Positions 1 through 54,201 of a stretch of 54,201 bases of DNA are shown here, in pieces (the stretch's first letter is position 1; each line of letters opens with the position of its first letter). The stretch comes from Rhodothermales bacterium. GTDB taxonomy: Bacteria > Bacteroidota > Rhodothermia > Rhodothermales > JAHQVL01. The notes beneath the pieces are model-generated. The model saw only the letters and a list, made by a program, of their open reading frames with translations. It made no database searches and was not told the origin of the DNA. Both the position numbers and the translations under genes were made by a program. Where the stretch lies: contig JBGSPJ010000401.1 of assembly GCA_041738655.1 (NCBI GenBank), positions 1-54,201 of the forward strand, written 5' to 3'.

Positions 1-1
1 C

Positions 2-130
2 GATGAGGCGCGCGCCGCCGTAATCACGCATAGCGAGGCCGCACTGGCCGGCCTCAGCGCGCTCCCCGAATCGCCGACGCGGGCCACGCTCCACTATCTG
101 GTTGCTCGTCTTCAACATCGCCTCCATTAA
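2..130 (+). CDS. 3' end of a polyprenyl diphosphate synthase-family gene (5'-truncated by the window edge)
   Basis: Frame 2 is open from the window edge to TAA at 128-130. The translation DEARAAVITHSEAALAGLSALPESPTRATLHYLVARLQHRLH* resembles the C-terminal tail of trans-prenyltransferases (A..AL..LP.SP...L..L...R). Only 42 aa are visible. Confidence 0.4.
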   Translation, partial: DEARAAVITHSEAALAGLSALPESPTRATLHYLVARLQHRLH

Positions 131-200
131 AAGGCGAGGGCGTGGGGATTTTTTTGGCGGAAAGTGCTCCCGTCATACCGTGATAAATCATGATCAGGCG

Positions 201-470
201 ATGCTTGTTCGAGAAGTAACCGTAACCAACAAGGCGGGTCTGCATACGCGGCCGGCGTCGATGATCGTGCGCGCCGCGGCGCGGTTCAAAGCGGATTTTT
301 ACATTAAAAAAGACGGGTACGAAATCAACGGCAAGAGCATCATCGGCGTGATGACACTTGCCGCGGAACAGGGCGCCAGCCTGACGCTCACCTTCGACGG
401 CGCCGACGAACGCCAGGCCGCAGACGAGATCGCGCGTATCTTCGCGGACGGCTTCGGCGAAGAAAAGTAA
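201..470 (+). CDS. ptsH: Phosphocarrier protein HPr
   Basis: 89 aa from the internal ATG at 201; the longer ORF from 102 adds a non-HPr leader. Active-site His motif NKAGLHTRPAS. Regulatory Ser motif INGKSIIGVMTL. Sits directly upstream of Enzyme I. Confidence 0.9.
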   Translation: MLVREVTVTNKAGLHTRPASMIVRAAARFKADFYIKKDGYEINGKSIIGVMTLAAEQGASLTLTFDGADERQAADEIARIFADGFGEEK

Positions 471-508
471 CACGGCCGCGCCGGCCTTCATCAGAACGGA
501 CTCCCGCC

Positions 509-2380
509 ATGCACGCAGACAGGCCGAGCTTCCACGATGCGCTCGAACGGGACGAAACCGGGCCCGCCGAAGTCGGCGAACGCATCCTGCACGGGATCGG
601 CGTTTCGCAGGGCATCGCTATCGGCCCCGTATATCTCTATGCCCGGGAAGCGCTCGACGTGCAGCGGCACGATCTGCCCGAGGGCGATGTCGAGGCAGAA
701 GTCGAACGGTTTCTGAACGCCGTTGCGAGTGCGGAGCGGGAGCTGGAGAAGATCGCCTCGGTGGCCCGCGAAAAGCTCGGGGATACGAGCGCCGGCATCT
801 TCATGGCGCAATCCCTGATGCTGCAGGATATCGCCTTCCAAGAGGAAGTCATTGATCGCATTCGGGGCGAGCGGATCAATGCGGGTTATGTGGTCAAATC
901 CGCTATCACGGAGAGCCGGCAACGGATGGAGTCCAGCGAAAGCGAGTATATCCGCGAGCGCGCCAACGATTTACTGGATGTCCAGGATCGGATCATCCGC
1001 AACCTCCGCCGGGGCAAGCTGATCTCGGCCATCGAGCCGGAGACGGTGGTGGTGGCGGAAAACCTGACGGCCGCTGATGTACTCCTCTTCAGCCGGCGCA
1101 ACATCCGGGGGTGCGCCACCGATTTCGGAGGGCCGACATCGCATGTTTCGATCATGGCGCGTGCGCTCGGCGTGCCGGCCGTGGTGAGCATGCACCGCCT
1201 CAGCCGCGAAGTAGAGCAGGGAGACCGTGTCGTCCTGGACGGCTTCAACGGACGCGTCATCGTAAACCCCTCGCGCAAAACGCTGAAGGTCTACGAACGG
1301 CTGCGGGAGCGTTACCAGCGGCTCCTCAAAGAGCAACGCGCCTATATCCCCCTCGCTTCCGAAACCCGTGATGGGCTGCACGTGGCGCTGCGCGCCAATC
1401 TGGAATTCAAAGAAGAGATCGAATTGGTCGAGGAATTCGGGGCTGAGGGTATCGGGTTGTTTCGGACCGAGTTTCTGTTTCTCATGCGGGGCACGCTCAG
1501 CTGTACCGAGGATGAGCAATATGCCACGTATCGAGACATCGTGCTGGCCAACCGAGGCGGGCCTACCACCTTGCGGCTGCTCGATCTCGGGGGCGACAAG
1601 ATGTTGCCGATGGCCCATCGCGAGCACAACCCGTTTCTTGGATGGCGTGGCATCCGGGTGCTGCTGGACAAACGGGAGGACTTGCTGCTGCCTCAGTTGC
1701 GGGCTATCCTCCGCGCCAGTGCCCACGGACCGGTCCGCATCCTCGTACCGATGATCACCGATCTGTCCGAGGTGATGCAGCTCAAACAGCTCCTCGTAGA
1801 GGTCAAGGCGGCGTTGCGCAAGGAAGGGCATGCCTTTGACGAGGCGATACCCTTCGGAATCATGGTCGAGGTACCGGCCGTGGCGCTGGCCGCGGAACGG
1901 TTCGCGCGTGAGGTGGATTTTTTTTCCATCGGTACAAACGATCTCACGCAGTACGTGCTGGCGGTTGATCGTGGCAACGACCTCGTTTCGGGCCTTTACC
2001 AGGCGCTCCACCCGTCCGTGTTGCTTCTGATCGCCAAAATTGTGGAGGCGGCGGAACAGGAGGGTATCCCGGTTAGTGTGTGCGGGGAATTGGCGGCCGA
2101 CCCTCGGGCCATCCCCGTTCTGGTGGGGCTCGGGGTACACGAACTGAGCGCCGCGCCCATCTTTTTGCCCGAGATCAAACGCGTGATCCGGTCGATGGAA
2201 CGACAGGAAGCTGTGCTTCTGGCGCAGGAAATGATGCAGACACATGACCAGAAGACGCGCACGCGGATCCTGTTGGGCTGGCTGAAAGACCGAGATATCG
2301 ATTATTTCCAGTTCATACGGGAAGACCCGGAAGGCGCCGCCGGCGCCGACGCAGCGTCTCCCCAGGCCTCTCTCACGTGA
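509..2380 (+). CDS. ptsI: Phosphoenolpyruvate-protein phosphotransferase (PTS Enzyme I)
   Basis: 623 aa. Phospho-His motif GGPTSHVSIMARALGVPAV. PEP-utilising C-terminal motifs FFSIGTNDLTQY and VCGELA. The N-terminus is about 25 aa longer than a typical EI, so the start is uncertain. Confidence 0.92.
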   Translation: MHADRPSFHDALERDETGPAEVGERILHGIGVSQGIAIGPVYLYAREALDVQRHDLPEGDVEAEVERFLNAVASAERELEKIASVAREKLGDTSAGIFMAQSLMLQDIAFQEEVIDRIRGERINAGYVVKSAITESRQRMESSESEYIRERANDLLDVQDRIIRNLRRGKLISAIEPETVVVAENLTAADVLLFSRRNIRGCATDFGGPTSHVSIMARALGVPAVVSMHRLSREVEQGDRVVLDGFNGRVIVNPSRKTLKVYERLRERYQRLLKEQRAYIPLASETRDGLHVALRANLEFKEEIELVEEFGAEGIGLFRTEFLFLMRGTLSCTEDEQYATYRDIVLANRGGPTTLRLLDLGGDKMLPMAHREHNPFLGWRGIRVLLDKREDLLLPQLRAILRASAHGPVRILVPMITDLSEVMQLKQLLVEVKAALRKEGHAFDEAIPFGIMVEVPAVALAAERFAREVDFFSIGTNDLTQYVLAVDRGNDLVSGLYQALHPSVLLLIAKIVEAAEQEGIPVSVCGELAADPRAIPVLVGLGVHELSAAPIFLPEIKRVIRSMERQEAVLLAQEMMQTHDQKTRTRILLGWLKDRDIDYFQFIREDPEGAAGADAASPQASLT

Positions 2381-2477
2381 TGCATCAGCGGGTCCGCCCT
2401 GGCCGGCCCGGCGCCGTTCTTGTTGCTCCCTTCCCATGATCCAGTCAGGCGTCGCCTGACCCCAGTGAATCGTACCT

Positions 2478-3548
2478 ATGCAATCCAAAACGAATCTGTC
2501 GCTTTCCGATATTCGCCGTACCGACACCCGGGGCATGTATGACCTCGTCGCCGGTTTCCCCGATCATTTCAAGCAGGGCCGCGCCATCGCCGAGGCCGTC
2601 TCCCTCTCGATAGACGCCAGGGCCATGCGGCAGCTGGTCGTGATCGGGATGGGAGGATCGGCCATCTCCGGGGACTTGCTCCGCTGTTACGGGGTCGATC
2701 AGTCGCCCATCCCGATCCAGGTAGTCCGCAATTATGCCCTGCCGGCGTCAGTCGACCGTCAAACCCTGGTCGTGGCCTCCAGCTTTTCGGGCAACACCGA
2801 GGAATCGCTGGCCGGCTTTGAGGAAGCCATGGCGCGTAAAGCCACCGTCGTGTGCATCGCGTCCGGGGGCCAACTGTTGGATCTGGCCCGGAAGCACGGG
2901 CTCCCGTATGCGCAGATTCCAGGCGGCATGCCGCCCCGCGCCGCGCTGGGGTATTCGCTCGCGGTGTTGATGGTGTTCGCCCGGAAGATGGGCGTCATCC
3001 AGGTGCCCGATGAGGCGTGGGACGAGGCGGATTCGCTCCTCCGGATGCAGACGGCGCTCTACGGCGACCCTACGTCGGCACACCTCGCCCGGACGGTCGC
3101 CGACGGCGTCGTCGGCCGGCTGCCGGTTGTGTACAGCTCTCTGGGGCTGCTCGAAGCCGTCAACCTCCGCTGGCGCGGTCAATTTCAGGAAAACAGCAAG
3201 ATGCTGGCCGCCGGCAACCTCTACCCCGAACTGAATCACAACGAAATCATGGGCTGGGAGCAGACGGGCGCCTCTTCCCTCCAGAGCCAGATGGGCGTGA
3301 TTGTCCTGCGCGACCGCGAGGACCATCCCCGCATCCAGCACCGGATGGACGTGACGCGATCGCTCATCCAGTCGCGCGCCGGCAGCTGGACCGAAGTGTC
3401 GACCTCGGGCGAACATCGCCTCACCCGGATGGTGTCGCTGGTCAATCTTGGCGATTGGGCCAGCCTCTACGCGGCCTATGTTCGCGCCGTGGACCCGACG
3501 CCGATCGGCCTCATCGACCAGCTGAAGGACGCGTTGGCCAACGTTTGA
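2478..3548 (+). CDS. Bifunctional phosphoglucose/phosphomannose isomerase (SIS-domain PGI/PMI family)
   Basis: 356 aa. SIS-domain motifs VIGMGGSAISGDLL and SFSGNTEE. Size and layout fit the small PGI/PMI family. Confidence 0.75.
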   Translation: MQSKTNLSLSDIRRTDTRGMYDLVAGFPDHFKQGRAIAEAVSLSIDARAMRQLVVIGMGGSAISGDLLRCYGVDQSPIPIQVVRNYALPASVDRQTLVVASSFSGNTEESLAGFEEAMARKATVVCIASGGQLLDLARKHGLPYAQIPGGMPPRAALGYSLAVLMVFARKMGVIQVPDEAWDEADSLLRMQTALYGDPTSAHLARTVADGVVGRLPVVYSSLGLLEAVNLRWRGQFQENSKMLAAGNLYPELNHNEIMGWEQTGASSLQSQMGVIVLRDREDHPRIQHRMDVTRSLIQSRAGSWTEVSTSGEHRLTRMVSLVNLGDWASLYAAYVRAVDPTPIGLIDQLKDALANV

Positions 3549-3816
3549 CGCTGGCCCGGGGGCACCGGTCGCGAAGTTACTCGCCCCGGTGCTCCTGCCC
3601 GGTGGCCCGACGCCAGCAACAGTTGGCCGATCGTCGGGGCCAATCAGTAGGTGTTGGTGGCGGTTCGAGCGTAATATCCCTGGCTGGCTGACGACACAGC
3701 GGGGGAACGAGAATTGCCTCTGCTTCGTTGCCAGAAAACAAGAAATGGTGAAGCCCTCGGCGGGGCGCTGGCGTTCCGCGCGAAAGGGGCTCACTCACCT
3801 TCAGGATCCGTGCACC

Positions 3817-6768
3817 ATGGCGACATTTCGGCAGGGCGTTGCTACGCTACTTCTCGGGTTTTTGTGCGTCATCCAGCCGGCACAGGCCCAGTATCACTTC
3901 GGCCGCAATAAAATCCAGTACGAAAACTTCGACTGGCAGGTGCTGAAGACCGAGCACTTCGACGTGCTCTATTACCCCGAGATGCAGGAGCTCGCGGAGT
4001 ACGGGGCGCAATTCGCCGAAACCGTGTATGCCGAGCTAGAGAACCGATTCAACTATACCCTCAACCACCGCGTCCCGCTCATTTTTTATTCGTCTAACCT
4101 CCATTTCAAGCAGACAAATACCACCTCAGGCTTTATTCCAGACGGGGTAGGCGGCTTCTTTGAGTTTTTGAAGGGTCGCGTCGTTATTCCCGCCAACGGC
4201 GACATTCACAAATTCCGCCGGGTGATCCGGCACGAGCTCGTCCACGTATTCACGTTTGTGAAGGTCCTGCGCGTGATGAAGGAGTACCGACTTCCGGCCA
4301 ATCGCCTGCCGCCGCTGTGGTTCACCGAAGGGCTGGCCGAGTACTGGTCGGGCGAACCGGACTACCAGCACGAGATGGTCATGCGTGATGCCATCTTCTC
4401 GAACTACCTCGTGCCTCTGGAGAGCATGCACCGCATCAACGGCACGTACCTCATGTACAAAGAGGGCGAGGCCGTATTTCGATTTATCTCCGATACTTAC
4501 GGGGAGGAAAAAATCCTCCGGATGATTGACAACTTCTGGAAAGAGACGGATTTCCGGAAAGTGCTCGAACTCACGTTGCACGAGGATTTCAGCCGCATCT
4601 CGGATCGGTGGGTCGCGTGGATGAAGGAGCGGTATTACCCGGAACTGGAGACGACGGCGCCGCCCTCGCTGGTGTCGAAGCCGCTCTCACGGCCGGGATT
4701 TAGTTCGAAGCCGGCGTTCTACGAATTTGTAGACGGCACGCGCAAGGTGTATTACATCGCCAACCGGACGGGCTATACCAATCTTTATGAAGTCGAGCTC
4801 GATTCGCTCTTCCGGCCGGCCGGGAAGGAACGCGTGCTGATCAAGGGCGAGCGCGACCAACGCTTCGAAGCGTTCCATTTTTTTGAGAGCCGAACCAGTG
4901 TCTCGGCCGATGGCAAACTCGCGTTTGTCACGAAAAGCGGCGGGAGCAATAGCCTCCATGTTTACGACCTCGTGGCCGACCGACTGGCGGCCTCGTATCA
5001 GTTCAATGACCTGATCGCGGTCTACTCGCCCACCTGGGATCCAGAGGGTGAAGAGCTGGCCTTTACGTCGATCGATCGTAGCGGATTTAATGACCTGTAT
5101 CGTTTCGACACGCGTACGGAGACGCTGGTCAAGCTGACCAACGACAGCTACGACGAACGCGACCCGTCCTGGAGCCCGGATGGTCGGCACATCGCGTTTT
5201 CATCCGATCGTACCTCGTTGGGTGATGCCGGCGCGTACAACCTCTTTACATTCGGAGTGGATGACGGATCGATCCGGTACGTCACCTTTGGTACGCAGCA
5301 CGATTTCTCGCCGCAATGGACGCCCGACGGGCGATTCCTGCTGTACACGAGCGCGCGTAGGGACAGCGTGGGCCGTTTCGGGCCACAAAACATCTGGGCG
5401 ATCGACATGACGGCGGAAATCGGCGTCCCGCCGGCGGTAGCGTCCGCTTCGCTCGCGCCCATCGACGACCTGCCCACCGCGCCCACGATGACGCGGACGG
5501 CCAGCCGGCTCACGGACATCACCACGGCGGCCTACGACCCGGTATGGACTCGCGACGGCCAAATAGTGTTCACCAGCTTCGAACAGCTGAGCTTCACAAT
5601 TCGGACACTCGCCAGCGCCGACTCGTTGCTCCAACATCCCAACACGGAGATCGAACATCCCGTCACCCTCACGGGCGAGCACTGGGCGTTCGAACGGATC
5701 GACGCGGAAAGCGAGGTCACGCGAAATCCCTACAAGCGTAAGTACTCGCTTGATGTCGCCCAGGGCATGGTCAGCCAGAATCAGGTGTTGGGGACCTACG
5801 GCGGCGCCATTGTCGCCGTGTCGGACTTGATGAGCAACGATCGGTGGTTTCTCACGCTCTTTAATCTCGGGCGCTCCCGGCAGGACTTCCTCCAGAGCAT
5901 GAACGTGGCCGTCACGCGCGTGCAAACCCACCGGCGTACCAACTACTCGTACGGCCTGTACCGCTACGGAGGGGAACGCTACGATATCACCGACCCGGAC
6001 GCTCCGACGAGTTTTCCTTTTGTGTTCGAAACGATGTATGGGGGCGTCGGCGCCGTGAGTTATCCCATCTCCATGTTCCAGCGCGTCGAGTTGAGCACTT
6101 CGCTCAACTGGAACCGGCGCGAGATCCCCGTTCAGCAGATCGATCGGGAAGCCATCCTGCTTTCTAATACGATCTCGCTGGTCCACGACAATACGCTCTA
6201 CGGCATGAACGGCCCGGTGCAGGGCTGGCGCGCCAATCTGACGGCCGGCTATACGTCGGACGTGCGGTACTCCAACGTCAACTACTTTAGCCTCATGGCG
6301 GATGTGCGGTACTACTTCCGCTTGACCCGTCAGCTCACCTTCGCGTCCCGCCTGGTGGGCCGGCTCAACGAAGGACGCGAGGCACGGCTCTTTATCCTGG
6401 GCGGCAGCTGGGACCTGCGTGGGCAGAGCCTCTTTAGCGTCCGCGGTAAGAAGATGTGGTTCGTCTCCAACGAACTACGCTTCCCCATCCTGAACAATCC
6501 GACCCTCTATATCCCCGTCCTTGCGCCGTTTGGGGTGGCCAATTTGCGAGGCGCGGCTTTTTTTGATGCCGCCCATGCCTGGAATGACGGCTACAACGTC
6601 GCCCAGCCGAATATCCGAACCGGTCAGACGCTCGGTGCGGTGGGCTTAGGGTTACGGATGAATCTGTTTGGCGGCATTGTGTTGCGGTACGATCTCGGTT
6701 ACTCTTACCGCGATTGGGTGCCATCGGACCGGCTGTTCCGGCAATTCTTCTTCGGATATGACTTCTAG
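3817..6768 (+). CDS. Outer-membrane fusion protein: signal peptide, HExxH (MA-type) metallopeptidase-like domain, PD40/TolB-like beta-propeller repeats, Omp85 (bacterial surface antigen) beta-barrel
   Basis: Start set at the ATG at 3817, which gives the signal peptide MATFRQGVATLLLGFLCVIQPAQA. HELVH at 4231-4245 with downstream FTEGLAEYW. Four PD40-like repeats (SPTWDPEGEELAFTS, DPSWSPDGRHIAFSS, FSPQWTPDGRFLLYTS, YDPVWTRDGQIVFTS). The C-terminal ~340 aa is barrel-like and ends in FFFGYDF with a terminal Phe. Confidence 0.8.
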   Translation: MATFRQGVATLLLGFLCVIQPAQAQYHFGRNKIQYENFDWQVLKTEHFDVLYYPEMQELAEYGAQFAETVYAELENRFNYTLNHRVPLIFYSSNLHFKQTNTTSGFIPDGVGGFFEFLKGRVVIPANGDIHKFRRVIRHELVHVFTFVKVLRVMKEYRLPANRLPPLWFTEGLAEYWSGEPDYQHEMVMRDAIFSNYLVPLESMHRINGTYLMYKEGEAVFRFISDTYGEEKILRMIDNFWKETDFRKVLELTLHEDFSRISDRWVAWMKERYYPELETTAPPSLVSKPLSRPGFSSKPAFYEFVDGTRKVYYIANRTGYTNLYEVELDSLFRPAGKERVLIKGERDQRFEAFHFFESRTSVSADGKLAFVTKSGGSNSLHVYDLVADRLAASYQFNDLIAVYSPTWDPEGEELAFTSIDRSGFNDLYRFDTRTETLVKLTNDSYDERDPSWSPDGRHIAFSSDRTSLGDAGAYNLFTFGVDDGSIRYVTFGTQHDFSPQWTPDGRFLLYTSARRDSVGRFGPQNIWAIDMTAEIGVPPAVASASLAPIDDLPTAPTMTRTASRLTDITTAAYDPVWTRDGQIVFTSFEQLSFTIRTLASADSLLQHPNTEIEHPVTLTGEHWAFERIDAESEVTRNPYKRKYSLDVAQGMVSQNQVLGTYGGAIVAVSDLMSNDRWFLTLFNLGRSRQDFLQSMNVAVTRVQTHRRTNYSYGLYRYGGERYDITDPDAPTSFPFVFETMYGGVGAVSYPISMFQRVELSTSLNWNRREIPVQQIDREAILLSNTISLVHDNTLYGMNGPVQGWRANLTAGYTSDVRYSNVNYFSLMADVRYYFRLTRQLTFASRLVGRLNEGREARLFILGGSWDLRGQSLFSVRGKKMWFVSNELRFPILNNPTLYIPVLAPFGVANLRGAAFFDAAHAWNDGYNVAQPNIRTGQTLGAVGLGLRMNLFGGIVLRYDLGYSYRDWVPSDRLFRQFFFGYDF

Positions 6769-7933
6769 CCCCTCTGCGGCAGCGGCCCTCGCGACGGTCG
6801 TTCTCGCGTGTTGCCTTGCCGGCTGTAACTCGTTTTCCTACAAGACGCGCCCCATCTCGCCCGACGACTGGATCGCGTCCGGGGCCGATCTTGCCCGAAC
6901 TTCCATGGCCGACTGGCGGCTCGAACCGCCACTCGAAAAAGCCTGGGAATTCGATGTGGGCGCCGGTACAGGTCCGGGCTCGGTGCTGGTCGCCGGCGAT
7001 CTGGTCCTCGTGGCCAATCGGAAGGGGCAGCTCCTGGCACTTGATATAGAAAAGGGCAAACGGGTAGGGCGCCAGCGATTCAACGCTCCTGTCGAGGGTG
7101 GAATGGGCATTGCCGGGACGATGTTGCTTGTGCCAGGAGCCAAACGAAAAGAGTCCGTAACGGCCTTTGACCTCGTGCGTGGCAAGGAAGCCTGGAAAGT
7201 ACGCGAGGGTTCGGTGGAATCCGGCGTGCTCGCGCTCGATTCCCTGGCGGTCGTGATCGACGCACAGGCCATGCTGCGGGTTGTCGAGGTGCGGAGCGGT
7301 GAAGAGCGATGGACACACGCGCTTGATTCGATGGCGTACATCCTGAGCACGCCTGTCGCCGAAGGCTCCGTGGTCTATGCGGCGAACGAGGAGGGGGTGG
7401 TGTTTGCAGTGGATGTAGTTCGGCAGATGCGCCTCTGGCGGCGGGATCTGAACACGCCCGTGCTTCAGTCCCTGGGTATTGGCGCCGGTCTGATCCTCGT
7501 GCCCACCACGCGCGGCCGGCTCTATGGGCTGGACGCCCGCACGGGCGAGACGCGGTGGACCTTCGCGTTGCCCGATACGACCGTTCGCTTCTCGGCCACG
7601 GCATTCGATTCACGCGACGGCGTCGCCGCCGTGGGAACGACCGACGGGCACGTCCGGGCGATTCGCGCCGAGACGGGCGTGGAGATGTGGGTCGCCAATG
7701 TGGGGGATCCAGTGACGGCTGCCCCGTTAATGACGCAACAGACCGTGTATGCCGGCACGCTCGGCCGGCAGTTGATCGCCCTTGATCGAAATACGGGCCT
7801 CAAGCTCTGGGATTTTACGATGCCAGGACGGGTCCAATCCGCCATGGCCGCCACCGAGGACATGCTGTTTGTCTTGTCGGAACCGCAACGCCTCGTCGCC
7901 TTCCGCATCGCGGAGGCGGCGATAACCGAGTAA
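6758..7933 (+). CDS. BamB-like PQQ-type beta-propeller lipoprotein
   Basis: The ATG at 6758 overlaps the upstream stop by 11 nt. Lipobox LAGC follows a hydrophobic signal (AAALATVVLACCLAGCNS). Repeated propeller blades (YAANEEGVVFAVD, GRLYGLDARTGETRW, GHVRAIRAETGVEMW, RQLIALDRNTGLKLW). Confidence 0.75.
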   Translation: MTSSPSAAAALATVVLACCLAGCNSFSYKTRPISPDDWIASGADLARTSMADWRLEPPLEKAWEFDVGAGTGPGSVLVAGDLVLVANRKGQLLALDIEKGKRVGRQRFNAPVEGGMGIAGTMLLVPGAKRKESVTAFDLVRGKEAWKVREGSVESGVLALDSLAVVIDAQAMLRVVEVRSGEERWTHALDSMAYILSTPVAEGSVVYAANEEGVVFAVDVVRQMRLWRRDLNTPVLQSLGIGAGLILVPTTRGRLYGLDARTGETRWTFALPDTTVRFSATAFDSRDGVAAVGTTDGHVRAIRAETGVEMWVANVGDPVTAAPLMTQQTVYAGTLGRQLIALDRNTGLKLWDFTMPGRVQSAMAATEDMLFVLSEPQRLVAFRIAEAAITE

Positions 7934-7938
7934 TCGAG

Positions 7939-8742
7939 ATGAACCGTTTCCCGAGTTTTGTCGCGACCCGTCTGGTCGGGTGGCTTGCGGTCGGCCTCCT
8001 GATGCTCGCCCTGCCGGCGACGACGCGCGCGCAGGAGTATGCCGTAGTTTCTGTCGAAAGTAACACCGCTGATGCGCTCGTCTACGCGGATTCGCTCTAC
8101 CTGGGGCGGGCGCAGACACAGTGGTTTTTTGTGCCCAGAGAAACGGCGCAACTCCGCCTTGTCTACCCGTCGGGAGATAGCTGGTCGATGACGCCCGCGC
8201 AACTTCCCGTGGATCTACGCACGGTGGATACGCTGCGGGTCACGCTGGATTTTATGTACCACTACGCGATCACCACGGACCCGTTTGATGCCAGCGTGTT
8301 GCTCGAAACGCCGGATGGGCGTTCGTTGCTGGGCACAACACCGCTGCTCCACACGTCGTCCGAGCCTTTGCAGGGGATGCTGTTGTTGCAGAAGGAGGGC
8401 TACGCGTTGAAGCGGCTTACCCCCGGTGATCGCATCTGGAACCGGCATGACGAGAGCCTCACGCCGGAGGCGCCGGACCTGGCCCTCGACGCGGTCGGCG
8501 AACTGGACCGCGGGCCGCGTGGGCGCTGGCTGAATCTGGCGTTGGGCGGTGCCGCCGTTGCTTCGGGTGTTCTGGCCGTTCATTTCAAGATGAAGGCCGA
8601 CGCCCGGTATGATCTCTATGCGGTTGACGGCGACCCACGGCTCCGCGGTAGCTTCGAGCGGTTTGACCGCCGCGCCGCGGTGGCGCTTGGTGCCATGCAG
8701 GTTGGGGTTGGCGTCCTTGCGATCCGTCTCGTGCGTCAGTAG
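7939..8742 (+). CDS. Secreted/membrane-anchored PEGA-like domain protein (hypothetical)
   Basis: Starts 5 nt after the upstream stop. Signal-like N-terminus (LVGWLAVGLLMLALPATTRAQE). PEGA-like segments (VYADSLYLGRA, DASVLLETPDGRSLLGTTPLL). Two C-terminal hydrophobic helices. Confidence 0.5.
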   Translation: MNRFPSFVATRLVGWLAVGLLMLALPATTRAQEYAVVSVESNTADALVYADSLYLGRAQTQWFFVPRETAQLRLVYPSGDSWSMTPAQLPVDLRTVDTLRVTLDFMYHYAITTDPFDASVLLETPDGRSLLGTTPLLHTSSEPLQGMLLLQKEGYALKRLTPGDRIWNRHDESLTPEAPDLALDAVGELDRGPRGRWLNLALGGAAVASGVLAVHFKMKADARYDLYAVDGDPRLRGSFERFDRRAAVALGAMQVGVGVLAIRLVRQ

Positions 8743-10193
8743 GCGCCGGAGCCTTTCAGGACGGCCGTGATGGTGCGGACAAGAATCACGGCGTCCAGCC
8801 AGAGCGACCAGTTGCGGACGTAGTAGGGATCCCACTGCTCCATTCCCTCGTTGCCGGTGTCGCTTCGCCCGGATACCTGCCAGAGCCCGGTGATGCCCGG
8901 TCGGACGCGCTCGCGCAGCTCGCGGACGCGTCGTGGAAGTTCGTTGCAGTGGTAGGTGGGGAGAGGGCGTGGGCCTACGAGCGACATCTCGCCCCGCAGC
9001 ACGTTGATCAGCTGCGGGAGTTCATCCAGGCTGAGCCGGCGGAGAAGCCGGCCTATTTTGGTGATGCGCGGGTCCTTGCGCAGCTTGTAAAACGTCTCCC
9101 ACTCCGTCCGCATCGCTTCGTCAGTTTCCAGCTTCTGCCGCAGCACGGCTTCCGCGTTGGGCACCATCGTGCGGAATTTGAACGTGCGAAACATCTTGCC
9201 CCCGCGGCCGACCCGCTCCTGCAGGAAGAACGGGCTCTGGCGGTCCTCGAACCAGATCAAGAACGCCAGCGTCGCGCAGATGGGAAACCAGATCAGGCTC
9301 GTCAACAGGACGACCATCACGTCGAACGTGAGCTTGGCGAACCGGGAGACCGGGTTGATGAGGTTGGAAGTGATCTCGAGCCCCAGCATCCCGCTCAGGT
9401 CGCGGGGTTTTACCCAGAGCGAAGGCGATTCCAGGAGATCCGGCACCAGCAGCACCGTGCGGTAGTAGGATAGCGGCCCTTCCAATAACTCCGTGGCGCG
9501 CGCGCTGGACATGCTGGGCATGGCAAGGATGGCGACGGAGGCTTCCGGCGTCACAAGGTTTGTCCCGCCTTCGATCGGTACATTAAGGAGCGCGGTATTC
9601 CAGGAAGAGGGATCGTCGTCGAAGATGCCAATCGGCTTGTAGCCCAGGCCTTTTTCTGCCTGGAGGAAGCGGACGATCCGCTCGGCGAAGTCACCGCCCC
9701 CGTAGATGACTGTGGGCAGCCCCCAGACGCCCAGCCGGATCAGCAAGTATTTCACCATCATCCGCATGAACGGAACGGTTACCACGCTGAACAGGAAGGA
9801 GAGGGTGAGGGTGATACGGCTTACGGATTCAGAGGCTTTGCTGATAAATAGCACGACGGCGGCGCCGGCGAATATTACGATCAACAGGAGCACCGTCCGT
9901 CGGAGTTCCTCCACCGGCCCGAGTCCCCAGCTGGGCAAAAGGTGCGTGATGGCCGTGCCGACCCACCAGGCCGGGATCAGATACCAGGCCCATTCCGGGA
10001 TGAGGAGGGCGCCCTGCCAGAACAGACGGATCGAGCCGGCCAGGAGAAAGGCGAACACGATAGCGATCATGTCGCTCGCGGCGAGCACGAGCACATTCTG
10101 CAGACGATGTCTGAGGTAAGAGACCAGCCATTCCCCTCGACGCGGAAGCCGCTCGTAGAAGGAGCGTTCAGAAAGTACCTCAACAAGTTCCAT
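8736..10193 (-). CDS. Polyprenyl-phosphate hexose-1-phosphate transferase (WbaP-type priming sugar transferase)
   Basis: 485 aa. N-terminal multi-TM region. C-terminal bacterial sugar transferase domain (FRTFKFRTM, LDELPQLINVLRGEMSLVGPRP, RPGITGLWQVSGRSD). Confidence 0.88.
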   Translation of the reverse strand: MELVEVLSERSFYERLPRRGEWLVSYLRHRLQNVLVLAASDMIAIVFAFLLAGSIRLFWQGALLIPEWAWYLIPAWWVGTAITHLLPSWGLGPVEELRRTVLLLIVIFAGAAVVLFISKASESVSRITLTLSFLFSVVTVPFMRMMVKYLLIRLGVWGLPTVIYGGGDFAERIVRFLQAEKGLGYKPIGIFDDDPSSWNTALLNVPIEGGTNLVTPEASVAILAMPSMSSARATELLEGPLSYYRTVLLVPDLLESPSLWVKPRDLSGMLGLEITSNLINPVSRFAKLTFDVMVVLLTSLIWFPICATLAFLIWFEDRQSPFFLQERVGRGGKMFRTFKFRTMVPNAEAVLRQKLETDEAMRTEWETFYKLRKDPRITKIGRLLRRLSLDELPQLINVLRGEMSLVGPRPLPTYHCNELPRRVRELRERVRPGITGLWQVSGRSDTGNEGMEQWDPYYVRNWSLWLDAVILVRTITAVLKGSGAY

Positions 10194-10469
10194 TCAGTAT
10201 GACCCTTCAAAAATGAGTGACCGGGGTGTCTGCATCGCTCGGAATTGTGGGGGATGCACACACCAGGTTCAGACCAGGGGATGACGTGACTCGCAAGTTA
10301 CATCATCCCCTGGCCGGGCCGTTCAACCTTGAGCGCAAGCGACATGCGCCACCGGGAAGGTGGAAGCCGTCGTTACGTGCCGCAGGCTACCGGTTCAGAT
10401 CCGATATGGCTATGGGGGGCATAGCCGATGGGCGCACCGGAAGGTGCCGGCCCTGCGACAATAGTCGTG

Positions 10470-11420
10470 TCAGTGCTGGGGCAATGCGGCTTCTTCCTTG
10501 CGGAAATAAGCCAGCGTGCGCCGCAGCCCCTCCCGACGCTCGATCTGAGGCGTCCAGTTGAATATCCGCTTTGCCTTGCTGATATCCGGCTGGCGGACCT
10601 TCGGGTCGTCGTCGGGCAGGTTCTTGAAAATGATCTCGCTCGGGCTTCCGGTGAGGGAGATCACCTCACGCGCGAAGTCGAGGATCGTGATCTCATCCGG
10701 ATTGCCGATGTTCACCGGGCCCGTCTCATCACTCATCAGGAGGCGATAAATCCCCTCGATAAGGTCGTCGACATAACAGAACGAGCGGGTCTGGCTGCCA
10801 TCTCCATAAACAGTGATGGACTCGCCGTTGAGCGCCTGTTTCATGAACGTCGGGAGCGCCCGGCCGTCGTCCAGGCGCATCCGCGGGCCGTACGTATTGA
10901 AGATGCGTACCAGCCGCGTATCCACACCGTGGTAGCGGTGATACGCCATGGTCATGGCCTCGGCAAACCGCTTGGCCTCGTCGTACACCCCGCGGAGACC
11001 GATGGGGTTCACGTTGCCCCAGTACTCCTCGGATTGCGGGTGCACGAGGGGGTCTCCGTAGACTTCGCTCGTCGATGCGATGAGGAAGCGCGCACCCTTG
11101 GCCTTGGCCAGGCCGAGCGCCTTATGGGTCCCCAGCGCACCCACCTTGAGCGTCTGGATCGGGTATTTCAGATAATCTACTGGCGAAGCGGGGCTGGCAA
11201 AATGCAGGATATAATCCAGCGGCCCATCCACGTAGATGTAGTTCGTGATGTCCAACTCGATAAAGGTGAACTGGGGATTGCCGATCAGGTGCGCGATGTT
11301 ATCGGGCCGGCCCGTGATGAAGTTGTCGACACAGAGGACTTCATGCCCCTCCTGGATAAACCGGTCGCATAAATGCGAACCCAGGAAGCCGGCTCCGCCC
11401 GTGACAAGAGTACGTTTCAT
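10470..11420 (-). CDS. uxs: UDP-glucuronate decarboxylase (UDP-xylose synthase)
   Basis: 316 aa [30 protein letters not shown], catalytic YDEAKR, and a UXS-typical C-terminus ([14 protein letters not shown]). Confidence 0.88.
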
Positions 11421-11448
11421 ATTCCGTTACTTCAACGCCATTGAGAAT

Positions 11449-12813
11449 CTATCGCTCGATTTCGAGGGCGCCGACGTTCGCGGGAACGTGCGGGCGACCG
11501 ATCGAAAAATACGTAAATCCTTTGGTAGCCATCGTTTCAGGTTTATAGAGATTGCGGCCGTCGAATACGATCGGATGACGCATGAGACTGCGCATCTTCT
11601 CGAAGTCGGGCCGCCGAAATTCATTCCACTCCGTACAGATCACAAGCGCGTCGACACCGTCGAGAACGCTGTAGCTATCCTCGTGATAGGTGATGGTCTG
11701 GCCAAGCTCGGCGCGCGTCGTTTCGATTGCCTCGGGGTCGAACGCGCTAATTATGGCTCCGTGGGCGAGTAGCCCCCGGATGATGACATGCGCCGGCGCC
11801 TCCCGGACGTCGTCCGTGTTCGGTTTGAACGAGAGGCCCCAGATCGCAATCTTCTTGCCGGCGATGTTGCCACCGAAATGCGTCAGGACACGATCTACCA
11901 GCAGGCCGCGCTGTTTCTCGTTCACCTCCAGTACCGAATTCAGGATGGCAAACGTGTAGCCGTGTTCGTCGGCGGTGTACTTCAGAGCTTTGACATCTTT
12001 GGGGAAGCAGCTCCCGCCATACCCAATGCCCGGATACAGGAACTGCTTGCCGATGCGGCTGTCGAGGCCGATCCCGACACGGACCATGTCCACGTTCGCG
12101 TCGACGGATTCGCACAGGTTGGCGATCTCGTTCATAAACGTGATCTTCGTGGCCAGGAAGGCGTTCGCCGCGTATTTCGTCATCTCGGCCGAGCGCGGAT
12201 CCATATCCAGGATCGGGTTGCCCTGGCGAACAAACGGTTCGTAGAGCGAGTGCATCTGTTCGAGGGCACGGGCACTTGTCGAGCCCACCACGACGCGTTC
12301 CGGCTTCATGAAGTCCTCCACGGCCACGCCTTCCCGGAGAAATTCCGGGTTGGAGACCACATCGAAGTGCTCGCCGGCGACCAGACCGCGTTCGAGAAAA
12401 ACCGCCGTCACGCGGTCCGCCGTGCCCACGGGCACGGTGCTTTTATTCACGATCACCTTGTAGCCCAGGGCTGGATCCTTCCTGAGCAGGTCGGCAATGT
12501 CGGCCGCGACGCCCAGTACATAGGAAAGATTTGCCGAGCCGTCGCTCGCCGAGGGTGTGGGCAATGCCAGGAAAATGATCTCCGCGTGACGCACCGCGTC
12601 GATCAGCGACGAGGTAAAATGCAGGCGCTCCTCGCGGAGGTTGCGTTCGAAGAATATCTCCAGCCCGGGTTCGAAAATCGTCAATTTGCCAGAGCTGAGC
12701 CGTTCTACCTTCGACCGATCGATATCGACGCAGACGACTTCGTTGCCCATCTCGGAAAAACACGTTCCGGAGACCAGGCCTACATATCCAGTTCCTACAA
12801 TGGCTATATGCAT
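11449..12813 (-). CDS. ugd: UDP-glucose 6-dehydrogenase
   Basis: 454 aa. [16 protein letters not shown] Rossmann start. Catalytic Cys motif [18 protein letters not shown]_dh C-terminal domain. Confidence 0.93.
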
Positions 12814-13087
12814 GAGTGCGCGTAGTTTTTAGCGAATACTATCAAAAATGGGACCGGGGCGGCGGCGTCAAGAATGATTTCCTGCGTACGTCGCACCCGG
12901 GAATACGATCCAGAAAGGGGGAAAGAAAACGGCCGGCGGGAAGATGGCCCCGCGGACGGCTCGAGGGGCTTCAAGGGGATGTGCAGTCGGATCAAACGAC
13001 AGTGGGCGACACGCTTCAATCGATCCTCCTCCCCGGTCGTATCGCTACTATCAGACGACGGAGCCCGCTCAAAAAATAGGAGCGTCT

Positions 13088-13126
13088 GAAATAAAACGGA
13101 CGAAGGGAGCATCGCTCCCTTCGTCC
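13088..13126 (-). terminator. Rho-independent terminator downstream of sat/cysC
   Basis: Perfect 13-bp stem GGACGAAGGGAGC / GCTCCCTTCGTCC (13098-13126) with a 3-nt loop. On the minus strand it is followed by GTTTTATTT. It lies 32 nt after the TGA at 13158-13160. Confidence 0.8.
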
Positions 13127-13157
13127 GGATACCATCATACGCCTGTTGAGTGCCGGA

Positions 13158-14885
13158 TCAGGCGCCCGCTTTCAGGAAGCCGAGTTCGAAGAGCTTCTGG
13201 AGGACCTTCTCCGCGCTCTCGTCGATCGTTTCCTTCTCGGTGACGCAAACCACTTCGGCATTGGTCGGAGCCTCGTACGGATCGTCGATCCCCGTGAAGC
13301 CCTTGATCAGGCCGGCGCGTGCCTTCGCGTAGAGGCCTTTCGTGTCGCGGCTCTCGCACACTTCAACCGACGCTTCGACGTACACCTCGATGTAGCCGCC
13401 ATACGCGCCGATCGCGGCGCGGTTGGCCTGGCGGTCGGCTTCGTACGGAGCGATCGGAGCGCTGAGGCAGATGCCGCGGTGCTTCGTGATTTCGCTGGCG
13501 ACGTAGCCGATGCGCTGGACGTTGATCGAGCGGTCCTCCTTCGTAAAGCCGAGGCCCTTCGTGAGGTGGGTCCGGACGACGTCGCCGTCGAGCAGGGTGA
13601 CCGGCCGGCCCGAGTGTTCGAGCAAGCGCGTCATGAGCGCGTTCGCGATGGTCGACTTCCCGGAGCCCGAGAGACCCGTGAAGAAGACGGTGAAGCCCTG
13701 CTGGTGCTTCGGCGGGTGCGTCGTGCGCAGCTCCTCGACGATGTCCGGGTAGGAGAACCAGGCCGGGATTTCGTCGCCGTCCTGCAGGCGCTTGCGCAGC
13801 TCGGTGCCCGAGATGTCCAACGTCTTCTCGCCTTCCTTGATTTCGTCGACGGGTTTGTAGGTGTCCAGCGCGGGCACGTACACCATCATCTTGAAGTCGA
13901 GCATCTTGATGCCGAGTTCGGCTTCATGCTTCGAAACGAGCTCCTGGGCGTCGTACGGTCCGTAGAACGACTTGCCGGTGCTGTCGTTGCCCGGGCCGGC
14001 GTGGTCGCGGCCGACGATCAGGTGCGTGCAACCGTAGTTCTTGCGGATGATCGCATGCCACACGGCCTCGCGCGGGCCGCCCATGCGCATCGCGAGCGGC
14101 AACAGGCTCAGGTGCGCCCGGTTGCCCGGGTAGTGGGTGACGAGCTTCTTGTAGCAGCGGACGCGCGTGAAGTAGTCGATGTCTCCCGGCTTCGTCAACC
14201 CGACGACCGGGTGGATGAGCAGGTGCCCGCCGACTTCGGCCGCGGCGCGGTCAGTCAGCTCTTTGTGGGCGCGGTGCATCGGGTTACGCGTCTGGAAGGC
14301 GACGACCTTTTCGGCCTGACGGGCTTCCAGTTCGACGCGGAGGGCGCGCGGCGTGTGGCGCAGCTCCATGAAGTCGTAGTGGATCGGCAGGCGCACGCCT
14401 TCGAGGGTGCCGCCGATGTAGTAGTCGCCGGCCTGGTCGAACAGGTAGGCCACCGCCGGGTGCTTCTTATCGAGCGAGCCGAAGACCTTCTTGGCTTCGT
14501 TCTCCTTGTTCGGCTTCCAAACGTCGGAAACCGTGATCAGCGCGATCAGGAGGCCCGTCGGGTCGCGGAGGGCGATTTTCTCGCCGCCTTTGTAGTCCTT
14601 CGCGATGGCTTCGGCCACATCCAGCGTGATCGGCATCGGCCACAACGTGCCGTCGGCGAGGCGCATTGATTCGACGACCTGGTCGTAATCCTTCTGCGAC
14701 ATGAAGCCGCGCAACGGCGAGAAGCCTCCGTTGAGAAGCAGCTCGATATCGCACAGCTGGCGCGCGTTCAGGGTGATGGAGGGGAGTTTGATGGCTTCCT
14801 GCAGCGCGGCTTCCAATTTCTTGTCCTTCAACAGGAGCTCGCAAAGTTCACCACCGTGGGGTTCGATCAGGGTCAACGTACTCAT
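13158..14885 (-). CDS. sat/cysC: Bifunctional sulfate adenylyltransferase / adenylylsulfate kinase (PAPS synthesis)
   Basis: Start set at the ATG at 14885 (MSTLTLIEPHGGEL). N-terminal ATP sulfurylase (QTRNPMHRAHKELT). C-terminal APS kinase with an intact P-loop (FFTGLSGSGKST) and LLDGDVVR. Confidence 0.9.
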   Translation of the reverse strand: MSTLTLIEPHGGELCELLLKDKKLEAALQEAIKLPSITLNARQLCDIELLLNGGFSPLRGFMSQKDYDQVVESMRLADGTLWPMPITLDVAEAIAKDYKGGEKIALRDPTGLLIALITVSDVWKPNKENEAKKVFGSLDKKHPAVAYLFDQAGDYYIGGTLEGVRLPIHYDFMELRHTPRALRVELEARQAEKVVAFQTRNPMHRAHKELTDRAAAEVGGHLLIHPVVGLTKPGDIDYFTRVRCYKKLVTHYPGNRAHLSLLPLAMRMGGPREAVWHAIIRKNYGCTHLIVGRDHAGPGNDSTGKSFYGPYDAQELVSKHEAELGIKMLDFKMMVYVPALDTYKPVDEIKEGEKTLDISGTELRKRLQDGDEIPAWFSYPDIVEELRTTHPPKHQQGFTVFFTGLSGSGKSTIANALMTRLLEHSGRPVTLLDGDVVRTHLTKGLGFTKEDRSINVQRIGYVASEITKHRGICLSAPIAPYEADRQANRAAIGAYGGYIEVYVEASVEVCESRDTKGLYAKARAGLIKGFTGIDDPYEAPTNAEVVCVTEKETIDESAEKVLQKLFELGFLKAGA

Positions 14886-14898
14886 CCTTTCCTTTTGG

Positions 14899-15684
14899 TT
14901 ATCGTTTCGTGTTGATGCCTTTCTTCGCACGCTGTCCGAGCAACTGACGCAAAAACAGCACGACAAAGCGAGGGTTGTGCTTCAAATATCGTTTCCAGAG
15001 CCGCCCGGGCTCCATAGCCAGGCGGAAGGCCCATTCCAGACCCATTCGTTGGATCAGGCTCGGGGCCTGGCGCACGCGTCCCGTATGAAAATCGAACGCG
15101 GCGCCGACGCCCAGCATGACGGCGTTTATGGTGTCCTTGTGCTCCGCCATCCACTTTTCCTGTTTGGGGCAACCGATGCCAACAAACAGGATTCGGACGC
15201 CGGACGCATTGATTTCCTGAATATACCGAGCGTCCTCTTCCTGCGTGGGCGGGCGGAAGGGGGGCGCGATTTTGCAGCCGATCCGGGTGCCGGCAAACCG
15301 CTGCGTCAGGAAGGTTTCGAAAGCGTCGAGGCTTTCCGGCGTGCCGCCATAGAGCCCGATCGGTATGCGCTGCTGCGCGGCTGCTTCGCAGACGTGCAAC
15401 GTCAGATCGGGCCCGTATACCCGGGTGGCTTCCTCGACGCCCATCAGGCGCAGCGCCCAAACGAGGGGTACGCCGTCCGGGGTGACGAGGTCCGCGCCGT
15501 TCACGATTCGCCCGAAAGCGGGGTCATCGTGAGTCTCCATCACCATGTGCACGTTCGCGGCACAAACGATCCGCGAACGCCCTTCGCGCGCCCAATTGAC
15601 CACTTTTTGCGTCGCATCGGGATAACTCGTCACATCAACCTGCATGGTGAGGATGGTGCGACTGTCCCTTGGGGCGGAGTACAT
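14899..15684 (-). CDS. WecB/TagA/CpsF-family glycosyltransferase (GT26)
   Basis: 261 aa. Family-typical VTPDGVPLVWA, ILFVGIGCPKQEKW and LGVGAAFDF motifs. Confidence 0.85.
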   Translation of the reverse strand: MYSAPRDSRTILTMQVDVTSYPDATQKVVNWAREGRSRIVCAANVHMVMETHDDPAFGRIVNGADLVTPDGVPLVWALRLMGVEEATRVYGPDLTLHVCEAAAQQRIPIGLYGGTPESLDAFETFLTQRFAGTRIGCKIAPPFRPPTQEEDARYIQEINASGVRILFVGIGCPKQEKWMAEHKDTINAVMLGVGAAFDFHTGRVRQAPSLIQRMGLEWAFRLAMEPGRLWKRYLKHNPRFVVLFLRQLLGQRAKKGINTKR

Positions 15685-15804
15685 ATACCGTTACGACTGG
15701 AAAATCTGTGACGCGCGGTCGTGTATTACTACCGTCTTGTTCGTACCAGCCCCGCGCCATCGCAGAAAAATAGGTGGCGTGGGCGGATAAAGAGGCGGTG
15801 AAGA

Positions 15805-17043
15805 TCAATACACGGGTTCGCGACGGGGAGTTCGGGGGGTAATGGTTTCGTAGAGCCGGGTCACCTGCTCGGCTTTCAGCGTCCATTCGTTGGTGCGAGC
15901 GAACGCAAGCCCGGCCGCGCTCATGCCGGCGAGCCGTTCCGGATGCCCAAACAGCGTTGAAATGGCGCCGGCGAGCTGTTCGGCCGTTTCTTCGGGGGTG
16001 GTAACCGGCACTTTGAGGCCGGCTTCGTCCGGCACAAAATCATGCGCGCCCTGGTGATCCAGCGTGACAATCGCCAGTCCATTGCTCATGGCTTCCAACA
16101 ATTGGGAGCCAAACGAATCCCGGAGGCTGGTGAATAAAAAGACTTCGTGTTCTTCGTAGGCGCGCTGAACTTCGCTCCAGGCCACCCGCCCCGGGGCATG
16201 GACGCGCCCGGTCAGCCCGAGCTCCTCGATCCAGCGAGGCACATCGGCGTCCTGGGGGCCATCGCCCAGGATCGTCATCGAAAACGGGATGTCCAGCCGG
16301 GCGACAGCTTCCAGCGAAAGGAGCAGCGCCTTGCGCTCGAGGAGCCGGCCCACCCAGAGGATGTGCGCGGTGCCGTCGCGAAACCGACGTTTGGGTTCGG
16401 CCGCATAATAGGTCGCCGGCAGCCCCGTGTCCAGGAATAACTCGGCCCGCGGTGCACCCATCCGGCGTGCGATCGCGAGCGTCTCGCTATTGGTCGCCAG
16501 CAGCAACGCGGTATGCCGCAGCATCCGCCGCGTCGAGGGCAGGTGGGGCAGCCATGTTTCGGTAATGTACGTGCGCAGCGATTCCTCCCGCCAGCGGGTG
16601 GGAAAATACCGTGCGAACGCCGAAGGGGCTACCTGACCGCCTCCCACAGGGCCAAATACAAACGGTTTCCCGAGCTTCCATAACCAGGAGCCCCCGATCA
16701 GGCTGCCCCAGGTGACGTGATGGACGAGGTCGATTCCCTGCAGGCCAATCAGGGACTGCGCTTCACGGTACGCGGCTCGCTGCCACAAAAAATAGTGGGC
16801 ATATACCCCGAACAAGCCCTTGATAAAGCGCCGGTAGGGGGTAGGGATGTCTACGTAGACAAAATGCAGATTCGGGATCGGCGTTTCGGCCAACGCGCGC
16901 TCGATAGCCGCGCGGGCCAACGGACGCGTCATCACCCACAGTTCATGGCCCTGTCCGGCCAGATGCGTGGCCCAGTTCCAACCGAAACCCTCCTCCGATC
17001 CGCGATTGGGCTCGCAGGCGTAGGCCGCTAACAATACTCTCAT
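15805..17043 (-). CDS. Glycosyltransferase family 4 (GT-B)
   Basis: 412 aa. N-terminal MRVLLAAYACEPNRGSEEGFGW. C-terminal GT1/4 signature (VFLFTSLRDSFGSQLLEAMSNGLAIV). Confidence 0.85.
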   Translation of the reverse strand: MRVLLAAYACEPNRGSEEGFGWNWATHLAGQGHELWVMTRPLARAAIERALAETPIPNLHFVYVDIPTPYRRFIKGLFGVYAHYFLWQRAAYREAQSLIGLQGIDLVHHVTWGSLIGGSWLWKLGKPFVFGPVGGGQVAPSAFARYFPTRWREESLRTYITETWLPHLPSTRRMLRHTALLLATNSETLAIARRMGAPRAELFLDTGLPATYYAAEPKRRFRDGTAHILWVGRLLERKALLLSLEAVARLDIPFSMTILGDGPQDADVPRWIEELGLTGRVHAPGRVAWSEVQRAYEEHEVFLFTSLRDSFGSQLLEAMSNGLAIVTLDHQGAHDFVPDEAGLKVPVTTPEETAEQLAGAISTLFGHPERLAGMSAAGLAFARTNEWTLKAEQVTRLYETITPRTPRREPVY

Positions 17044-17130
17044 AGCTCGTTTTTATAGCGAATGACACGCAGGGCCGGCATTTGCGCGCTACTCACTCAT
17101 CGCGAAGGCGACAGGGTGACGGAATCCAGG

Positions 17131-19248
17131 TCAAAGCATCCGCTTTCCCGAGCTCGCACACCCTGGTGCGGCGGGGAAACAGGGGATGTAGCCCGTAATA
17201 TATTTGAGAATCAACGAGGCGTCGAACGCCGTAACGTCGCCGTCTCCACTGGCGTCCGCGCCGGCCTGCCCGCTCAGATTGAGGAGTCCACTTGCATGTT
17301 GAAGCACCAGCGAGGCATCCAGCGCGGTAACCAGTCCATTTCCCGAGGCGTCGCCGGGCACGCCGGCTCCTGTTTCATCCGGCGTATCATTACTGAATTG
17401 ATCGGCGCCCGGATCGGAGCCGGCGACAGGACGAGGGTCGCCATCAAAATCGGCAAGCAGGGGCGGTATATCCGAAGGCAATGCAACCCCCCTGCCTGTG
17501 AACTGCGAACCGTTGGCCAGGCGCCAACCCAACGCCATGTCGGTGGTGTCAACGACATGCGCTTTTGAAAGGTCCACCACCATAGAGTTGTAATCGGTCT
17601 GCGCGGCGTTTTGCCAGTCCTTCAGGCTGGAGGAACGGGTGACGCTGACGCCGCTGGCCGGCCGGAATTGGAAGGTGTTGTACTCGTGTGTCGCGTAATC
17701 GCGGTACCACATGACATTTCCGTCGCCCTTGTTGCTGCGCGCGTCATCTACGTTGACATGCTCCTCGAACGACAGTTCACTCGAGCGCCGCTCCGTGCCG
17801 TGCACTATCCGGGTATTCGCGACGAATAGATTGTTGTAATAGCGGTTGCCCGTGGCCTTGCCCCGATAATCGGCCCGGATACGCATGGCACCGCCCTCAT
17901 TCGCCATCATGGTATTGTGCAGGATCACGTTGTCGTTCGCGGCGTGCACAAGCAGTCCGTACCCGTAGAACGAGGGGCGCGCAAACCGGGCGCGGGTCAT
18001 CACGTTATTGCGTACGATGGTGTCGTTTGTGAGCAACTCGAGGAAGAGGTTGACCCCGTAATTATTGTCGAACACGCTGCGCTCGATCGTGTTGTTGTAA
18101 TTCTCGGTATCCAGCCAGAGGCCAGGGCCCTCGTTGTCGGAAAAGTCCAGATGCCGGAATGTGGAGTTGGTGGTATAAAGCCATTTTCCGCCGCCGGATT
18201 CCCAGAAAGGTTTGTATCCCTTCCAGTTGTTGTATCGGCTTTCGGCGTACTCGAGCAAACACCGGTCACAATATTCCCCGCGGATGCCGCTCATGCCGTT
18301 GCTGAAGGCGTATACACCGCGGGCGATGTGGTCGTCGCCCCGCATGAAGATGCCGGCGCCGTTGTTCCACTCGGCCGTCACGTTTTCGATGAGCGAGCCC
18401 TCGCTTCCCACACAGATGGCGCCGGTGAGTCCGTCGTTCGCCGTATGCCGAAAGATGAGGTTCACAAAATGGAAGAAGCCGCGCTCCTCGCCTACATTGC
18501 AGTTCGATTCGCTTCCCGAAGGGGTGAAGAGATTGTTCGTGCGGCTCGTTTGCATGGTGGCGTTGTTGGGGTTCTTCCCACCGGGTAGCCAGGCATACAT
18601 CCGGGTCGGGGTTGCCGGCGACCCTTCGAGAAAAAACGTGCCTTCAACGACATCGGCGCGCGTGTATACGGCTTTGAGCATCTGGTCGTCGGCGATGAGG
18701 ACATCGCGCCGGCGCGCGTCATCGTCCTGCGGAACGCCGTCGTTCACGCGGCGCACCCAGAGGGCCGGCAGCGTCCAGGTCATCTTCCACACCTGGCCGG
18801 CATCGAGCGTCCAGGTGCCGGATAGCGGAACCGCACCGGAGATCGCCACACGCTCCCCGGGATACCCTACGTACGCGATGCGTTTCCCTGCCGTGCCTCC
18901 ACGCACCGGGATGATCTCGCCGTAATACGTGCCCTCTCGAATGAGGATCGCATCGCCGGGTTGTACGCTGCTATGTTGAGCCGCGAAAACGACCGTCGCC
19001 CAGGGGGCGCTTTCGGTGCCGGGGTTGCTGTTGCTGCCTTTCGACGCATCCACCCAGTGGATCACGCCGCCGCCGGCGGTCAGTACATCACGGACGGGCT
19101 GGCAGGTGCCGTTGGCCCCGCACATCGAACCGGGGCCGCAATCCTGTTGCAGGTAACATTGCTGGGCGTGCGCGGATCGGGGGAGAAGAAGGATGAGAGA
19201 TAATGATAGAACAGTCGCAAGTAGGGAAACGATTCGATTGGATCGCAT
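17131..19248 (-). CDS. Secreted right-handed parallel beta-helix protein with a C-terminal type-I dockerin-like module
   Basis: Start set at the ATG at 19248 (MRSNRIVSLLATVLSLSLILLLPRSAHA). Cys-rich stretch QQCYLQQDCGPGSMCGANGTCQP. Repetitive N/G/I-rich beta-helix coils. Duplicated Ca-binding dockerin segments GDASGNGLVTALDASLVLQHASG and ADASGDGDVTAFDASLILKYITG (about 17191-17355). Confidence 0.75.
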   Translation of the reverse strand: MRSNRIVSLLATVLSLSLILLLPRSAHAQQCYLQQDCGPGSMCGANGTCQPVRDVLTAGGGVIHWVDASKGSNSNPGTESAPWATVVFAAQHSSVQPGDAILIREGTYYGEIIPVRGGTAGKRIAYVGYPGERVAISGAVPLSGTWTLDAGQVWKMTWTLPALWVRRVNDGVPQDDDARRRDVLIADDQMLKAVYTRADVVEGTFFLEGSPATPTRMYAWLPGGKNPNNATMQTSRTNNLFTPSGSESNCNVGEERGFFHFVNLIFRHTANDGLTGAICVGSEGSLIENVTAEWNNGAGIFMRGDDHIARGVYAFSNGMSGIRGEYCDRCLLEYAESRYNNWKGYKPFWESGGGKWLYTTNSTFRHLDFSDNEGPGLWLDTENYNNTIERSVFDNNYGVNLFLELLTNDTIVRNNVMTRARFARPSFYGYGLLVHAANDNVILHNTMMANEGGAMRIRADYRGKATGNRYYNNLFVANTRIVHGTERRSSELSFEEHVNVDDARSNKGDGNVMWYRDYATHEYNTFQFRPASGVSVTRSSSLKDWQNAAQTDYNSMVVDLSKAHVVDTTDMALGWRLANGSQFTGRGVALPSDIPPLLADFDGDPRPVAGSDPGADQFSNDTPDETGAGVPGDASGNGLVTALDASLVLQHASGLLNLSGQAGADASGDGDVTAFDASLILKYITGYIPCFPAAPGCASSGKRML

Positions 19249-19449
19249 AGGGGATGTGCGTGGCGCGTAATTTTGTAACGTCAGGGGAGCGATCACGGCG
19301 GCGGGGACCGGCGAGATCAGGGATGCGCGAAACAGGAGGGGGCTGCCGGCATCGGTGATACGATGACGGCAGCCCCATGCAGAATTGTGCCAAACTTGCA
19401 GCGCCTCACCCGGGATGGCGCATCTGTTTCTAGATCGGCGCTAAAAACG

Positions 19450-20463
19450 TCACGATGCGAGGTGCTGTTCACGCACATCGGGGGCCGAATCACCCGCCGG
19501 AACGTGCAACACATCCTCCAAAACCGAGATGACACCGGCTCGAACCTGCTGATTCCACGCCGTCCGGTATGCTTCCAGATGTAGCGGCGCCGTATTGAGA
19601 CTCCGTATGCCGGCGACAATCGCGTCCGGCGTGTTTTCCACCAGCGTCGCCCATTCTCCAAACAGCTTTTCGGAGAGGGAGGAGCGGCTGGCGATGAGGG
19701 GGGTATTGGATGAAAGCGCCTCACAGGCACCGGATTGCTGGGTGGCCACCATGTTCGTAAGCGCGATCGCCGCGGTGCTCGTGCACAACATCCGGTGGTA
19801 GTCAGCCGTGCTCAGGAAGCCGGTCAGCCGGACGTTCGGATACCCTTCGATCCGCTGGCGCAACGCGGCCGGCAGCTTCTTCAGGTCGGCCGTGATGACA
19901 AACGTGTATTCTGGTACCTGCGCGATCACGTCCGCAATGGTGTCGACGGGTTCATCCGGGTCAAATGAACAGATGAACAGGATTTTGTTCGTTTCACGCA
20001 CCGCATTCGGCGCCTCAATCCGTTGCAGCGGGTCCGCGACGACAAAAAACGGCTTATCCGGGTAGTCGCCGTGGAAAAGGTCCAGCACCTCGGGGTTGTG
20101 GACAAGCACCGCCCGCGCGCGGCGCATGACGAGGTTGAACAGAGGGAGCTTGTGCCAGTACGACTGAAAGACGCCGTTGTGCGCATCCAGGATAAAGGGC
20201 AGCCGGCATAGGATAGCCGGCAGCGCGGCGTAATGCGGAGGCGCCTGGACCAGCGCGTAGCTCGGTCGCGTGCGGAGGATGTGGAAGATGGTGACGACGA
20301 GTTTGTATAGGTAGTCCAGCGGGCGTAGCCGCTTGCTCCTGAACAGGTGGGGTACCCACTTGATTTCGGCATCGAATAGCGGCGCGAGCACCTCCGCTCG
20401 GCGCTGATATCCTTTCCACACGATGAACAGACACCGCTCCTTGCGCGATTTATTTCTTTTCAT
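19450..20463 (-). CDS. Glycosyltransferase (divergent GT-B, GT1/GT4-like)
   Basis: Start set at the ATG at 20463 (MKRNKSRKERCLFIVWKG). C-terminal half resembles GT-B (ALTNMVATQQSGACEALSSNTPLIASRS). The family assignment is weaker than for neighbouring glycosyltransferases. Confidence 0.6.
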   Translation of the reverse strand: MKRNKSRKERCLFIVWKGYQRRAEVLAPLFDAEIKWVPHLFRSKRLRPLDYLYKLVVTIFHILRTRPSYALVQAPPHYAALPAILCRLPFILDAHNGVFQSYWHKLPLFNLVMRRARAVLVHNPEVLDLFHGDYPDKPFFVVADPLQRIEAPNAVRETNKILFICSFDPDEPVDTIADVIAQVPEYTFVITADLKKLPAALRQRIEGYPNVRLTGFLSTADYHRMLCTSTAAIALTNMVATQQSGACEALSSNTPLIASRSSLSEKLFGEWATLVENTPDAIVAGIRSLNTAPLHLEAYRTAWNQQVRAGVISVLEDVLHVPAGDSAPDVREQHLAS

Positions 20464-20522
20464 GACCCCCCCTGGGAGTAGACGATGGGCAAATTGGAGA
20501 GTGGCACGCTCGGGGGCGGCCG

Positions 20523-21428
20523 TCAGGCGCTCAGGCGAAGGCGCTTCAGAAAGTGAACCGTTACGCGTACCATGTCGCACGTAAAAAAAGAAACGAATTG
20601 AATGGGCGACGTGGCGGTTTTGAGCGCAAAGTAAAAACGAAACTTGACCCAGAACGACGAGCGGAAATCGAAGAAGTACCGTTTGACATCGCTCAACCGA
20701 TAGACCTCCTTTACATCGAATTCGTAGGTTTTGTTAACGTGGCTGCGTACGGCCGCGTCATACGACACGATCTGCTTGTAGCCCCGCCGGCAAGCGCGCA
20801 CCGGGAATTCGGTGTCGCCGCGGTGCTTGAAGTGCACTTCATCGTAAAGCCCCACTTCCTTAAACACGCCCACCGGCGCGAGCATACCGCGGCCTGTGAG
20901 TTGGGAGACCTCGACGGCGTGGCCCTGTGGGAATTCCGCCAACCGCCGGCCAACATGCAGTACGCGATCTTTGGCCGTGAACCAATTTGTGATGCGGCCC
21001 CCATCCCAGATCGTGTCGGGCGTCTCGATGTCCACGACCACGGAGCCTACCAGCGTGCGCGGATGCGCCCGGGCAAACGCCACCAGCCGGCCTACGTAGG
21101 CATCGTCAAACTCGAGGTCGTCGTTGATGATCAGCACGAAGTCGTCCGCTCTGGCTTCTTTCAGTACATGACGTAACCCCGCATTGGTCCCGCCCGTCCA
21201 CCACAGATTTCCGTCGCCTTTCACGATCGTCACTTCGGGAAACTCGGCGCGGATCATGTCGGAGGTGCCATCGGTCGACCCGTCATCGACGATGATGGCC
21301 CGAATGTCTCGGTAATCCTGGCGCCCGAGGCACGCGAGGAAACGCTGGGTGATGGCTTTTCGGTTAAAGACCGGCGTGACGACGTAAACCATGAGGATGA
21401 GGGTCAGAACGTACGGAAAGGAGATCAC
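20523..21428 (-). CDS. Glycosyltransferase family 2
   Basis: VVTPVFNRK ... IIVDDGSTDGTSDMI ... the DxD-region INDDLEFDD. The alternative start ATG at 21392 (MVYVVTPVFN) is equally plausible. Confidence 0.85.
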   Translation of the reverse strand: MISFPYVLTLILMVYVVTPVFNRKAITQRFLACLGRQDYRDIRAIIVDDGSTDGTSDMIRAEFPEVTIVKGDGNLWWTGGTNAGLRHVLKEARADDFVLIINDDLEFDDAYVGRLVAFARAHPRTLVGSVVVDIETPDTIWDGGRITNWFTAKDRVLHVGRRLAEFPQGHAVEVSQLTGRGMLAPVGVFKEVGLYDEVHFKHRGDTEFPVRACRRGYKQIVSYDAAVRSHVNKTYEFDVKEVYRLSDVKRYFFDFRSSFWVKFRFYFALKTATSPIQFVSFFTCDMVRVTVHFLKRLRLSA

Positions 21429-21432
21429 TCCA

Positions 21433-22323
21433 TCAGGCGATGGGGCGAAGCTTTTGGTGGCCGAGCCGGGCGGTCACGGCGGACAGGGTCATGCGCACAT
21501 ACGGCAACGACCCATAGATAGGCCACATCATGCCGGCGTACTTCCGAGCAAAATACATCCACTCGCGTGGCGGCAGCCCTTTGGGGCCGGTCACCTGGCG
21601 CCAGCGTTCGCGCAGCGAGAGCCGCGTGTCGAGCCAGCTGCCGTCGATCGGGTTCGTAGCGCATGTGCCGGCGTAGCCCGGCGCGATCCAGACCGACACA
21701 CCCTGCGCGATCGCACGCAGCGCATAGTCGATATCCCCGATGGCGTGCGAAAAACCTCGATCCAGGTTACCCACCTCGCGCGCCACCTCTTCCGGGATGA
21801 GCACGCAGTTGCCGTGCATGATCACACAGGGCAACGGATGATCGGCCGGGGCGACGAGTTCGAATTTGAGTGGATGCCACGTGCTGCTTCGCACCGAGCC
21901 GCCGTACGTGAGGGAGCCACTTTTGGGATCCTGCACCGACCCGACAACGATATTGCGCTCGTAGCCGGCCACGTCGAGCTGGCGCACCGTTTCCATGAAA
22001 CGAGCCAGCGTGCCGGGATACAACTGGGTGTCGTCGTTGAGCCACAGAAAATACTCGGATCCGGCTTCGATAGCGGCGCCAAAAGCCTCGTGCATGCCGC
22101 CGTTCCAGAATAGCGAACCGTCCCCACGGAGCAGGCGCACCTGAGGAAATCGGGTCGCGATGGCCTCGGCGGTGCCGTCGGTGCTTCCGTCGTCCATCAC
22201 GACGGCCTGCAGGGAATACGCGTCGTCCAATTCCTGGGCGAAGTAGTTCTCAAGGCATTTCAGCGTCAGGGGCTTGCGATTGTGACAGGCCAGCACGGCT
22301 GTAATGCGGGTTTTTGCGGACAT
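21433..22323 (-). CDS. Glycosyltransferase family 2
   Basis: Start set at the ATG at 22323 (MSAKTRITAVLACHNRK). VVMDDGSTDGTAEAI, WLNDDTQL. The stop lies 4 nt upstream of the next ORF. Confidence 0.85.
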   Translation of the reverse strand: MSAKTRITAVLACHNRKPLTLKCLENYFAQELDDAYSLQAVVMDDGSTDGTAEAIATRFPQVRLLRGDGSLFWNGGMHEAFGAAIEAGSEYFLWLNDDTQLYPGTLARFMETVRQLDVAGYERNIVVGSVQDPKSGSLTYGGSVRSSTWHPLKFELVAPADHPLPCVIMHGNCVLIPEEVAREVGNLDRGFSHAIGDIDYALRAIAQGVSVWIAPGYAGTCATNPIDGSWLDTRLSLRERWRQVTGPKGLPPREWMYFARKYAGMMWPIYGSLPYVRMTLSAVTARLGHQKLRPIA

Positions 22324-22517
22324 CGGATTGAATGGAGGCTGCGATGCAAAGGCGATGGGCGCATAGGGACGAGGCGGGTTCACCCGGTGCACGCGCGCAG
22401 CGGTCGCCGGCGACACGCCGGAACCGCTGGTTGCCCTTCCAATTCGTCACACCCCTCGGGGTTTCGCTGAAAGCGAGGATAGACGACGTCCTGTGTATCG
22501 GAGCCGGCGGCGTTCGC

Positions 22518-23507
22518 CTAAAGCTTCCGGTTGCCCGTCAGCTTTTTGAAGCTTCGCGTGGCATACAGGGAGAGGTGTTTCATGAAGTATTCCGCCGGGT
22601 TGCGACGGGCGAGGCGAAGGCTCGCCCAATCGAGATCGAGCGGCGTTTCAGACGCATGAGTGCGCTCTCCGCCTGAGATACAACGCACCTCGTTTATGTT
22701 GCCGACGGCCATCGGCAGATCGAGGTCATCCAGGTCGATGATATCGATCTCCTTGAGGGTCTTCTGGTTGATGACCGCGAGAAAGCCACGCGTCTTGTCG
22801 CGCGCGTGGCGCTCGGCGTGTTCGGAGAATCCGATCACGATATGATCCCCCACGACAGAAATGCCTTTTGTATGGCCCGGGTAGGAGAGCCGGGCAAGGA
22901 CTTGCTGGGTCGGTAGATCCACCGCTACGAACTGTCCCGACGACGACGCATTGTAGTAGAGCCGGGTGCCCTCGAGAAAGACATTGTGGCACCCATGGTC
23001 CCACACGCTCAGCGACTGCCTGTAGGTGAAGCCGGCGCGTGGGTCATGGTCCAGAACGGCCAACTCGGTCAACGTCCGGCCTTTGTTGTGCAGCAGGGCG
23101 TAAACCTGATTCCCGCACGGAAAGACGGAGTTGATGTGGTTGTAATCGAAACTCTTCCCCTCGAAGTGATACGAGTGGTACGACGTCCCGTCCAGCGTCT
23201 GGTAGACGATGTTGTTGAAGTCGGTATTCGTAAAATACAGCCCGCCGTTGGTGCAGCTGATCTGGTGGATGGCCCCGGTTTCACCGAGGAAGGGGATGGG
23301 ATTCGCCACTTCCTCGAGCGTTTGACGATCCAGCACGCGGAGCCGTCGGTCGTCTTGTTTGACAAGGACCGCGTCGAGGTCGTTATTTTTTAGGAATCCA
23401 ATACCATAGTGATGGCCGGTGGCAAGGGGGCGGACGTTGGTCACGCGCCAGTTGGCATCAAATGTTATAGCGAACAATTGCGAGTGTGTCGCAACGAGAT
23501 ACGTCAT
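22518..23507 (-). CDS. Hypothetical protein, no signal peptide, possibly beta-propeller-like
   Basis: 329-aa ORF with the codon bias of its neighbours, embedded in the polysaccharide operon. I recognise no catalytic motif. Repeated short beta-strand/turn segments suggest an all-beta fold. Confidence 0.55.
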   Translation of the reverse strand: MTYLVATHSQLFAITFDANWRVTNVRPLATGHHYGIGFLKNNDLDAVLVKQDDRRLRVLDRQTLEEVANPIPFLGETGAIHQISCTNGGLYFTNTDFNNIVYQTLDGTSYHSYHFEGKSFDYNHINSVFPCGNQVYALLHNKGRTLTELAVLDHDPRAGFTYRQSLSVWDHGCHNVFLEGTRLYYNASSSGQFVAVDLPTQQVLARLSYPGHTKGISVVGDHIVIGFSEHAERHARDKTRGFLAVINQKTLKEIDIIDLDDLDLPMAVGNINEVRCISGGERTHASETPLDLDWASLRLARRNPAEYFMKHLSLYATRSFKKLTGNRKL

Positions 23508-23548
23508 AGAACCAGTCTTCTGTGAGCGAAAACGCTCAGCGATCGGAG

Positions 23549-24553
23549 TTACAGGTGAGGATGAACTCGTTTCAGCTGGGGGAGACGCTTGAGTTTATCT
23601 TTAAGCAAACGCAGTTCCAGAAACTGGTACATGAGGCCGTAGGTCATGCGGAGGAGGTCGCCGGCCACCCGTTTCATGGAAAAGGGGATCGTTTGAAGTT
23701 CCTTGTGCAGTTCGTCGAGGTTGTAGCCAAGCGCCGCGAGCCGCGGTGCGCCCAACCAGTTCAAGTACCGCCGGCACCACCATTTACGCAGGGGATTTCG
23801 TAGCGACTGCTTCCACTTGTCGAGTGAGCCGTCGCTGATGGCGCGGTACGCCTTGACGCCTGTCGGATCCCCCATGTCGCCGCCGAGCTGAACGCTCTGA
23901 AAGTCGTCGATCATCGCCGGGTCGAAGGGGATGTTCAGGTACCTACACAGGTCTTTACAAGATAGTTCTGGTTCTGAGATTAAGTCTTCATAACGAATGC
24001 TGAACGCCCGATTCTCATACTTCTCATGGCCGGCAAACAGGCGTTCGAATCCCTCATAGAGATCGATTTTGAAAAAATACAGGTACCAGTGGCCGCGATG
24101 CCAGGTATCGAGCATGGAGGCGATGACGGACAGGGGGTTTCGCCACAGGAACACAAACCGGGCATCCGGGAATAGTTCAAAAATCTCATCGAGGATGAGA
24201 TGATATCGAGGGGTTTTGTCGAGGAAATACCGGGCGCCAGGACGCGCTCGGTCGGTGTAAAGCCGCAGCGCCAGATCTCGAAGGGCACCCGTGAACGCGG
24301 CGCGGCCGCCAGGCATAGCGGTGTAGAAATCCCGGATGGCGTCGACTACCGCGTTCTGGTCGTAGTTCGTATAGATGCCCTCGCGGCGCATCGTGCTGAC
24401 GAGGGGGAGGAGCACCCAGGGCTCGGCGGCGGTATCAATCGATGTGTGCTTGGCGAGGATGCGTTGCAGCAGCGTCGAGCCGCTCCGCGGCAACGAAAGT
24501 AGGAAGATAGGCTGGACGGCCGGGCTTGCGGCGTATCGTTCGGGCTCACTCAC
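23549..24553 (-). CDS. Sulfotransferase family protein (PAPS-dependent)
   Basis: 5'-PSB loop LLSLPRSGSTLLQRIL. Later RYEDLISEPE, typical of sulfotransferases. Start set at the GTG at 24553 (an 8-nt GTGAGTGA overlap with the wzx stop). The ATG at 24634 would overlap wzx by 89 nt. Confidence 0.8.
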   Translation of the reverse strand: MSEPERYAASPAVQPIFLLSLPRSGSTLLQRILAKHTSIDTAAEPWVLLPLVSTMRREGIYTNYDQNAVVDAIRDFYTAMPGGRAAFTGALRDLALRLYTDRARPGARYFLDKTPRYHLILDEIFELFPDARFVFLWRNPLSVIASMLDTWHRGHWYLYFFKIDLYEGFERLFAGHEKYENRAFSIRYEDLISEPELSCKDLCRYLNIPFDPAMIDDFQSVQLGGDMGDPTGVKAYRAISDGSLDKWKQSLRNPLRKWWCRRYLNWLGAPRLAALGYNLDELHKELQTIPFSMKRVAGDLLRMTYGLMYQFLELRLLKDKLKRLPQLKRVHPHL

Positions 24554-25976
24554 GGGGATTTTTGCTGGGATTACGCCGTTTTCCCGGCCAATACAGGGCG
24601 ACGGATACGATCTTAAGGCGATGCCAGACGACAAACGCGGCGATCGTGTTCCAGAGGATGATGGAAAGCGAGGTCGCGACGGCGGCGCCCATCGCGCCGT
24701 AGAGTTTGATCATGCCGGCGTTCATCGCGACATTGATAACGGCCGTAAAACCCAGGATCCGGGCCGAATCCCGCTGGTGACCCGTCATATTGAGTAGGAG
24801 AAGCGCCGGCCCGGTGAACGCGTTGACGATCTGGCCAATGATGAGCACCTTCAACAGCGGAGCCGATGCACCGAAGCCTTCCGAGAAGATGGCCTCCAGA
24901 TAAGCTGATCCGAAGAACAATCCTACCGCCAGCAGGATCGCAACAAAAAATACGGAATTGGCGCCCAAGGTGACGATGCGCTGCAAGTCACCCGTTTTTT
25001 TACGGGCGAAGAGATCGGCCGTCATCGGGTACAAGATGGCGTTTGTGGCGGTCAGGGCGATGATGAGCAGCTGGGCTACGCGGGAGGCCACGCTGAACAC
25101 GGCCACATCATCGGTGCTCGCCAGCATGCCGAGCAGGATCTGATCGGCTTCGAAAATCACGAGGTTGAACCCGGAGGTCCACATCATGTCGCGCGAGGTG
25201 ACGAACCATTCGCGGGACTCGTACACTGGCGTCGCGGCCGCGACTTCAGCGGGCAGCGTTCTGCGGACAAGCACGCCGGCCAGGATCAACGCCAGCAGCG
25301 TGGCCGCGAGGTTGATCATCATCGAAAACTCGGGGGTGATAAACGCCTCGCCACTATCCGACACCGTACGCCCCATCGAGGTCCAGCTATAGATCGTCAC
25401 CGTAAAAAGCGCGATCAACCCCGGACGAACGATGCGTAGGGGGATTTGCGACTGGGCCACGCGTTTGAACCCGTCCAGCACGCCTTCACTCACCTGCAGA
25501 TAGGAGAGCAGGGGCAGGGAGATGAGCGCCAGCAGAAACGCGTACAAAAACCGGTCGTTCCCGTAGTGCGCGGCCAGCGACTCCCAGAATATCCACACGA
25601 CGCCGGCCGCCAGTAGGCCGGCCGCGGTCGAGATCCAGTACGTCGTGCGCCGACAATACATCATGAAGCCGCGGATGCGGGCCCAATCTTTCTGCCCCCG
25701 GTAGGCGGCCAGATATCGAATAGCGGATTTGTTGAAGCCAAGCCGGCCCACGGTGGCCAGCAGCATCAGCCACGACAACGCCAGCGCATATTCGCCGTAA
25801 TACGCCAGCCCGAGGTAATTGGTGAGCACGCCAGCGGATACGAAGGCGACGCCCGCGGCGACGATCCGCGAAACCATGCCGCTGCTTGAGCCACGGATGA
25901 GCTGGGCCACCAGGCCTTTGCCACGCAGCTTCGTAAGAAAATCTCTCGCCATACCCGCGCGAGCCTGGATGTGCAT
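24546..25976 (-). CDS. wzx: Polysaccharide/oligosaccharide flippase (MOP superfamily, Wzx-type)
   Basis: 476 aa. About 12-14 hydrophobic helices, with the layout typical of polysaccharide biosynthesis protein flippases. The start could also be the ATG 24 nt downstream (MARDF). Confidence 0.8.
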   Translation of the reverse strand: MHIQARAGMARDFLTKLRGKGLVAQLIRGSSSGMVSRIVAAGVAFVSAGVLTNYLGLAYYGEYALALSWLMLLATVGRLGFNKSAIRYLAAYRGQKDWARIRGFMMYCRRTTYWISTAAGLLAAGVVWIFWESLAAHYGNDRFLYAFLLALISLPLLSYLQVSEGVLDGFKRVAQSQIPLRIVRPGLIALFTVTIYSWTSMGRTVSDSGEAFITPEFSMMINLAATLLALILAGVLVRRTLPAEVAAATPVYESREWFVTSRDMMWTSGFNLVIFEADQILLGMLASTDDVAVFSVASRVAQLLIIALTATNAILYPMTADLFARKKTGDLQRIVTLGANSVFFVAILLAVGLFFGSAYLEAIFSEGFGASAPLLKVLIIGQIVNAFTGPALLLLNMTGHQRDSARILGFTAVINVAMNAGMIKLYGAMGAAVATSLSIILWNTIAAFVVWHRLKIVSVALYWPGKRRNPSKNPRE

Positions 25977-26003
25977 AAATTACTCGTTCGAGGAAAGAGG
26001 TCC

Positions 26004-26882
26004 TCAGGAGGATGAAATGATGTCGAGCTCCTTGTATAGCTCGTGGTATCCCCAGCGTTCGATGATGTCGCCCACCTTCGCGGTCACGGCCGGCATCAGC
26101 ATCTCGGGGATCTCTTCCTGCCATGAGGCGACCTGGCCCTTGCGGAAGGTGTGCCGGCCGGGGCCGAACAACTCTTCGACGACCTTGTCGATCGGTGGAT
26201 TCTTGATATCCAGACTATCGCACAACCGACGCAGGGTGTTCCGCTGGATCTCGTCCGAACCGCCGCCGCGGTTACCTACGAGATCCTCGAAGCGAATCTT
26301 GACCGTGTCGTCCGACGACAGCCATCCCTCCAGGGCAAGGCAGCGCGATCGCAGCGGTTCGAGGTAGGCGTTTCGGAAACGCCGTCCGTTGAGCACGGCA
26401 TCAAACCGCTCGTCCATGTTGAGCGCAGCAAATTCCGCGTGGATGACATGCTCCTTGCGTTCGGCGACATAGTGAACAAAAGAAACCAGAACGGCGCGAG
26501 GATCCCGAAAGACGACGATCGGCCGGATATCGTGCGCCACCACGGCGTCCAGCAGCGCCGTTGAGTATCCGACGTGCGCCGTGAAAAAAGAATGGGTCGG
26601 CGCTTTGCGCAACATCCGGTGCACGGCGCCGCGAGAGATCTCCACCGGCGTGTCGATGCCCACTAGATAGCCCTGGCGTACGGGCAGCCAGGCTAGCCGG
26701 CGCCATTTGCTGGCCAGGCCGGGGTTCAACACCTGCGCGGAGCCGACATGGTCGCGCTCGGAGTACCCCATCAATTTGAGGCATTTCGCGGTAAGGTGAG
26801 TACCGGATTTGGGCAGCGAGTTTATAAACGCTTGTTTCATTGATTCAGGTCGCAAGCGGCGCGTTAACGCCAGGAGGGGCAT
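26004..26882 (-). CDS. Sulfotransferase domain protein (PAPS-dependent)
   Basis: 5'-PSB loop FINSLPKSGTHLTAKCL. RFEDLVGNRGG. No signal peptide or TM helix. Its ATG shares one base with the wzy stop (TGATG). Confidence 0.8.
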   Translation of the reverse strand: MPLLALTRRLRPESMKQAFINSLPKSGTHLTAKCLKLMGYSERDHVGSAQVLNPGLASKWRRLAWLPVRQGYLVGIDTPVEISRGAVHRMLRKAPTHSFFTAHVGYSTALLDAVVAHDIRPIVVFRDPRAVLVSFVHYVAERKEHVIHAEFAALNMDERFDAVLNGRRFRNAYLEPLRSRCLALEGWLSSDDTVKIRFEDLVGNRGGGSDEIQRNTLRRLCDSLDIKNPPIDKVVEELFGPGRHTFRKGQVASWQEEIPEMLMPAVTAKVGDIIERWGYHELYKELDIISSS

Positions 26883-28324
26883 CAGATTCGGTTCTGGGCA
26901 TGATAGGCCCTGTAATACAACCGCGCAGCCTCTTTCTCTTCCGCGTGGTTCTGCGCAATGGCCAGGCCAAGGCTCACAAATAACCAGGTAAAGGGCTCGA
27001 AATCGTACGCCACGTAATAGGCGGAGGCACCCAGCAACACCACAAGGCTCAGCAGGGAGGTCATTTTGTAAAAGGGGTCTAGCGTTTCAACATAGGTCCG
27101 CCGAAGACGCACATACGTTTGCAGGGCAAACGACAGGTATAACAGAAGCCCGATGACGCCAATCTGGTAATGCAGCTGGATGTATTGATTATGGAGCATC
27201 GCTGTTACAATCGATCCGGTCGGAGACCGCAACTGAAAGTAATTACCGAGTCCTTTCCCTTCGAGAAAATGCGCTCGGGATTGCTCGAGGGCGTCCATCC
27301 AGAGATGAAAGCGCCAGCTGGCTGTCTGGTCTTCGGAAGGCGCCGTGAGCGCTGTCATGCGCTCCTGGATGTAGCCAAACAGATCGAGATCGTCATACAC
27401 GAGCCCGAGCAGGAGCGCGGCCGTGATGGCGAGGAAAGTCAATTTCATGATCGTTCCCATCCGGAAGTAGCCCATCAAGAACAGAACGAACAACGAAACG
27501 ATGGCCGCCAGCCAGACGGAGCGGTGGCTGGCAATGATCGTCAGCGCCATCGATATCCCGATCAGCATCGCCAGCAGCGTGTTGCTCCGCCACCAGAAGC
27601 CAAATTGCTTCATCAGGTAAATCGCCAGTGTTCCCCACAGCAGTGCCAGCGAACCGTGCTGGTACAGCCACTTCGCGTACGCATGGAACGCGAAGTGGTG
27701 GACATACGCGCCGCGAAACAGGCCGATGGCGATGAAGGAAAGCGTCATGCCGACCAGGACCTGGAAGACACGCCACTGATCATGCCGGGTGCGCGCGAAA
27801 ATGATCACGTAGGGCACGATGAGGATTTCCCGGAAGTACGTCCGGAACTCGCCCAGCGGGCTGACCACGCCAAAAAGCATCATCGAGCGGGCGAGTTCAA
27901 AAACCATCCATCCCATGAATATGGTCCACCACAGGTTCTCCCGGAGCAATACGTGGCGCGCGCGAAGGTCGCTGGAAAACACTTTGACGGCCATCGCGGC
28001 CAACATGGCGAACAGGATCGGGTCGCCATACAACATGTCCACGCCGCCGCCGGCGCTGAGCGAGGGCTCGACGTAGTTCGAGTAGTCCCAGATGACGACC
28101 TCGACCATGATCTGCGTGGCTAGCCCCCACATCAGCACCATCACGAGGTGGTACTTGTAGGCGACCAGTACCAGACCAAACGCCAGGCAGAGGCCGTTGA
28201 GGAGCAAAACAACCTTCTCCCCTCCAAACACCAGGAACGCAAAAAACGACAGCGCGACGAGCACCATCGCGCTGATCTCTACAGGCGAACGCCGGCTTGA
28301 CGCTTTTTCAAGCAGGCTGGACAT
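26882..28324 (-). CDS. wzy: O-antigen ligase/polymerase-family membrane protein (Wzy-type repeat-unit polymerase)
   Basis: 480 aa, polytopic (about 11-12 TM helices). One larger periplasmic loop with an Arg/His-containing segment, as in Wzy_C-type proteins. Sits in a context with wzx, wza and wzc. Confidence 0.75.
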   Translation of the reverse strand: MSSLLEKASSRRSPVEISAMVLVALSFFAFLVFGGEKVVLLLNGLCLAFGLVLVAYKYHLVMVLMWGLATQIMVEVVIWDYSNYVEPSLSAGGGVDMLYGDPILFAMLAAMAVKVFSSDLRARHVLLRENLWWTIFMGWMVFELARSMMLFGVVSPLGEFRTYFREILIVPYVIIFARTRHDQWRVFQVLVGMTLSFIAIGLFRGAYVHHFAFHAYAKWLYQHGSLALLWGTLAIYLMKQFGFWWRSNTLLAMLIGISMALTIIASHRSVWLAAIVSLFVLFLMGYFRMGTIMKLTFLAITAALLLGLVYDDLDLFGYIQERMTALTAPSEDQTASWRFHLWMDALEQSRAHFLEGKGLGNYFQLRSPTGSIVTAMLHNQYIQLHYQIGVIGLLLYLSFALQTYVRLRRTYVETLDPFYKMTSLLSLVVLLGASAYYVAYDFEPFTWLFVSLGLAIAQNHAEEKEAARLYYRAYHAQNRI

Positions 28325-28451
28325 AACCGTTGCGATCCATCGGATACTACGTTAAAAAGGAATGACGACGCGGCGTGTGGACTCGAAAAATCATAAAAAT
28401 GGGCACGCGAGCGTCATCAAGTACAGTGCCACACGGCCTGTTTTGTTTCGA

Positions 28452-31229
28452 CTATATCGGCAATGTTTGGATGATTCTGGCATCCGCGTTGGATGAATTA
28501 TGCGCCGTCATCACGATCCGCATCCCGGGGGGGATGTCGATCAGGCCGGCATGCACGAGTCGACCCTCCGCATTGGAGCGGAAGGCCCGGATAGGCTCGC
28601 CCGTCAGCCGGCTCAGACGGACGTCGGCGAGCGGGAGGGTGAGCATGTCATCGGGCAACGTGCTCATTCGGGCGCGTCCCATGGCGGAGCCGGCCATTAC
28701 GAGAGCGTCGCCGCCGCGGGGCGGGACGCCGGGAGGATCCACTAGATTGCGGAGGGAGAGGGTCACCACCGGGTCTTCCGGTCGGGTATCAAACTGCATT
28801 TCCAGGAAATTCCAGTAAAACGGCCCCGACGCCGGCGCCAGATCGGGGGAATGGTAATCCGCATGGTAAAACGCGGTCACTTCAATCGACCGGCCGTCAT
28901 AGTCGGTCATCAGCCGGCCAAAGTTCTCCTTGGGCTCGCGGCCCGAGTTCCGCCCGATCGGGCCAAAGCTGCACTCGCACACGTTGTGGTGCATGTTGCG
29001 CAGGATCGTGCCGTTGTGTACATCCCCGTACACGGTGACCACGCCGCCCCGGGCGCCCATCAGTTCGAGCACCCGGTCGGCTCCCGCCGTCACCCAGCCG
29101 GCGTAGTCCGCCGTCACCCGGTCGTCCTGATTAAAGACGAGGCCGGTTTCGGGGTCTTTTTCGGTGCCGGACCAGATCGTGTGCAGCCCGTTGATCCCGG
29201 TGACGCAGATGAGCGGCGAGGCGTCTGTGCGCAACTGCTCCTGCAGCCAGGCGAACTGCTCTTCGCCGAGCAACGTCCGTGTCGGGTCGCTGCGGTCGTA
29301 GAGTTGGCGTTTGTGGCCCCAGCCATTGTCGTCCCAGATCCGCGTGTCCTGGGAAGTGCGCCAGAGGCGGGCGTCCATGATGAGCAGCGAAAAGTCGCTG
29401 GCCGGCGAACGCCACCGCCGCCATAACTTTGGGTTTTCTTCGGCGTTCGGGTTTTCGTCGCCGCTCATCAGGTGGCGGACGATCTGGAAATTGCGCCGCA
29501 TGTACGCCGAATCCTGCCCGAGATCGTCGTGCACCCGTACGAGGCGCTGCTCGGGGCCCTTCACGTCGTCCATCCCGTAGTCGTGGTCGCCCGGGTTCAC
29601 CACATTCCAGTGCCGCATCATCTGCCACCGCGTGGTAGGGCCGGCGATGGTCGTGGTGATGACTTTATAGGCGTCGTCCGTGCTGGGCGGGGGAAACATG
29701 AGTTCGAGATACCAGACGTCGTCCTCCCAGAGCATCACCTGGAAGCCGTAGTCTTCCAGATACAGATAGGCCTCGGGGGTCGGCTGGTCGTGCACGAACC
29801 AGGCCTGGTATTTTTCGGCGCGCGGTAGGTTCGGGCCGTTGCCGTGGATGGAGTGGCAGCTGAGTCCGCATAGCCGGTAAGGCGCCGCCAACTGAGGCAG
29901 CCGGCCCACGTACAGTCCGCTCGAGGGCACGGTCCCGATAAAACCGGTGCCTGCGCCCACGCTGGCTGTTCCGATCCGTGGATCGGTGGTGAGGTCGACG
30001 TCGTTCCGCCAGACGGTGAAGTACTGCGTCCGGGTCGACGGATCGAAGGGGAGGACCACATCGATCACCGCGGTGCTACGCCGGAAGGCGTTGGTAACGA
30101 TGGGGGCCTCGCCGGCCGTCGGGAGGCTCTGCCAGCCGCCCTCGGGCGATTCCGTATCCGCGATACGGATGGCGGCGTGCCCGCCGTCATTCCTGAACAG
30201 GGCGATGAAGCGGCAATGCCAGATGCCGTCGCTTTCCTGAAGGGAGTCGAGCAGGGGATAACAGACCTGCAATTCGTTCAGAGGCGTTTCGAGCGCTTCG
30301 TTCTCTCGGGGTGCGAGCGTCACATTGCCGATCGAAACATCCAGGCCGCCGCGTGCGACAATCCCGAAGAACCCTTCGGTGTAGGCTTCGCGGTTGACAT
30401 TGGGAAGAGAAATCGACTGCCATGTGTCGTCATAAAACAGCATGGCTTCGATCGAGGCATACCGGGGGTCGGTGCCGTCGACGAAGAGTAGGATCGATCC
30501 GGTCTCGCCGGCGCGTGGTGCGCGGGTCGTAATCTCGGCGCGCTTGTCGACCGGTTTTAGAGTGTCTGACGTATGGCTGTAGATCCCGAATCGCCCGTCG
30601 TCCGTCCAGACCGCCATCCAGGCGGCGGAGTCGCCGGCGCTGCCGGGTAACAGCCGGTCGAGGAACGTGTCGCCCTCCTGGCTGCCGGTCCAGCTTTCGC
30701 CGAGGCATTCCGAGCCGAAGGCGATCCCGAAAAGCGCATACCCGGGGCGGTCTTGCTGGTTCGGCGTGCCGCTGGCATGGGCCGGCAGGGCGTGGACGGT
30801 AAAGTCGATCTGGATACTGTAGTTGCCACGTAGCCACCAGTCGCGCCGCCAGACCATGCCGTAGGGCAGAGAGATGTCGTACGTGACGGGCATCTGGCCG
30901 TCGCCGCGGGTGCGCCAGTGCCAGGGGAACGAGTCGGTCGGCCGCTTGTCGCCGGCATTTTCGAGGCGCCGGCGCATGCGCTGGTTTTCGATACGCCAGT
31001 ATCCCGGATTGACAGACTCCCACCCATTGCCCAGCCCGAGCGCGTCGTCGCGGGAGAAATCGTCGATGACAATCGTGCGCCCGCCGGCGGCCGTGAGGGG
31101 CGCCGGCGGGGCGGACGGATCGGTAGGGGTACACGACGAGAGCAGCAGGCTGCCGCCCAGGCCCGTCGCTCCCAGAGTACCCATTTTCTGGAGGAATTGC
31201 CTGCGGGAAACAGACTCGGGTGCGTCCAT
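28452..31229 (-). CDS. Tat-signal putative lipoprotein with a C-terminal PhoD-like metallophosphatase domain and an uncharacterised N-terminal half
   Basis: 925 aa. Twin-arginine signal SRRQFLQKMGTLGATGLGGSLLLSSC. PhoD-like motifs LLIMDARLWRT, LLGEEQFAWLQEQLRTDASPLICVTG and VVTVYGDVHNGT. The N-terminal ~400 aa have no motif I can name. Confidence 0.6.
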   Translation of the reverse strand: MDAPESVSRRQFLQKMGTLGATGLGGSLLLSSCTPTDPSAPPAPLTAAGGRTIVIDDFSRDDALGLGNGWESVNPGYWRIENQRMRRRLENAGDKRPTDSFPWHWRTRGDGQMPVTYDISLPYGMVWRRDWWLRGNYSIQIDFTVHALPAHASGTPNQQDRPGYALFGIAFGSECLGESWTGSQEGDTFLDRLLPGSAGDSAAWMAVWTDDGRFGIYSHTSDTLKPVDKRAEITTRAPRAGETGSILLFVDGTDPRYASIEAMLFYDDTWQSISLPNVNREAYTEGFFGIVARGGLDVSIGNVTLAPRENEALETPLNELQVCYPLLDSLQESDGIWHCRFIALFRNDGGHAAIRIADTESPEGGWQSLPTAGEAPIVTNAFRRSTAVIDVVLPFDPSTRTQYFTVWRNDVDLTTDPRIGTASVGAGTGFIGTVPSSGLYVGRLPQLAAPYRLCGLSCHSIHGNGPNLPRAEKYQAWFVHDQPTPEAYLYLEDYGFQVMLWEDDVWYLELMFPPPSTDDAYKVITTTIAGPTTRWQMMRHWNVVNPGDHDYGMDDVKGPEQRLVRVHDDLGQDSAYMRRNFQIVRHLMSGDENPNAEENPKLWRRWRSPASDFSLLIMDARLWRTSQDTRIWDDNGWGHKRQLYDRSDPTRTLLGEEQFAWLQEQLRTDASPLICVTGINGLHTIWSGTEKDPETGLVFNQDDRVTADYAGWVTAGADRVLELMGARGGVVTVYGDVHNGTILRNMHHNVCECSFGPIGRNSGREPKENFGRLMTDYDGRSIEVTAFYHADYHSPDLAPASGPFYWNFLEMQFDTRPEDPVVTLSLRNLVDPPGVPPRGGDALVMAGSAMGRARMSTLPDDMLTLPLADVRLSRLTGEPIRAFRSNAEGRLVHAGLIDIPPGMRIVMTAHNSSNADARIIQTLPI

Positions 31230-31242
31230 CGGGGCGGAGCTA

Positions 31243-32316
31243 TCAGGCGACGTGTCGTTCGCGAAGGGTGAGTTCGTCCCGTGCGGCGTCGAGGTCGGAG
31301 TCTACCATCTCGCGCACCATGTCTTCGAGCGTGCAGGTGGCTTCCCAGCCCAGTTTCTGCTTGGCCTTGGTCGGGTCGCCCAGCAACAGGTCCACTTCTG
31401 TCGGGCGGTAGTAGCGGGGGTCGACTTCAACGACCACTTCGCCGGTATCAGTCCGGTACCCTTTTTCGGCTTCCTCGGCGCCCTTCCAGGCCACTTCGAT
31501 GCCGACGGCGCCGAAGGCCGCGTTGCAGAAGTCGCGCACCGTCGTCGTCCGGCCGGTGGCGAGCACGTAGTCGTCCGGCTGGTCCTGCTGGAGCATCATC
31601 CACATACCCTCGACATAGTCGCGGGCGTGGCCCCAGTCGCGCTTGGCGTCCAGGTTACCCAGATACAGTTCCTTCTGGAGCCCGAGTTTGATGCGGGCGA
31701 CAGCGCGGGTGATCTTGCGCGTCACGAAGGTCTCGCCGCGGAGCGGGCTTTCGTGGTTAAACAGAATGCCGTTGCAGGCAAACATGTTGTAGGCCTCCCG
31801 GTAGTTCACCGTGATCCAGTAGCCATAGAGCTTGGCGGCGGCGTACGGGCTGCGCGGGTAAAACGGCGTCGTTTCGCTCTGGGGCACGGCCTGTACCTTG
31901 CCGTAGAGCTCGCTGGTCGAGGCCTGGTAGAAACGGGTCGTGTTCTGGAGTCCGAGGATACGGATGGCTTCCAATAGCCGGAGCGTACCGATGCCGTCGA
32001 CGTTGGCCGTGTACTCCGGCGTCTCGAAGCTGACCTGGACGTGGCTCTGGGCGGCGAGGTTGTAGATCTCGGTGGGCTGGACTTCCTGCACGATACGGAT
32101 CAGGTTCGTCGAGTCCGTTAGATCGCCGTAATGGAGGAAAAAGCGGGCATTGTCGATGTGCGGGTCGACATAGAGGTGATCTATGCGCTGCGTGTTAAAG
32201 GAGCTCGAGCGGCGTTTAATGCCATGCACCTCGTAGCCTTTCTTGAGCAGCGATTCGGCCAGATAGGCGCCGTCCTGACCGGTGATGCCGGTGATCAAAG
32301 CACATTTCTTTTTCAT
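31243..32316 (-). CDS. gmd: GDP-mannose 4,6-dehydratase
   Basis: 357 aa. [60 protein letters not shown]. Near-canonical Gmd. Confidence 0.95.
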
Positions 32317-32373
32317 GACTCGAAAATTATGGATAAAGGGTTTTAAATCATTACAGGCGAGGCCGCGGCCTGC

Positions 32374-33342
32374 TCAAGCGGGCATATGATGGTCCTGAAA
32401 CCACGCATAGGATTGTTCGATGCCCTTTCGGAGCGAGGTGCCGGCCGTCCAGCCGAGCTTCGTCATCCGCGAGACATCCATCAATTTGCGCGGGGTGCCG
32501 TCCGGCTTGGAGGCGTCGTATTCGATCGGGCTGGTGCTGCCGACGACGTCGCGCACGAGCTCGGCCAGTTCGCGGATCGAGAGGTCGTATCCGGCGCCCA
32601 CGTTCAGGATGCCGTCCGGCGCCGTCCCATAAATAACATCGGCCGGTTGCTCCATCGCAAAAACGGTGGCGTCCGCCATGTCGTCCACGTACAAGAATTC
32701 GCGTAGCGGCTTACCCGATCCCCAGATGGGCACGGGGGCGTCAGGAAGGCCGTTGGTGCCCTTCGCCTCGTGGAATTTACGGATGAGCGCGGGGAGGACG
32801 TGACTGGATTTGAGGTCAAAATTATCGTTCGGGCCGTACAGGTTGGTCGGCATCATGCTAAAAAAGTCCGACCCATGCTGCTTTCGGTACGCCTGACAGA
32901 GCTTGATGCCCGCGATCTTCGCGATCGCATACCATTCGTTCGTCGGCTCGAGTGGACCTGTGAGCAGGTACTCTTCCTTTAGCGGCTGGGGCGCCAGCTT
33001 GGGATAGATGCAGGAGCTTCCGAGGAAGATCAGCCGCTTGACGCCGGCGCCAAACGCCGCCCGGATAATGTTGGTCTCTATCACCAGGTTGTCGCTGATG
33101 AAGTCGGCCGGGTAGGCGTTATTCGCGAGAATCCCTCCGACTTTCGCCGCCGCCAGGATCACCACGTTTGGGTGTTCCTTTGCAAAAAACGAGGCCACAT
33201 CCGACTGGGAGAGAAGGTCCAGCTCCTGCCGGGTGCGGGTCACGATGTGGTCGTACCCGCCGGCCGTAAGGCGGCGGACGATGGCGGAGCCTACGAGCCC
33301 CCGGTGGCCGGCCACAAAGATCCGGTCGTGTTTGGAAATCAT
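32374..33342 (-). CDS. fcl: GDP-L-fucose synthase (GDP-4-keto-6-deoxymannose 3,5-epimerase/4-reductase)
   Basis: 322 aa. IFVAGHRGLVGSAI, LGSSCIYPK, YAIAKIAG, PTNLYGPNDNF. Canonical Fcl/WcaG. Confidence 0.93.
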   Translation of the reverse strand: MISKHDRIFVAGHRGLVGSAIVRRLTAGGYDHIVTRTRQELDLLSQSDVASFFAKEHPNVVILAAAKVGGILANNAYPADFISDNLVIETNIIRAAFGAGVKRLIFLGSSCIYPKLAPQPLKEEYLLTGPLEPTNEWYAIAKIAGIKLCQAYRKQHGSDFFSMMPTNLYGPNDNFDLKSSHVLPALIRKFHEAKGTNGLPDAPVPIWGSGKPLREFLYVDDMADATVFAMEQPADVIYGTAPDGILNVGAGYDLSIRELAELVRDVVGSTSPIEYDASKPDGTPRKLMDVSRMTKLGWTAGTSLRKGIEQSYAWFQDHHMPA

Positions 33343-33348
33343 GAGGGT

Positions 33349-33882
33349 TTAGTTACGGCTGAGCCGCTCGACGAGGAGAAGCGTGGAAAGAATCGGGCTG
33401 ATGATGGTGAAGACGTCGCGCCAGTTCATTCGCCTTCGCTGGTCGACTTCGATCGTCAACACATCACCATCCTGGAGCAGGGGCGTTTCAGACGTGTCGT
33501 TGAGCATCTCATCCATCGTGGACTCGAAGATCTGCATGCGCGCGCCACCGCGGTTGCGGAACAGGCGCACGGTCGGCGTCTGATTCCAATCCGGGTTCGT
33601 CGCAAACACAGGGCCTCCGGAAAGCGCCAGCAGGAAGCCCAGGTTCTCGCCCTCTTCGATGATGTAGACACCTGGCGACTGGAGTTTGCCAAACGCGTAC
33701 ACCTGGATTGTCGCAGAGCCTGGCTCCACGTGGTAGAAGTAGGATTTGATATTGCTTTGCGTGTCTTCGACGCGGCCGAAGTTCTGCTGGGCGAGGGCCG
33801 GCTTCAGGGAGCAAAAACCGACAAGCATGCACAACGCGAATGCTACCGCATTCGCGCTGGCACGACGCGTACGTCTGTGCAT
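33349..33882 (-). CDS. wza: Polysaccharide export outer-membrane protein (short Wza-like, Poly_export/SLBB)
   Basis: Start set at the ATG at 33882 (MHRRTRRASANAVAFALCMLVGFCSLKPALAQ). Motifs VQVYAFGKLQSPGVYIIEEG and LQDGDVLTIEV. Sits directly downstream of wzc. Confidence 0.7.
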   Translation of the reverse strand: MHRRTRRASANAVAFALCMLVGFCSLKPALAQQNFGRVEDTQSNIKSYFYHVEPGSATIQVYAFGKLQSPGVYIIEEGENLGFLLALSGGPVFATNPDWNQTPTVRLFRNRGGARMQIFESTMDEMLNDTSETPLLQDGDVLTIEVDQRRRMNWRDVFTIISPILSTLLLVERLSRN

Positions 33883-33946
33883 GATAATTCTCTCGGGGAT
33901 GTGTGTGAACGACTGATCGTTGGGAGTTGCGCCCGAGATGCAGCGG

Positions 33947-36310
33947 CTAGCTGGCCACGTAACTATTCGAACCGTAACTATATCCGTACGTGTTCCGATA
34001 GCCGTACATGCTGCTCGGGTCGAATCGATTGAGCACTGTACCGATAACATTGGCGCCCACGCTCCGCAGTTCTTCGATGGACTGCTTGAGGGAGTCCATG
34101 TCTGTGCCGTCGGCCGAAGCAACGACGATGACGGCGTCGCACTGGCGCGAGAGGAGCACGGGGTCGACGGCGCCCAGGACGGGCGGGGTGTCGAAGATGA
34201 CGATGTCGAACTCGCTGCGGAAGCGTTCGACGAGATCGATCATCTTACGCGACCCGAGCAGTTCCGCCGGCTGGGAGACCGGGATGCCCGTGATCACATA
34301 GAGATTCTCGAACCCGGTGAAGAAGCGTTCGGAATCCCAGCGGCTTTCATCCTCCGAAAGCAGTTCGAGCAGGCTGGGGCCTTCGGGCAGGCCGAGCTTG
34401 TCATGCAGCGACGGACGACGGAGGTCCGCATCCACCACAAGCGTCCGCCGGCCGGCCTGCGCGGTTGTAAACGCGAGGTTCAGTGCCGTGGTGCTCTTTC
34501 CGGCGCCGGCCTTGGGGCTCGTGATCATCAGGTTCTGGATGCCACGGTCGTCGCGGCTGAACTGGAGCTTGATATAGAGCCGGCGATAGGCCTCAGCGAT
34601 CGGTGATATAGGGGCAATAAGGGCTACCAGGCCGGTGCTGATCTCGCGGCCCTCGAAGTCGATCTTGGTGCGTTTGCCAAACTCCTTCTTGATGAGCTGC
34701 CGCATGTCCGGCACGACGCCGATCATGTTGATGTCGCTCACCGTGAGGTCGTCCGGCGTGTAGACGCGGGTGTCCAGCTTCCGGCGGGCCACGGCGGCGC
34801 CCACACCCAGCATGAGGCCCAACATGAGGCCCATGGCAAGGTTGACGGCCTTGCGGGGTTTCAGCGGTGCTTCCGGCGCGACGGCGCTGCGGATGACTTT
34901 GGCGAAGCCGCGTTCGGATTGTTCGGCGATCCGGATCTGGCCGAGTTTCTGGGAAAGGATCGTGTACAGTTCCTCGGCGGCGCCCTGCTGGCGTTCCAAC
35001 TGGGTGAGCTCGATCGCTACGTCCGGGATGTTCTTGAGCTTGGCGTCATACTCGCGCAGGCGCTGCTCGAGACCGCGCACCCTCGCCTGCTGGCCGCTAA
35101 TGGCGATTCGCTCATCGGCGATCTTGCGCTTGAGATCGGCGAGGTACGTCATGCTCAGGCCCTCCTTCTTAGGGTCGATGCCGCCTGTGTTGACGAGGTC
35201 GTCGACATATTCTTCAGACAGGCTGCGGACCCGGGAGCGGAGCTGCGCGATCTGGGCCTGCATGTCCAACACGGTGGGGTTGCCCTCCGGGTTGTCACGC
35301 AACTGCGGGTTTTTCTGGAAGATTACATCCACCTGCATTTCCAGATCGGCGATGCGCTCCTGGGCCTGCTCCAATTCGCGCTCGACCGTCGAGGCGACAC
35401 GGTTTGTGAGGCGGGGCTGCATGTCCATCAACTCCTGTTCGAGCGTCAGTAGCTGGGATTCGCCCATGCTCTGCTCGATGCGCGCGTCCTCCAGCATGGC
35501 CTGCATGGTTGCAATCTGGGCGACAGTGTACTTGGCCTGTTCGTCCAGCGCCGTGGCGCCTTCGCGGCTCATATAGTTGGCCAGACGGGTCTCCAACTCG
35601 TCGAGTTCGATCTTCTTCTCCGCGAACTGCTGTTCGAGGAAGATCCGCTGGGCGGTCAGACGTTCGCGGCTCATGTCCTCGGTGAGGTGGACATATTCTT
35701 CCGCGTACATGTTGGCGATGAGCGCGGCCTCTTCGGCGGAGCTGCTGCTGGCGCTGATGATAAGCGCGTCTGCACTGCTCTCGCTGTCGGCCGGCTTGAT
35801 GCCCAGGTATTCCTCCTGGAGTAGCTGGGCGAGGTGGCTGATCGAAGTGCTCTCCTCGAGGATGGCCAGCGGCGCGCCCGAGACCGGGAGCGTGCGCATC
35901 TCGACGAGCCGGTCCGCCGTGCGCCGGGCAATCTCGGTGGATTGCTGAAGCAATAGTTGCTGCGTTTGGAGCTTGGAGTCTGCTCTCATGCCGCCCTTCA
36001 GGAAGTTCGGCGCCAGCTTATCTTCGTCCGTCGTCGCCTTTGTGTCCACGAGCAGCAGGGTGCTCGCCTGATAGACCGGCACCATGGTGAAGGTATAGAC
36101 CGTCACGGCCGTGAACACCAGCGACGCGATGCCGATGATGTACCACTTACCCAGGCGTAAAATTTCGAGCGCCTCGTGCAGAGCCGTTTTCGAATCCGGT
36201 TCCTTTCGGCCGTACATGGGGCCCATGAAACGAGGATCGGGGGGGCCCATTTGCTGCGCGGGAAGATTCTGGTAGTATCCGCGACTTACGGGGTAAGAGT
36301 TGTTGTCCAT
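33947..36310 (-). CDS. wzc: Polysaccharide co-polymerase / tyrosine autokinase (Wzc, GumC-like)
   Basis: Start set at the ATG at 36310 (MDNNSYPV). Wzz-type N-terminus with a TM helix and a long coiled-coil. Walker A SPKAGAGKST, A' VVDADLRRP, B IVIFDTPP. C-terminal Tyr cluster YGYRNTYGYSYGSNSY. Confidence 0.9.
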   Translation of the reverse strand: MDNNSYPVSRGYYQNLPAQQMGPPDPRFMGPMYGRKEPDSKTALHEALEILRLGKWYIIGIASLVFTAVTVYTFTMVPVYQASTLLLVDTKATTDEDKLAPNFLKGGMRADSKLQTQQLLLQQSTEIARRTADRLVEMRTLPVSGAPLAILEESTSISHLAQLLQEEYLGIKPADSESSADALIISASSSSAEEAALIANMYAEEYVHLTEDMSRERLTAQRIFLEQQFAEKKIELDELETRLANYMSREGATALDEQAKYTVAQIATMQAMLEDARIEQSMGESQLLTLEQELMDMQPRLTNRVASTVERELEQAQERIADLEMQVDVIFQKNPQLRDNPEGNPTVLDMQAQIAQLRSRVRSLSEEYVDDLVNTGGIDPKKEGLSMTYLADLKRKIADERIAISGQQARVRGLEQRLREYDAKLKNIPDVAIELTQLERQQGAAEELYTILSQKLGQIRIAEQSERGFAKVIRSAVAPEAPLKPRKAVNLAMGLMLGLMLGVGAAVARRKLDTRVYTPDDLTVSDINMIGVVPDMRQLIKKEFGKRTKIDFEGREISTGLVALIAPISPIAEAYRRLYIKLQFSRDDRGIQNLMITSPKAGAGKSTTALNLAFTTAQAGRRTLVVDADLRRPSLHDKLGLPEGPSLLELLSEDESRWDSERFFTGFENLYVITGIPVSQPAELLGSRKMIDLVERFRSEFDIVIFDTPPVLGAVDPVLLSRQCDAVIVVASADGTDMDSLKQSIEELRSVGANVIGTVLNRFDPSSMYGYRNTYGYSYGSNSYVAS

Positions 36311-37033
36311 AGTTCTTTGTTTAATCAATGCGAACGGACGGCGGTGTTCGGCCCGTGTGCGGCACCGGTTACCCGTATCTGTCGACGCCAACTACTCGTC
36401 GCACGAGTGTCGTGTCACAGAAACGGCGGCGAACTCTAGTTTAACGACAGTAAGTTCGCTCACCCGGAGTGGGTCACACACACAGGCGGACATCGCTCGG
36501 ACGTCCAGCTGCTGCACTAGGTACTGGGAGAATTCGCGCAAGAACTGAGAACGGGGGGATGGGTCGCCCGAAGCCAGCAGGGCCAGCATCGGACCAGGTT
36601 GTCGGGTATGACTTAACCCTTATTCATCAAGTTCCTGCGTGGTGGGGCAACTCCTTGAAAAAAGTCTATTTACACAGACAAAATATCGACCCAAATCTCG
36701 ATTTGCTTTAATGGGTGATCTGGCACGATTATTAATTGGTGAAATGAGTCCCGAATAAGGACTCGATTTCGTCCGCTCTTTCCGCGCCCCCCGCGAGCTG
36801 CGACGAATTGGTGATCGAACGATGAACATTTGGTGACATCCGTGTACGTCGTACGCCTTATGGCTTGGTCCCGGCCATCGGCGTGCTTCCCCCCGGCCGA
36901 CGTACGGTACCCTCGGTGTAGCCCAGTGGAATCGTTCAGGAGAAAGGCAACATACTCTGGCCCGCGGCCTACGTGCCGGCTCGTTCTACGTGCCGTACGC
37001 CGCTTCATCACAGGGGTGCAACCCCCTTACGCT

Positions 37034-37324
37034 ATGGCTCTACCTACCAAGGCTCAAACCACGCAACCGTTTTCCCTCCAGGCGCTCATGCCCCAGGGGC
37101 TTCAGCCGGAAAAAGCGAACGACGAGCAGATCGAGCGATTCGTTCGTTTTACGAGCGCCCTCGACGAAGCCGCGCAGGACGCGGTCGGCCGCTCGATCCA
37201 GCGCCACTACGACGCCGCGGCCGTCGAACGCTTCTACCGCGAGTTCTACGACATCTACGATGCGCTGGACGAGGAGACGCCGGCGCACGTCCAGGCCTTT
37301 GCCGATTCCCTTTTCAGCGAATAA
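37034..37324 (+). CDS. Small acidic hypothetical protein (96 aa)
   Basis: ORF from the ATG at 37034 (MALPTKAQTT...) with GC3-rich codon usage like the neighbouring genes. No recognisable motif. Divergent from the wzc operon. Confidence 0.4.
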   Translation: MALPTKAQTTQPFSLQALMPQGLQPEKANDEQIERFVRFTSALDEAAQDAVGRSIQRHYDAAAVERFYREFYDIYDALDEETPAHVQAFADSLFSE

Positions 37325-37514
37325 AAGGCGGGACACGCCTACAACACAGGCTTCGATCCGCATTTCATTTGGCGATGAAGGGCGATGAACGTACTTTGGC
37401 GCCGGCTATCCCTCCCGGCTGTGGCGTACCGACGCTACGGCCGGGGGAAAATTGGCCTGGCAGACCCACCTGGCCGCGCCATCCCCCTGTTGTTCCTCGT
37501 CTGTCACTTCTACC

Positions 37515-38060
37515 ATGGGTAACCTGGATCTGGTCATACTTGTCGGCCTGGTAATCGGTCTGGCGCGTGGTTTCTCCACCGGAGGTATCCGTCAGTTGTT
37601 CAGCCTCGCCGGCATTCTGTTCGCTTTTGTGTTCGCTGCCCAGTTGATGCGGTCCGTTGGCGATCGCCTGGCCGGCTCCGCGGGGCTCTCGCCGGGTCTG
37701 GCGCCCATCGTGGGGTTCATCGCCATCTTCCTGGTCGTCCAGGTGGCCGCCTACGCGGTGTCGAGGCTGCTCGAAACGTTCCTGAAGGCGCTCAAGCTGG
37801 GCATCGTGAATCGCGTGGTCGGGGGCGCCATCGGTGGCTTCAAGGCCATGCTGGTTCTTAGCCTGGCCTTTTTTGCGTTTGGCTACGTAGGCATCCCGGA
37901 GCCGGCCAGCCGCGATGCGTCGTTATTTTATCACACGGTATCCGCCATCCTGCCCGGCACCTGGAATTACATTTCCGCACGGCTCCCGCTGCTCAACCGG
38001 ATCGATGTCCGTGGTGACGATCCCGCGGCCGGCGCGGCGCCGCCGGCGACTCCGAACTGA
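37515..38060 (+). CDS. cvpA: CvpA-family membrane protein
   Basis: Start set at the ATG at 37515 (MGNLDLVILVGLVIGLARGFSTG). Four hydrophobic helices typical of colicin V production protein family members. Confidence 0.75.
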   Translation: MGNLDLVILVGLVIGLARGFSTGGIRQLFSLAGILFAFVFAAQLMRSVGDRLAGSAGLSPGLAPIVGFIAIFLVVQVAAYAVSRLLETFLKALKLGIVNRVVGGAIGGFKAMLVLSLAFFAFGYVGIPEPASRDASLFYHTVSAILPGTWNYISARLPLLNRIDVRGDDPAAGAAPPATPN

Positions 38061-38084
38061 CGCGCGTCGTCGCCCCCAGGCCCC

Positions 38085-41000
38085 ATGGTTCCCGTAGAAC
38101 TACGCCTCAGCAACTTCCTCAGCTACGGCGCCGAAACGCAGTGCCTGGACTTCCAATCGTTCCACGTGGCCTGCCTTTCGGGCCAGAACGGACAGGGTAA
38201 GTCGGCCCTCCTCGATGCAATGACCTGGGCGCTCTGGGGCGAAGCGCGCAAATCCAGCGGGAGCCACAAACCGGATGAAGAACTCCTCCGCATTGGCGCC
38301 CACCGCATGCGGGTCGAACTCATCTTTGATGTCGAGGGAGCCCGCTACCGCGTCCTCCGAGGGTATGCCCGTTCAGCCTCCGGCAAAACAAGCAAACCGG
38401 AGCTCGAACTCCACCTCCTCGGGGACAGCGAAAACCTGGATCAGGGCAAGCCGCTCACGCGGGCCTCGATCCGCGAAACGCAGGAAGTGCTCGACGAACT
38501 GCTCGGGTTGGATTATTCGACCTTCATCAACTCGGCCTTCCTGCTGCAAGGGCGTTCGGACGAGTTTACCAAGAAACGCCCGAATGAGCGGAAAGACATT
38601 CTCGCGCGCATCTTGAATCTCGATCGGTATGAGCAACTTTCGCTGGCCGCGAGGGATCAGGAGCGGGCGTTTTCGGAGCAATGCGACCGGGAAACCGAAA
38701 CCATAACACGCTTGTCGCAATCCCTCGAGGAAGAGGCCGGCTGCCTGCTGGATCAGGCGGAATTGCAGACCCAGCTCCAGGACGGGGCTATGCTGCTTGC
38801 TGCCGTTACCGCTTCCGAGGTTGAAAGCGCCCGTCGGCTGGCCGACTACGCACATCGCGCCCGTGAAATCGAATCACTCCAGGTTGCCCTCGAAAGGCTC
38901 GCCGGCGAGGAGTCCCACCTGTCCGAAAACGCGGCGCTCCTCGATCGGCAGGTGAGCGACGCCGATGCGCTGCTCGAGCGCGCGGCCGAGATCGATGCCG
39001 GCCATCAGCGGTACCTGGCGCTTCAGGCAGAGCTCGATGTCCTTGACGAAAAACGGGAGCTTTACCGCGAGAAACAACTGGAGATCGAACAACACGCCGG
39101 TGCGTTGCGCGATGCCGCCTATGCGCTGGAAAGAACGCTCCACGCACTCGATGTGGAGCAGAAACGCCTGGAAGACAGCCGGCGCGAGATGGACGAACAA
39201 CTCGGTGAACGGCCCACGCTCGACGCGCGTATCGAGGAAGCACGCGTGGCTTCGACGGCGCTCGATCAGTTGCTACGGGATGCCGAACGGCGCAACCGAC
39301 TCCAGGAGAAGATTCGGGCGATCGAGCAAACGCTGGTCGGCTTCCGCGAGGCGTTGGCGGGCGAACAGCGCGAGCTTGCCCGACAACTTGCTCAGCGGAA
39401 AACGGTTGAACGCGAGCGCCAGGAATGTACCCAACGGCGAGCGCGGCTTGTGGAAGAACTTGCCGGAAAAGCGGAAATTGATGCCGCCCTCGAAGCACTC
39501 ACGGCTGAAGGGCAGTCCCAGAATGATGCTCTGACACAAAAAAAGGGGACGATCGATGCGCTGGAAGCAGAAATAACCCGGATAGACAAGCGTCTCAAGA
39601 CGCTGGAAGCCGTGGAGGAAGGGGAGTGCCCCACCTGCGGCCAGCCCCTCACTACCAGCCATCGCGACACGGCTGTCTTTCGTTATCGGCGCGAGCAGGC
39701 GACGCTCGAACAGGCCCGCGACGAAGCGAACCGGTGGCTGGAGAGACAACAAGAGGTAATCGAGGCGACGCGCACCCGGTACCGGCAGGTCCGCCATCAG
39801 CAGAACGCGCTTTCAACGATTGCAGAACGCCTGGCCGGCGTGGAGGCAGAATGGAAAAGTTTATCCCAACGGATTGAGGCGTTTGATCAGATCGAAGATC
39901 GCCTGGCCGATGTCGCGCGAACGATCGAGCGGCAAGCGTTCGGCGAAGCCGAACGTGAAGCGTTGGACGCCCTCCTGGAAGAGCGGGATGCACTCCATGT
40001 GGACGAAAAGGCCCTGGACGAGGCGCGAGCGCATCGCGTTCGTTTGCAGCAATTTGAAGAGCGCCGGCGATTTCTGGATCAGCTGGAACGGCGGTTTGAA
40101 GAGGCTGGCCACCAGCTGGCGGTTGCGGATAAGAAACGGCAGGAGGCCCGGCGCGACGATGAACCCGGTGGCCGCCTGGCGCGGCAAAGAGAAACGTTGA
40201 AGCGCCTAGAAGCCGAGTGCGCCGGCATCGGTTTCGAGCCGGCGCGGTTCGACGTCCTGAGGCAAGAAGTGCGAGGTTTGGCCTCCGTGGTGCAGGCACA
40301 CCACGCGCTTGCGACGGCGCGGGCGCAACGTCCTGATTGGTTGACACAGCGAAGCCGAATCGAGGTCCGGCAGACGCAAATCGGTGAGGAACGGGTTACC
40401 CTGCTCACTCGGCTGGAAGGCCTCCAGTCAGATGCTGTCGATCGCGGTGCGCTGGAGCGCGACACCGAAGAAAAACGCCGTTATCGCGAGGAAATCGCCG
40501 CGCGTCTGCGTGAGTTAGATGTGCGCCGTGGGGAACTGAATGCCCGCATCGAACAATTCGGGCGGGATCGCGAGGCGCTCGAGCGAGCAAAAGCCGGCCT
40601 GCAGGAAGCCGAGCGAGAGCGCACGCTGTACCGGCATCTGCGTACAGCATTCGGGAAAAACGGCATCCCGTCGCTTATCATCGAAGAGACGCTACCCGAA
40701 ATCGAGCACCGGGCCAACGAATTACTCGACCGCCTGTCCGATGGCCGGATGCACGTACGGCTGGAAACATTGAAGGATAAAAAAACGGGCGGTACCCGGG
40801 AGACGCTGGATATCATCATTGCCGACGAAAACGGAGCGGCCAGACCGTACGAGACGTTTTCAGGGGGCGAGGCGTTTCGCGTCAACTTCGCGCTGCGGAT
40901 TGCCCTGTCTCAGCTGTTGGCCGAGCGAAAAGGGGTGCGCATTCGTACGCTGGGGATCGACGAAGGCTTCGGAACGCAGGACGAACAGGGCATCGAGAGC

Positions 41001-41150
41001 ATGATCGACGCGATCCAGACGATCAAGGACGACTTTGATAAGATCCTCGTCATCACCCACCTCGATCGATTGAAAGAGGCGTTTCCGGTCCGCATCGAAG
41101 TCGAAAAACACCCGGTATCGGGATCGCGCTTCCAGATAATCGGGGTGTAA
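38085..41150 (+). CDS. sbcC: SbcC/Rad50-family ATPase (DNA double-strand break repair)
   Basis: 1021 aa. Walker A GQNGQGKSALLDA. Long coiled-coil interrupted by the zinc hook CPTCGQP. ABC signature FSGGEAF. Walker B/D-loop LGIDEGFGTQD. H-loop VITH. Confidence 0.88.
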   Translation: MVPVELRLSNFLSYGAETQCLDFQSFHVACLSGQNGQGKSALLDAMTWALWGEARKSSGSHKPDEELLRIGAHRMRVELIFDVEGARYRVLRGYARSASGKTSKPELELHLLGDSENLDQGKPLTRASIRETQEVLDELLGLDYSTFINSAFLLQGRSDEFTKKRPNERKDILARILNLDRYEQLSLAARDQERAFSEQCDRETETITRLSQSLEEEAGCLLDQAELQTQLQDGAMLLAAVTASEVESARRLADYAHRAREIESLQVALERLAGEESHLSENAALLDRQVSDADALLERAAEIDAGHQRYLALQAELDVLDEKRELYREKQLEIEQHAGALRDAAYALERTLHALDVEQKRLEDSRREMDEQLGERPTLDARIEEARVASTALDQLLRDAERRNRLQEKIRAIEQTLVGFREALAGEQRELARQLAQRKTVERERQECTQRRARLVEELAGKAEIDAALEALTAEGQSQNDALTQKKGTIDALEAEITRIDKRLKTLEAVEEGECPTCGQPLTTSHRDTAVFRYRREQATLEQARDEANRWLERQQEVIEATRTRYRQVRHQQNALSTIAERLAGVEAEWKSLSQRIEAFDQIEDRLADVARTIERQAFGEAEREALDALLEERDALHVDEKALDEARAHRVRLQQFEERRRFLDQLERRFEEAGHQLAVADKKRQEARRDDEPGGRLARQRETLKRLEAECAGIGFEPARFDVLRQEVRGLASVVQAHHALATARAQRPDWLTQRSRIEVRQTQIGEERVTLLTRLEGLQSDAVDRGALERDTEEKRRYREEIAARLRELDVRRGELNARIEQFGRDREALERAKAGLQEAERERTLYRHLRTAFGKNGIPSLIIEETLPEIEHRANELLDRLSDGRMHVRLETLKDKKTGGTRETLDIIIADENGAARPYETFSGGEAFRVNFALRIALSQLLAERKGVRIRTLGIDEGFGTQDEQGIESMIDAIQTIKDDFDKILVITHLDRLKEAFPVRIEVEKHPVSGSRFQIIGV

Positions 41151-41218
41151 AAGAATAGGCGAATAGCTGACAGATGATGAAACGCGTACCACGCAACGAG
41201 ACAACGCGTAACGTCCGC

Positions 41219-42052
41219 TCAGAAGTCGAACCGGAGTTGCCCGCCGAAGCCATCCTGCTGCAGGTTGTTAAATCCGATGCTGGCGTCTTCTACAGTGTAA
41301 ATGAGGTGGACGGTGGCGGCCGATGCAAATCGGACGCCGAGGGCTCCCGTGAGTCGATAAAACTGGGGCCGGCCTCCGCCCAGCATGGTCCGATACGCAA
41401 AAAGCGCCTGCATCGAGAGTCGGGACAAGAGCATGACATGGAGATCGCCCGCGTAACCGAGCTCATAACTTCGCCGGCGTTCTAGGATTTCAGGGCCGAG
41501 GCCTTCGTAGAGGAACGATCCCAATTTGACGGTAGTAAGGCCAGCCGAGCCGATGGCGCGGAGGGAGAAGAAAAACCGCGGAGTCTGGATGAGCAGCGAC
41601 GGCCCAAGGCGCAGGTTGACCCAGCGGAAATCCGTGTCCATCCAACCCGCGCGGTTGAAGTCGAACAACGTCAACCCGATGCTGAGCGGAGTTCGCACGA
41701 GATCCATGTCGATCAGGCCGGCGCGCCACCGGAAGTCGAACGTGGTGAGATCGGTCGTTCGGACGCCGGCGGAAAGCAGGAGGGTTTCCACGCGGCCGGT
41801 GCCACCTGCGCCCGGGTCCAGTTCATCGGGAGAAGCCAGGCGGATGTAGCCCAGTTCCGCATGGTAGGAACCCGATACTGGGAGGTAAAATACGCGCGGC
41901 GATAGTTCGACCGCCGGCAAGTCCACGGGGAAAAACGTCGACTGGGCGCGAACGGCCAAAGTGGGCGTGAGCAAGATGGCCAGGAGGGCGCACCAGACCA
42001 AGGCGTCATTTATCCGCTTCAACACGCGTGCGGGCCGGGTTGCTTGAGCCAT
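41219..42052 (-). CDS. Outer-membrane beta-barrel protein (hypothetical)
   Basis: Signal peptide from the ATG at 42052 (MAQATRPARVLKRINDALVWCALLAILLTPTLAVRAQS). Alternating amphipathic strands. C-terminal QLRFDF with a terminal Phe. The GTG at 42025 is an alternative start that shortens the overlap with the EamA gene. Confidence 0.6.
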   Translation of the reverse strand: MAQATRPARVLKRINDALVWCALLAILLTPTLAVRAQSTFFPVDLPAVELSPRVFYLPVSGSYHAELGYIRLASPDELDPGAGGTGRVETLLLSAGVRTTDLTTFDFRWRAGLIDMDLVRTPLSIGLTLFDFNRAGWMDTDFRWVNLRLGPSLLIQTPRFFFSLRAIGSAGLTTVKLGSFLYEGLGPEILERRRSYELGYAGDLHVMLLSRLSMQALFAYRTMLGGGRPQFYRLTGALGVRFASAATVHLIYTVEDASIGFNNLQQDGFGGQLRFDF

Positions 42053-42956
42053 GAATACGCATGAGGACCACACCACCGATGGCCATGGCGCCTCCGACGA
42101 GTTGGATCCAGGTGATGGGTTCATCCAGAAAAATGGCCCCGGTCGCGAGCGCGACGATAGGCACCAGGTTACCGAACAGGGCGGTATAATTCGCGCCGGC
42201 ATGTTTTACCGATACGTTCCAGACAACGACGGCCAGTCCGGTTGACAGGGCGCCTGAGTAGAAGATCGAGAGCCAGATGCCCGGTGTTACATCCGCCCAG
42301 AGAATGGTGCTGATATGGGGTAGGCCGATCGCCATCAAAAAAGGCATCGCGACGAGCAAACCCACAAAAGACAACTCGAGAGGAGGGATAAACCGGCTCG
42401 TGGGGCGGGCCAGTGCCGTATACGTTCCCCACATCACGCTGGCGCCCAGAATCAACACGTTTCCGGCTAACGTCGCGTTGTCGAAAGAGATCCGTTCGTG
42501 GCCGGCGAAGACGATGATGGCGGTGCCTGCCAGGGAAGCCGCGAGCCCGAGTACCGTCACGCGATCGGTGGCCTCATACCCCCGTAGATGACCCACAAGG
42601 ACAGTCCATGCCGGAGCGCTCGCCATGATAAGCGCCGCCGTGCCGGAAGTGGTTCGGGCAATTCCCAGGATAAAAAACAACTGGTAGAACAACGTGCCGA
42701 CGAGTCCGAGCACGATTATTCGGACCGCATGCCGGCCAAACAAGGCTACCAGCCCGACCCGGTCGCTGCTCCGCCTTGACCAGACGACGATGCCCATCGT
42801 CAACGTCGACACGAGAAAGCGGAATACGTTCAACGCAAAAGGGTGCATGACGGTCAGTGCATGCTTCACGATGGGGAAATTGATCCCCCACACCAGAACA
42901 ACGGCCAGCAGGGCCAGGTCGTGCGTGGGGCGGGGTATCGCTCGATCCAGGGACAC
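42006..42956 (-). CDS. DMT-superfamily (EamA) transporter
   Basis: 316 aa, 10 predicted TM helices in two EamA-like halves. Confidence 0.85.
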   Translation of the reverse strand: MSLDRAIPRPTHDLALLAVVLVWGINFPIVKHALTVMHPFALNVFRFLVSTLTMGIVVWSRRSSDRVGLVALFGRHAVRIIVLGLVGTLFYQLFFILGIARTTSGTAALIMASAPAWTVLVGHLRGYEATDRVTVLGLAASLAGTAIIVFAGHERISFDNATLAGNVLILGASVMWGTYTALARPTSRFIPPLELSFVGLLVAMPFLMAIGLPHISTILWADVTPGIWLSIFYSGALSTGLAVVVWNVSVKHAGANYTALFGNLVPIVALATGAIFLDEPITWIQLVGGAMAIGGVVLMRIHGSSNPARTRVEADK

Positions 42957-43105
42957 AGGCGTTAGCGAGATAGGGGAGGGAGATAAGTCAATCTTCTGAG
43001 AAAAGAGATAATCTCGGCATTGGAATATAGATGGGGGAGTGTACTTTAGCCTGTTTCTATTCGTACTTTGCGATAAATTCCAACGTCGTCAAAGGCGCGT
43101 GCACT

Positions 43106-43432
43106 ATGGCAGCCGGCATCCGAAAATTGTACTACTCCATTGGCGAGGTGAGTAAGCTCACCGGTCTGGAGCAGCATGTGCTGCGGTACTGGGAAACCGA
43201 GTTTCCAGAGCTGAAACCCCAGAAAAATCGGGCCGGCCGGCGAATCTACACCGAGGCGGATGTCGACTTCATCCAGCGCATTCGCCATCTGCTACGCGAA
43301 GAGAAATACACCATCGAGGGTGCCCGAAAGGCGCTCGCACAGGAAGAGCAGGCACCTGACCACAAAGAAGCATTTCGCAAGGAACTTCTGGCGCTTCGGG
43401 AGTTTCTCTACGACCTCAAAAAACAGCTCTGA
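43106..43432 (+). CDS. Small MerR-family transcriptional regulator
   Basis: Start set at the ATG at 43106. Mer[25 protein letters not shown] ... RIYTEADV, with a short C-terminal helix only and no obvious effector domain. Confidence 0.8.
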
Positions 43433-43448
43433 GGGACGTAACCGGTTT

Positions 43449-43522
43449 CGGGACGTGGCGCAGCCCGGTAGCGCACTTGCATGGGGTGCAAGGGGTCGCG
43501 AGTTCGAATCTCGCCGTCCCGA
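43449..43522 (+). tRNA. tRNA-Pro (anticodon GGG), CCA not encoded
   Basis: Manual cloverleaf. Acceptor CGGGACG/CGTCCCG. D arm GCGC-AGCCCGGTA-GCGC. Anticodon arm CTTGC-AT[GGG]GT-GCAAG with G37. Variable loop GGGTC. T arm GCGAG-TTCGAAT-CTCGC. Discriminator A. 74 nt. Confidence 0.9.
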
Positions 43523-43545
43523 CGAAATCACCGCGTAGACCGCGA

Positions 43546-43580
43546 AAGGCCTCCGAATACCCTTCGGAGGCCTTTTCTCA
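43546..43580 (+). terminator. Rho-independent terminator after tRNA-Pro
   Basis: 12-bp stem AAGGCCTCCGAA / TTCGGAGGCCTT with loop TACCC, followed by TTTTCTCATTT. Confidence 0.8.
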
Positions 43581-43702
43581 TTTGGGGCGTTGGTTGATAA
43601 CAAGGGTTCAGATCCGTATCATTCAGGGCGATAAACTCGAACGATATCCGCGCTCCGGTGTCTCGGGCGGCCGGTGTTTCATGATGTAGACACTACCCCA
43701 CC

Positions 43703-46938
<3,236 letters not shown>

Positions 46939-47026
46939 TGCCCTTTCAACCTGTCCGCGTGTGGGTTTTCCCCATCGTCGAACCCCCGGGATGGCCATCC
47001 TGTGTGTTCGCGCCAAACAGCCACCT

Positions 47027-48571
47027 ATGCTGACATCACTGGATTATGCCGTTATTGCAATATACCTTGTAGCCGTCCTGGGTATCGGGGCGTGGATCGG
47101 GGGTAGGCAGACGAGCCGCACCGACTATTTTCTCGGCAGCCGATCTCTGCCCTGGTGGGCGGTGTGTTTCTCGATCGTGGCGACGGAGACAAGCACGCTG
47201 ACGGTGATCGGGGTGCCGGCCGTCGCGTATGCGGGCACGATGACCTTCTTGCAGCTGACGCTGGGCTACCTCATCGGCCGGATCGCGGTGAGCGTGATCA
47301 TGTTGCCCCGGTATGTGAGCGGCGAATTCGTCACGGCTTATGCCTTCCTGGGGGAGCGTTTCGGCCGGCGTACGCAGGCGGTTGCTTCCGTCACCTTCCT
47401 GTGCACGCGTCTGCTGGCGGATGGGGTGCGTCTTTTCGCCACGGCGATTCCGATCAAGCTCATCGCGGATGCCTCGGGGATTGCCCTTTCGTATCTCGAG
47501 ATCACACTCGCGATCGGGTTGTTTACCATTGTATACACAATCATCGGGGGTATCAAGGCCGTGATCTGGATCGATGTGATCCAGATGGGGGTTTACCTGG
47601 GCGGTGCTTTTGTTGCGTTGCTCGTATTGTTGCAGGAGGTGCCGGCGGACTGGTTCGCGCGCGCCATGGAGGCCGGCAAACTGCAGGTCCTCAACCTGGA
47701 GCCGGGCCGGCCTTTCGCCATCTGGGCGACCGAGCCCTATGCGTTTGTGACGGCGGTTGTCGGCGGCGCCATCTTTTCGATGGCCTCGCATGGCAGCGAC
47801 CAGTTGATCGTCCAGCGCTTGCTGGCCTGCCGTTCGCTGGAAGACAGTCGGAAGGCGTTGATCGGCAGTGGTCTGGTGGTGATGGTGCAGTTCACCCTTT
47901 TCCTGCTGGTCGGGGTATTGCTCTGGGTGTATTACGGCGGCGCCACGACCGCCGAGCTGGGGCTGGCCCGCGCCGATGAGATCTTTCCCCGATTCATCAT
48001 CGAAGGGCTGCCGCCGGGCGTGTCCGGGCTCATCCTCGCCGGCATTGTGGCGGCCGCCATGAGCACTCTGTCTTCGTCTCTCAACGCGCTGGCATCCTCG
48101 TCCATGATGGATTTGTACGAGCGTTTTTCGGGCCAGCGTCTCGATAATGTCCAGGCCCTACGCATGGCGCGGTTCTTTACCCTGCTTTGGGGTATTATCT
48201 TCGTGGGGTTCGCCGGCCTGTTCGAGGATCGCACCGATCCGGTGGTCGAACTCGGTCTGGCCGTCGCCTCATTCACGTACGGTGGTATGCTCGGGTTGTT
48301 CGCACTGGGGCTGTTGCAGCGGAAGGCGGTTCAGGCGGATGCCATCGTTGCGTTTGTGCTTACGGTGGGGCTCATGGTCGCCATCGTCGGTGGGGTGCGG
48401 TACGACCCGGCCGGCGGATGGGTTGTGCTCTGGTTTGCGGATGCACCGGCAGCCGGCTTGAGAGAGATCGCCTGGCCGTGGTATACAACGATTGGCGTGG
48501 TGTTTATGCTGTTTTTTGGATCATTGCGCGCCGTATGGCATACGGTACAGTCTACTCTAAGACGCGCCTGA
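47027..48571 (+). CDS. Sodium:solute symporter family transporter
   Basis: Start set at the ATG at 47027 (MLTSLDYAVIAIYLVAVLGIGAWIGGRQ). About 13 TM helices. SSF-typical segments (GGIKAVIWIDVIQ). Confidence 0.85.
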   Translation: MLTSLDYAVIAIYLVAVLGIGAWIGGRQTSRTDYFLGSRSLPWWAVCFSIVATETSTLTVIGVPAVAYAGTMTFLQLTLGYLIGRIAVSVIMLPRYVSGEFVTAYAFLGERFGRRTQAVASVTFLCTRLLADGVRLFATAIPIKLIADASGIALSYLEITLAIGLFTIVYTIIGGIKAVIWIDVIQMGVYLGGAFVALLVLLQEVPADWFARAMEAGKLQVLNLEPGRPFAIWATEPYAFVTAVVGGAIFSMASHGSDQLIVQRLLACRSLEDSRKALIGSGLVVMVQFTLFLLVGVLLWVYYGGATTAELGLARADEIFPRFIIEGLPPGVSGLILAGIVAAAMSTLSSSLNALASSSMMDLYERFSGQRLDNVQALRMARFFTLLWGIIFVGFAGLFEDRTDPVVELGLAVASFTYGGMLGLFALGLLQRKAVQADAIVAFVLTVGLMVAIVGGVRYDPAGGWVVLWFADAPAAGLREIAWPWYTTIGVVFMLFFGSLRAVWHTVQSTLRRA

Positions 48572-48614
48572 CCTGAGCGTAACCTGGTGCGCCGAACCCT
48601 AACCACAACCAGCC

Positions 48615-50993
48615 GTGATGGGGTGGATCAAAAACGTCTTCAGAAGCCGACCCCGTATTCGCCCCGTCGGCGAGCGGCTCGAACGTGGGCGTACCACCGA
48701 TCCACGGTTGCAACAACGCAACAACATCGTCAAGGGCAGCATCTTCATCGGGCTTGTGGTCCTGACCTACCTCGCTTTCCCCAGGGGCGACTTCTACCAT
48801 TATACCCTTGCCGAGGGGGACTTCTGGCGCCAGGAAACGCTGATCGCGCCGTTCGACTTTGCCATTGCGAAGGATCCGGAAGTGATCGAGAGCGAACGCC
48901 GAAATGTGCGATTCACCACCCCTCCCTATTTTGAGGAAGTCCTCGACGCCTCTGCCCGGATGGCGGTCAAGCGCGACTCGGTCGTGCGTCAGCTGGACCG
49001 GGTGTTTGCGGCCTATGCACGGTTTAAGTTGAGCGAACGCGCCGGCCCGGCAGAGACCACCCTGCACGACTCGCTGGCATACATGGAGTTGCGCCGGAAT
49101 GCCCGCGTCAAGCTCACCCCGCAGCAGTGGCAGTTGTTGCTGCGTTCTTTCGCCGATCGGCATCCGGAGCTTGCGGCCACGCGCGCTCGCGGAAGCCGGC
49201 TGGATGAGCTTCTGGTGCGCAAGGCCTGGAGCGTAGGAGCGCAGATGCTGTCGATCGGTATCCTTGATATGCCCATCGACAGCCTGTACACGGACGAGAT
49301 CTACATTCGCGACGAAGCGGAATCGGTCGTCCGCACCAAACGCAAGGAAAGCCTTTTTGGCCTGAACGAGGCGTTTTTGCTGGCGCGGGATGAGTTCGCG
49401 AAGCAATATCCAGACAACCCCGACTATGTGGGCGTCGGTGAGGCGTTCTTCATCGCCATGTTCCAGCACTCGCTCACCTACCTTCGCGCCGAGACGCTGC
49501 GGGAGTGGCAGCGTAAGGAGCAGCGGATCACGCCGACCCGCGGCATGGTGCAGGCCGGCAGCATCATCGTGGAAAATGGAGAAAAGGTGACCCGCGAGAT
49601 CAAACGTCGGCTCACCTCGCTCGAGCGCGCCCAGCAGGAACGCATGGGCCGCAAGCTACCATGGAAGCTTGCGCTTGGGCAATCGTTTCTCGCGCTGGCG
49701 ACCCACCTCATCTTCTTCCTTTACCTGTATTTTCTACGCCGTCAAATCTACGACGACAACCGGAAGGTTTTGCTAATTGCACTCCTCTTCGCCGGTATCA
49801 TCGGCTCCTACGCGCTGGCGATCCGGTACCCGCTCTTCGGGATGTACGCTGTCCCTGTCGCCGTTGCGCCGGTTATGCTCACGGTAATGTTCGACTCCCG
49901 TGTGGCGCTGTTCGGGCTCTTGACCCTCGCGCTCGTAGGAGGCCACCTGCTGGGGTATGACTTTGAGTTTACATTCGCCACCATCTTTGCCTGTAACCTG
50001 GGCGTTTTTAGCGTTCGGGACATCAAAAACCGAGGCCAGATCTTCCTTAGCGCCGGCATGGTTTTCCTCGGGTATGGCCTGGTGCTCGGAGCCACCTGGC
50101 TCATGTACGATACGCCGCCCGGATTATTCGGTGAGGAGATGATCCGGGTGGGCATCAACTCGCTCATGCTGATCGTGTCGCTCCCGCTCCTCTGGATTTT
50201 CGAGCGTGCGTTCGACATCACAACGGATCTGACGCTCCTCGAACTTTCGGATACGAACCGGCCGCTGCTAAAGGAGCTGAGCATGCGCGCCCCGGGTACG
50301 TTTAACCATAGCCTACAGGTGGCCAATCTCGCCGAGACGGCCGCCGACGCCATCGGAGCCCACGCGCTTTTGGCGCGCGTGGGTGCGTTGTACCACGACA
50401 TCGGGAAAATGCCGAAGGCCGAGTATTTCGTGGAGAACCAGCGCAAAAACGAAAATCCGCACGACCAGCTCAAGCCGCGCATGAGCGCGTTGATCATCGC
50501 CAGCCACGTCAAGGAAGGCCTCGAGATCGGCCGGCAGCACAACCTGCCCGTCCGTGTGTTGGATTTTATTCCGATGCATCACGGCACCACGCTGATTGAA
50601 TATTTCTACCGAAAAGCAGAAGAGCACAGCTTGCTTGAGGCGGTCCAGGAAGGGGAGTTTCGTTACCCCGGGCCAAAGCCTCAGTCGCGCGAAACGGGCA
50701 TCCTCATGCTGGCCGATTCCGTGGAGGCCGCCAGCCGCAGTCTGTCCGAGCCTACCCACAAGCGCCTTGAATCGCTGATCGACACTATTTTTCGCGCCCG
50801 GATGACCGATGGGCAGTTGGATGAAACCGACCTGACGTTCAGCGATCTGACGATCATCAAAGAAACCTTCCTGGCTCTACTGGTCGGGATGCATCATGGC
50901 CGTGTCAAGTACCCGGATCAGATCGAGGCTGAAGAGCGAGAGCGCATCGCCGCCGCAATCGAAGAACATATTTCCGGAAAGCCGATCGAATGA
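48615..50993 (+). CDS. pgpH: 7TM-HD membrane phosphohydrolase (HDIG domain, PgpH-like)
   Basis: 792 aa. Extracellular N-domain, seven TM helices, and a C-terminal HD domain (FNHSLQVANLA ... ALYHDIGK ... MHHG). Confidence 0.85.
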   Translation: MMGWIKNVFRSRPRIRPVGERLERGRTTDPRLQQRNNIVKGSIFIGLVVLTYLAFPRGDFYHYTLAEGDFWRQETLIAPFDFAIAKDPEVIESERRNVRFTTPPYFEEVLDASARMAVKRDSVVRQLDRVFAAYARFKLSERAGPAETTLHDSLAYMELRRNARVKLTPQQWQLLLRSFADRHPELAATRARGSRLDELLVRKAWSVGAQMLSIGILDMPIDSLYTDEIYIRDEAESVVRTKRKESLFGLNEAFLLARDEFAKQYPDNPDYVGVGEAFFIAMFQHSLTYLRAETLREWQRKEQRITPTRGMVQAGSIIVENGEKVTREIKRRLTSLERAQQERMGRKLPWKLALGQSFLALATHLIFFLYLYFLRRQIYDDNRKVLLIALLFAGIIGSYALAIRYPLFGMYAVPVAVAPVMLTVMFDSRVALFGLLTLALVGGHLLGYDFEFTFATIFACNLGVFSVRDIKNRGQIFLSAGMVFLGYGLVLGATWLMYDTPPGLFGEEMIRVGINSLMLIVSLPLLWIFERAFDITTDLTLLELSDTNRPLLKELSMRAPGTFNHSLQVANLAETAADAIGAHALLARVGALYHDIGKMPKAEYFVENQRKNENPHDQLKPRMSALIIASHVKEGLEIGRQHNLPVRVLDFIPMHHGTTLIEYFYRKAEEHSLLEAVQEGEFRYPGPKPQSRETGILMLADSVEAASRSLSEPTHKRLESLIDTIFRARMTDGQLDETDLTFSDLTIIKETFLALLVGMHHGRVKYPDQIEAEERERIAAAIEEHISGKPIE

Positions 50994-51005
50994 CAGGACC
51001 TTTCA

Positions 51006-51932
51006 TCAGGCCGGCAGCATCTGCTTGATGGCGTCGATGGAGTCACGCGCGATATACCAGCCAATTGGTGCAAGCAGGTGTTGAATGTCCTGGCGAACCT
51101 GCAGGAGCCGTCGCCGGCTTTTGGGTGTGTATACCAGTACGTCGAACTGGCCGGTGAGCTGCGAAATATGACGCGCTCCCTGCTCGATCGACGCGCCGAG
51201 TATCTGCCCCTCGAAGCCGGTCTGGTGTTGAATCTCTTTCATGAGATGCGGAAGCGATTCAGCGTAATAACTGACGACGCCGAGCGTCTCGTGTGCGCGT
51301 AAGCGCGCGACACGGTCCAGCGTTTCGGGGGTGAGGTAGATCGTGGCTCCCAGAACATCGCTTTTGGGAAGCCGGTCCATCGCTTCACGCAGCAGCGTGT
51401 GCGTGGTGATCGCGTACTCTGTGTCCTGTTCACGGCTCAACCCATGTAGGGATACAGCTTCGATGGGCATCTGGAGGGTATGTGAAACGACCTCCGCACA
51501 GGCTTCGGCCATCTCCGGATAGGGCGCTACAAACACCACGCGCGGCCGCTCGCTCGCCTTTTCGAGGACGGAAAACTGCTCAGCCAACAGGTACTCGACA
51601 TCCGCTTCGTCGAGCCCCAGTCCCAACAACTGCTGCAGGGCTTCGTGGACGATGGAAGCCCCCTTTTCCATCCGCTCCTCGGTGTTGGGTGCTACGCGCT
51701 CCAGCACCCGAAAGCCGCTTCCCTGGACGGCTTCAAGGAGTCCCTCCTCAACCAGGCCCTGATAGGCACTGCGGACGGTATGAAACGAGATCTTGAGCTG
51801 GTCCGCCAGTACACGGGTCGGCGGCATACGCGAATCGATCGGGAAGGCACCGGTGGCGAGTCCGTAGCGTAACTGCTCCTTCAGCTGCTCTAGAACCTGC
51901 TTTTTTGACGATCTATCGATCGAAATCATCAT
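51006..51932 (-). CDS. GntR-family transcriptional regulator
   Basis: 308 aa. N-terminal winged HTH (MPPTRVLADQLKISFHTVRSAYQGLVEEGLLEAVQGSGFRV). The C-terminal ~220-aa effector domain is of unclear subfamily. Confidence 0.8.
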   Translation of the reverse strand: MMISIDRSSKKQVLEQLKEQLRYGLATGAFPIDSRMPPTRVLADQLKISFHTVRSAYQGLVEEGLLEAVQGSGFRVLERVAPNTEERMEKGASIVHEALQQLLGLGLDEADVEYLLAEQFSVLEKASERPRVVFVAPYPEMAEACAEVVSHTLQMPIEAVSLHGLSREQDTEYAITTHTLLREAMDRLPKSDVLGATIYLTPETLDRVARLRAHETLGVVSYYAESLPHLMKEIQHQTGFEGQILGASIEQGARHISQLTGQFDVLVYTPKSRRRLLQVRQDIQHLLAPIGWYIARDSIDAIKQMLPA

Positions 51933-52040
51933 CGTTGATCCGCTGCCGATACGATTAATGTGTATGGATGTCTGATACCCTAGGATGTAACGGCCGATAG
52001 TGAGCTAACGGGACTACCCCTGAGTGACTGTAAAAATCGA

Positions 52041-53759
52041 ATGATGAACGCAAGATACACGCTTCTGGTGGGATTGTGCCTGGGGATCCTGTGTTCGGGC
52101 TGTCGGGCGCAGATGGCCCCGCCGGCGCAGCTTGATCTGGCGCCAGAGGCCGCCGGCCCTCTCGTCCAGCGTTTCGTTGCGACGGTCCCGTGGCACAGAG
52201 CCCCGATCACGGAAGTCGATAGCCTGCAAAAAGTCCTGAGCCCGAACGGCCGGCTCATCTGGGTAGACCAGCGGGCGACGACGGACACGGGCCTCTGCAC
52301 GGATCAGAAACCCTGCAAGTCCATCGCGTCCGCCCTCCGACAGGCGAAAGCCGGCGACGGGGTGATCGTCCGCGCCGGGGTGTACCGCGAGTCGGTTCTA
52401 TTCGAGCGGGGTGGGGCGCCGGATCGGCCGCTGACCCTGGCGGCATACCCGGGAGACGTGGTCATCGTGAGTGGCGCCGATCCGGCCAATGAGGGTTGGA
52501 CGGCGTCGGCGTCCTTATGGGAGCGCGCCTGGACGGCCTCGTTGCCCATGCACCGTTCGAAGAATCGACCCCAGGACGCGTTTCGGCCGGAACTGATCGT
52601 CGCGGATGGCCTGCCGCTACGCGCGGTCTATACGCCGGAAAATCTGAGGCCGGGCGCCTTCTGGGTCGATGGCGAGCCCGAGGCGCCGCGCCGGATCCTG
52701 GCGCGCTTCAGGGAATCCCGTTCCCCCGACAGCCTGTCGATCGAAACGGGGATGCGCCCGATGTTGCTCGCGGGGACGGACTCGACCGTTAGTCACATCC
52801 GGGTTGTCGGCCTCGCGTTTCTCCACGCACCCAACTCGGGTAAAAACGGATGTGTACAGTCGGCCGGCAGTAACTGGCTGGTCGAGCAGAACCTCGTGGC
52901 GTGGTGCAACGGGCTCGGGATCATGGTGGCCGGCCTAGAGCAGACTTTCCGAGGCAACTGGTCCATGTACAACGGCCAGATGGGCTGGGGCAGTCGCACG
53001 AGCCACTCGCTGCTGGAGGACAATCTGAGCGTGGGCAACAACTGGAAAGGGTACGACGCGCGGTGGGAAGCCGGCGGCGGCAAGTTTGTGGAAACCACCT
53101 ATACGACGATCCGGCGTCACTACGCCGCGTACAATCTGGGCCCCGGGATCTGGCTCGACATCAACAACACCCACAATCTGGTGGAAGAGTCGCTGGTGGT
53201 GGGCAACATGAAGGCCGGCATCATGGTAGAGTACCAGTCGACCGACAATGTGGTGCGAAATAACGTCGTCTACGGCACCCGCCTGCTCGATGGCACTGGT
53301 AGCGGCATCCAGATCCAGGCGGCGAGCAACAACCGCATCGAGTACAATACCGTGTATTCCAACGAAGGAGACGGAATCCGGTACAAACACGGGGACGGAC
53401 GGGCGGCTTCCGGCGGAACAGTGTTCTATCGCAACCTGCTCATCAACAATGGGATCGGGCCGACTCGCGCGCAGGAGATCCGCGTTGAAGGTACTCCTCC
53501 GCTCGATAACCCGGACACGTTTGCGGAAAACGTCTACGGCCGGCGGGGCAATGAGGATGCTATCTTCTTCGTGGCCGAGATGCCAAGCAACGACCTGGAT
53601 ACCTGGCAACGCTTTTCTCAGGCGACTGACGACCGGATCCAGCCCCATCCCCGACGCGTCCTGACCGATGTACAGAACCAAGAAGGATGGCGCGTGACGG
53701 CGGAGTTCGACCTGGCCGCGTTCGGGGTTCAGGCAGCCGAAGTCGGGCCGGCGCAGTGA
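52041..53759 (+). CDS. Secreted right-handed parallel beta-helix protein, full-length paralog of 17131-19248 but lacking the dockerin
   Basis: Signal peptide MMNARYTLLVGLCLGILCSGC, possibly a lipoprotein. Blocks shared with the in-cluster protein: IWVDQ/HWVDA, AYPGDVVIVSGA/GYPGERVAISGA, GNNWKGYDARWEAGGGKF/YNNWKGYKPFWESGGGKW, YNLGPGIWLD/DNEGPGLWLD. Confidence 0.75.
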   Translation: MMNARYTLLVGLCLGILCSGCRAQMAPPAQLDLAPEAAGPLVQRFVATVPWHRAPITEVDSLQKVLSPNGRLIWVDQRATTDTGLCTDQKPCKSIASALRQAKAGDGVIVRAGVYRESVLFERGGAPDRPLTLAAYPGDVVIVSGADPANEGWTASASLWERAWTASLPMHRSKNRPQDAFRPELIVADGLPLRAVYTPENLRPGAFWVDGEPEAPRRILARFRESRSPDSLSIETGMRPMLLAGTDSTVSHIRVVGLAFLHAPNSGKNGCVQSAGSNWLVEQNLVAWCNGLGIMVAGLEQTFRGNWSMYNGQMGWGSRTSHSLLEDNLSVGNNWKGYDARWEAGGGKFVETTYTTIRRHYAAYNLGPGIWLDINNTHNLVEESLVVGNMKAGIMVEYQSTDNVVRNNVVYGTRLLDGTGSGIQIQAASNNRIEYNTVYSNEGDGIRYKHGDGRAASGGTVFYRNLLINNGIGPTRAQEIRVEGTPPLDNPDTFAENVYGRRGNEDAIFFVAEMPSNDLDTWQRFSQATDDRIQPHPRRVLTDVQNQEGWRVTAEFDLAAFGVQAAEVGPAQ

Positions 53760-53815
53760 GGTGAGCCGTGTGTGGCCGGCGACCTACGTGCATCAACATG
53801 GGGTTGTCACCAATC

Positions 53816-53853
53816 AAAAACAGCCGGACCGAAGAACTCGGTACGGCTGTTTT
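53816..53853. terminator. Bidirectional intrinsic terminator between convergent genes
   Basis: Hairpin CAGCCG-G-ACCGA...TCGGT-A-CGGCTG (53821-53849), flanked by AAAAA on the left and TTTT on the right. It can therefore terminate both the beta-helix gene (+) and the Pro-rich ORF (-). Confidence 0.7.
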
Positions 53854-53883
53854 AAGTGACATTTGATTCGACGAGGGCAACGA

Positions 53884-54201
53884 TCAGCCGTGATCTTCCT
53901 CGGACCGTTTCGTCTTGTCGATCAGTTCGCGGAGCGTTTTGAGGTCGTCTTCCAGAATCCCATCCCAGGTCAGGTCAGCTTCAGGATCCATCAGCGGAGC
54001 GGGCGGCTGTACGCCAGGCGGCGCGTATTCTGCGTGGACCCTTTCCTGCATTCTTTCTTGAACCCGTTCCTGCACACGTTCATGAATGGGTTCCGGGACA
54101 GGCTGAGGACGTGGCGGCGGCGTATGGGTCCGGCCAGGTTCCATACCGATGGCCGGCGCAGGTGCATAGGCCGGCGGATAGGCCGGTTCGGGCGCGGGTG
54201 C
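53884..54201 (-). CDS. Pro/Ala-rich hypothetical protein, 5'-truncated by the window edge
   Basis: The reading frame is open from the window edge (APAPEPAYPPAYAPAPAIGMEPGRTHTPPPRP...) to the stop at 53884. It contains ERVQERVQERMQERV. The acidic C-terminus is DLKTLRELIDKTKRSEEDHG. Confidence 0.45.
   Translation of the reverse strand, partial: APAPEPAYPPAYAPAPAIGMEPGRTHTPPPRPQPVPEPIHERVQERVQERMQERVHAEYAPPGVQPPAPLMDPEADLTWDGILEDDLKTLRELIDKTKRSEEDHG

What the first reader, a model, noticed from the sequence alone, without database searches (positions are those of the whole stretch)
3817..8742. Three-gene envelope module: protease-propeller-Omp85 fusion, BamB-like lipoprotein and PEGA protein
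Gene 1 replaces the POTRA arm of an Omp85 barrel with an MA-type HExxH domain (HELVH at 4231-4245, plus TEGLAEY) and four or more PD40/TolB-type blades (about 4690-5580). The barrel occupies about 5740-6765. Gene 2 is a PQQ-propeller lipoprotein of BamB type, and its ATG overlaps gene 1's stop by 11 nt. Gene 3 is a PEGA-like protein with C-terminal TM helices that starts 5 nt after gene 2. All three carry export signals. The combination of a periplasm-facing metalloprotease, a peptide- or glycan-binding propeller and an Omp85 barrel, coupled to a BamB-like partner, looks like a dedicated outer-membrane processing, quality-control or secretion machine. I know of no described function for this architecture. 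It lies immediately adjacent to the polysaccharide locus and convergent with it; the stops overlap at 8736-8742.
Basis: partly seen in the sequence, partly recalled or inferred. Interest (0 to 1): 0.65.

Follow-up and report, generated by a model that had tools for sequence, protein, structure and literature searches.

The report
Protease-tipped Omp85 outer-membrane module
A conserved three-gene operon encodes an outer-membrane Omp85 barrel whose usual docking arm is replaced by an intact zinc protease and a propeller, a BamB-like lipoprotein and a membrane-anchored PEGA protein; the fusion was listed in 2014, but nobody knows what it does.

Summary

- **Gene 1 (3817-6768, 983 aa):** signal peptide, gluzincin peptidase, TolB/tricorn-type propeller, then an Omp85 barrel with no POTRA domain.
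- **Gene 2 (6758-7933):** a BamB-like PQQ-propeller lipoprotein. Its ATG overlaps the stop of gene 1.
- **Gene 3 (7939-8742):** signal peptide, two PEGA domains and a C-terminal hydrophobic helical hairpin.

Conservation is strong. H139, E140, H143, E171 and E175 are identical in all 76 orthologues compared. The peptidase is the best-conserved part of the protein.

The order g1-g2-g3 holds in every clade of the 80 related loci except one. These loci come from Rhodothermales, Ignavibacteriota, Calditrichota and KSB1. The neighbouring polysaccharide locus is never conserved with the module, so that adjacency is incidental.

The fusion is not new. It is the 'WD40-like Omp85' subfamily of Heinz & Lithgow (2014), who already recorded an aminopeptidase-like hit. 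I found no functional study of it and no description of the operon partners.

My best reading is a periplasm-facing, outer-membrane-tethered proteolytic machine for unfolded envelope proteins. That part is inference, at about 0.4 confidence.

The parts
3817..6768 (+). Gene 1: peptidase-propeller-Omp85 fusion, 983 aa
   Evidence: ORF and translation; Pfam and NCBIfam domains; more than 4850 homologues with the same architecture
3817..3891 (+). Signal peptide of gene 1 (aa 1-25, MATFRQGVATLLLGFLCVIQPAQAQ)
   Evidence: Read from the translation. No position in this stretch is conserved, unlike the invariant mature N-terminus FGRNKxQY that follows
3892..4686 (+). Gluzincin (clan MA) peptidase domain, aa 26-290
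   Evidence: Peptidase_MA_2 above its cut-off. AF2 domain model: pLDDT 77, pTM 0.78. All 50 best Foldseek PDB hits are M9, M1, M61 or other metallopeptidases. 24.5% of positions are at least 95% identical across 76 orthologues
4138..4185 (+). Invariant motif P-x-G-V-G-G-F-F-E-F-x-K-G-R-V-V (aa 108-123), upstream of the active-site helix
   Evidence: G112, G113, F114, E116, K119, G120, R121, V122 and V123 are identical in 76 of 76 sequences. AF2 confidence is low here. A role as substrate-binding strand or flap is inferred
4231..4245 (+). HExxH zinc-binding and catalytic motif (H139 E140 L V H143)
   Evidence: H139, E140 and H143 are identical in 76 of 76 orthologues. The motif lies on predicted helix 130-156
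4324..4344 (+). TEGLAEY: helix carrying the presumed third zinc ligand E171, plus E175
   Evidence: E171, G172, A174 and E175 are identical in 76 of 76. The motif lies on predicted helix 167-177
4699..5661 (+). TolB/tricorn-type beta-propeller (aa 295-615), about six blades
   Evidence: PD40 69.6 bits. TIGR02800 TolB 88.5 bits. PDB profile hit to TolB at 9e-28. Foldseek best hit TolB at 1e-12. pLDDT 80-93. Precomputed Tricorn_N and Tricorn_2nd hits on the orthologue
5737..6765 (+). Omp85 16-strand barrel (aa about 641-983), with L6 motif GGSWDLRG (aa 862-869), LRYDLG (aa 956-961) and C-terminal FFFGYDF
   Evidence: PF01103 42.8 bits. Foldseek hits to BamA 9ccg and Toc75. The barrel profile hits F. 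nucleatum BamA at 7e-5 and aligns both motifs. Motif conservation. AF2 resolves only 14 strands, at pLDDT 45-73; the first two strands are inferred from sequence
6758..7933 (+). Gene 2: BamB-like eight-blade PQQ-propeller lipoprotein (391 aa, lipobox LAG|C)
   Evidence: PQQ_2 154.9 bits. TIGR03300 180.7 bits, below its cut-off. PDB BamB 4hdj at 6e-24. The lipobox is conserved in orthologues and no acidic export signal follows the Cys
6758..6768 (+). 11-nt overlap of the gene 2 start with the gene 1 stop (translational coupling)
   Evidence: Read from the sequence. Many orthologues of gene 2 start MGFL..., that is, inside the last codons of gene 1. The median g1-g2 offset is -12 nt in 55 loci
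7939..8742 (+). Gene 3: signal peptide, two PEGA domains (aa about 33-105 and 107-170), then two hydrophobic helices (aa about 197-216 and 246-264) joined by a conserved charged loop
   Evidence: Translation. PEGA in 26 of 27 orthologues. Conserved C-terminal consensus AAYFKxKADxxFxxY...LGxxQxxFGxL. Membrane topology is inferred

Best explanation
**What is shown.** This is a vertically inherited three-protein envelope module of the Fibrobacterota-Chlorobiota-Bacteroidota (FCB) superphylum.
- Gene 1 is an outer-membrane Omp85 barrel with the sequence hallmarks of a working Omp85: the L6 GGxxxLRG motif, the RYDxG motif and a C-terminal aromatic beta-signal.
- Its N-terminal arm is not POTRA. It is a catalytically intact gluzincin zinc peptidase followed by a TolB/tricorn-type propeller.
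- Gene 1 is translationally coupled to a BamB-like lipoprotein and co-operonic with a double-PEGA protein.

**What is inferred.**
- The peptidase-propeller arm hangs into the periplasm, as POTRA arms do.
- The lipoprotein sits on the inner face of the outer membrane.
- The PEGA protein is anchored in the inner membrane by its C-terminal helical hairpin and reaches toward the other two.
- Together they form an outer-membrane-tethered proteolytic machine. It processes or degrades unfolded envelope polypeptides, most plausibly beta-barrel proteins that fail to assemble and are caught at the Omp85 seam.
- The propellers act as a filter and scaffold that admit only unfolded chains to the active site, as in tricorn and S9 peptidases.
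For: **Architecture:**

**Active enzyme:** H139, E140, H143, E171 and E175 are identical in 76 of 76 orthologues at about 40% overall identity. The peptidase domain has 24.5% near-invariant positions, against 7.6% for the propeller and 15% for the barrel.

**This peptidase subfamily occurs almost only in the fusion:** 804 clusters at 50% identity reach E<=1e-30, and most of the best 150 listed are 900-1100 aa long.

**The barrel is not a decayed anchor:** the L6 and DxG motifs align to those of a solved BamA and are conserved.

**The genes form an operon:**
- Gene 2 directly follows gene 1 in 55 loci and gene 3 follows in 43-54 loci. The start and stop overlap.
- The order is kept in Rhodothermales, Ignavibacteriota, Calditrichota and KSB1.
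- It is also kept in an isolate genome with independent gene calls.
- The only loci without partners form a single clade.

**Periplasmic side:**
- Gene 2 has no acidic residue in the six positions after the lipid Cys. The stated surface-lipoprotein rule is at least two acidic residues there.
- Gene 3 has a signal peptide plus a hairpin of two hydrophobic helices.

**Housekeeping context:** the module sits in a conserved block with isoprenoid genes, ptsI and pgi.

**Precedent:** the M48 metalloprotease BepA acts on stalled substrates at the BAM complex (PMC13655028 listed).
Against: - No member of the family has been studied experimentally. I found no such paper.
- Topology was not tested. A type V-like export of the N-terminal arm cannot be excluded.
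- The barrel part of the AF2 model has low confidence (pLDDT 45-73, 14 of 16 strands), and I could not inspect domain packing.
- No substrate is encoded in the operon.
- One clade of gene 1 lacks adjacent partners. So the peptidase-Omp85 may work alone, or the partners lie elsewhere in those genomes.
- Physical interaction among the three proteins is inferred from gene order only.
- Foldseek E-values for the peptidase domain are weak (1e-3 to 5e-2), although the hits are unanimous.
Confidence: 0.4

Rival explanations
1. A specialised insertase or translocase. The Omp85 barrel, with a BamB-like helper and an inner-membrane partner, inserts or exports a particular class of cargo, as BAM, TAM or TpsB do. 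The peptidase acts as a maturation enzyme that removes a leader or pro-segment.
For: Functional Omp85 motifs are conserved. The BamB-like partner parallels BAM. An inner-membrane-anchored partner in the operon parallels TamA-TamB in concept.
Against: There is no POTRA domain and no BamD- or TamB-like gene. No conserved cargo gene lies nearby. The peptidase, not the barrel, is the most constrained part.
Confidence: 0.2
2. Type V-like surface display. The barrel exports its own N-terminal peptidase-propeller arm, as the patatin-Omp85 PlpD does. The arm then digests extracellular proteins or peptides for nutrition or surface remodelling.
For: An enzyme domain N-terminal to an Omp85 barrel is the layout of PlpD. 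About 27 residues lie between the last propeller strand and the presumed first barrel strand. Many organisms that carry the module are proteolytic heterotrophs (my own knowledge).
Against: PlpD-type proteins keep a POTRA domain, and this one has none. The linker is short and carries conserved residues W623 and Y639. The L6 plug motifs are intact. The lipoprotein partner lacks the surface-export signal, and gene 3 looks anchored in the inner membrane. Heinz & Lithgow list members from organisms I recall as autotrophs, but I did not verify that here.
Confidence: 0.15
3. A Tol-Pal-like cell-wall function. The TolB-type propeller binds a Pal/OmpA-like protein or peptidoglycan. The peptidase trims peptidoglycan peptides or lipoprotein tethers, and the PEGA protein links this to the inner membrane.
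For: TolB is the closest relative of the propeller by sequence and by fold. Heinz & Lithgow raised the TolB analogy.
Against: No TolB N-terminal domain was detected in the Pfam or NCBIfam scans. The catalytic domain resembles M9 and M1 peptidases that act on proteins and peptides. It does not resemble the usual peptidoglycan peptidase families M15, M23 or M14. No tol, pal or murein gene is conserved next to the partnered form.
Confidence: 0.1
4. The three genes are conserved neighbours but work independently. For example, gene 2 could serve the ordinary BAM complex.
For: One clade of gene 1 lacks the neighbours. The wider block also holds unrelated housekeeping genes.
Against: The start-stop overlap of g1 and g2 is kept across phyla. 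All other clades keep g2, and most keep g3, directly downstream. Studied Bacteroidota BAM complexes contain no BamB.
Confidence: 0.05

Closest known systems
'WD40-like' Omp85 subfamily (Heinz & Lithgow 2014, PMC4104836)
   Same: PD40/TolB-type propeller N-terminal to a PF01103 barrel. Their Table S3 also records an M1-aminopeptidase-like hit and lists Rhodothermus and Caldithrix members. Gene 1 belongs to this subfamily.
   Different: That paper gives no function. The passages I read say nothing about conservation of the catalytic site or about the BamB-like and PEGA operon partners. It likens the propeller itself to a fused BamB, whereas here a separate BamB-like gene follows.
BAM complex (BamA with BamB)
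   Same: Sixteen-strand Omp85 barrel with the L6 (V/I/L)RG(F/Y/W) and DxG motifs. An eight-blade PQQ-type propeller lipoprotein is the partner.
   Different: No POTRA domains and no BamD. The arm is a protease plus a TolB-type propeller. Gene 2 scores below the BamB equivalog cut-off. The POTRA3 site that binds BamB is absent.
BepA (and YcaL, LoiP): M48 zinc metalloproteases acting at BAM
   Same: An HExxH zinc protease placed at an Omp85 machine. It removes stalled outer-membrane proteins.
   Different: BepA is a soluble or peripheral M48 enzyme with a TPR domain. It is neither fused to the barrel nor a Peptidase_MA_2 member, and it has no propeller.
TAM (TamA-TamB)
   Same: An Omp85 protein co-operonic with an inner-membrane-anchored protein that extends into the periplasm.
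   Different: Gene 3 is a small double-PEGA protein, not a TamB/AsmA-like beta-taco. TamA has three POTRA domains.
PlpD / type Vd secretion
   Same: An enzyme domain fused N-terminally to an Omp85-type barrel.
   Different: PlpD has a patatin lipase and keeps a POTRA domain. Its passenger is exported. Export is not indicated here.
Tricorn protease and S9 (prolyl oligopeptidase-type) peptidases
   Same: A beta-propeller joined to a peptidase domain. Tricorn_N and Tricorn_2nd hits on the orthologue, and S9 propeller hits.
   Different: Those enzymes are serine peptidases and are soluble. Whether the propeller gates the active site here is inferred.
M9 collagenase and M1 aminopeptidase catalytic domains
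   Same: Best structural matches to the peptidase model are ColH, ColG, IRAP, PepN, F3 and LTA4H. It has HExxH plus a downstream Glu in an EGxAEY context.
   Different: No Pfam hit to Peptidase_M9 or Peptidase_M1. The HExxH-to-Glu spacing is 27 residues, against 18 in M1 (my own knowledge). There is no GxMEN motif; GGFFE stands in a comparable place.

Membership tests
Omp85 superfamily (PF01103) | C-terminal Omp85 barrel domain above the family threshold | tested here: met
   PF01103 42.8 bits against a cut-off of 24. Foldseek hits to BamA and Toc75. Barrel profile against F. nucleatum BamA, E 7e-5
Omp85 superfamily (PF01103) | Loop 6 (V/I)RG(F/Y) motif and its DxG partner motif | tested here: met
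   GGSWDLRG aligns to BamA GGGNSLRGY, and LRYDIG aligns to LRFDFG. L867, R868 and G961 are identical in 76 of 76; G869 in 71 of 76; D959 in 74 of 76. In this window the aromatic position after RG is Q870
BamA / TamA proper | One or more periplasmic POTRA domains | tested here: not met
   No POTRA (PF07244) hit at E<0.1. aa 26-615 are occupied by the peptidase and the propeller. TIGR03303 scores 23.6 bits against a cut-off of 297
WD40-like Omp85 subfamily (Heinz & Lithgow 2014) | PD40/TolB-like propeller repeats N-terminal to PF01103 | tested here: met
   PD40 plus PF01103 in one chain, the same Pfam combination as in their Table S2
WD40-like Omp85 subfamily (Heinz & Lithgow 2014) | Aminopeptidase-like region ahead of the propeller | tested here: met
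   Peptidase_MA_2. Foldseek hits include tricorn-interacting factor F3 and PepN, the same kind of hit as in their Table S3
Gluzincin (clan MA(E)) metallopeptidase | HExxH plus a downstream Glu as third zinc ligand | tested here: met
   H139, E140, H143 and E171 are identical in 76 of 76. That E171 is the ligand is inferred from the EGxAEY context
Gluzincin (clan MA(E)) metallopeptidase | Thermolysin-like fold (beta-sheet, active-site helix, helical C-subdomain) | tested here: met
   Domain model pLDDT 77. All 50 best PDB matches are metallopeptidases of families M9, M1 and M61, with TM about 0.5 but weak E-values of 1e-3 to 5e-2
Gluzincin (clan MA(E)) metallopeptidase | Zinc binding and peptidase activity | not testable with these tools
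   Needs purified protein
M1 aminopeptidase | GxMEN exopeptidase motif and Peptidase_M1 profile match | tested here: not met
   No Peptidase_M1 hit. The invariant GGFFE stands upstream in place of GxMEN
BamB (TIGR03300 equivalog) | Score above the curated equivalog cut-off | tested here: not met
   180.7 bits against 285.2; NF008351 103.6 against 423
BamB (TIGR03300 equivalog) | PQQ_2-type eight-blade propeller with an N-terminal lipobox | tested here: met
   PQQ_2 154.9 bits. PDB BamB 4hdj at 6e-24. LAG|C in the window, and a Gly-Cys lipobox in nearly all orthologues. The blade count is inferred from length
BamB (TIGR03300 equivalog) | Binds POTRA3 of BamA | not testable with these tools
   The operon partner has no POTRA. 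Binding to the organism's own BamA was not examined
PEGA domain protein (PF08308) | PEGA profile match | tested here: met
   Window protein 21.3 bits against 20.8, which is marginal. 26 of 27 orthologues match, best at 2e-20

The most novel reading that the evidence does not exclude
The module would be a distinct class of Omp85 machine beside BAM, TAM and TPS: a proteolytic one. Its barrel seam would capture the beta-signal of mis-assembled outer-membrane proteins. The tethered, propeller-gated zinc peptidase would then destroy them. A BamB-like scaffold and an inner-membrane PEGA tether would couple this to the rest of the envelope. It would then be a disposal arm of outer-membrane biogenesis in FCB bacteria, whose studied BAM complexes contain no BamB.
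Probability: 0.2. Interest if true: 0.8.

Novelty: new variant of a known kind. Interest (0 to 1): 0.55.

Why it matters
Omp85 proteins are the core of outer-membrane biogenesis in bacteria and organelles. Every studied member uses POTRA domains to receive its clients. Here the POTRA arm is replaced by a strictly conserved protease. The gene is also coupled to a BamB-like lipoprotein, in phyla where a recent structural paper says it is unclear whether BamB exists at all.

The family is large, at more than 4850 database proteins. It spans several phyla and sits among housekeeping genes. So its role is probably a core envelope function that has escaped study because no model organism carries it.

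Finding its substrates would show how these bacteria dispose of, or mature, envelope proteins. It could also reveal a new way in which an Omp85 barrel is used.

Tried and rejected
- **Link to the polysaccharide locus: rejected.** The convergent sugar transferase has no counterpart in any of the 80 related loci. The conserved neighbours are ptsI, pgi and isoprenoid genes.
- **PDB sequence search with the peptidase-domain profile:** no meaningful hit. The fold search was needed instead.
- **PDB sequence search with the gene 3 profile:** nothing.
- **Promoter and terminator scan of 2300-9000:** no more sites than in shuffled sequence. It does not cover Bacteroidota-type promoters.
- **Apparent g1-g2 fusion in L014:** an artefact of my ORF caller. 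Gene 1 ends in FFFGYDF followed by a stop there too.
- **Second (I/V)RG at aa 875-877:** I first took this as the loop 6 motif. The alignment to BamA shows the true equivalent is LRG at 867-869.
- **Cluster look-up of ten distant representatives:** gave almost no names or taxonomy.
- **Seven literature searches:** none found a functional study.
- **Rfam and tRNA scans:** nothing in or near the module.
- **Not possible or not done:** I had no access to model coordinates, so I could not inspect domain packing or the orientation of the arm relative to the barrel. I did not run a homologue search for gene 2.

Full report

Yes. The ORF table and translations give three same-strand genes.
- Gene 1 runs from 3817 to 6768 (983 aa).
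- Gene 2 runs from 6758 to 7933 (391 aa). Its ATG overlaps the gene 1 stop by 11 nt.
- Gene 3 runs from 7939 to 8742 (267 aa), starting 5 nt after gene 2.
- A convergent sugar-transferase gene (8736-10193, minus strand) overlaps the end of gene 3 by 7 nt.

Pfam puts gene 1 above the curated thresholds of three families:
- Peptidase_MA_2, aa 134-270, 37.1 bits against 32.4
- PD40, 69.6 bits
- Omp85 PF01103, aa 781-950, 42.8 bits against 24

There was no POTRA hit at E<0.1.

NCBIfam adds TolB for the propeller (88.5 bits) and weak Omp85, BamA and TamL hits for the barrel.

Gene 2 hits PQQ_2/BamB (154.9 bits) and TIGR03300 BamB. The TIGR03300 score of 180.7 bits is below the equivalog cut-off of 285.2, so gene 2 is BamB-like and not a certified BamB.

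The PEGA hit of gene 3 is marginal in the window (21.3 against 20.8). At family level, 26 of 27 orthologues match, the best at 2e-20.

The export signals are plain in the translations. Genes 1 and 3 have Sec signal peptides, and gene 2 has the lipobox LAG|C.

**2. Anatomy of gene 1**

*Full-length model.* An AlphaFold2 model built from 30 homologues has mean pLDDT 69.6 and pTM 0.60. It shows four parts:
- a mixed alpha/beta domain at aa 40-290, in which helix 130-156 carries HExxH and helix 167-177 carries TEGLAEY;
- a well-predicted propeller at aa 295-615 (pLDDT 80-93);
- a low-confidence stretch at aa 630-673;
- a beta-barrel to the C-terminus (pLDDT 45-73).

*Fold search of the whole model.* The best hits are TolB (E 1e-12) and S9 peptidase propellers. 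Fusobacterium BamA and Toc75 also appear.

*Peptidase domain.* The domain modelled alone has pLDDT 77 and pTM 0.78. It matches only metallopeptidases of the thermolysin-like kind: M9 collagenases ColH and ColG, M1 aminopeptidases (IRAP, PepN, ERAP2, factor F3, LTA4 hydrolase) and M61. The E-values are weak (1e-3 to 5e-2) and TM is about 0.5, but all 50 top hits agree. No solved structure is related by sequence.

*Barrel.* A barrel-only profile hits F. nucleatum BamA at 7e-5. It aligns GGSWDLRG to the BamA loop 6 motif GGGNSLRGY, and LRYDIG to LRFDFG. The protein ends in FFFGYDF, a typical C-terminal beta-signal.

AF2 resolves 14 strands. I infer two more in aa 643-671 from the alternating pattern and the conserved residues there.

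**3. Conservation**

A database search found more than 4850 relatives. The best 120 are all about 980-1000 aa with the same Pfam set. Their only names are 'BamA/TamA family outer membrane protein', 'Tol biopolymer transport system component' or 'hypothetical'.

The 80 loci kept come from these groups:
- Rhodothermales and Rubricoccaceae
- Ignavibacteriota
- Calditrichota
- KSB1
- assorted Bacteroidota MAGs

Across 76 full-length orthologues at about 40% identity:
- H139, E140, H143, E171 and E175 are identical in all.
- So are nine positions of an upstream motif, P-x-G-V-G-G-F-F-E-F-x-K-G-R-V-V.
- Near-invariant positions make up 24.5% of the peptidase domain, 7.6% of the propeller and 15% of the barrel.

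The enzyme is therefore under the strongest constraint and is almost certainly active.

Searching 1.84 billion representative proteins with the peptidase domain alone gave 804 clusters at E<=1e-30. Most of the best 150 listed are 900-1100 aa long. So this peptidase subfamily exists essentially only as the fusion.

**4. The operon**

tBLASTn, then HMMs built from the hits, place gene 2 directly after gene 1 and gene 3 directly after gene 2 in nearly every locus with enough flank. Independent clustering of ORFs gives gene 2 in 55 loci, with a median offset of -12 nt from gene 1, and gene 3 in 43 loci.

Many orthologues of gene 2 start MGFL..., which means the ATG lies inside the last codons of gene 1 (...FGxDF stop). 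The translational coupling seen in the window is therefore ancient.

An isolate genome, Rhodocaloribacter litoris, has the same three genes under independent gene calls.

Twelve loci lack the partners. In a neighbour-joining tree they form one clade. In nine of them gene 1 is followed by a convergent set: a flavoprotein, an unknown protein and YceG/MltG.

In one locus (L035), two type IX secretion cargo genes are inserted between genes 1 and 2.

The polysaccharide genes next to the module in this window are never conserved with it. What is conserved upstream, on the same strand, is a housekeeping block: a type 2 IPP isomerase-like gene, polyprenyl synthase, ptsI and pgi.

**5. The partners**

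*Gene 2.* Orthologues nearly always carry a Gly-Cys lipobox, and in the sequences I inspected the residues just after the Cys are rarely acidic. [quoted passage not shown] The same paper says it is unclear whether any Bacteroidota have BamB. By that rule gene 2 (C-NSFSYK) faces the periplasm. This assumes the rule holds in Rhodothermales.

*Gene 3.* Orthologues diverge fast (about 20-40% identity) and all are named hypothetical. They keep three things:
- a signal peptide;
- two PEGA domains;
- a C-terminal consensus AAYFKxKADxxFxxYxxTGD...LGxxQxxFGxL, that is, two Gly/Ala-rich hydrophobic helices around a charged loop.

I read this as an inner-membrane hairpin with the PEGA domains in the periplasm. 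That topology is inferred.

**6. How it most likely works**

*Shown:* an Omp85 barrel with intact functional motifs; an intact, highly constrained gluzincin site; a TolB/tricorn-like propeller between them; and two co-inherited, exported partners.

*Inferred:* the arm is periplasmic, as in other Omp85 proteins whose N-terminal domains precede strand 1. The lipoprotein and the PEGA protein bind it. The complex then degrades or processes unfolded envelope polypeptides.

Two analogies guide this reading:
- BepA, an HExxH protease that removes stalled substrates at BAM.
- Tricorn and S9 peptidases, where propellers restrict access to unfolded chains. The propeller of an orthologue carries precomputed Tricorn_N and Tricorn_2nd hits.

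Retention of the loop 6 lock argues that the barrel does more than anchor. So does a glycine three residues from the C-terminus, which in BamA is the position of the strand-16 kink needed for lateral gating (my own knowledge). I put this reading at about 0.4.

Rivals:
- a specialised insertase or translocase with a maturation protease (0.2);
- type V-like surface display of the arm (0.15);
- a Tol-Pal-like cell-wall role (0.1);
- mere neighbours (0.05).

Whether the enzyme is an endo- or exopeptidase is open. From memory, the 27-residue HExxH-to-Glu spacing and the upstream Gly-Gly resemble M9 collagenases more than M1 aminopeptidases. That is a lead, not a test.

**7. Comparison with what is known**

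Heinz & Lithgow (2014, PMC4104836) defined a 'WD40-like' Omp85 cluster.
- They noted TolB as the closest structure and called it reminiscent of a BamA-BamB fusion.
- Their supplementary tables list the Pfam combination PF01103 + PF07676.
- They give TolB as best propeller hit and M1 aminopeptidases (1z5h, 4kxd, 4fgm) as 'best aminopeptidase hit'.
- Listed members include two Rhodothermus marinus proteins and one from Caldithrix.
- A 2024 paper summarises the class as 'divergent WD40 and peptidase domains'.

So the fusion is catalogued and gene 1 is a member. It is not BamA or TamA, because the POTRA test failed.

I did not find any of the following in seven full-text searches:
- a function for the family;
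- an analysis of catalytic-site conservation;
- a mention of the BamB-like and PEGA partners.

That library misses most subscription-journal papers.

**8. Verdict**

The feature is real. The claim of novelty for the architecture does not hold, and the polysaccharide link is incidental.

The module is an uncharacterised, widely conserved variant of the Omp85 machines. It is of real interest to people who work on outer-membrane biogenesis. This particular window, however, is just one more member of a large family.

Interest is 0.55. Novelty: new variant of a known kind.

Noticed in passing
window 509-3548, and loci L001-L081 upstream of gene 1: A same-strand housekeeping block precedes the module in many Rhodothermales and Ignavibacteriota: a type 2 IPP isomerase-like gene, polyprenyl synthase, ptsI (PTS enzyme I) and a bifunctional PGI/PMI-type isomerase. 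pgi is found in 35 loci at a median gap of 41 nt, and ptsI in 29. Such deep conservation of gene order is unusual, and I have no explanation for it.
   Followed up: partly
L042, L047, L050, L051, L053, L054, L058, L064, L066, L070, L071, L074: One monophyletic clade of gene 1 orthologues has no gene 2 or 3 nearby. In nine of these loci, gene 1 is followed by a convergent flavoprotein, a 516-aa protein with no Pfam hit, and YceG/MltG. I do not know whether this clade is a paralogue or a broken operon.
   Followed up: partly
L035:3245-7498: Two type IX secretion cargo genes are inserted between gene 1 and gene 2 in one Ignavibacteriota MAG. One is a BNR/Ycf48-like propeller protein and the other an S8 subtilase. 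Both have Por_Secre_tail.
   Followed up: no
window 6424-6426 (aa 870 of gene 1): The loop 6 motif reads LRGQ in this window. The family has LRG followed by W, Y or F in 74 of 76 sequences. The next four residues (SLFS) also depart from the family consensus PRWS.
   Followed up: no
window 3898-3936 (aa 28-40 of gene 1): The mature N-terminus FGRNKxQYxxFxW is nearly invariant across phyla, yet AF2 models it with very low confidence. It could be a docking strand or an autoinhibitory segment.
   Followed up: no
window 8736-36391, minus strand: A large Wzx/Wzy-type polysaccharide locus. It holds an initiating sugar transferase, an epimerase, UDP-glucose dehydrogenase, WecG and GT4 glycosyltransferases, a Wzx-like flippase, a Wzy-like polymerase and a Wzz/tyrosine-kinase co-polymerase. 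A fused ATP sulfurylase/APS kinase (13158-14966) suggests a sulfated polymer.
   Followed up: partly
window 17131-19296, minus strand: A 721-aa right-handed beta-helix (NosD-like) protein ends in a type I dockerin domain. This is an unusual domain to find inside a polysaccharide locus.
   Followed up: no
window 28452-31229, minus strand: A 925-aa protein whose only Pfam hit is a weak PhoD-like phosphatase match over aa 597-742. The rest is unannotated.
   Followed up: no

Follow-up and report, generated by a model that had tools for sequence, protein, structure and literature searches.

Gene organization of a chromosomal Wzx/Wzy/Wzc cluster of a Rhodothermales bacterium, predicted to direct the synthesis of a sulfated heteropolysaccharide with L-fucose and xylose

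Judged from its gene content, an intact, chromosomally inherited Wzx/Wzy/Wzc cluster for exopolysaccharide (EPS) or capsule synthesis in a Rhodothermales bacterium probably directs the formation of a heteropolysaccharide that contains L-fucose and xylose and bears sulfate. Within the window, the whole stretch of 54,201 nucleotides that was analysed, ORF prediction combined with Pfam and NCBIfam scans identified 20 genes between 8736 and 36310, all aligned in the same direction on the minus strand (Table 1); the initial annotation gave the direction correctly, but counted about 21 genes. A sulfated heteropolysaccharide is the expected product, since this Wzx/Wzy/Wzc locus carries its own supply of GDP-fucose and UDP-xylose, its own PAPS synthase and a pair of sulfotransferases. 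The predicted functions were counted as supported when above curated thresholds or backed by strong PDB similarity, and Fcl was included with the score given in Table 1. The host is an uncultured organism represented by a metagenome-assembled genome.

Table 1. Features of the locus, with positions in the window and supporting matches
Feature	Position	Strand	Evidence
WbaP-type polyprenyl-phosphate hexose-1-phosphate transferase (priming enzyme)	8736..10193	-	TIGR03022 437 bits vs 403; Bac_transf 200 bits
uxs, UDP-glucuronate decarboxylase (UDP-xylose synthase)	10470..11420	-	378 bits vs human UXS1 structures; next-best family 144 bits
ugd, UDP-glucose 6-dehydrogenase	11449..12813	-	TIGR03026 452 bits vs 190
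Intrinsic terminator, 3' of sat/cysC	13097..13127	-	14-bp stem, 10 G-C pairs, T-tract; -28.2 kcal/mol, z -7.09
sat/cysC, bifunctional ATP sulfurylase/APS kinase (PAPS synthase), 575 aa	13158..14885	-	NF004040 900 bits vs 669; PUA_2, ATP-sulfurylase and APS_kinase domains
GT26 (WecG/TagA/CpsF family) glycosyltransferase	14899..15684	-	PF03808 198 bits; TIGR00696 179 bits vs 69
GT4 glycosyltransferase	15805..17043	-	Glycos_transf_1 81.5 bits
Secreted right-handed beta-helix protein with C-terminal dockerin module	17131..19248	-	Beta_helix 57.7, Dockerin_1 35.4, NosD; signal peptide
GT-B-like glycosyltransferase (weak, borderline call)	19450..20463	-	Glyco_trans_1_2 26.2 bits vs 25
GT2 glycosyltransferase a	20523..21392	-	Glycos_transf_2 76.6 bits
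GT2 glycosyltransferase b	21433..22323	-	Glycos_transf_2 52.6 bits
DUF4915/TIGR03032-like protein, 329 aa	22518..23507	-	PF16261 28 bits, below cut-off 35; TIGR03032 26 bits vs 251
ST1 (P0001), PAPS-type sulfotransferase, 334 aa	23549..24553	-	Sulfotransfer_3 119.9 bits vs 27
wzx, flippase, MOP superfamily	24546..25976	-	Polysacc_synt 70.8 bits vs 28.2; MatE
ST2, PAPS-type sulfotransferase	26004..26882	-	Sulfotransfer_1 40 bits vs 22; motifs LPKSGTH, FRDPRAVLVS
wzy, repeat-unit polymerase	26882..28324	-	Wzy_C 52.7 bits vs 31.7
TAT-signal lipoprotein, 925 aa, N-terminal ConA/legume-lectin-like domain and PhoD-related metallophosphoesterase-like region	28452..31229	-	PF09423 33.8 bits vs 27, partial
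gmd, GDP-mannose 4,6-dehydratase	31243..32316	-	TIGR01472 623 bits vs 415; PF16363 542 bits
fcl, GDP-L-fucose synthase	32374..33342	-	NF047922 487.2 bits (cut-off 500), far above other families
Small exported protein, 177 aa, at usual Wza position	33349..33882	-	Signal peptide; conserved C-terminal hydrophobic helix
wzc, PCP-2a co-polymerase with C-terminal tyrosine autokinase, 787 aa	33947..36310	-	Pfam Wzz, GNVR, CbiA/AAA_31 (P-loop); TIGR01007 139 bits vs cut-off 108
Non-coding region upstream of wzc, 725 nt, presumed promoter and leader	36311..37035	-	No family-matching ORF, no Rfam match

The HMM searches proposed for the locus ORFs all back the core of the initial reading: by HMM or PDB similarity, the assembly set of Wzc, Wzx, Wzy, the WbaP-type priming transferase and five glycosyltransferases was confirmed, including the GT-B-like gene, whose relatives show a weak Glyco_trans_1_4 match. 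The small exported protein, initially named a short Wza, showed neither a Poly_export HMM match nor a fold match in PDB at E<0.001 (AF2 model, pLDDT 69), its SLBB match was sub-threshold (E 0.08-0.11), and its only 12 homologs are every one about 160-180 aa; its identity as OPX/Wza is thus unverified. The product is unlikely to be a lipopolysaccharide O-antigen or other cell-bound glycan, in which case Wzx and Wzy would pass their product to a ligase and not to an export channel. Such a product would agree with the absence of a verified Poly_export/Wza domain from the locus and with the description of Wzy_C, the Pfam family matching Wzy, as O-antigen ligase, and sulfated O-antigens have been proposed (PMC11641403); however, the first gene codes for a tyrosine autokinase of the PCP-2a type whose C-terminal tail is rich in Tyr (SSMYGYRNTYGYSYGSNSYVAS), the signature of capsule or EPS systems and not of Wzz-type O-antigen systems, and a WaaL-type second Wzy_C gene was not seen in the locus. 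The term 'self-sufficient' was too strong, since the window yielded no Wzb, verified OPX, manB/manC, PAP phosphatase or sulfate transporter. Domain scans of the larger window ORFs agreed with the absences listed initially, detecting no LMW-PTP (Wzb), manB/manC, acetyl- or pyruvyl-transferase domains.

The identities of gmd and fcl, ugd and uxs were likewise upheld by HMM or PDB similarity, Ugd giving 450-467 bits against solved bacterial structures of the UDP-glucose dehydrogenase family. The glucuronate originally placed in the polymer is not implied by the presence of ugd, because this gene is needed simply to feed uxs; glucuronate may be only the precursor of UDP-xylose. The suggested likeness to fucoidan or xylofucoglucuronan stands as an analogy of sugar palette only, from which linkage and acceptor are not inferable. 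An isomerase of the PGI/PMI type is encoded at 2478-3548 of the same window.

The complete sulfation toolkit, a Sat/CysC fusion and two sulfotransferases, was verified by HMM, both sulfotransferases matching sulfotransferase families (Table 1), so that the failure to match named initially as a refutation did not occur. The Sat/CysC motifs QTRNPMHRAH, GRDHAG, GLSGSGKST and LDGD are all intact, and this enzyme could serve in sulfur assimilation as well. The PAPS-binding motifs 5'-PSB and 3'-PB are present in both ST1 and ST2, neither of which has a signal peptide; in ST1, the motifs PRSGST and WRNPL...S are invariant, while ST2 likely starts at 26840, giving 278 aa in agreement with its relatives. 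Against the model of the fucose sulfotransferase NoeE, ST1 scored 74.6 bits (cut-off 500). It is very unlikely that the polymer is made as predicted while the sulfotransferases act on a lipid, small molecule or protein, Sat/CysC being an ordinary sulfur-assimilation enzyme located here by chance. Among solved structures, ST1 is closest to polyketide (CurM, the nearest at 67.5 bits) and protein-tyrosine sulfotransferases and not to carbohydrate enzymes, and ST2 has no relative there; of 85 loci with ST1 relatives, only 10 also contain Sat/CysC. All of this would fit such targets. On the other hand, the genes for ST1 and ST2 alternate with wzx and wzy, with an 8-nt overlap between the start of ST1 and the 3' end of wzx, the association of Wzx with ST1 and ST2 is seen repeatedly across phyla, and genetics in Synechocystis and Actinoplanes link embedded sulfotransferases to a polymer phenotype (PMC8205485, PMC13390465), in favor of sulfation of the polysaccharide.

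Related Rhodothermales contigs, at least seven in number (L001-L004, L006, L007 and L089; ST1 identity 64-90%), carry a syntenic locus in which the whole gene order recurs, with the PhoD-like and beta-helix genes included as far as the contigs reach them; many locus genes are also present in L111. The window from 41146 to 18497 is collinear with L089 at 81% nucleotide identity, the sbcC and cvpA flanks included, and the locus genes (77-90%) are conserved at least equally to the flanks (73-81%). This synteny between the same housekeeping genes indicates that the locus is inherited and not mobile. It is therefore most improbable that the locus is an island of recent mobile or horizontal origin, the content of which would say little on Rhodothermales biology. 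As might be expected of an island, the GC content drops to 57-58% across the stretch of ST1, wzx, ST2 and wzy, there is a tRNA-Pro at a distance of 7 kb, and ST1 relatives are scattered over many phyla (524 of 185,579 species genomes). The drop in GC is modest, however, as is typical of the serotype-specific core in polysaccharide loci, and the scanned ORFs gave no sign of an integrase, a transposase or flanking repeats. In other phyla, the ST1 relatives usually stand alongside Wzx, Wzc or priming-transferase genes, and frequently form a pair with ST2 relatives (140 bp or less apart in 15 loci). Outside this clade, gmd or fcl stands beside them in only 6-7 of 38 full-flank loci, and therefore the ST1 family is not fucose-specific. 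The locus of Rubrobacter aplysinae combines gmd, fcl, GT26, GT4, a priming transferase, Wzx and three sulfotransferases.

Three conserved genes of the locus had been left unnamed, those for the beta-helix/dockerin, DUF4915-like and PhoD-like proteins. The PhoD-like lipoprotein (signal SRRQFL...LSSC) gave an AF2 model with pLDDT 78 and pTM 0.81, of which the N-terminal part matched lectins and jelly-roll lyases in Foldseek. Its gene is kept in all syntenic loci reaching that position, and we propose that the protein processes the polymer in the periplasm; with homologs that adjoin sulfatases elsewhere, it offers the most novel lead. The beta-helix/dockerin protein, which has a paralog at 52041-53759, is a candidate glycanase, lyase or polymer-level modifier, with a Pel9A-like_beta_helix match in its relatives and weak PDB matches to GH120 xylosidase and PL6. 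The DUF4915-like gene is confined to the closest relatives, being present in L001-L003 and L089 and absent from L004, L006 and L007.

The strong terminator initially placed at 13.1 kb is real (Table 1). A 102-aa ORF at 12804-13112, overlapping this terminator without a family match, is probably not a gene. From the ORF coordinates, together with the lengths of homologs, the 19 junctions were calculated as 64, 6, 57, 13, 127, 41, 27, -8, 41, ~194, 40, 59, ~201, 87, 120, 13, 344, 28 and 276 nt; the statement that most are 0-60 nt or overlapping is only just true, 11 of the 19 being 64 nt or shorter. Upstream of wzc, conserved blocks were found against L089 at 36936-36985 (96%) and 36686-36735 (90%). 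The first transcript would probably run from a promoter in this region to the terminator at 13.1 kb, ugd-uxs would form a second unit, and wbaP is probably separate.

Based on the gene functions assigned by HMM and PDB similarity, and with the order of steps taken from the canonical pathway, we can also predict the route of synthesis. The WbaP-type enzyme would prime undecaprenyl phosphate with a hexose-1-phosphate, possibly galactose, after which the five cytoplasmic glycosyltransferases would build a repeat of about six sugars, using GDP-L-fucose (Gmd and Fcl), UDP-xylose (Ugd and Uxs), possibly UDP-GlcA, and housekeeping sugar nucleotides. With PAPS from the locus-encoded Sat/CysC fusion, the two sulfotransferases, lacking signals, would place at most two sulfate esters on each repeat while it is still at the cytoplasmic face. 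The sulfated unit would then be flipped by Wzx and polymerised by Wzy, with Wzc controlling polymerisation and export, and outside the cytoplasm the beta-helix/dockerin enzyme and the TAT-exported lectin/PhoD-like lipoprotein may trim, release or modify the polymer.

WbaP/WcaJ-type priming, Wzx, Wzy, the Wzc tyrosine autokinase and in-cluster gmd and fcl for fucose are shared with the group 1 capsule and colanic acid loci of Escherichia coli, which, unlike the present locus, contain canonical Wza and Wzb beside wzc, acetyl-/pyruvyl-transferases and manB/manC. These E. coli loci are not known to contain sulfation genes. The synechan xss cluster of Synechocystis sp. PCC 6803 (Maeda et al. 2021, PMC8205485), with 8 glycosyltransferases and 2 sulfotransferases for a polymer that bears 2 sulfates per 8 sugars, is likewise of the Wzx/Wzy/PCP type. 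In both loci the two sulfotransferases belong to different subfamilies and lie among the glycosyltransferases, and gene count fits repeat-unit size and sulfate number, as a prediction here; the outer-membrane exporter is encoded outside the xss cluster, and none is verified here either. In contrast to the present chromosomal locus, with five glycosyltransferases and no regulators found, xss is located on a megaplasmid, includes eight glycosyltransferases and the XssS/R/Q regulators, and directs a Rha/Man/Gal/Glc polymer, and a PAPS-synthase gene, gmd/fcl and ugd/uxs are not reported for it (PMC8205485); the two exported enzymes are a feature of the present locus.

The wps-1 cluster of the actinomycete Actinoplanes missouriensis (PMC13390465, 2026) is also of the Wzx/Wzy/Wzz type, with two sulfotransferases of different families and an internal glycan-cleaving enzyme (here a candidate), and its adjacent sulfate adenylyltransferase/APS-kinase gene, required for the same phenotype, parallels the PAPS synthase. 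Its glycanase is, however, GH26 and not a beta-helix protein, a methyltransferase and a kinase-like gene are added, gmd/fcl, ugd/uxs and the PhoD-like protein are missing, and sulfation of the product is still unproven there too (PMC13390465). PAPS genes together with sulfotransferases were called a 'hallmark' of sulfated polysaccharide clusters in the study of the Vibrio sp. KMM 8419 capsule, whose cluster shares this combination and whose solved polymer structure contains a sulfated 6-deoxyhexose (L-Rha); this cluster of 80 genes differs in ABC-transporter (Kps) export instead of Wzx/Wzy, in separate cysD, cysN and cysC instead of the Sat/CysC fusion, and in the supply of rhamnose instead of fucose or xylose (PMC11641403). 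In the same order as the host, the EPS of Rhodothermus marinus is by published description xylose-rich, with FT-IR bands of sulfate esters (PMC9590192), and sulfotransferase genes lie in strain-specific parts of the genome, but neither a defined locus nor fucose is reported (PMC9590192; bioRxiv 10.1101/2021.05.17.444423).

The rarity initially claimed therefore holds for characterised loci and not for the genes, in view of the many species genomes with ST1 relatives and the similar loci published. Comparable loci are already in the literature (PMC8205485, PMC13390465, PMC11641403), and the Rhodothermales locus adds a good new case to a kind of system that is known, though rarely studied.

The contig is 54.2 kb long, with a GC content of about 61%, and its long minus-strand ORFs form an unbroken co-directional series from 8736 to 36310 (about 27.6 kb). 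The initial annotation had counted about 21 co-directional minus-strand genes in this locus. The co-directionality held, and the count was lowered to 20 because a 102-aa ORF in the sat/cysC-ugd spacer overlaps the strong terminator, matches no family and is probably spurious. Plus-strand ORFs within the locus were also rejected: the gene calls of relatives list co-directional genes only, and overlapping ORFs on the plus strand are thus shadow ORFs of GC-rich sequence. Three genes that had been left unnamed in the inventory were assigned here to a beta-helix protein with dockerin module, a DUF4915/TIGR03032-like protein and a PhoD-like protein. The coordinates of all features are listed in the table.

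Features of the contig and syntenic contigs in other genomes (locus genes lie on the minus strand)
Feature	Position or accession	Strand	Description
PGI/PMI-type isomerase	2478-3548		bact-PGI_C / SIS protein, bifunctional phosphoglucose/phosphomannose isomerase type, 5 kb beyond locus
Three genes	3589-8742	plus	1059-aa Peptidase_MA + PD40 + Omp85 protein; BamB-like beta-propeller; PEGA-domain protein
102-aa ORF	12804-13112	minus	ATG start
Intrinsic terminator	13127-13097	minus	14 base pairs, -28.2 kcal/mol, z -7.1
Beta-helix protein	17131-19248		secreted right-handed beta-helix + dockerin module, signal peptide
DUF4915/TIGR03032-like gene	22518-23507		between GT2b and ST1
Sulfotransferase ST1	23549-24553	minus	334 aa
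Sulfotransferase ST2	26004-26882	minus	
PhoD-like protein	28452-31229		925 aa; weak partial PhoD match
177-aa protein	33349-33882		
Wzc	33947-36310		Wzz, GNVR and P-loop domains; TIGR01007 tyrosine-autokinase, 139 bits (cut-off 108)
Non-coding region upstream of wzc	36311-37035		725 nt
Sodium:solute symporter gene	46901-48571	plus	
GntR regulator	51006-51932	minus	
Paralog of beta-helix protein	52041-53759	plus	
Syntenic contig L001	GCA_041391505.1		
Syntenic contig L002			Logan contig
Syntenic contig L003	GCA_034439735.1		
Syntenic contig L004			8.1 Mb ENA contig
Syntenic contigs L006, L007			Rhodothermales MAGs
Syntenic contig L089			JGI metagenome contig

The sulfation genes proposed by the initial annotation, an ATP-sulfurylase/APS-kinase fusion and two sulfotransferases, were all borne out. 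The 575-aa Sat/CysC fusion scored 900 bits against 669 for the bifunctional equivalog NF004040, and reading its sequence showed the sulfurylase motifs QTRNPMHRAH and GRDHAG together with the kinase P-loop GLSGSGKST and LDGD. Since the motifs of both domains are kept, the product should be PAPS, not merely APS; a merely regulatory APS-kinase domain of the fungal type was rejected, the P-loop and LDGD motifs being intact. Both sulfotransferases exceeded the family cut-offs, ST1 with Sulfotransfer_3 (PF13469, 119.9 bits against 27) and ST2 with Sulfotransfer_1 (PF00685, 40 bits against 22). A failure of the two proteins at sulfotransferase HMMs, which the initial annotation had named as refuting it, thus did not occur. 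PAPS-binding sites are defined by a 5'-phosphosulfate-binding loop and a 3'-phosphate-binding motif. The two motifs were found in both proteins, PRSGST and WRNPL..S in ST1, invariant in 12 relatives, and PKSGTH and RDPRAVLVS in ST2, and neither protein has a signal peptide. ST1 was not accepted as a NoeE equivalog (74.6 bits, cut-off 500), as this match reflects only the PAPS-binding part that the two share, and the solved structures nearest to ST1 are not carbohydrate enzymes.

As to the sugars, the initial annotation had predicted a palette of fucose, xylose and glucuronate. For the supply of GDP-L-fucose, gmd scored well above its equivalog cut-off (623 bits against 415), and fcl was placed just below its own (487.2 bits against 500) and 400 bits above any other family. 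UDP-xylose supply through ugd and uxs was confirmed by similarity to solved structures, the pair being UDP-glucose 6-dehydrogenase and UDP-glucuronate decarboxylase: ugd gave 450-467 bits to bacterial structures of the UDP-glucose dehydrogenase family, and for the SDR gene downstream of it the score was 378 bits with human UDP-glucuronate decarboxylase UXS1 and 144 with the next family, which makes the uxs assignment sound. Fucose and xylose are the likely characteristic sugars of the polymer, because their nucleotide forms are the end products of the locus enzymes. Glucuronate is possible and not implied, because UDP-xylose can be made only by way of UDP-GlcA. Exact-sequence look-ups of the ST1 ORF and gmd gave no matching record. 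Outside the locus, the PGI/PMI-type isomerase could feed the GDP-mannose branch.

The assembly genes, claimed as Wzc, Wzy, Wzx and a WbaP-type priming transferase, all scored above the HMM cut-offs of their families: Wzy_C with 52.7 bits (cut-off 31.7), Polysacc_synt for Wzx with 70.8 (cut-off 28.2), and TIGR03022 with 437 (against 403) and PF02397 with 200 for the priming transferase, the last gene of the locus. The BY-kinase domain of Wzc and its C-terminal tyrosine cluster (7 Tyr among the last 22 residues) place it with the PCP-2a co-polymerases, and an O-antigen reading of the locus was rejected on account of this BY-kinase Wzc. Among the five predicted glycosyltransferases, GT26 (198 bits), GT4 (81.5) and two GT2 enzymes (76.6 and 52.6) were recognised by HMM, and the fifth, a GT-B-like protein, is borderline (26.2 bits against a cut-off of 25). 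As had been noted, Wzb, manB/manC and acetyl- or pyruvyl-transferases were not found among the larger window ORFs scanned; for Wzb phosphotyrosine phosphatase, this holds for LMWPc, LMW-PTP and PHP matches, and its gene may be located beyond the window. The identification of the 177-aa protein as a short Wza was not supported. A signal peptide is present, one stretch of the sequence recalls SLBB domains and a hydrophobic helix at the C-terminus is conserved, but the SLBB matches are sub-threshold (E 0.08-0.11, 13 bits against 27), the domain HMM search gave no Poly_export match, and the fold search with a model of moderate quality (pLDDT 69) gave no PDB match at E<0.001. Only 12 homologs of this protein were found among 5.8 billion clustered proteins.

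Two large accessory proteins carry export signals. The PhoD-like protein begins with a twin-arginine signal and lipobox (SRRQFL...LSSC, read from the sequence). Its kinship with PhoD appears weak: the PF09423 match (33.8 bits against 27) is weak and partial, covering only profile positions 139-268 of 343, the NCBIfam PhoD equivalog gave 15.6 against 1000, and a family profile search of PDB sequences gave no match. In a confident structural model (pLDDT 78, pTM 0.81) the N-terminal 260 or so residues find their matches among legume-type lectins and polysaccharide lyases of the jelly-roll type, and the whole-model fold search recognised nothing beyond this lectin-like domain. Relatives with about 50% identity over the full length occur in marine Planctomycetota, Acidobacteriota and Balneolaceae; no characterised member of the family was found, and the literature search gave no paper tying PhoD-like proteins to fucoidan or sulfatase loci. 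After a survey of the neighbours of relatives in 83 loci (L086-L168), the commonest neighbour was a formylglycine-type sulfatase (PF00884, 192.6 bits), present in 19 of the 83, always within 1 kb and in 11 of these 19 with the nearest sulfatase gene less than 100 bp away. In a Balneolaceae MAG (L087), the PhoD-like gene belongs to a SusD-type locus that also encodes two GH29 fucosidases, one sulfatase, GH78, RhaM and a dehydratase from the mandelate racemase/muconate-lactonizing enzyme (enolase) superfamily. Among the 83 loci, only those of the Rhodothermales type have the PhoD-like gene inside a biosynthetic cluster. This neighbourhood lends independent, if circumstantial, support to a substrate that is sulfated and contains fucose, and of the leads in the window it is the most novel. 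How secreted EPS of the Wzy type is released is a poorly understood step. One conceivable reading, which we consider rather improbable, is that the lipoprotein, with its lectin-like and PhoD-related domains, is the founding member of an uncharacterised family of periplasmic or surface enzymes acting on sulfated glycans that contain fucose; here it would release the finished polymer from undecaprenyl-diphosphate or trim it, and in marine Planctomycetota, Balneolaceae and others members of the family would help sulfatases and fucosidases to degrade glycans.

The second exported protein is the beta-helix protein. Its relatives carry a Pel9A-like helix, and weak sequence links to GH120 xylosidase and PL6 were detected. 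We read it as a putative polymer-trimming or polymer-modifying enzyme, be it a hydrolase, a lyase or an epimerase. Glycanases encoded in the cluster are common among EPS systems, an example being the GH26 enzyme of Actinoplanes wps-1 (PMC13390465). A paralog with 33% identity over 430 aa is encoded at 52041-53759. It shows weak Chondroitinase_B and DUF1565 matches, is without dockerin, adjoins the GntR regulator and lies about 3.5 kb from the sodium:solute symporter gene; this paralog may be the catabolic counterpart of the beta-helix enzyme of the locus.

The sulfotransferases are not confined to this lineage. In a scan with one genome per species, ST1 relatives, about 41-52% identical over the full length, were detected in 524 of 185,579 species, including Actinomycetota (many Rubrobacteraceae), Cyanobacteria, Planctomycetota, Gamma- and Zetaproteobacteria, Acidobacteriota, Nitrospirota, Chloroflexota, Deinococcales and a haloarchaeon (MAG, L056). 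Cultured carriers include Rubrobacter aplysinae, Longimonas halophila, Haliea sp. E17, Mariprofundus sp. EBB-1 and Sinimarinibacterium sp. CAU 1509. In four of them, R. aplysinae (L005), L. halophila KCTC 42399 (L045), Haliea sp. E17 (L031) and Sinimarinibacterium sp. CAU 1509 (L062), gmd is found close to the ST1 relative, whether fcl is present or not. When all window proteins were compared by tblastn with 85 loci of ST1 relatives, homologs of Wzx (28 loci), Wzc (26), GT26 (21) and priming transferases (13) were found nearby, together with Sat/CysC in 10 loci and ST2 homologs in 27. In 15 loci outside the Rhodothermales clade, the ST2 homolog is located within 140 bp of the ST1 relative. Judging from this gene neighbourhood, ST1 and ST2 seem to form a polysaccharide-sulfation module that recurs, and this module is not fucose-bound; true gmd was found in 7 and true fcl in 6 of the 38 loci outside the clade with full 10-kb flanks. 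The content of the Rubrobacter aplysinae locus is notably similar, with gmd, fcl, GT26, GT4, a priming transferase, Wzx and three sulfotransferases.

Within Rhodothermales, to which the MAGs with the closest ST1 relatives are assigned by annotation, seven related contigs keep the gene order in full, and many locus genes are present on an eighth (L111). The metagenome contig L089 is collinear with window 41146-18497 at 81% nucleotide identity, including the neighbouring sbcC and cvpA, and identity is 77-90% for the locus genes against 73-81% for the flanks. From this collinearity and these identities, the locus is vertically inherited at a fixed chromosomal site and under purifying selection. 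A mobile island was rejected as the same flanks were found in L089. The DUF4915/TIGR03032-like gene, an accessory gene, is found only in the closest relatives (L001-L003 and L089) and is absent in L004, L006 and L007.

The genes in the order wzy-ST2-wzx-ST1 (window 22000-29000) have a GC content of 57-58% against 60-64% in the remaining locus; a GC dip is the usual pattern in the structure-specific core of polysaccharide loci. The terminator predicted at 13.1 kb was confirmed, and the count of remaining terminator-like matches is not above that in shuffled sequence, the stronger ones being inside coding sequence. The statement that most junctions are short (0-60 nt or overlapping) held narrowly: as computed from ORF coordinates and homolog lengths, 11 of 19 junctions are 64 nt or shorter. 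Longer spacers precede GT2b (about 194 nt), the beta-helix gene (about 201 nt) and wbaP (276 nt); the one holding the terminator measures 344 nt, and two more measure 120-127 nt. Given the spacer in front of it, wbaP may have a separate promoter. At this end, the three plus-strand genes converge on the locus, the PEGA-domain gene overlapping the 3' end of wbaP by 7 nt. At the other end, the non-coding region upstream of wzc contains blocks of 96% (36936-36985) and 90% (36686-36735) identity to a relative at 81% overall. Rfam gave no match in this leader, and only tRNA-Pro elsewhere in the window. A sigma-70 promoter scan, whose coverage does not extend to Bacteroidota-type promoters, gave no matches above shuffled expectation and none convincing in this region.

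Similarity shows the enzyme identities, a cytoplasmic site of the sulfotransferases and the export signals of the two accessory proteins; the order of steps is modeled on synechan (PMC8205485) and on the Wzx/Wzy pathway in its canonical form. Some six sugars would be assembled into a repeat on undecaprenyl diphosphate, which, with PAPS made by the locus, would receive up to two sulfates before flipping. Wzy would then polymerise the repeat under the control of Wzc, and the polymer would leave through an outer-membrane component, to be processed outside the cytoplasm by the two exported enzymes.

To our knowledge, only a handful of bacterial biosynthetic loci for sulfated polysaccharides have been defined. 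One published relative in kind is the synechan xss cluster (PMC8205485), which likewise has sulfotransferases embedded in a Wzx/Wzy cluster. In contrast to xss, regulators of the XssS/XssR/XssQ type were not found near the locus, no two-component or STAND regulator being detected among the window ORFs scanned. Actinoplanes wps-1 combines two sulfotransferases and a glycanase with an adjacent Sat/APS-kinase gene (PMC13390465), and PAPS genes with sulfotransferases were termed a hallmark in the case of Vibrio and Cobetia, whose sulfated capsule clusters are of the ABC type (PMC11641403, PMC11766843). The kind of locus is therefore already known, and the finding is useful to the specialist more than surprising. 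The locus is distinctive in that a single compact and conserved unit brings together the sulfation genes, both branches of nucleotide-sugar supply and two accessory enzymes that are exported.

Animals and algae are still the main sources of sulfated polysaccharides, which are valued as biomaterials. Being compact and having its own supply of PAPS and nucleotide sugars, the locus is an attractive template for making a sulfated fucose/xylose polymer in a heterologous host. The organism is uncultured, yet the cultured carriers of related modules make the prediction testable. Rhodothermus marinus, of the same order, makes a xylose-rich EPS with sulfate-ester bands (PMC9590192), and the locus could account for the reports of sulfated EPS rich in xylose from Rhodothermales. 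Since the sulfotransferase pair occurs in many phyla, cultured strains included, sulfated EPS may be far more widespread in bacteria than is suggested by recent statements that it is exclusive to cyanobacteria.

Follow-up and report, generated by a model that had tools for sequence, protein, structure and literature searches.

The window, i.e., the whole stretch of 54,201 nt of Rhodothermales DNA that was analyzed, contains a co-directional EPS locus with the following features:

8736..36391, minus strand: whole co-directional EPS locus, from a WbaP-type initiating transferase to Wzc (HMM annotation)
13158..14966, minus strand: bifunctional ATP sulfurylase/APS kinase, i.e., PAPS synthase (NF004040, 900 bits vs. 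a cut-off of 669)
23549..24634, minus strand: sulfotransferase (Sulfotransfer_3)
24546..25976, minus strand: Wzx-type flippase (Polysacc_synt)
26004..26882, minus strand: sulfotransferase (Sulfotransfer_1)
26882..28324, minus strand: Wzy-type polymerase (Wzy_C PF04932, E 5e-14)
28452..31229, minus strand: lectin-PhoD family gene (P0001), a 925-aa ORF (ORF call and homologues)
31243..32316, minus strand: gmd, GDP-mannose 4,6-dehydratase (TIGR01472, 623 bits vs. a cut-off of 415)
32374..33342, minus strand: fcl-like GDP-L-fucose synthase (NF047922, 487 bits, E 2e-146, slightly below the cut-off of 500)
33947..36391, minus strand: Wzc-type co-polymerase/tyrosine kinase (HMM annotation)

The sequence-only reading had described a 925-aa ORF wedged between gmd and wzy without giving its strand, which is minus. 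Its coordinates and both gaps were reproduced, whereby the ORF starts with an ATG codon 13 nt behind gmd, located upstream at 31243-32316(-), and ends 127 nt ahead of the Wzy-type gene, located downstream at 26882-28324(-). Every peptide string that had been quoted was located in the translation of 28452-31229(-), namely SRRQFLQK (residues 8-15), LLLSSC (28-33), LIMDARLWRT (616-625), LLGEEQFAWLQEQL (653-666), ASPLICVTG (670-678), and VYGDVHNGT (733-741). Since the homologue search yielded hundreds of full-length homologues, 28452-31229 is no chance ORF. Neither the 13-nt nor the 127-nt gap contains a terminator-like site, and promoter-like matches in the flanking gaps did not exceed the count obtained with shuffled sequence. 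Judged from its gene content, the locus probably directs the synthesis of a sulfated polymer with fucose and uronic acid. A recognisable phospho-substituent transferase was not found within 8736-36391, the sole encoded ester chemistry being sulfation. The previously suggested trimming of a phosphodiester-linked substituent is a possible role of the 925-aa protein, but one that loses ground with this absence.

The AlphaFold model of the protein (pLDDT 85) shows four domains, which follow the signal region:

31131..31229, minus strand: signal region, residues 1-33, with the twin-arginine motif SRRQFLQK and the lipobox L-S-S-C33 (read from the sequence)
30300..31088, minus strand: legume-lectin/ConA-like beta-sandwich, residues 48-310 (model, structural alignment)
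29910..30284, minus strand: FN3-like domain of the PhoD/purple-acid-phosphatase type, residues 316-440 (structural alignment)
28725..29897, minus strand: PhoD-like metallophosphatase domain, residues 445-835 (Pfam PF09423, Foldseek, VIA-align)
28455..28718, minus strand: C-terminal beta-sandwich, residues 838-925 (model strands)

The N-terminal ~400 aa match no Pfam or NCBIfam family, which agrees with the earlier description of a region devoid of recognisable motifs; however, in the model this region folds as a lectin-like plus an FN3-like domain. The lectin-like domain is modeled with a pLDDT of mostly >90 and aligns with legume lectins at a VIA-align Z of ~17 (rmsd 3.0-3.9, 189-201 residues aligned). 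The small C-terminal beta domain that had been predicted is present in the model as well, with strands at residues 838-921 and a pLDDT of ~90. For the PhoD-like domain, which had been recognized from short signatures, profile and fold comparisons agree. Pfam PF09423 (PhoD) matches residues 597-742 above its gathering cut-off (E 2.6e-8, 33.8 bits vs. 27), whereby the match covers profile positions 139-268 of 343 and thus only part of the catalytic domain. A whole-genome scan returned the same match at 36 bits as the sole PF09423 match in the host's own genome. The NCBIfam PhoD equivalog NF058638 reached 15.6 bits, below its cut-off of 1000, and the S1 sulfatase HMM PF00884 gave no match, PhoD being the sole Pfam family at E <= 0.01 in the protein. 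The best match in both Foldseek (2yeq_A, E 3e-13) and VIA-align (Z 21.3, rmsd 3.6, 412 residues, model residues 316-849) is PDB 2YEQ; the FN3-like domain falls within this aligned range as well as within the range aligned with plant purple acid phosphatases (315-850). PDB sequence searches with the protein (phmmer) and with a 47-sequence family profile yielded nothing relevant, and hhalign of the family against four canonical PhoDs of related genomes aligned 53 columns (probability 87), which comprise only the LD-x-R and LLG..Q..WL block.

PDB 2YEQ represents PhoD from B. subtilis, an Fe3+/2Ca2+ phosphodiesterase, which likewise is exported by the Tat route, has a metallophosphatase sandwich behind an FN3-like domain, and carries colinear Cys, Asp, Tyr, Asp cluster, and Asp-x-His motifs. 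In contrast to B. subtilis PhoD, to which it shows 15% identity in the structural alignment, the protein studied here has an additional 260-residue lectin-like domain, a C-terminal beta domain, and a predicted lipid anchor, and its context is glycan metabolism instead of the Pho regulon. According to motif reading, the first Asp of the PhoD motif WDDHE (D265) appears to be replaced by an invariant Gly547, whereas an invariant His683 seems to have no counterpart in PhoD. Purple acid phosphatases from plants and mammals, such as the kidney bean enzyme (PDB 4DSY), come out in a near tie with PhoD (Z 20.5-20.9, 361-364 residues aligned), and their iron site, with Tyr and His, matches in type the candidate site described here, yet they share only 11-12% identity with the protein. 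Motif V of purple acid phosphatases reads G-H-x-H, whereas the protein has G-D-x-H at this position, as does PhoD.

The twin-arginine signal with lipobox that had been suggested was recovered, with the two motifs at residues 8-15 and 30-33. R9, R10, and F12 of the Tat motif are conserved at >=90% among 47 homologues, which fits the export of a cofactor-loaded enzyme. Pfam TAT_signal gave no match at E <= 0.01 in the 925-aa protein, so that the Tat assignment is made at the motif level. Bacterial lipoboxes follow the consensus [LVI][ASTVI][GAS]C and close the h-region of the signal; residues L30-S31-S32-C33 fit it by motif reading. Other sequences of the EPS-linked clade have a Cys equivalent to C33, and, as judged by eye, the lipobox Cys is confined to this clade among the family sequences. 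The 925-aa protein is, by these motifs, a predicted Tat-exported and lipid-anchored protein.

Ligand residues of PhoD are C180, D207, D265, D266, N271, N272, and D436 as well as a Tyr, according to the available part of the structural report (PMC4223295). Colinear with the PhoD motifs, the 28452-31229 product contains the candidate ligands C458, D504, Y507, D548-H549-D550, D554-D555, D736, and H738, whereby their equivalence to the PhoD ligands was deduced from the order and spacing of the motifs and from the joint loss of the residues. The candidate metal ligands, whose conservation had been named as a check on the PhoD assignment, are by motif order present and highly conserved: 73 of the 76 genome copies and 56 of the 69 metagenome copies show no change at any of the 17 tracked sites. 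In one nested sub-clade, 12 of the 17 sites have been lost together, and this joint loss marks the 12 sites as one functional unit. In our best reading, the 28452-31229 product would be a catalytically competent, glycan-directed metallo-esterase.

The order gmd-gene-wzy is kept in five genomes from two genera (G001, G002, G003, G005, and G007) at 90-60% identity, whereby the copy in G007 is broken by stops, and it also occurs in a metagenome lineage (loci L114 and L115). Across lineages, the position after gmd with the 13-nt gap is conserved down to 49% identity. Family-wide, EPS synteny was found in only 1 of the 80 genome loci and 2 of the 80 metagenome loci, so that there is no general EPS association, and the sole EPS-syntenic genome locus appears identical to a contig from one of the five genomes mentioned above. 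The synteny with polysaccharide loci, which had been named as a check, therefore holds for the five further genomes and the metagenome lineage, but not for the family. Likewise, the description of the gene as an integral operon member applies insofar as it is co-directional and stable in close relatives, whereas EPS synteny is rare across the family. In a quick IQ-TREE phylogeny with SH-aLRT support, the lipobox clade forms one split (SH-aLRT 100), and the gmd-wzy placement was found only in this one lipobox-bearing Rhodothermales clade.

Genome G004 (99% complete) of the sister genus has an orthologous locus with the order wzc-orf-fcl-gmd-wzy-wzx-GT2, which lacks the lectin-PhoD gene. Therefore, the gene is accessory to the EPS locus and not part of its core. 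Both sulfotransferases and a DUF4915-like gene are missing there too, so that the absences, including that of the lectin-PhoD gene, fall at three separate sites, and a genome-wide search of G004 found no homologue of either sulfotransferase at E <= 1e-10. Thus, in this EPS locus the lectin-PhoD gene and the two sulfotransferases are present or absent together, a co-variation that covers about three lineage states and hence few independent events.

The sub-clade without the 12 sites (P0042, P0052, P0054, P0080, P0097, and loci L114 and L115) has full-length members with 69-76% mutual identity. Both degenerate copies with known context (L114 and L115) occupy the gmd-gene-wzy position, and no degenerate copy occurs among the 76 genome copies or the 67 other metagenome copies. 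Because this sub-clade keeps the gene despite its dead site, catalysis may be dispensable for the role that was selected in the EPS setting. It might be that the protein is mainly non-catalytic and, in the periplasm or at the surface, acts as a lectin or scaffold to hold or guide the sulfated polymer while it is polymerised and exported, with the metal site of the 28452-31229 copy being leftover or secondary. The intact length and the exclusive EPS setting of the degenerate copies speak for this explanation, as does the lectin-like domain. However, 9 of the 9 active EPS-clade sequences keep 17/17 sites despite a mutual identity of ~55-60%, which speaks for catalysis being under selection in the EPS lineage, and the long stem branch (0.63) of the degenerate clade suggests a change of function instead of continuity. 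We regard a mainly non-catalytic protein as unlikely, although as the likeliest of the rival explanations. The binding role proposed in the sequence-only reading suits the degenerate sub-clade, but it is not the leading one for the 28452-31229 copy, as that copy retains each of the 17 candidate sites. With regard to retention of the fold and conservation after loss of catalytic residues, the degenerate sub-clade might be likened to proteins of the STYX type, which are pseudophosphatases and belong to another fold family. Since an active, a dead, and an absent state of the gene exist naturally at one locus position, their comparison offers a direct route to the question of how the protein affects the polymer.

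The same comparison bears on the earlier idea that the protein frees the finished polymer from its undecaprenyl-PP (Und-PP) anchor, which we considered as a phosphodiesterase or pyrophosphatase that would either release the polymer or clear dead-end Und-PP intermediates. The adjacency to wzy and the predicted membrane lipid anchor would suit such a function, and PhoD enzymes are phosphodiesterases according to the available part of the PhoD report (PMC4223295). However, G004 has an orthologous Wzx/Wzy locus without the gene, the dead-site sub-clade retains the gene, and >95% of the family loci are not EPS loci, where a secreted form without lipobox would meet no Und-PP. The idea is disfavored on all three grounds, and we give it the least credence of the readings considered.

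The gene belongs to a tight family of ~900-aa proteins with ~50% identity that occurs in Rhodothermales, Acidobacteriota, Planctomycetota, Verrucomicrobiota, and Bacteroidota, and our full-text literature search found no publication on it. Its carriers include the cultured strains Agaribacillus aureus BMA12, Splendidivirga corallicola BMA10, and Halalkalibaculum sp. DA3122. Large PhoD-matching ORFs in related genomes (~885 aa; ~935-959 aa) were ruled out as members by tblastn. Outside the EPS lineage, the family gene is found in loci of a catabolic type that contain sulfatases, GH29 fucosidases, and SusC/SusD. In 22 of the 78 genome loci and 11 of the 73 metagenome loci, a sulfatase gene lies directly next to it. 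After dereplication, sulfatases account for 13.5-16% of the adjacent ORFs vs. 4-5% of the non-adjacent flank ORFs (Fisher p 0.006-0.02), an enrichment of ~3-fold that is no longer significant when dereplication is set to 60% (p 0.16). Beside the gene, members of at least two sulfatase subfamilies are found repeatedly across phyla, in differing gene orders. The presence of a sulfatase at a distance of up to 8 kb (40 of the 80 loci) was dropped as evidence, since host genomes encode 54 to >=124 sulfatases each and this count is therefore at about chance level. In 4 distinct loci of ~158, a GH29 or GH29-like gene lies next to the family gene in the same direction, and in genome G211 such genes flank it on either side; the genomes of the GH29-adjacent carriers contain only 5-17 GH29 genes each. 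Further recurrent neighbors are SusC/SusD together with an ECF sigma factor, a heparinase II/III-like gene, ASPIC/FG-GAP proteins, GH16, and a pair of a mutarotase and an enolase-superfamily dehydratase, and a periplasmic arylsulfotransferase lies near the gene in 5 loci. Many loci have unrelated neighbors (IF3, amidohydrolase, DHQ synthase, PutA, helicases).

Only a few neighbors are related to phosphate, namely Porin_O_P (L181 and L192), PhoD (L062), and a Metallophos_2 gene (L117). If the protein were an ordinary phosphate-scavenging PhoD that is a passenger in the locus, this would fit the lack of a second PF09423 match in the host genome, the Tat signal as in B. subtilis PhoD, and the phosphate-selective porin beside the gene in two related loci. 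It would fit less well with the conserved post-gmd position and 13-nt gap, the co-variation with the sulfotransferases, and the extra lectin domain, and beyond the four loci named above no Pho-regulon genes are found among the annotated neighbors. Such a passenger seems very improbable to us.

As the best, although tentative, explanation, which we hold at just short of even confidence, the gene product would be a glycan-directed metallo-esterase that was recruited from sulfated-fucan catabolism and processes or binds the locus's own polymer. In a Tat-exported, lipid-anchored form, the protein would carry a PhoD-type Fe/Ca metallophosphatase fold, preceded by lectin-like and FN3-like domains and followed by a beta-sandwich. 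The usual role of the family would be the extracytoplasmic breakdown of fucose-rich, sulfated glycans, alongside S1 sulfatases, SusC/SusD importers, and fucosidases of family GH29. From this stock, one Rhodothermales lineage would have recruited a copy and added the lipobox, and the recruited copy would have become fixed between gmd/fcl and wzy of a Wzx/Wzy locus. There, the lipoprotein might bind the polymer or repeat unit after export and remove or edit an anionic ester group on it. What was observed is how the domains are arranged, that the active-site residues are conserved, in which genomic contexts the gene lies, and that it occurs or is missing together with the sulfotransferases; the polymer is the presumed substrate, and the ester that is cut would be a phosphate ester by default of the fold, with a sulfate ester as the alternative suggested by the context.

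With sulfate as the ester, the protein would be a formylglycine-independent metallo-sulfatase or sulfate-ester editor for sulfated fucans, which mostly acts in catabolism and trims EPS sulfation at the locus studied here. S1 sulfatases, the arylsulfotransferase (5 loci), and the sulfotransferases of the locus keep company with the gene, and the lack of a recognisable phospho-substituent transferase in the EPS locus points the same way. However, neighboring sulfatases could cover all the desulfation that is needed, and the computed results do not separate S-O from P-O chemistry. To our knowledge, the characterized members of the metallophosphatase, purple acid phosphatase, and PhoD folds all cleave P-O bonds, and we know of no metallophosphatase-fold enzyme that cleaves sulfate esters. 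We judge this explanation to be improbable. Somewhat less doubtful, although still clearly unlikely, is a proposal for the family at large, namely that it represents a formylglycine-independent metallo-esterase of sulfated-fucan metabolism, either a PhoD/PAP-fold sulfatase or an enzyme for an unrecognised ester, which would be used by degraders from five phyla, would have been borrowed by one Rhodothermales lineage for its own EPS, and would then have turned into a pseudoenzyme lectin.

The breakdown of fucoidan-type sulfated glycans needs very large sets of enzymes, and some of its steps are still unassigned. As a conserved, secreted candidate metalloenzyme beside sulfatases and fucosidases on which no publication was found, the family offers a concrete candidate for this process. 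Moreover, the predicted sulfated-EPS locus of the window is complete, includes a PAPS synthase gene, and lies outside cyanobacteria. Sulfotransferases within an EPS locus were described as otherwise unknown in the available part of the report on the synechan (xss) locus from Synechocystis PCC 6803 (PMC8205485), which resembles the EPS locus of the window in encoding Wzx, Wzy, a co-polymerase, and a pair of sulfotransferases that belong to different subfamilies. The available text of that report contains zero mentions of PhoD (PMC8205485). In contrast to the synechan locus, the EPS locus of the window additionally encodes a PAPS synthase and gmd/fcl, and it belongs to Rhodothermales and not to a cyanobacterium. 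With regard to architecture, a lead comes from a 690-aa Planctomycetota protein type (ESM Atlas cluster with 130 members; feature score 0.80), in which a ConA-like sandwich also precedes PhoD; it is shorter than the 925-aa protein, and its N-terminal domain is PF06439 (3-keto-disaccharide-hydrolase).

The lectin-PhoD gene extends over window positions 28452-31229 on the minus strand, starts with ATG and encodes a protein of 925 aa. Its start codon lies 13 nt behind the end of gmd (TIGR01472, 623 bits, cut-off 415), and a Wzy_C-carrying ORF starts 127 nt past its stop, distances that agree with the sequence-only reading once the gene is placed on the minus strand. No terminator-like site was found in either gap, and shuffled sequence gave promoter-like matches at least as often as the region scanned. 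The gene is part of a complete, co-directional Wzx/Wzy locus for an exopolysaccharide (EPS).

Genes of the EPS locus in order from 8736 to 36391, all on the minus strand
WbaP-type initiating transferase (from 8736)
epimerase/dehydratase
UDP-glucose dehydrogenase
bifunctional ATP sulfurylase/APS kinase (PAPS synthase)
WecG/TagA-type glycosyltransferase
GT4
17131-19296, 721-aa right-handed beta-helix protein with dockerin-type module
GT1
GT2
GT2
22518-23507, DUF4915/TIGR03032-like gene, below both cut-offs
sulfotransferase
Wzx
second sulfotransferase
26882-28324, Wzy
28452-31229, lectin-PhoD gene
31243-32316, gmd
fcl-like gene
33349-34122, small secreted protein, 257-codon ORF
Wzc (to 36391)

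Judged by gene content, the product is probably a sulfated polymer with fucose and uronic acid. The closest described sulfated-EPS system, the synechan xss locus, encodes Wzx, Wzy, a co-polymerase and two sulfotransferases and, unlike the window's locus, no PhoD-like gene is mentioned for it (PMC8205485). According to its authors, sulfotransferases had not been found in other bacterial EPS clusters (PMC8205485). The window's locus, from a Rhodothermales genome, joins a complete Wzx/Wzy set to two sulfotransferases, a bifunctional PAPS synthase of its own, gmd/fcl and UDP-glucose dehydrogenase, and thus deserves attention for itself. Between wzc and fcl, the 257-codon ORF is kept at the same position in every orthologous locus examined and has no Pfam or NCBIfam match; it overlaps wzc by 175 nt, and a start at Met81, which is followed by a signal-like hydrophobic stretch, appears more likely. 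The beta-helix/dockerin protein, a candidate polymer-modifying or polymer-cleaving enzyme, is conserved in L115, one of the fetched loci. DNA near-identical to window 28200-31400 occurs in runs labelled biofilm metagenome, possibly the source of the window's own DNA, and hot springs metagenome, all from one study, with no RNA among the runs listed.

By its motifs and predicted structure, the protein is exported, lipid-anchored and composed of four domains, with a conserved candidate PhoD-type site. All motifs quoted in the sequence-only reading were found again, including the twin-arginine motif SRRQFLQK (residues 8-15) and the lipobox L30-S31-S32-C33, both of which fall within the disordered residues 1-49 of an AlphaFold2 model (47-sequence alignment, mean pLDDT 85, pTM 0.87). 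The roughly 400 aa that had appeared to lack a recognisable motif are resolved in this model into a lectin-like domain followed by an FN3-like domain, normally the N-terminal partner of PhoD and purple acid phosphatase catalytic domains. Residues 48-310 form a beta-sandwich matching legume lectins (Z about 17, rmsd 3.0-3.9, 189-201 aligned residues), and residues 316-849 match Bacillus subtilis PhoD (PDB 2YEQ; Z 21.3, rmsd 3.6, 412 aligned residues, 15% identity), near-tied with plant purple acid phosphatases (Z 20.5-20.9). Foldseek returned 2YEQ first as well (E 3e-13), in line with the proposed PhoD fold, and the predicted small C-terminal beta domain is seen at residues 838-925. Profile searches bore out the PhoD assignment in part: the Pfam PhoD model is passed at residues 597-742 with 33.8 bits (cut-off 27), covering only model positions 139-268 of 343, about a third of the domain, whereas the NCBIfam PhoD equivalog stays far below threshold (15.6 bits versus 1000). 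The protein resembles PhoD in fold and probable metal site. The most fitting description is a distinct subfamily among the PhoD and purple-acid-phosphatase sister groups that differs in having a novel architecture and genomic context.

According to the PhoD structure study, substitution of the metal-site residues C180, D207, D265, D266, N271, N272 and D436 abolishes or drastically reduces activity, and the structure contains Fe3+ with a Tyr ligand (PMC4223295). Alignment of the family with canonical PhoDs recovered the central LD-x-R / LLG..Q..WL block only; the other motifs were therefore mapped by order, spacing and place after predicted strands, which yields the following candidate ligand map.

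Candidate active-site residues from motif mapping
C458-H459 (L-S-C-H, compare A-S-C-Q in PhoD)
D504 and Y507
G547-D548-H549-D550, then D554-D555
D619 and R621
N680 and H683
D708
D736-x-H738

Of 76 full-length genome copies, 73 have all 17 tracked sites unchanged, the remaining three carrying C458G and one of these also D619N; the same holds for 56 of 69 full-length metagenome copies, where the other 13 show N680S (five), C458G with minor changes (six) or a degenerate site (two). The window's protein retains all of them. The suspected metal ligands are conserved, which supports the motif-based map.

A word-indexed search gave 566 matches at E <= 0.001 among 8000 candidates scored; the 120 matches listed have 763-937 aa and 48-79% identity over 82-100% of the query. 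An exhaustive search of 50%-identity representatives yielded no more than 148 clusters at E <= 0.001, fragments for the most part, so the family is a tight one and stands apart in sequence space. In genomes, 280 places were confirmed to carry it, and the 80 fetched derive from Rhodothermales, Acidobacteriota (mostly Bryobacterales), Planctomycetota, Verrucomicrobiota, Cyclobacteriaceae-type Bacteroidota, Halalkalibaculum and one Robiginitomaculum. Members are named "alkaline phosphatase D family protein" or "hypothetical protein" in the sources, and full-text literature searching found no paper on the family. Large ORFs with weak PhoD hits in related genomes (L103-L111 in G003:C42, G004:C93, G007:C11, G026 and G032, and further ones in G004:C125, G006:C195 and G007:C35; about 885 aa or about 935-959 aa) proved unrelated in tblastn; some of these also lie near sulfatases. 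The ESM Atlas holds a separate 690-aa architecture of 3-keto-disaccharide-hydrolase and PhoD domains (130 members, mainly Planctomycetota), so that ConA-like and PhoD fusions seem to have arisen more than once.

Synteny with polysaccharide loci is not a general trait of the family: window-type EPS genes (gmd, fcl, wzy, wzx, wzc, sulfotransferases) lie near the gene in one of 80 genome loci (L001, Rhodothermales) and two of 80 metagenome loci. Instead, members tend to lie beside genes whose enzymes act on fucose-rich, sulfated glycans. S1 sulfatases are the most frequent neighbours (49 ORFs in 40 of 80 loci), a count that is not evidence by itself because five of the host genomes hold 54, 77 and, in three, at least 124 sulfatase matches. 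Direct adjacency is more telling: a sulfatase lies right next to the gene in 22 of 78 loci from genomes and in 11 of 73 from metagenomes. With one locus per 80% identity group, sulfatases make up 13.5% of adjacent versus 4.3% of non-adjacent flank ORFs (Fisher p 0.0055), and 16% versus 5.2% at 70% grouping (p 0.021); at 60% the counts become too low (p 0.16). Several sulfatase subfamilies are represented among the adjacent genes. One is conserved across Bryobacterales (72-81% identical), and a Planctomycetota locus has a 44-48% relative close to the gene. Members of another (46-62% identical) stand next to the gene, in the same direction, in two Acidobacteriota loci and one Planctomycetales locus of differing gene order. 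In four distinct loci of about 158, a GH29 alpha-L-fucosidase or GH29-like gene directly adjoins the family gene and runs in its direction: L120 (E 2.9e-86), G211/L208 (upstream E 4.7e-97, with a second GH29-like gene downstream), G097/L207, the same locus as L007 (E 1e-15), and L177 (weak). As these hosts carry 5-17 GH29 genes per genome, we estimate chance adjacency at about 0.3% per locus.

Outside the window's own lineage, Bacteroidota and Rhodothermales copies lie within SusC/SusD loci; in L003 (954-10700) and the identically arranged L039, the family gene comes after genes for an ECF sigma factor, a FecR-type anti-sigma factor, SusC and SusD and encodes the sole enzyme of the locus. Elsewhere it accompanies ASPIC/FG-GAP proteins, a heparinase II/III-like protein and a sulfatase, rhamnose/fucose-type mutarotases and enolase-superfamily dehydratases, arylsulfotransferase (five loci), YdjC, GH16, polysaccharide deacetylase, DUF1549/1553 with DUF1501 pairs, or a DUF5060/Collagen_bind_2 protein, which we take to be GH140-type. 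Against this trend, many loci have unrelated neighbours (IF3, amidohydrolase and DHQ synthase, PutA, helicases). Phosphate-related neighbours are few: Porin_O_P (L181, L192), a Metallophos_2 gene (L117) and PhoD (L062). The latter, a 612-aa protein (L062:10825-12663, minus strand, Planctomycetota), matches Pfam PhoD more completely (E 4.7e-30, PhoD_N domain); its gene comes immediately after the family gene in the downstream direction, ahead of a sulfatase and a sialate-type acetylesterase.

We suggest that the lectin-like domain would target the enzyme to fucose-rich, sulfated glycans, on which the metal site may hydrolyse an anionic ester; in the EPS locus the substrate would be the cell's own polymer after export. 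The modelled PhoD fold points to phosphate as the ester that would be cut. The EPS locus encodes no recognisable phospho-substituent transferase, and sulfation is the only ester chemistry encoded there. That the family comprises formylglycine-independent metallo-esterases, possibly sulfatases, of sulfated-fucan metabolism is a speculative proposal that we regard as rather improbable.

Within the order, the gene occurs in 10 of 285 genomes: six of the window's own family, one of a second and three of a third. Copies in the two other families lie in fucosidase/SusD settings and have a Tat motif without the lipobox Cys. In the own family, G001 and G002 (same genus) and G003, G005 and G007 (second genus) keep the order gmd-gene-wzy at 90-60% identity. 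Three natural variants of the EPS locus are informative. In G004 (third genus, 99% complete) the order is wzc-orf-fcl-gmd-[366 nt]-wzy-wzx-GT2, with the lectin-PhoD gene, the two sulfotransferases and the DUF4915-like gene absent from three separate sites. No homologue of either sulfotransferase was found genome-wide at E <= 1e-10, and PAPS synthase is retained. The EPS-linked clade is embedded in a locus for a probably sulfated, fucose-containing EPS, where it is present or absent together with the sulfotransferases. In G007 (L113, G007:C32:225000-244900), stops or frameshifts at about 8650-13100 and 15300-15850 split the PhoD-like gene into three to four pieces, wzy into five and the small secreted ORF into two, and nine flanking genes give single alignments; this may be real local decay or a local assembly error.

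The third variant, in L114 and L115, has the order gmd-gene-wzy-sulfotransferase-GT2-beta-helix-GT4-WecG-PAPS synthase, without a match to the DUF4915-like gene and with a degenerate copy in the usual position, 92% identical to P0042. In all members of this group (P0042, P0052, P0054, P0080, P0097, L114, L115) 12 of the 17 sites are changed together: C458S, H459R, D504G, Y507Q, E509A, D548G, H549A/S, D550E, D554E, D708N, D736G and H738G/S/N. Loss as a block suggests that the candidate residues act as one functional unit, and is the strongest evidence for the ligand map. A quick, unrooted maximum-likelihood tree (47 sequences) places the 14 sequences with a lipobox (nine active, five degenerate) in one split (SH-aLRT 100), within which the degenerate group is nested on a long stem (0.63). 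Release of polymer from undecaprenyl-PP, one of the roles first considered, fits poorly, since G004 does without the gene, the site is dead in one clade that retains it, and most of the family is catabolic. The five degenerate representatives share 69-76% identity, with no lower conservation in the PhoD-like domain (75%) than elsewhere in the protein, which indicates that the gene persisted under constraint after site loss. This conserved dead-site clade, seen solely in the EPS setting, makes a binding or scaffold role there a serious rival to ester hydrolysis; against it, the active members of the EPS-linked clade keep every tracked site despite 55-60% identity.
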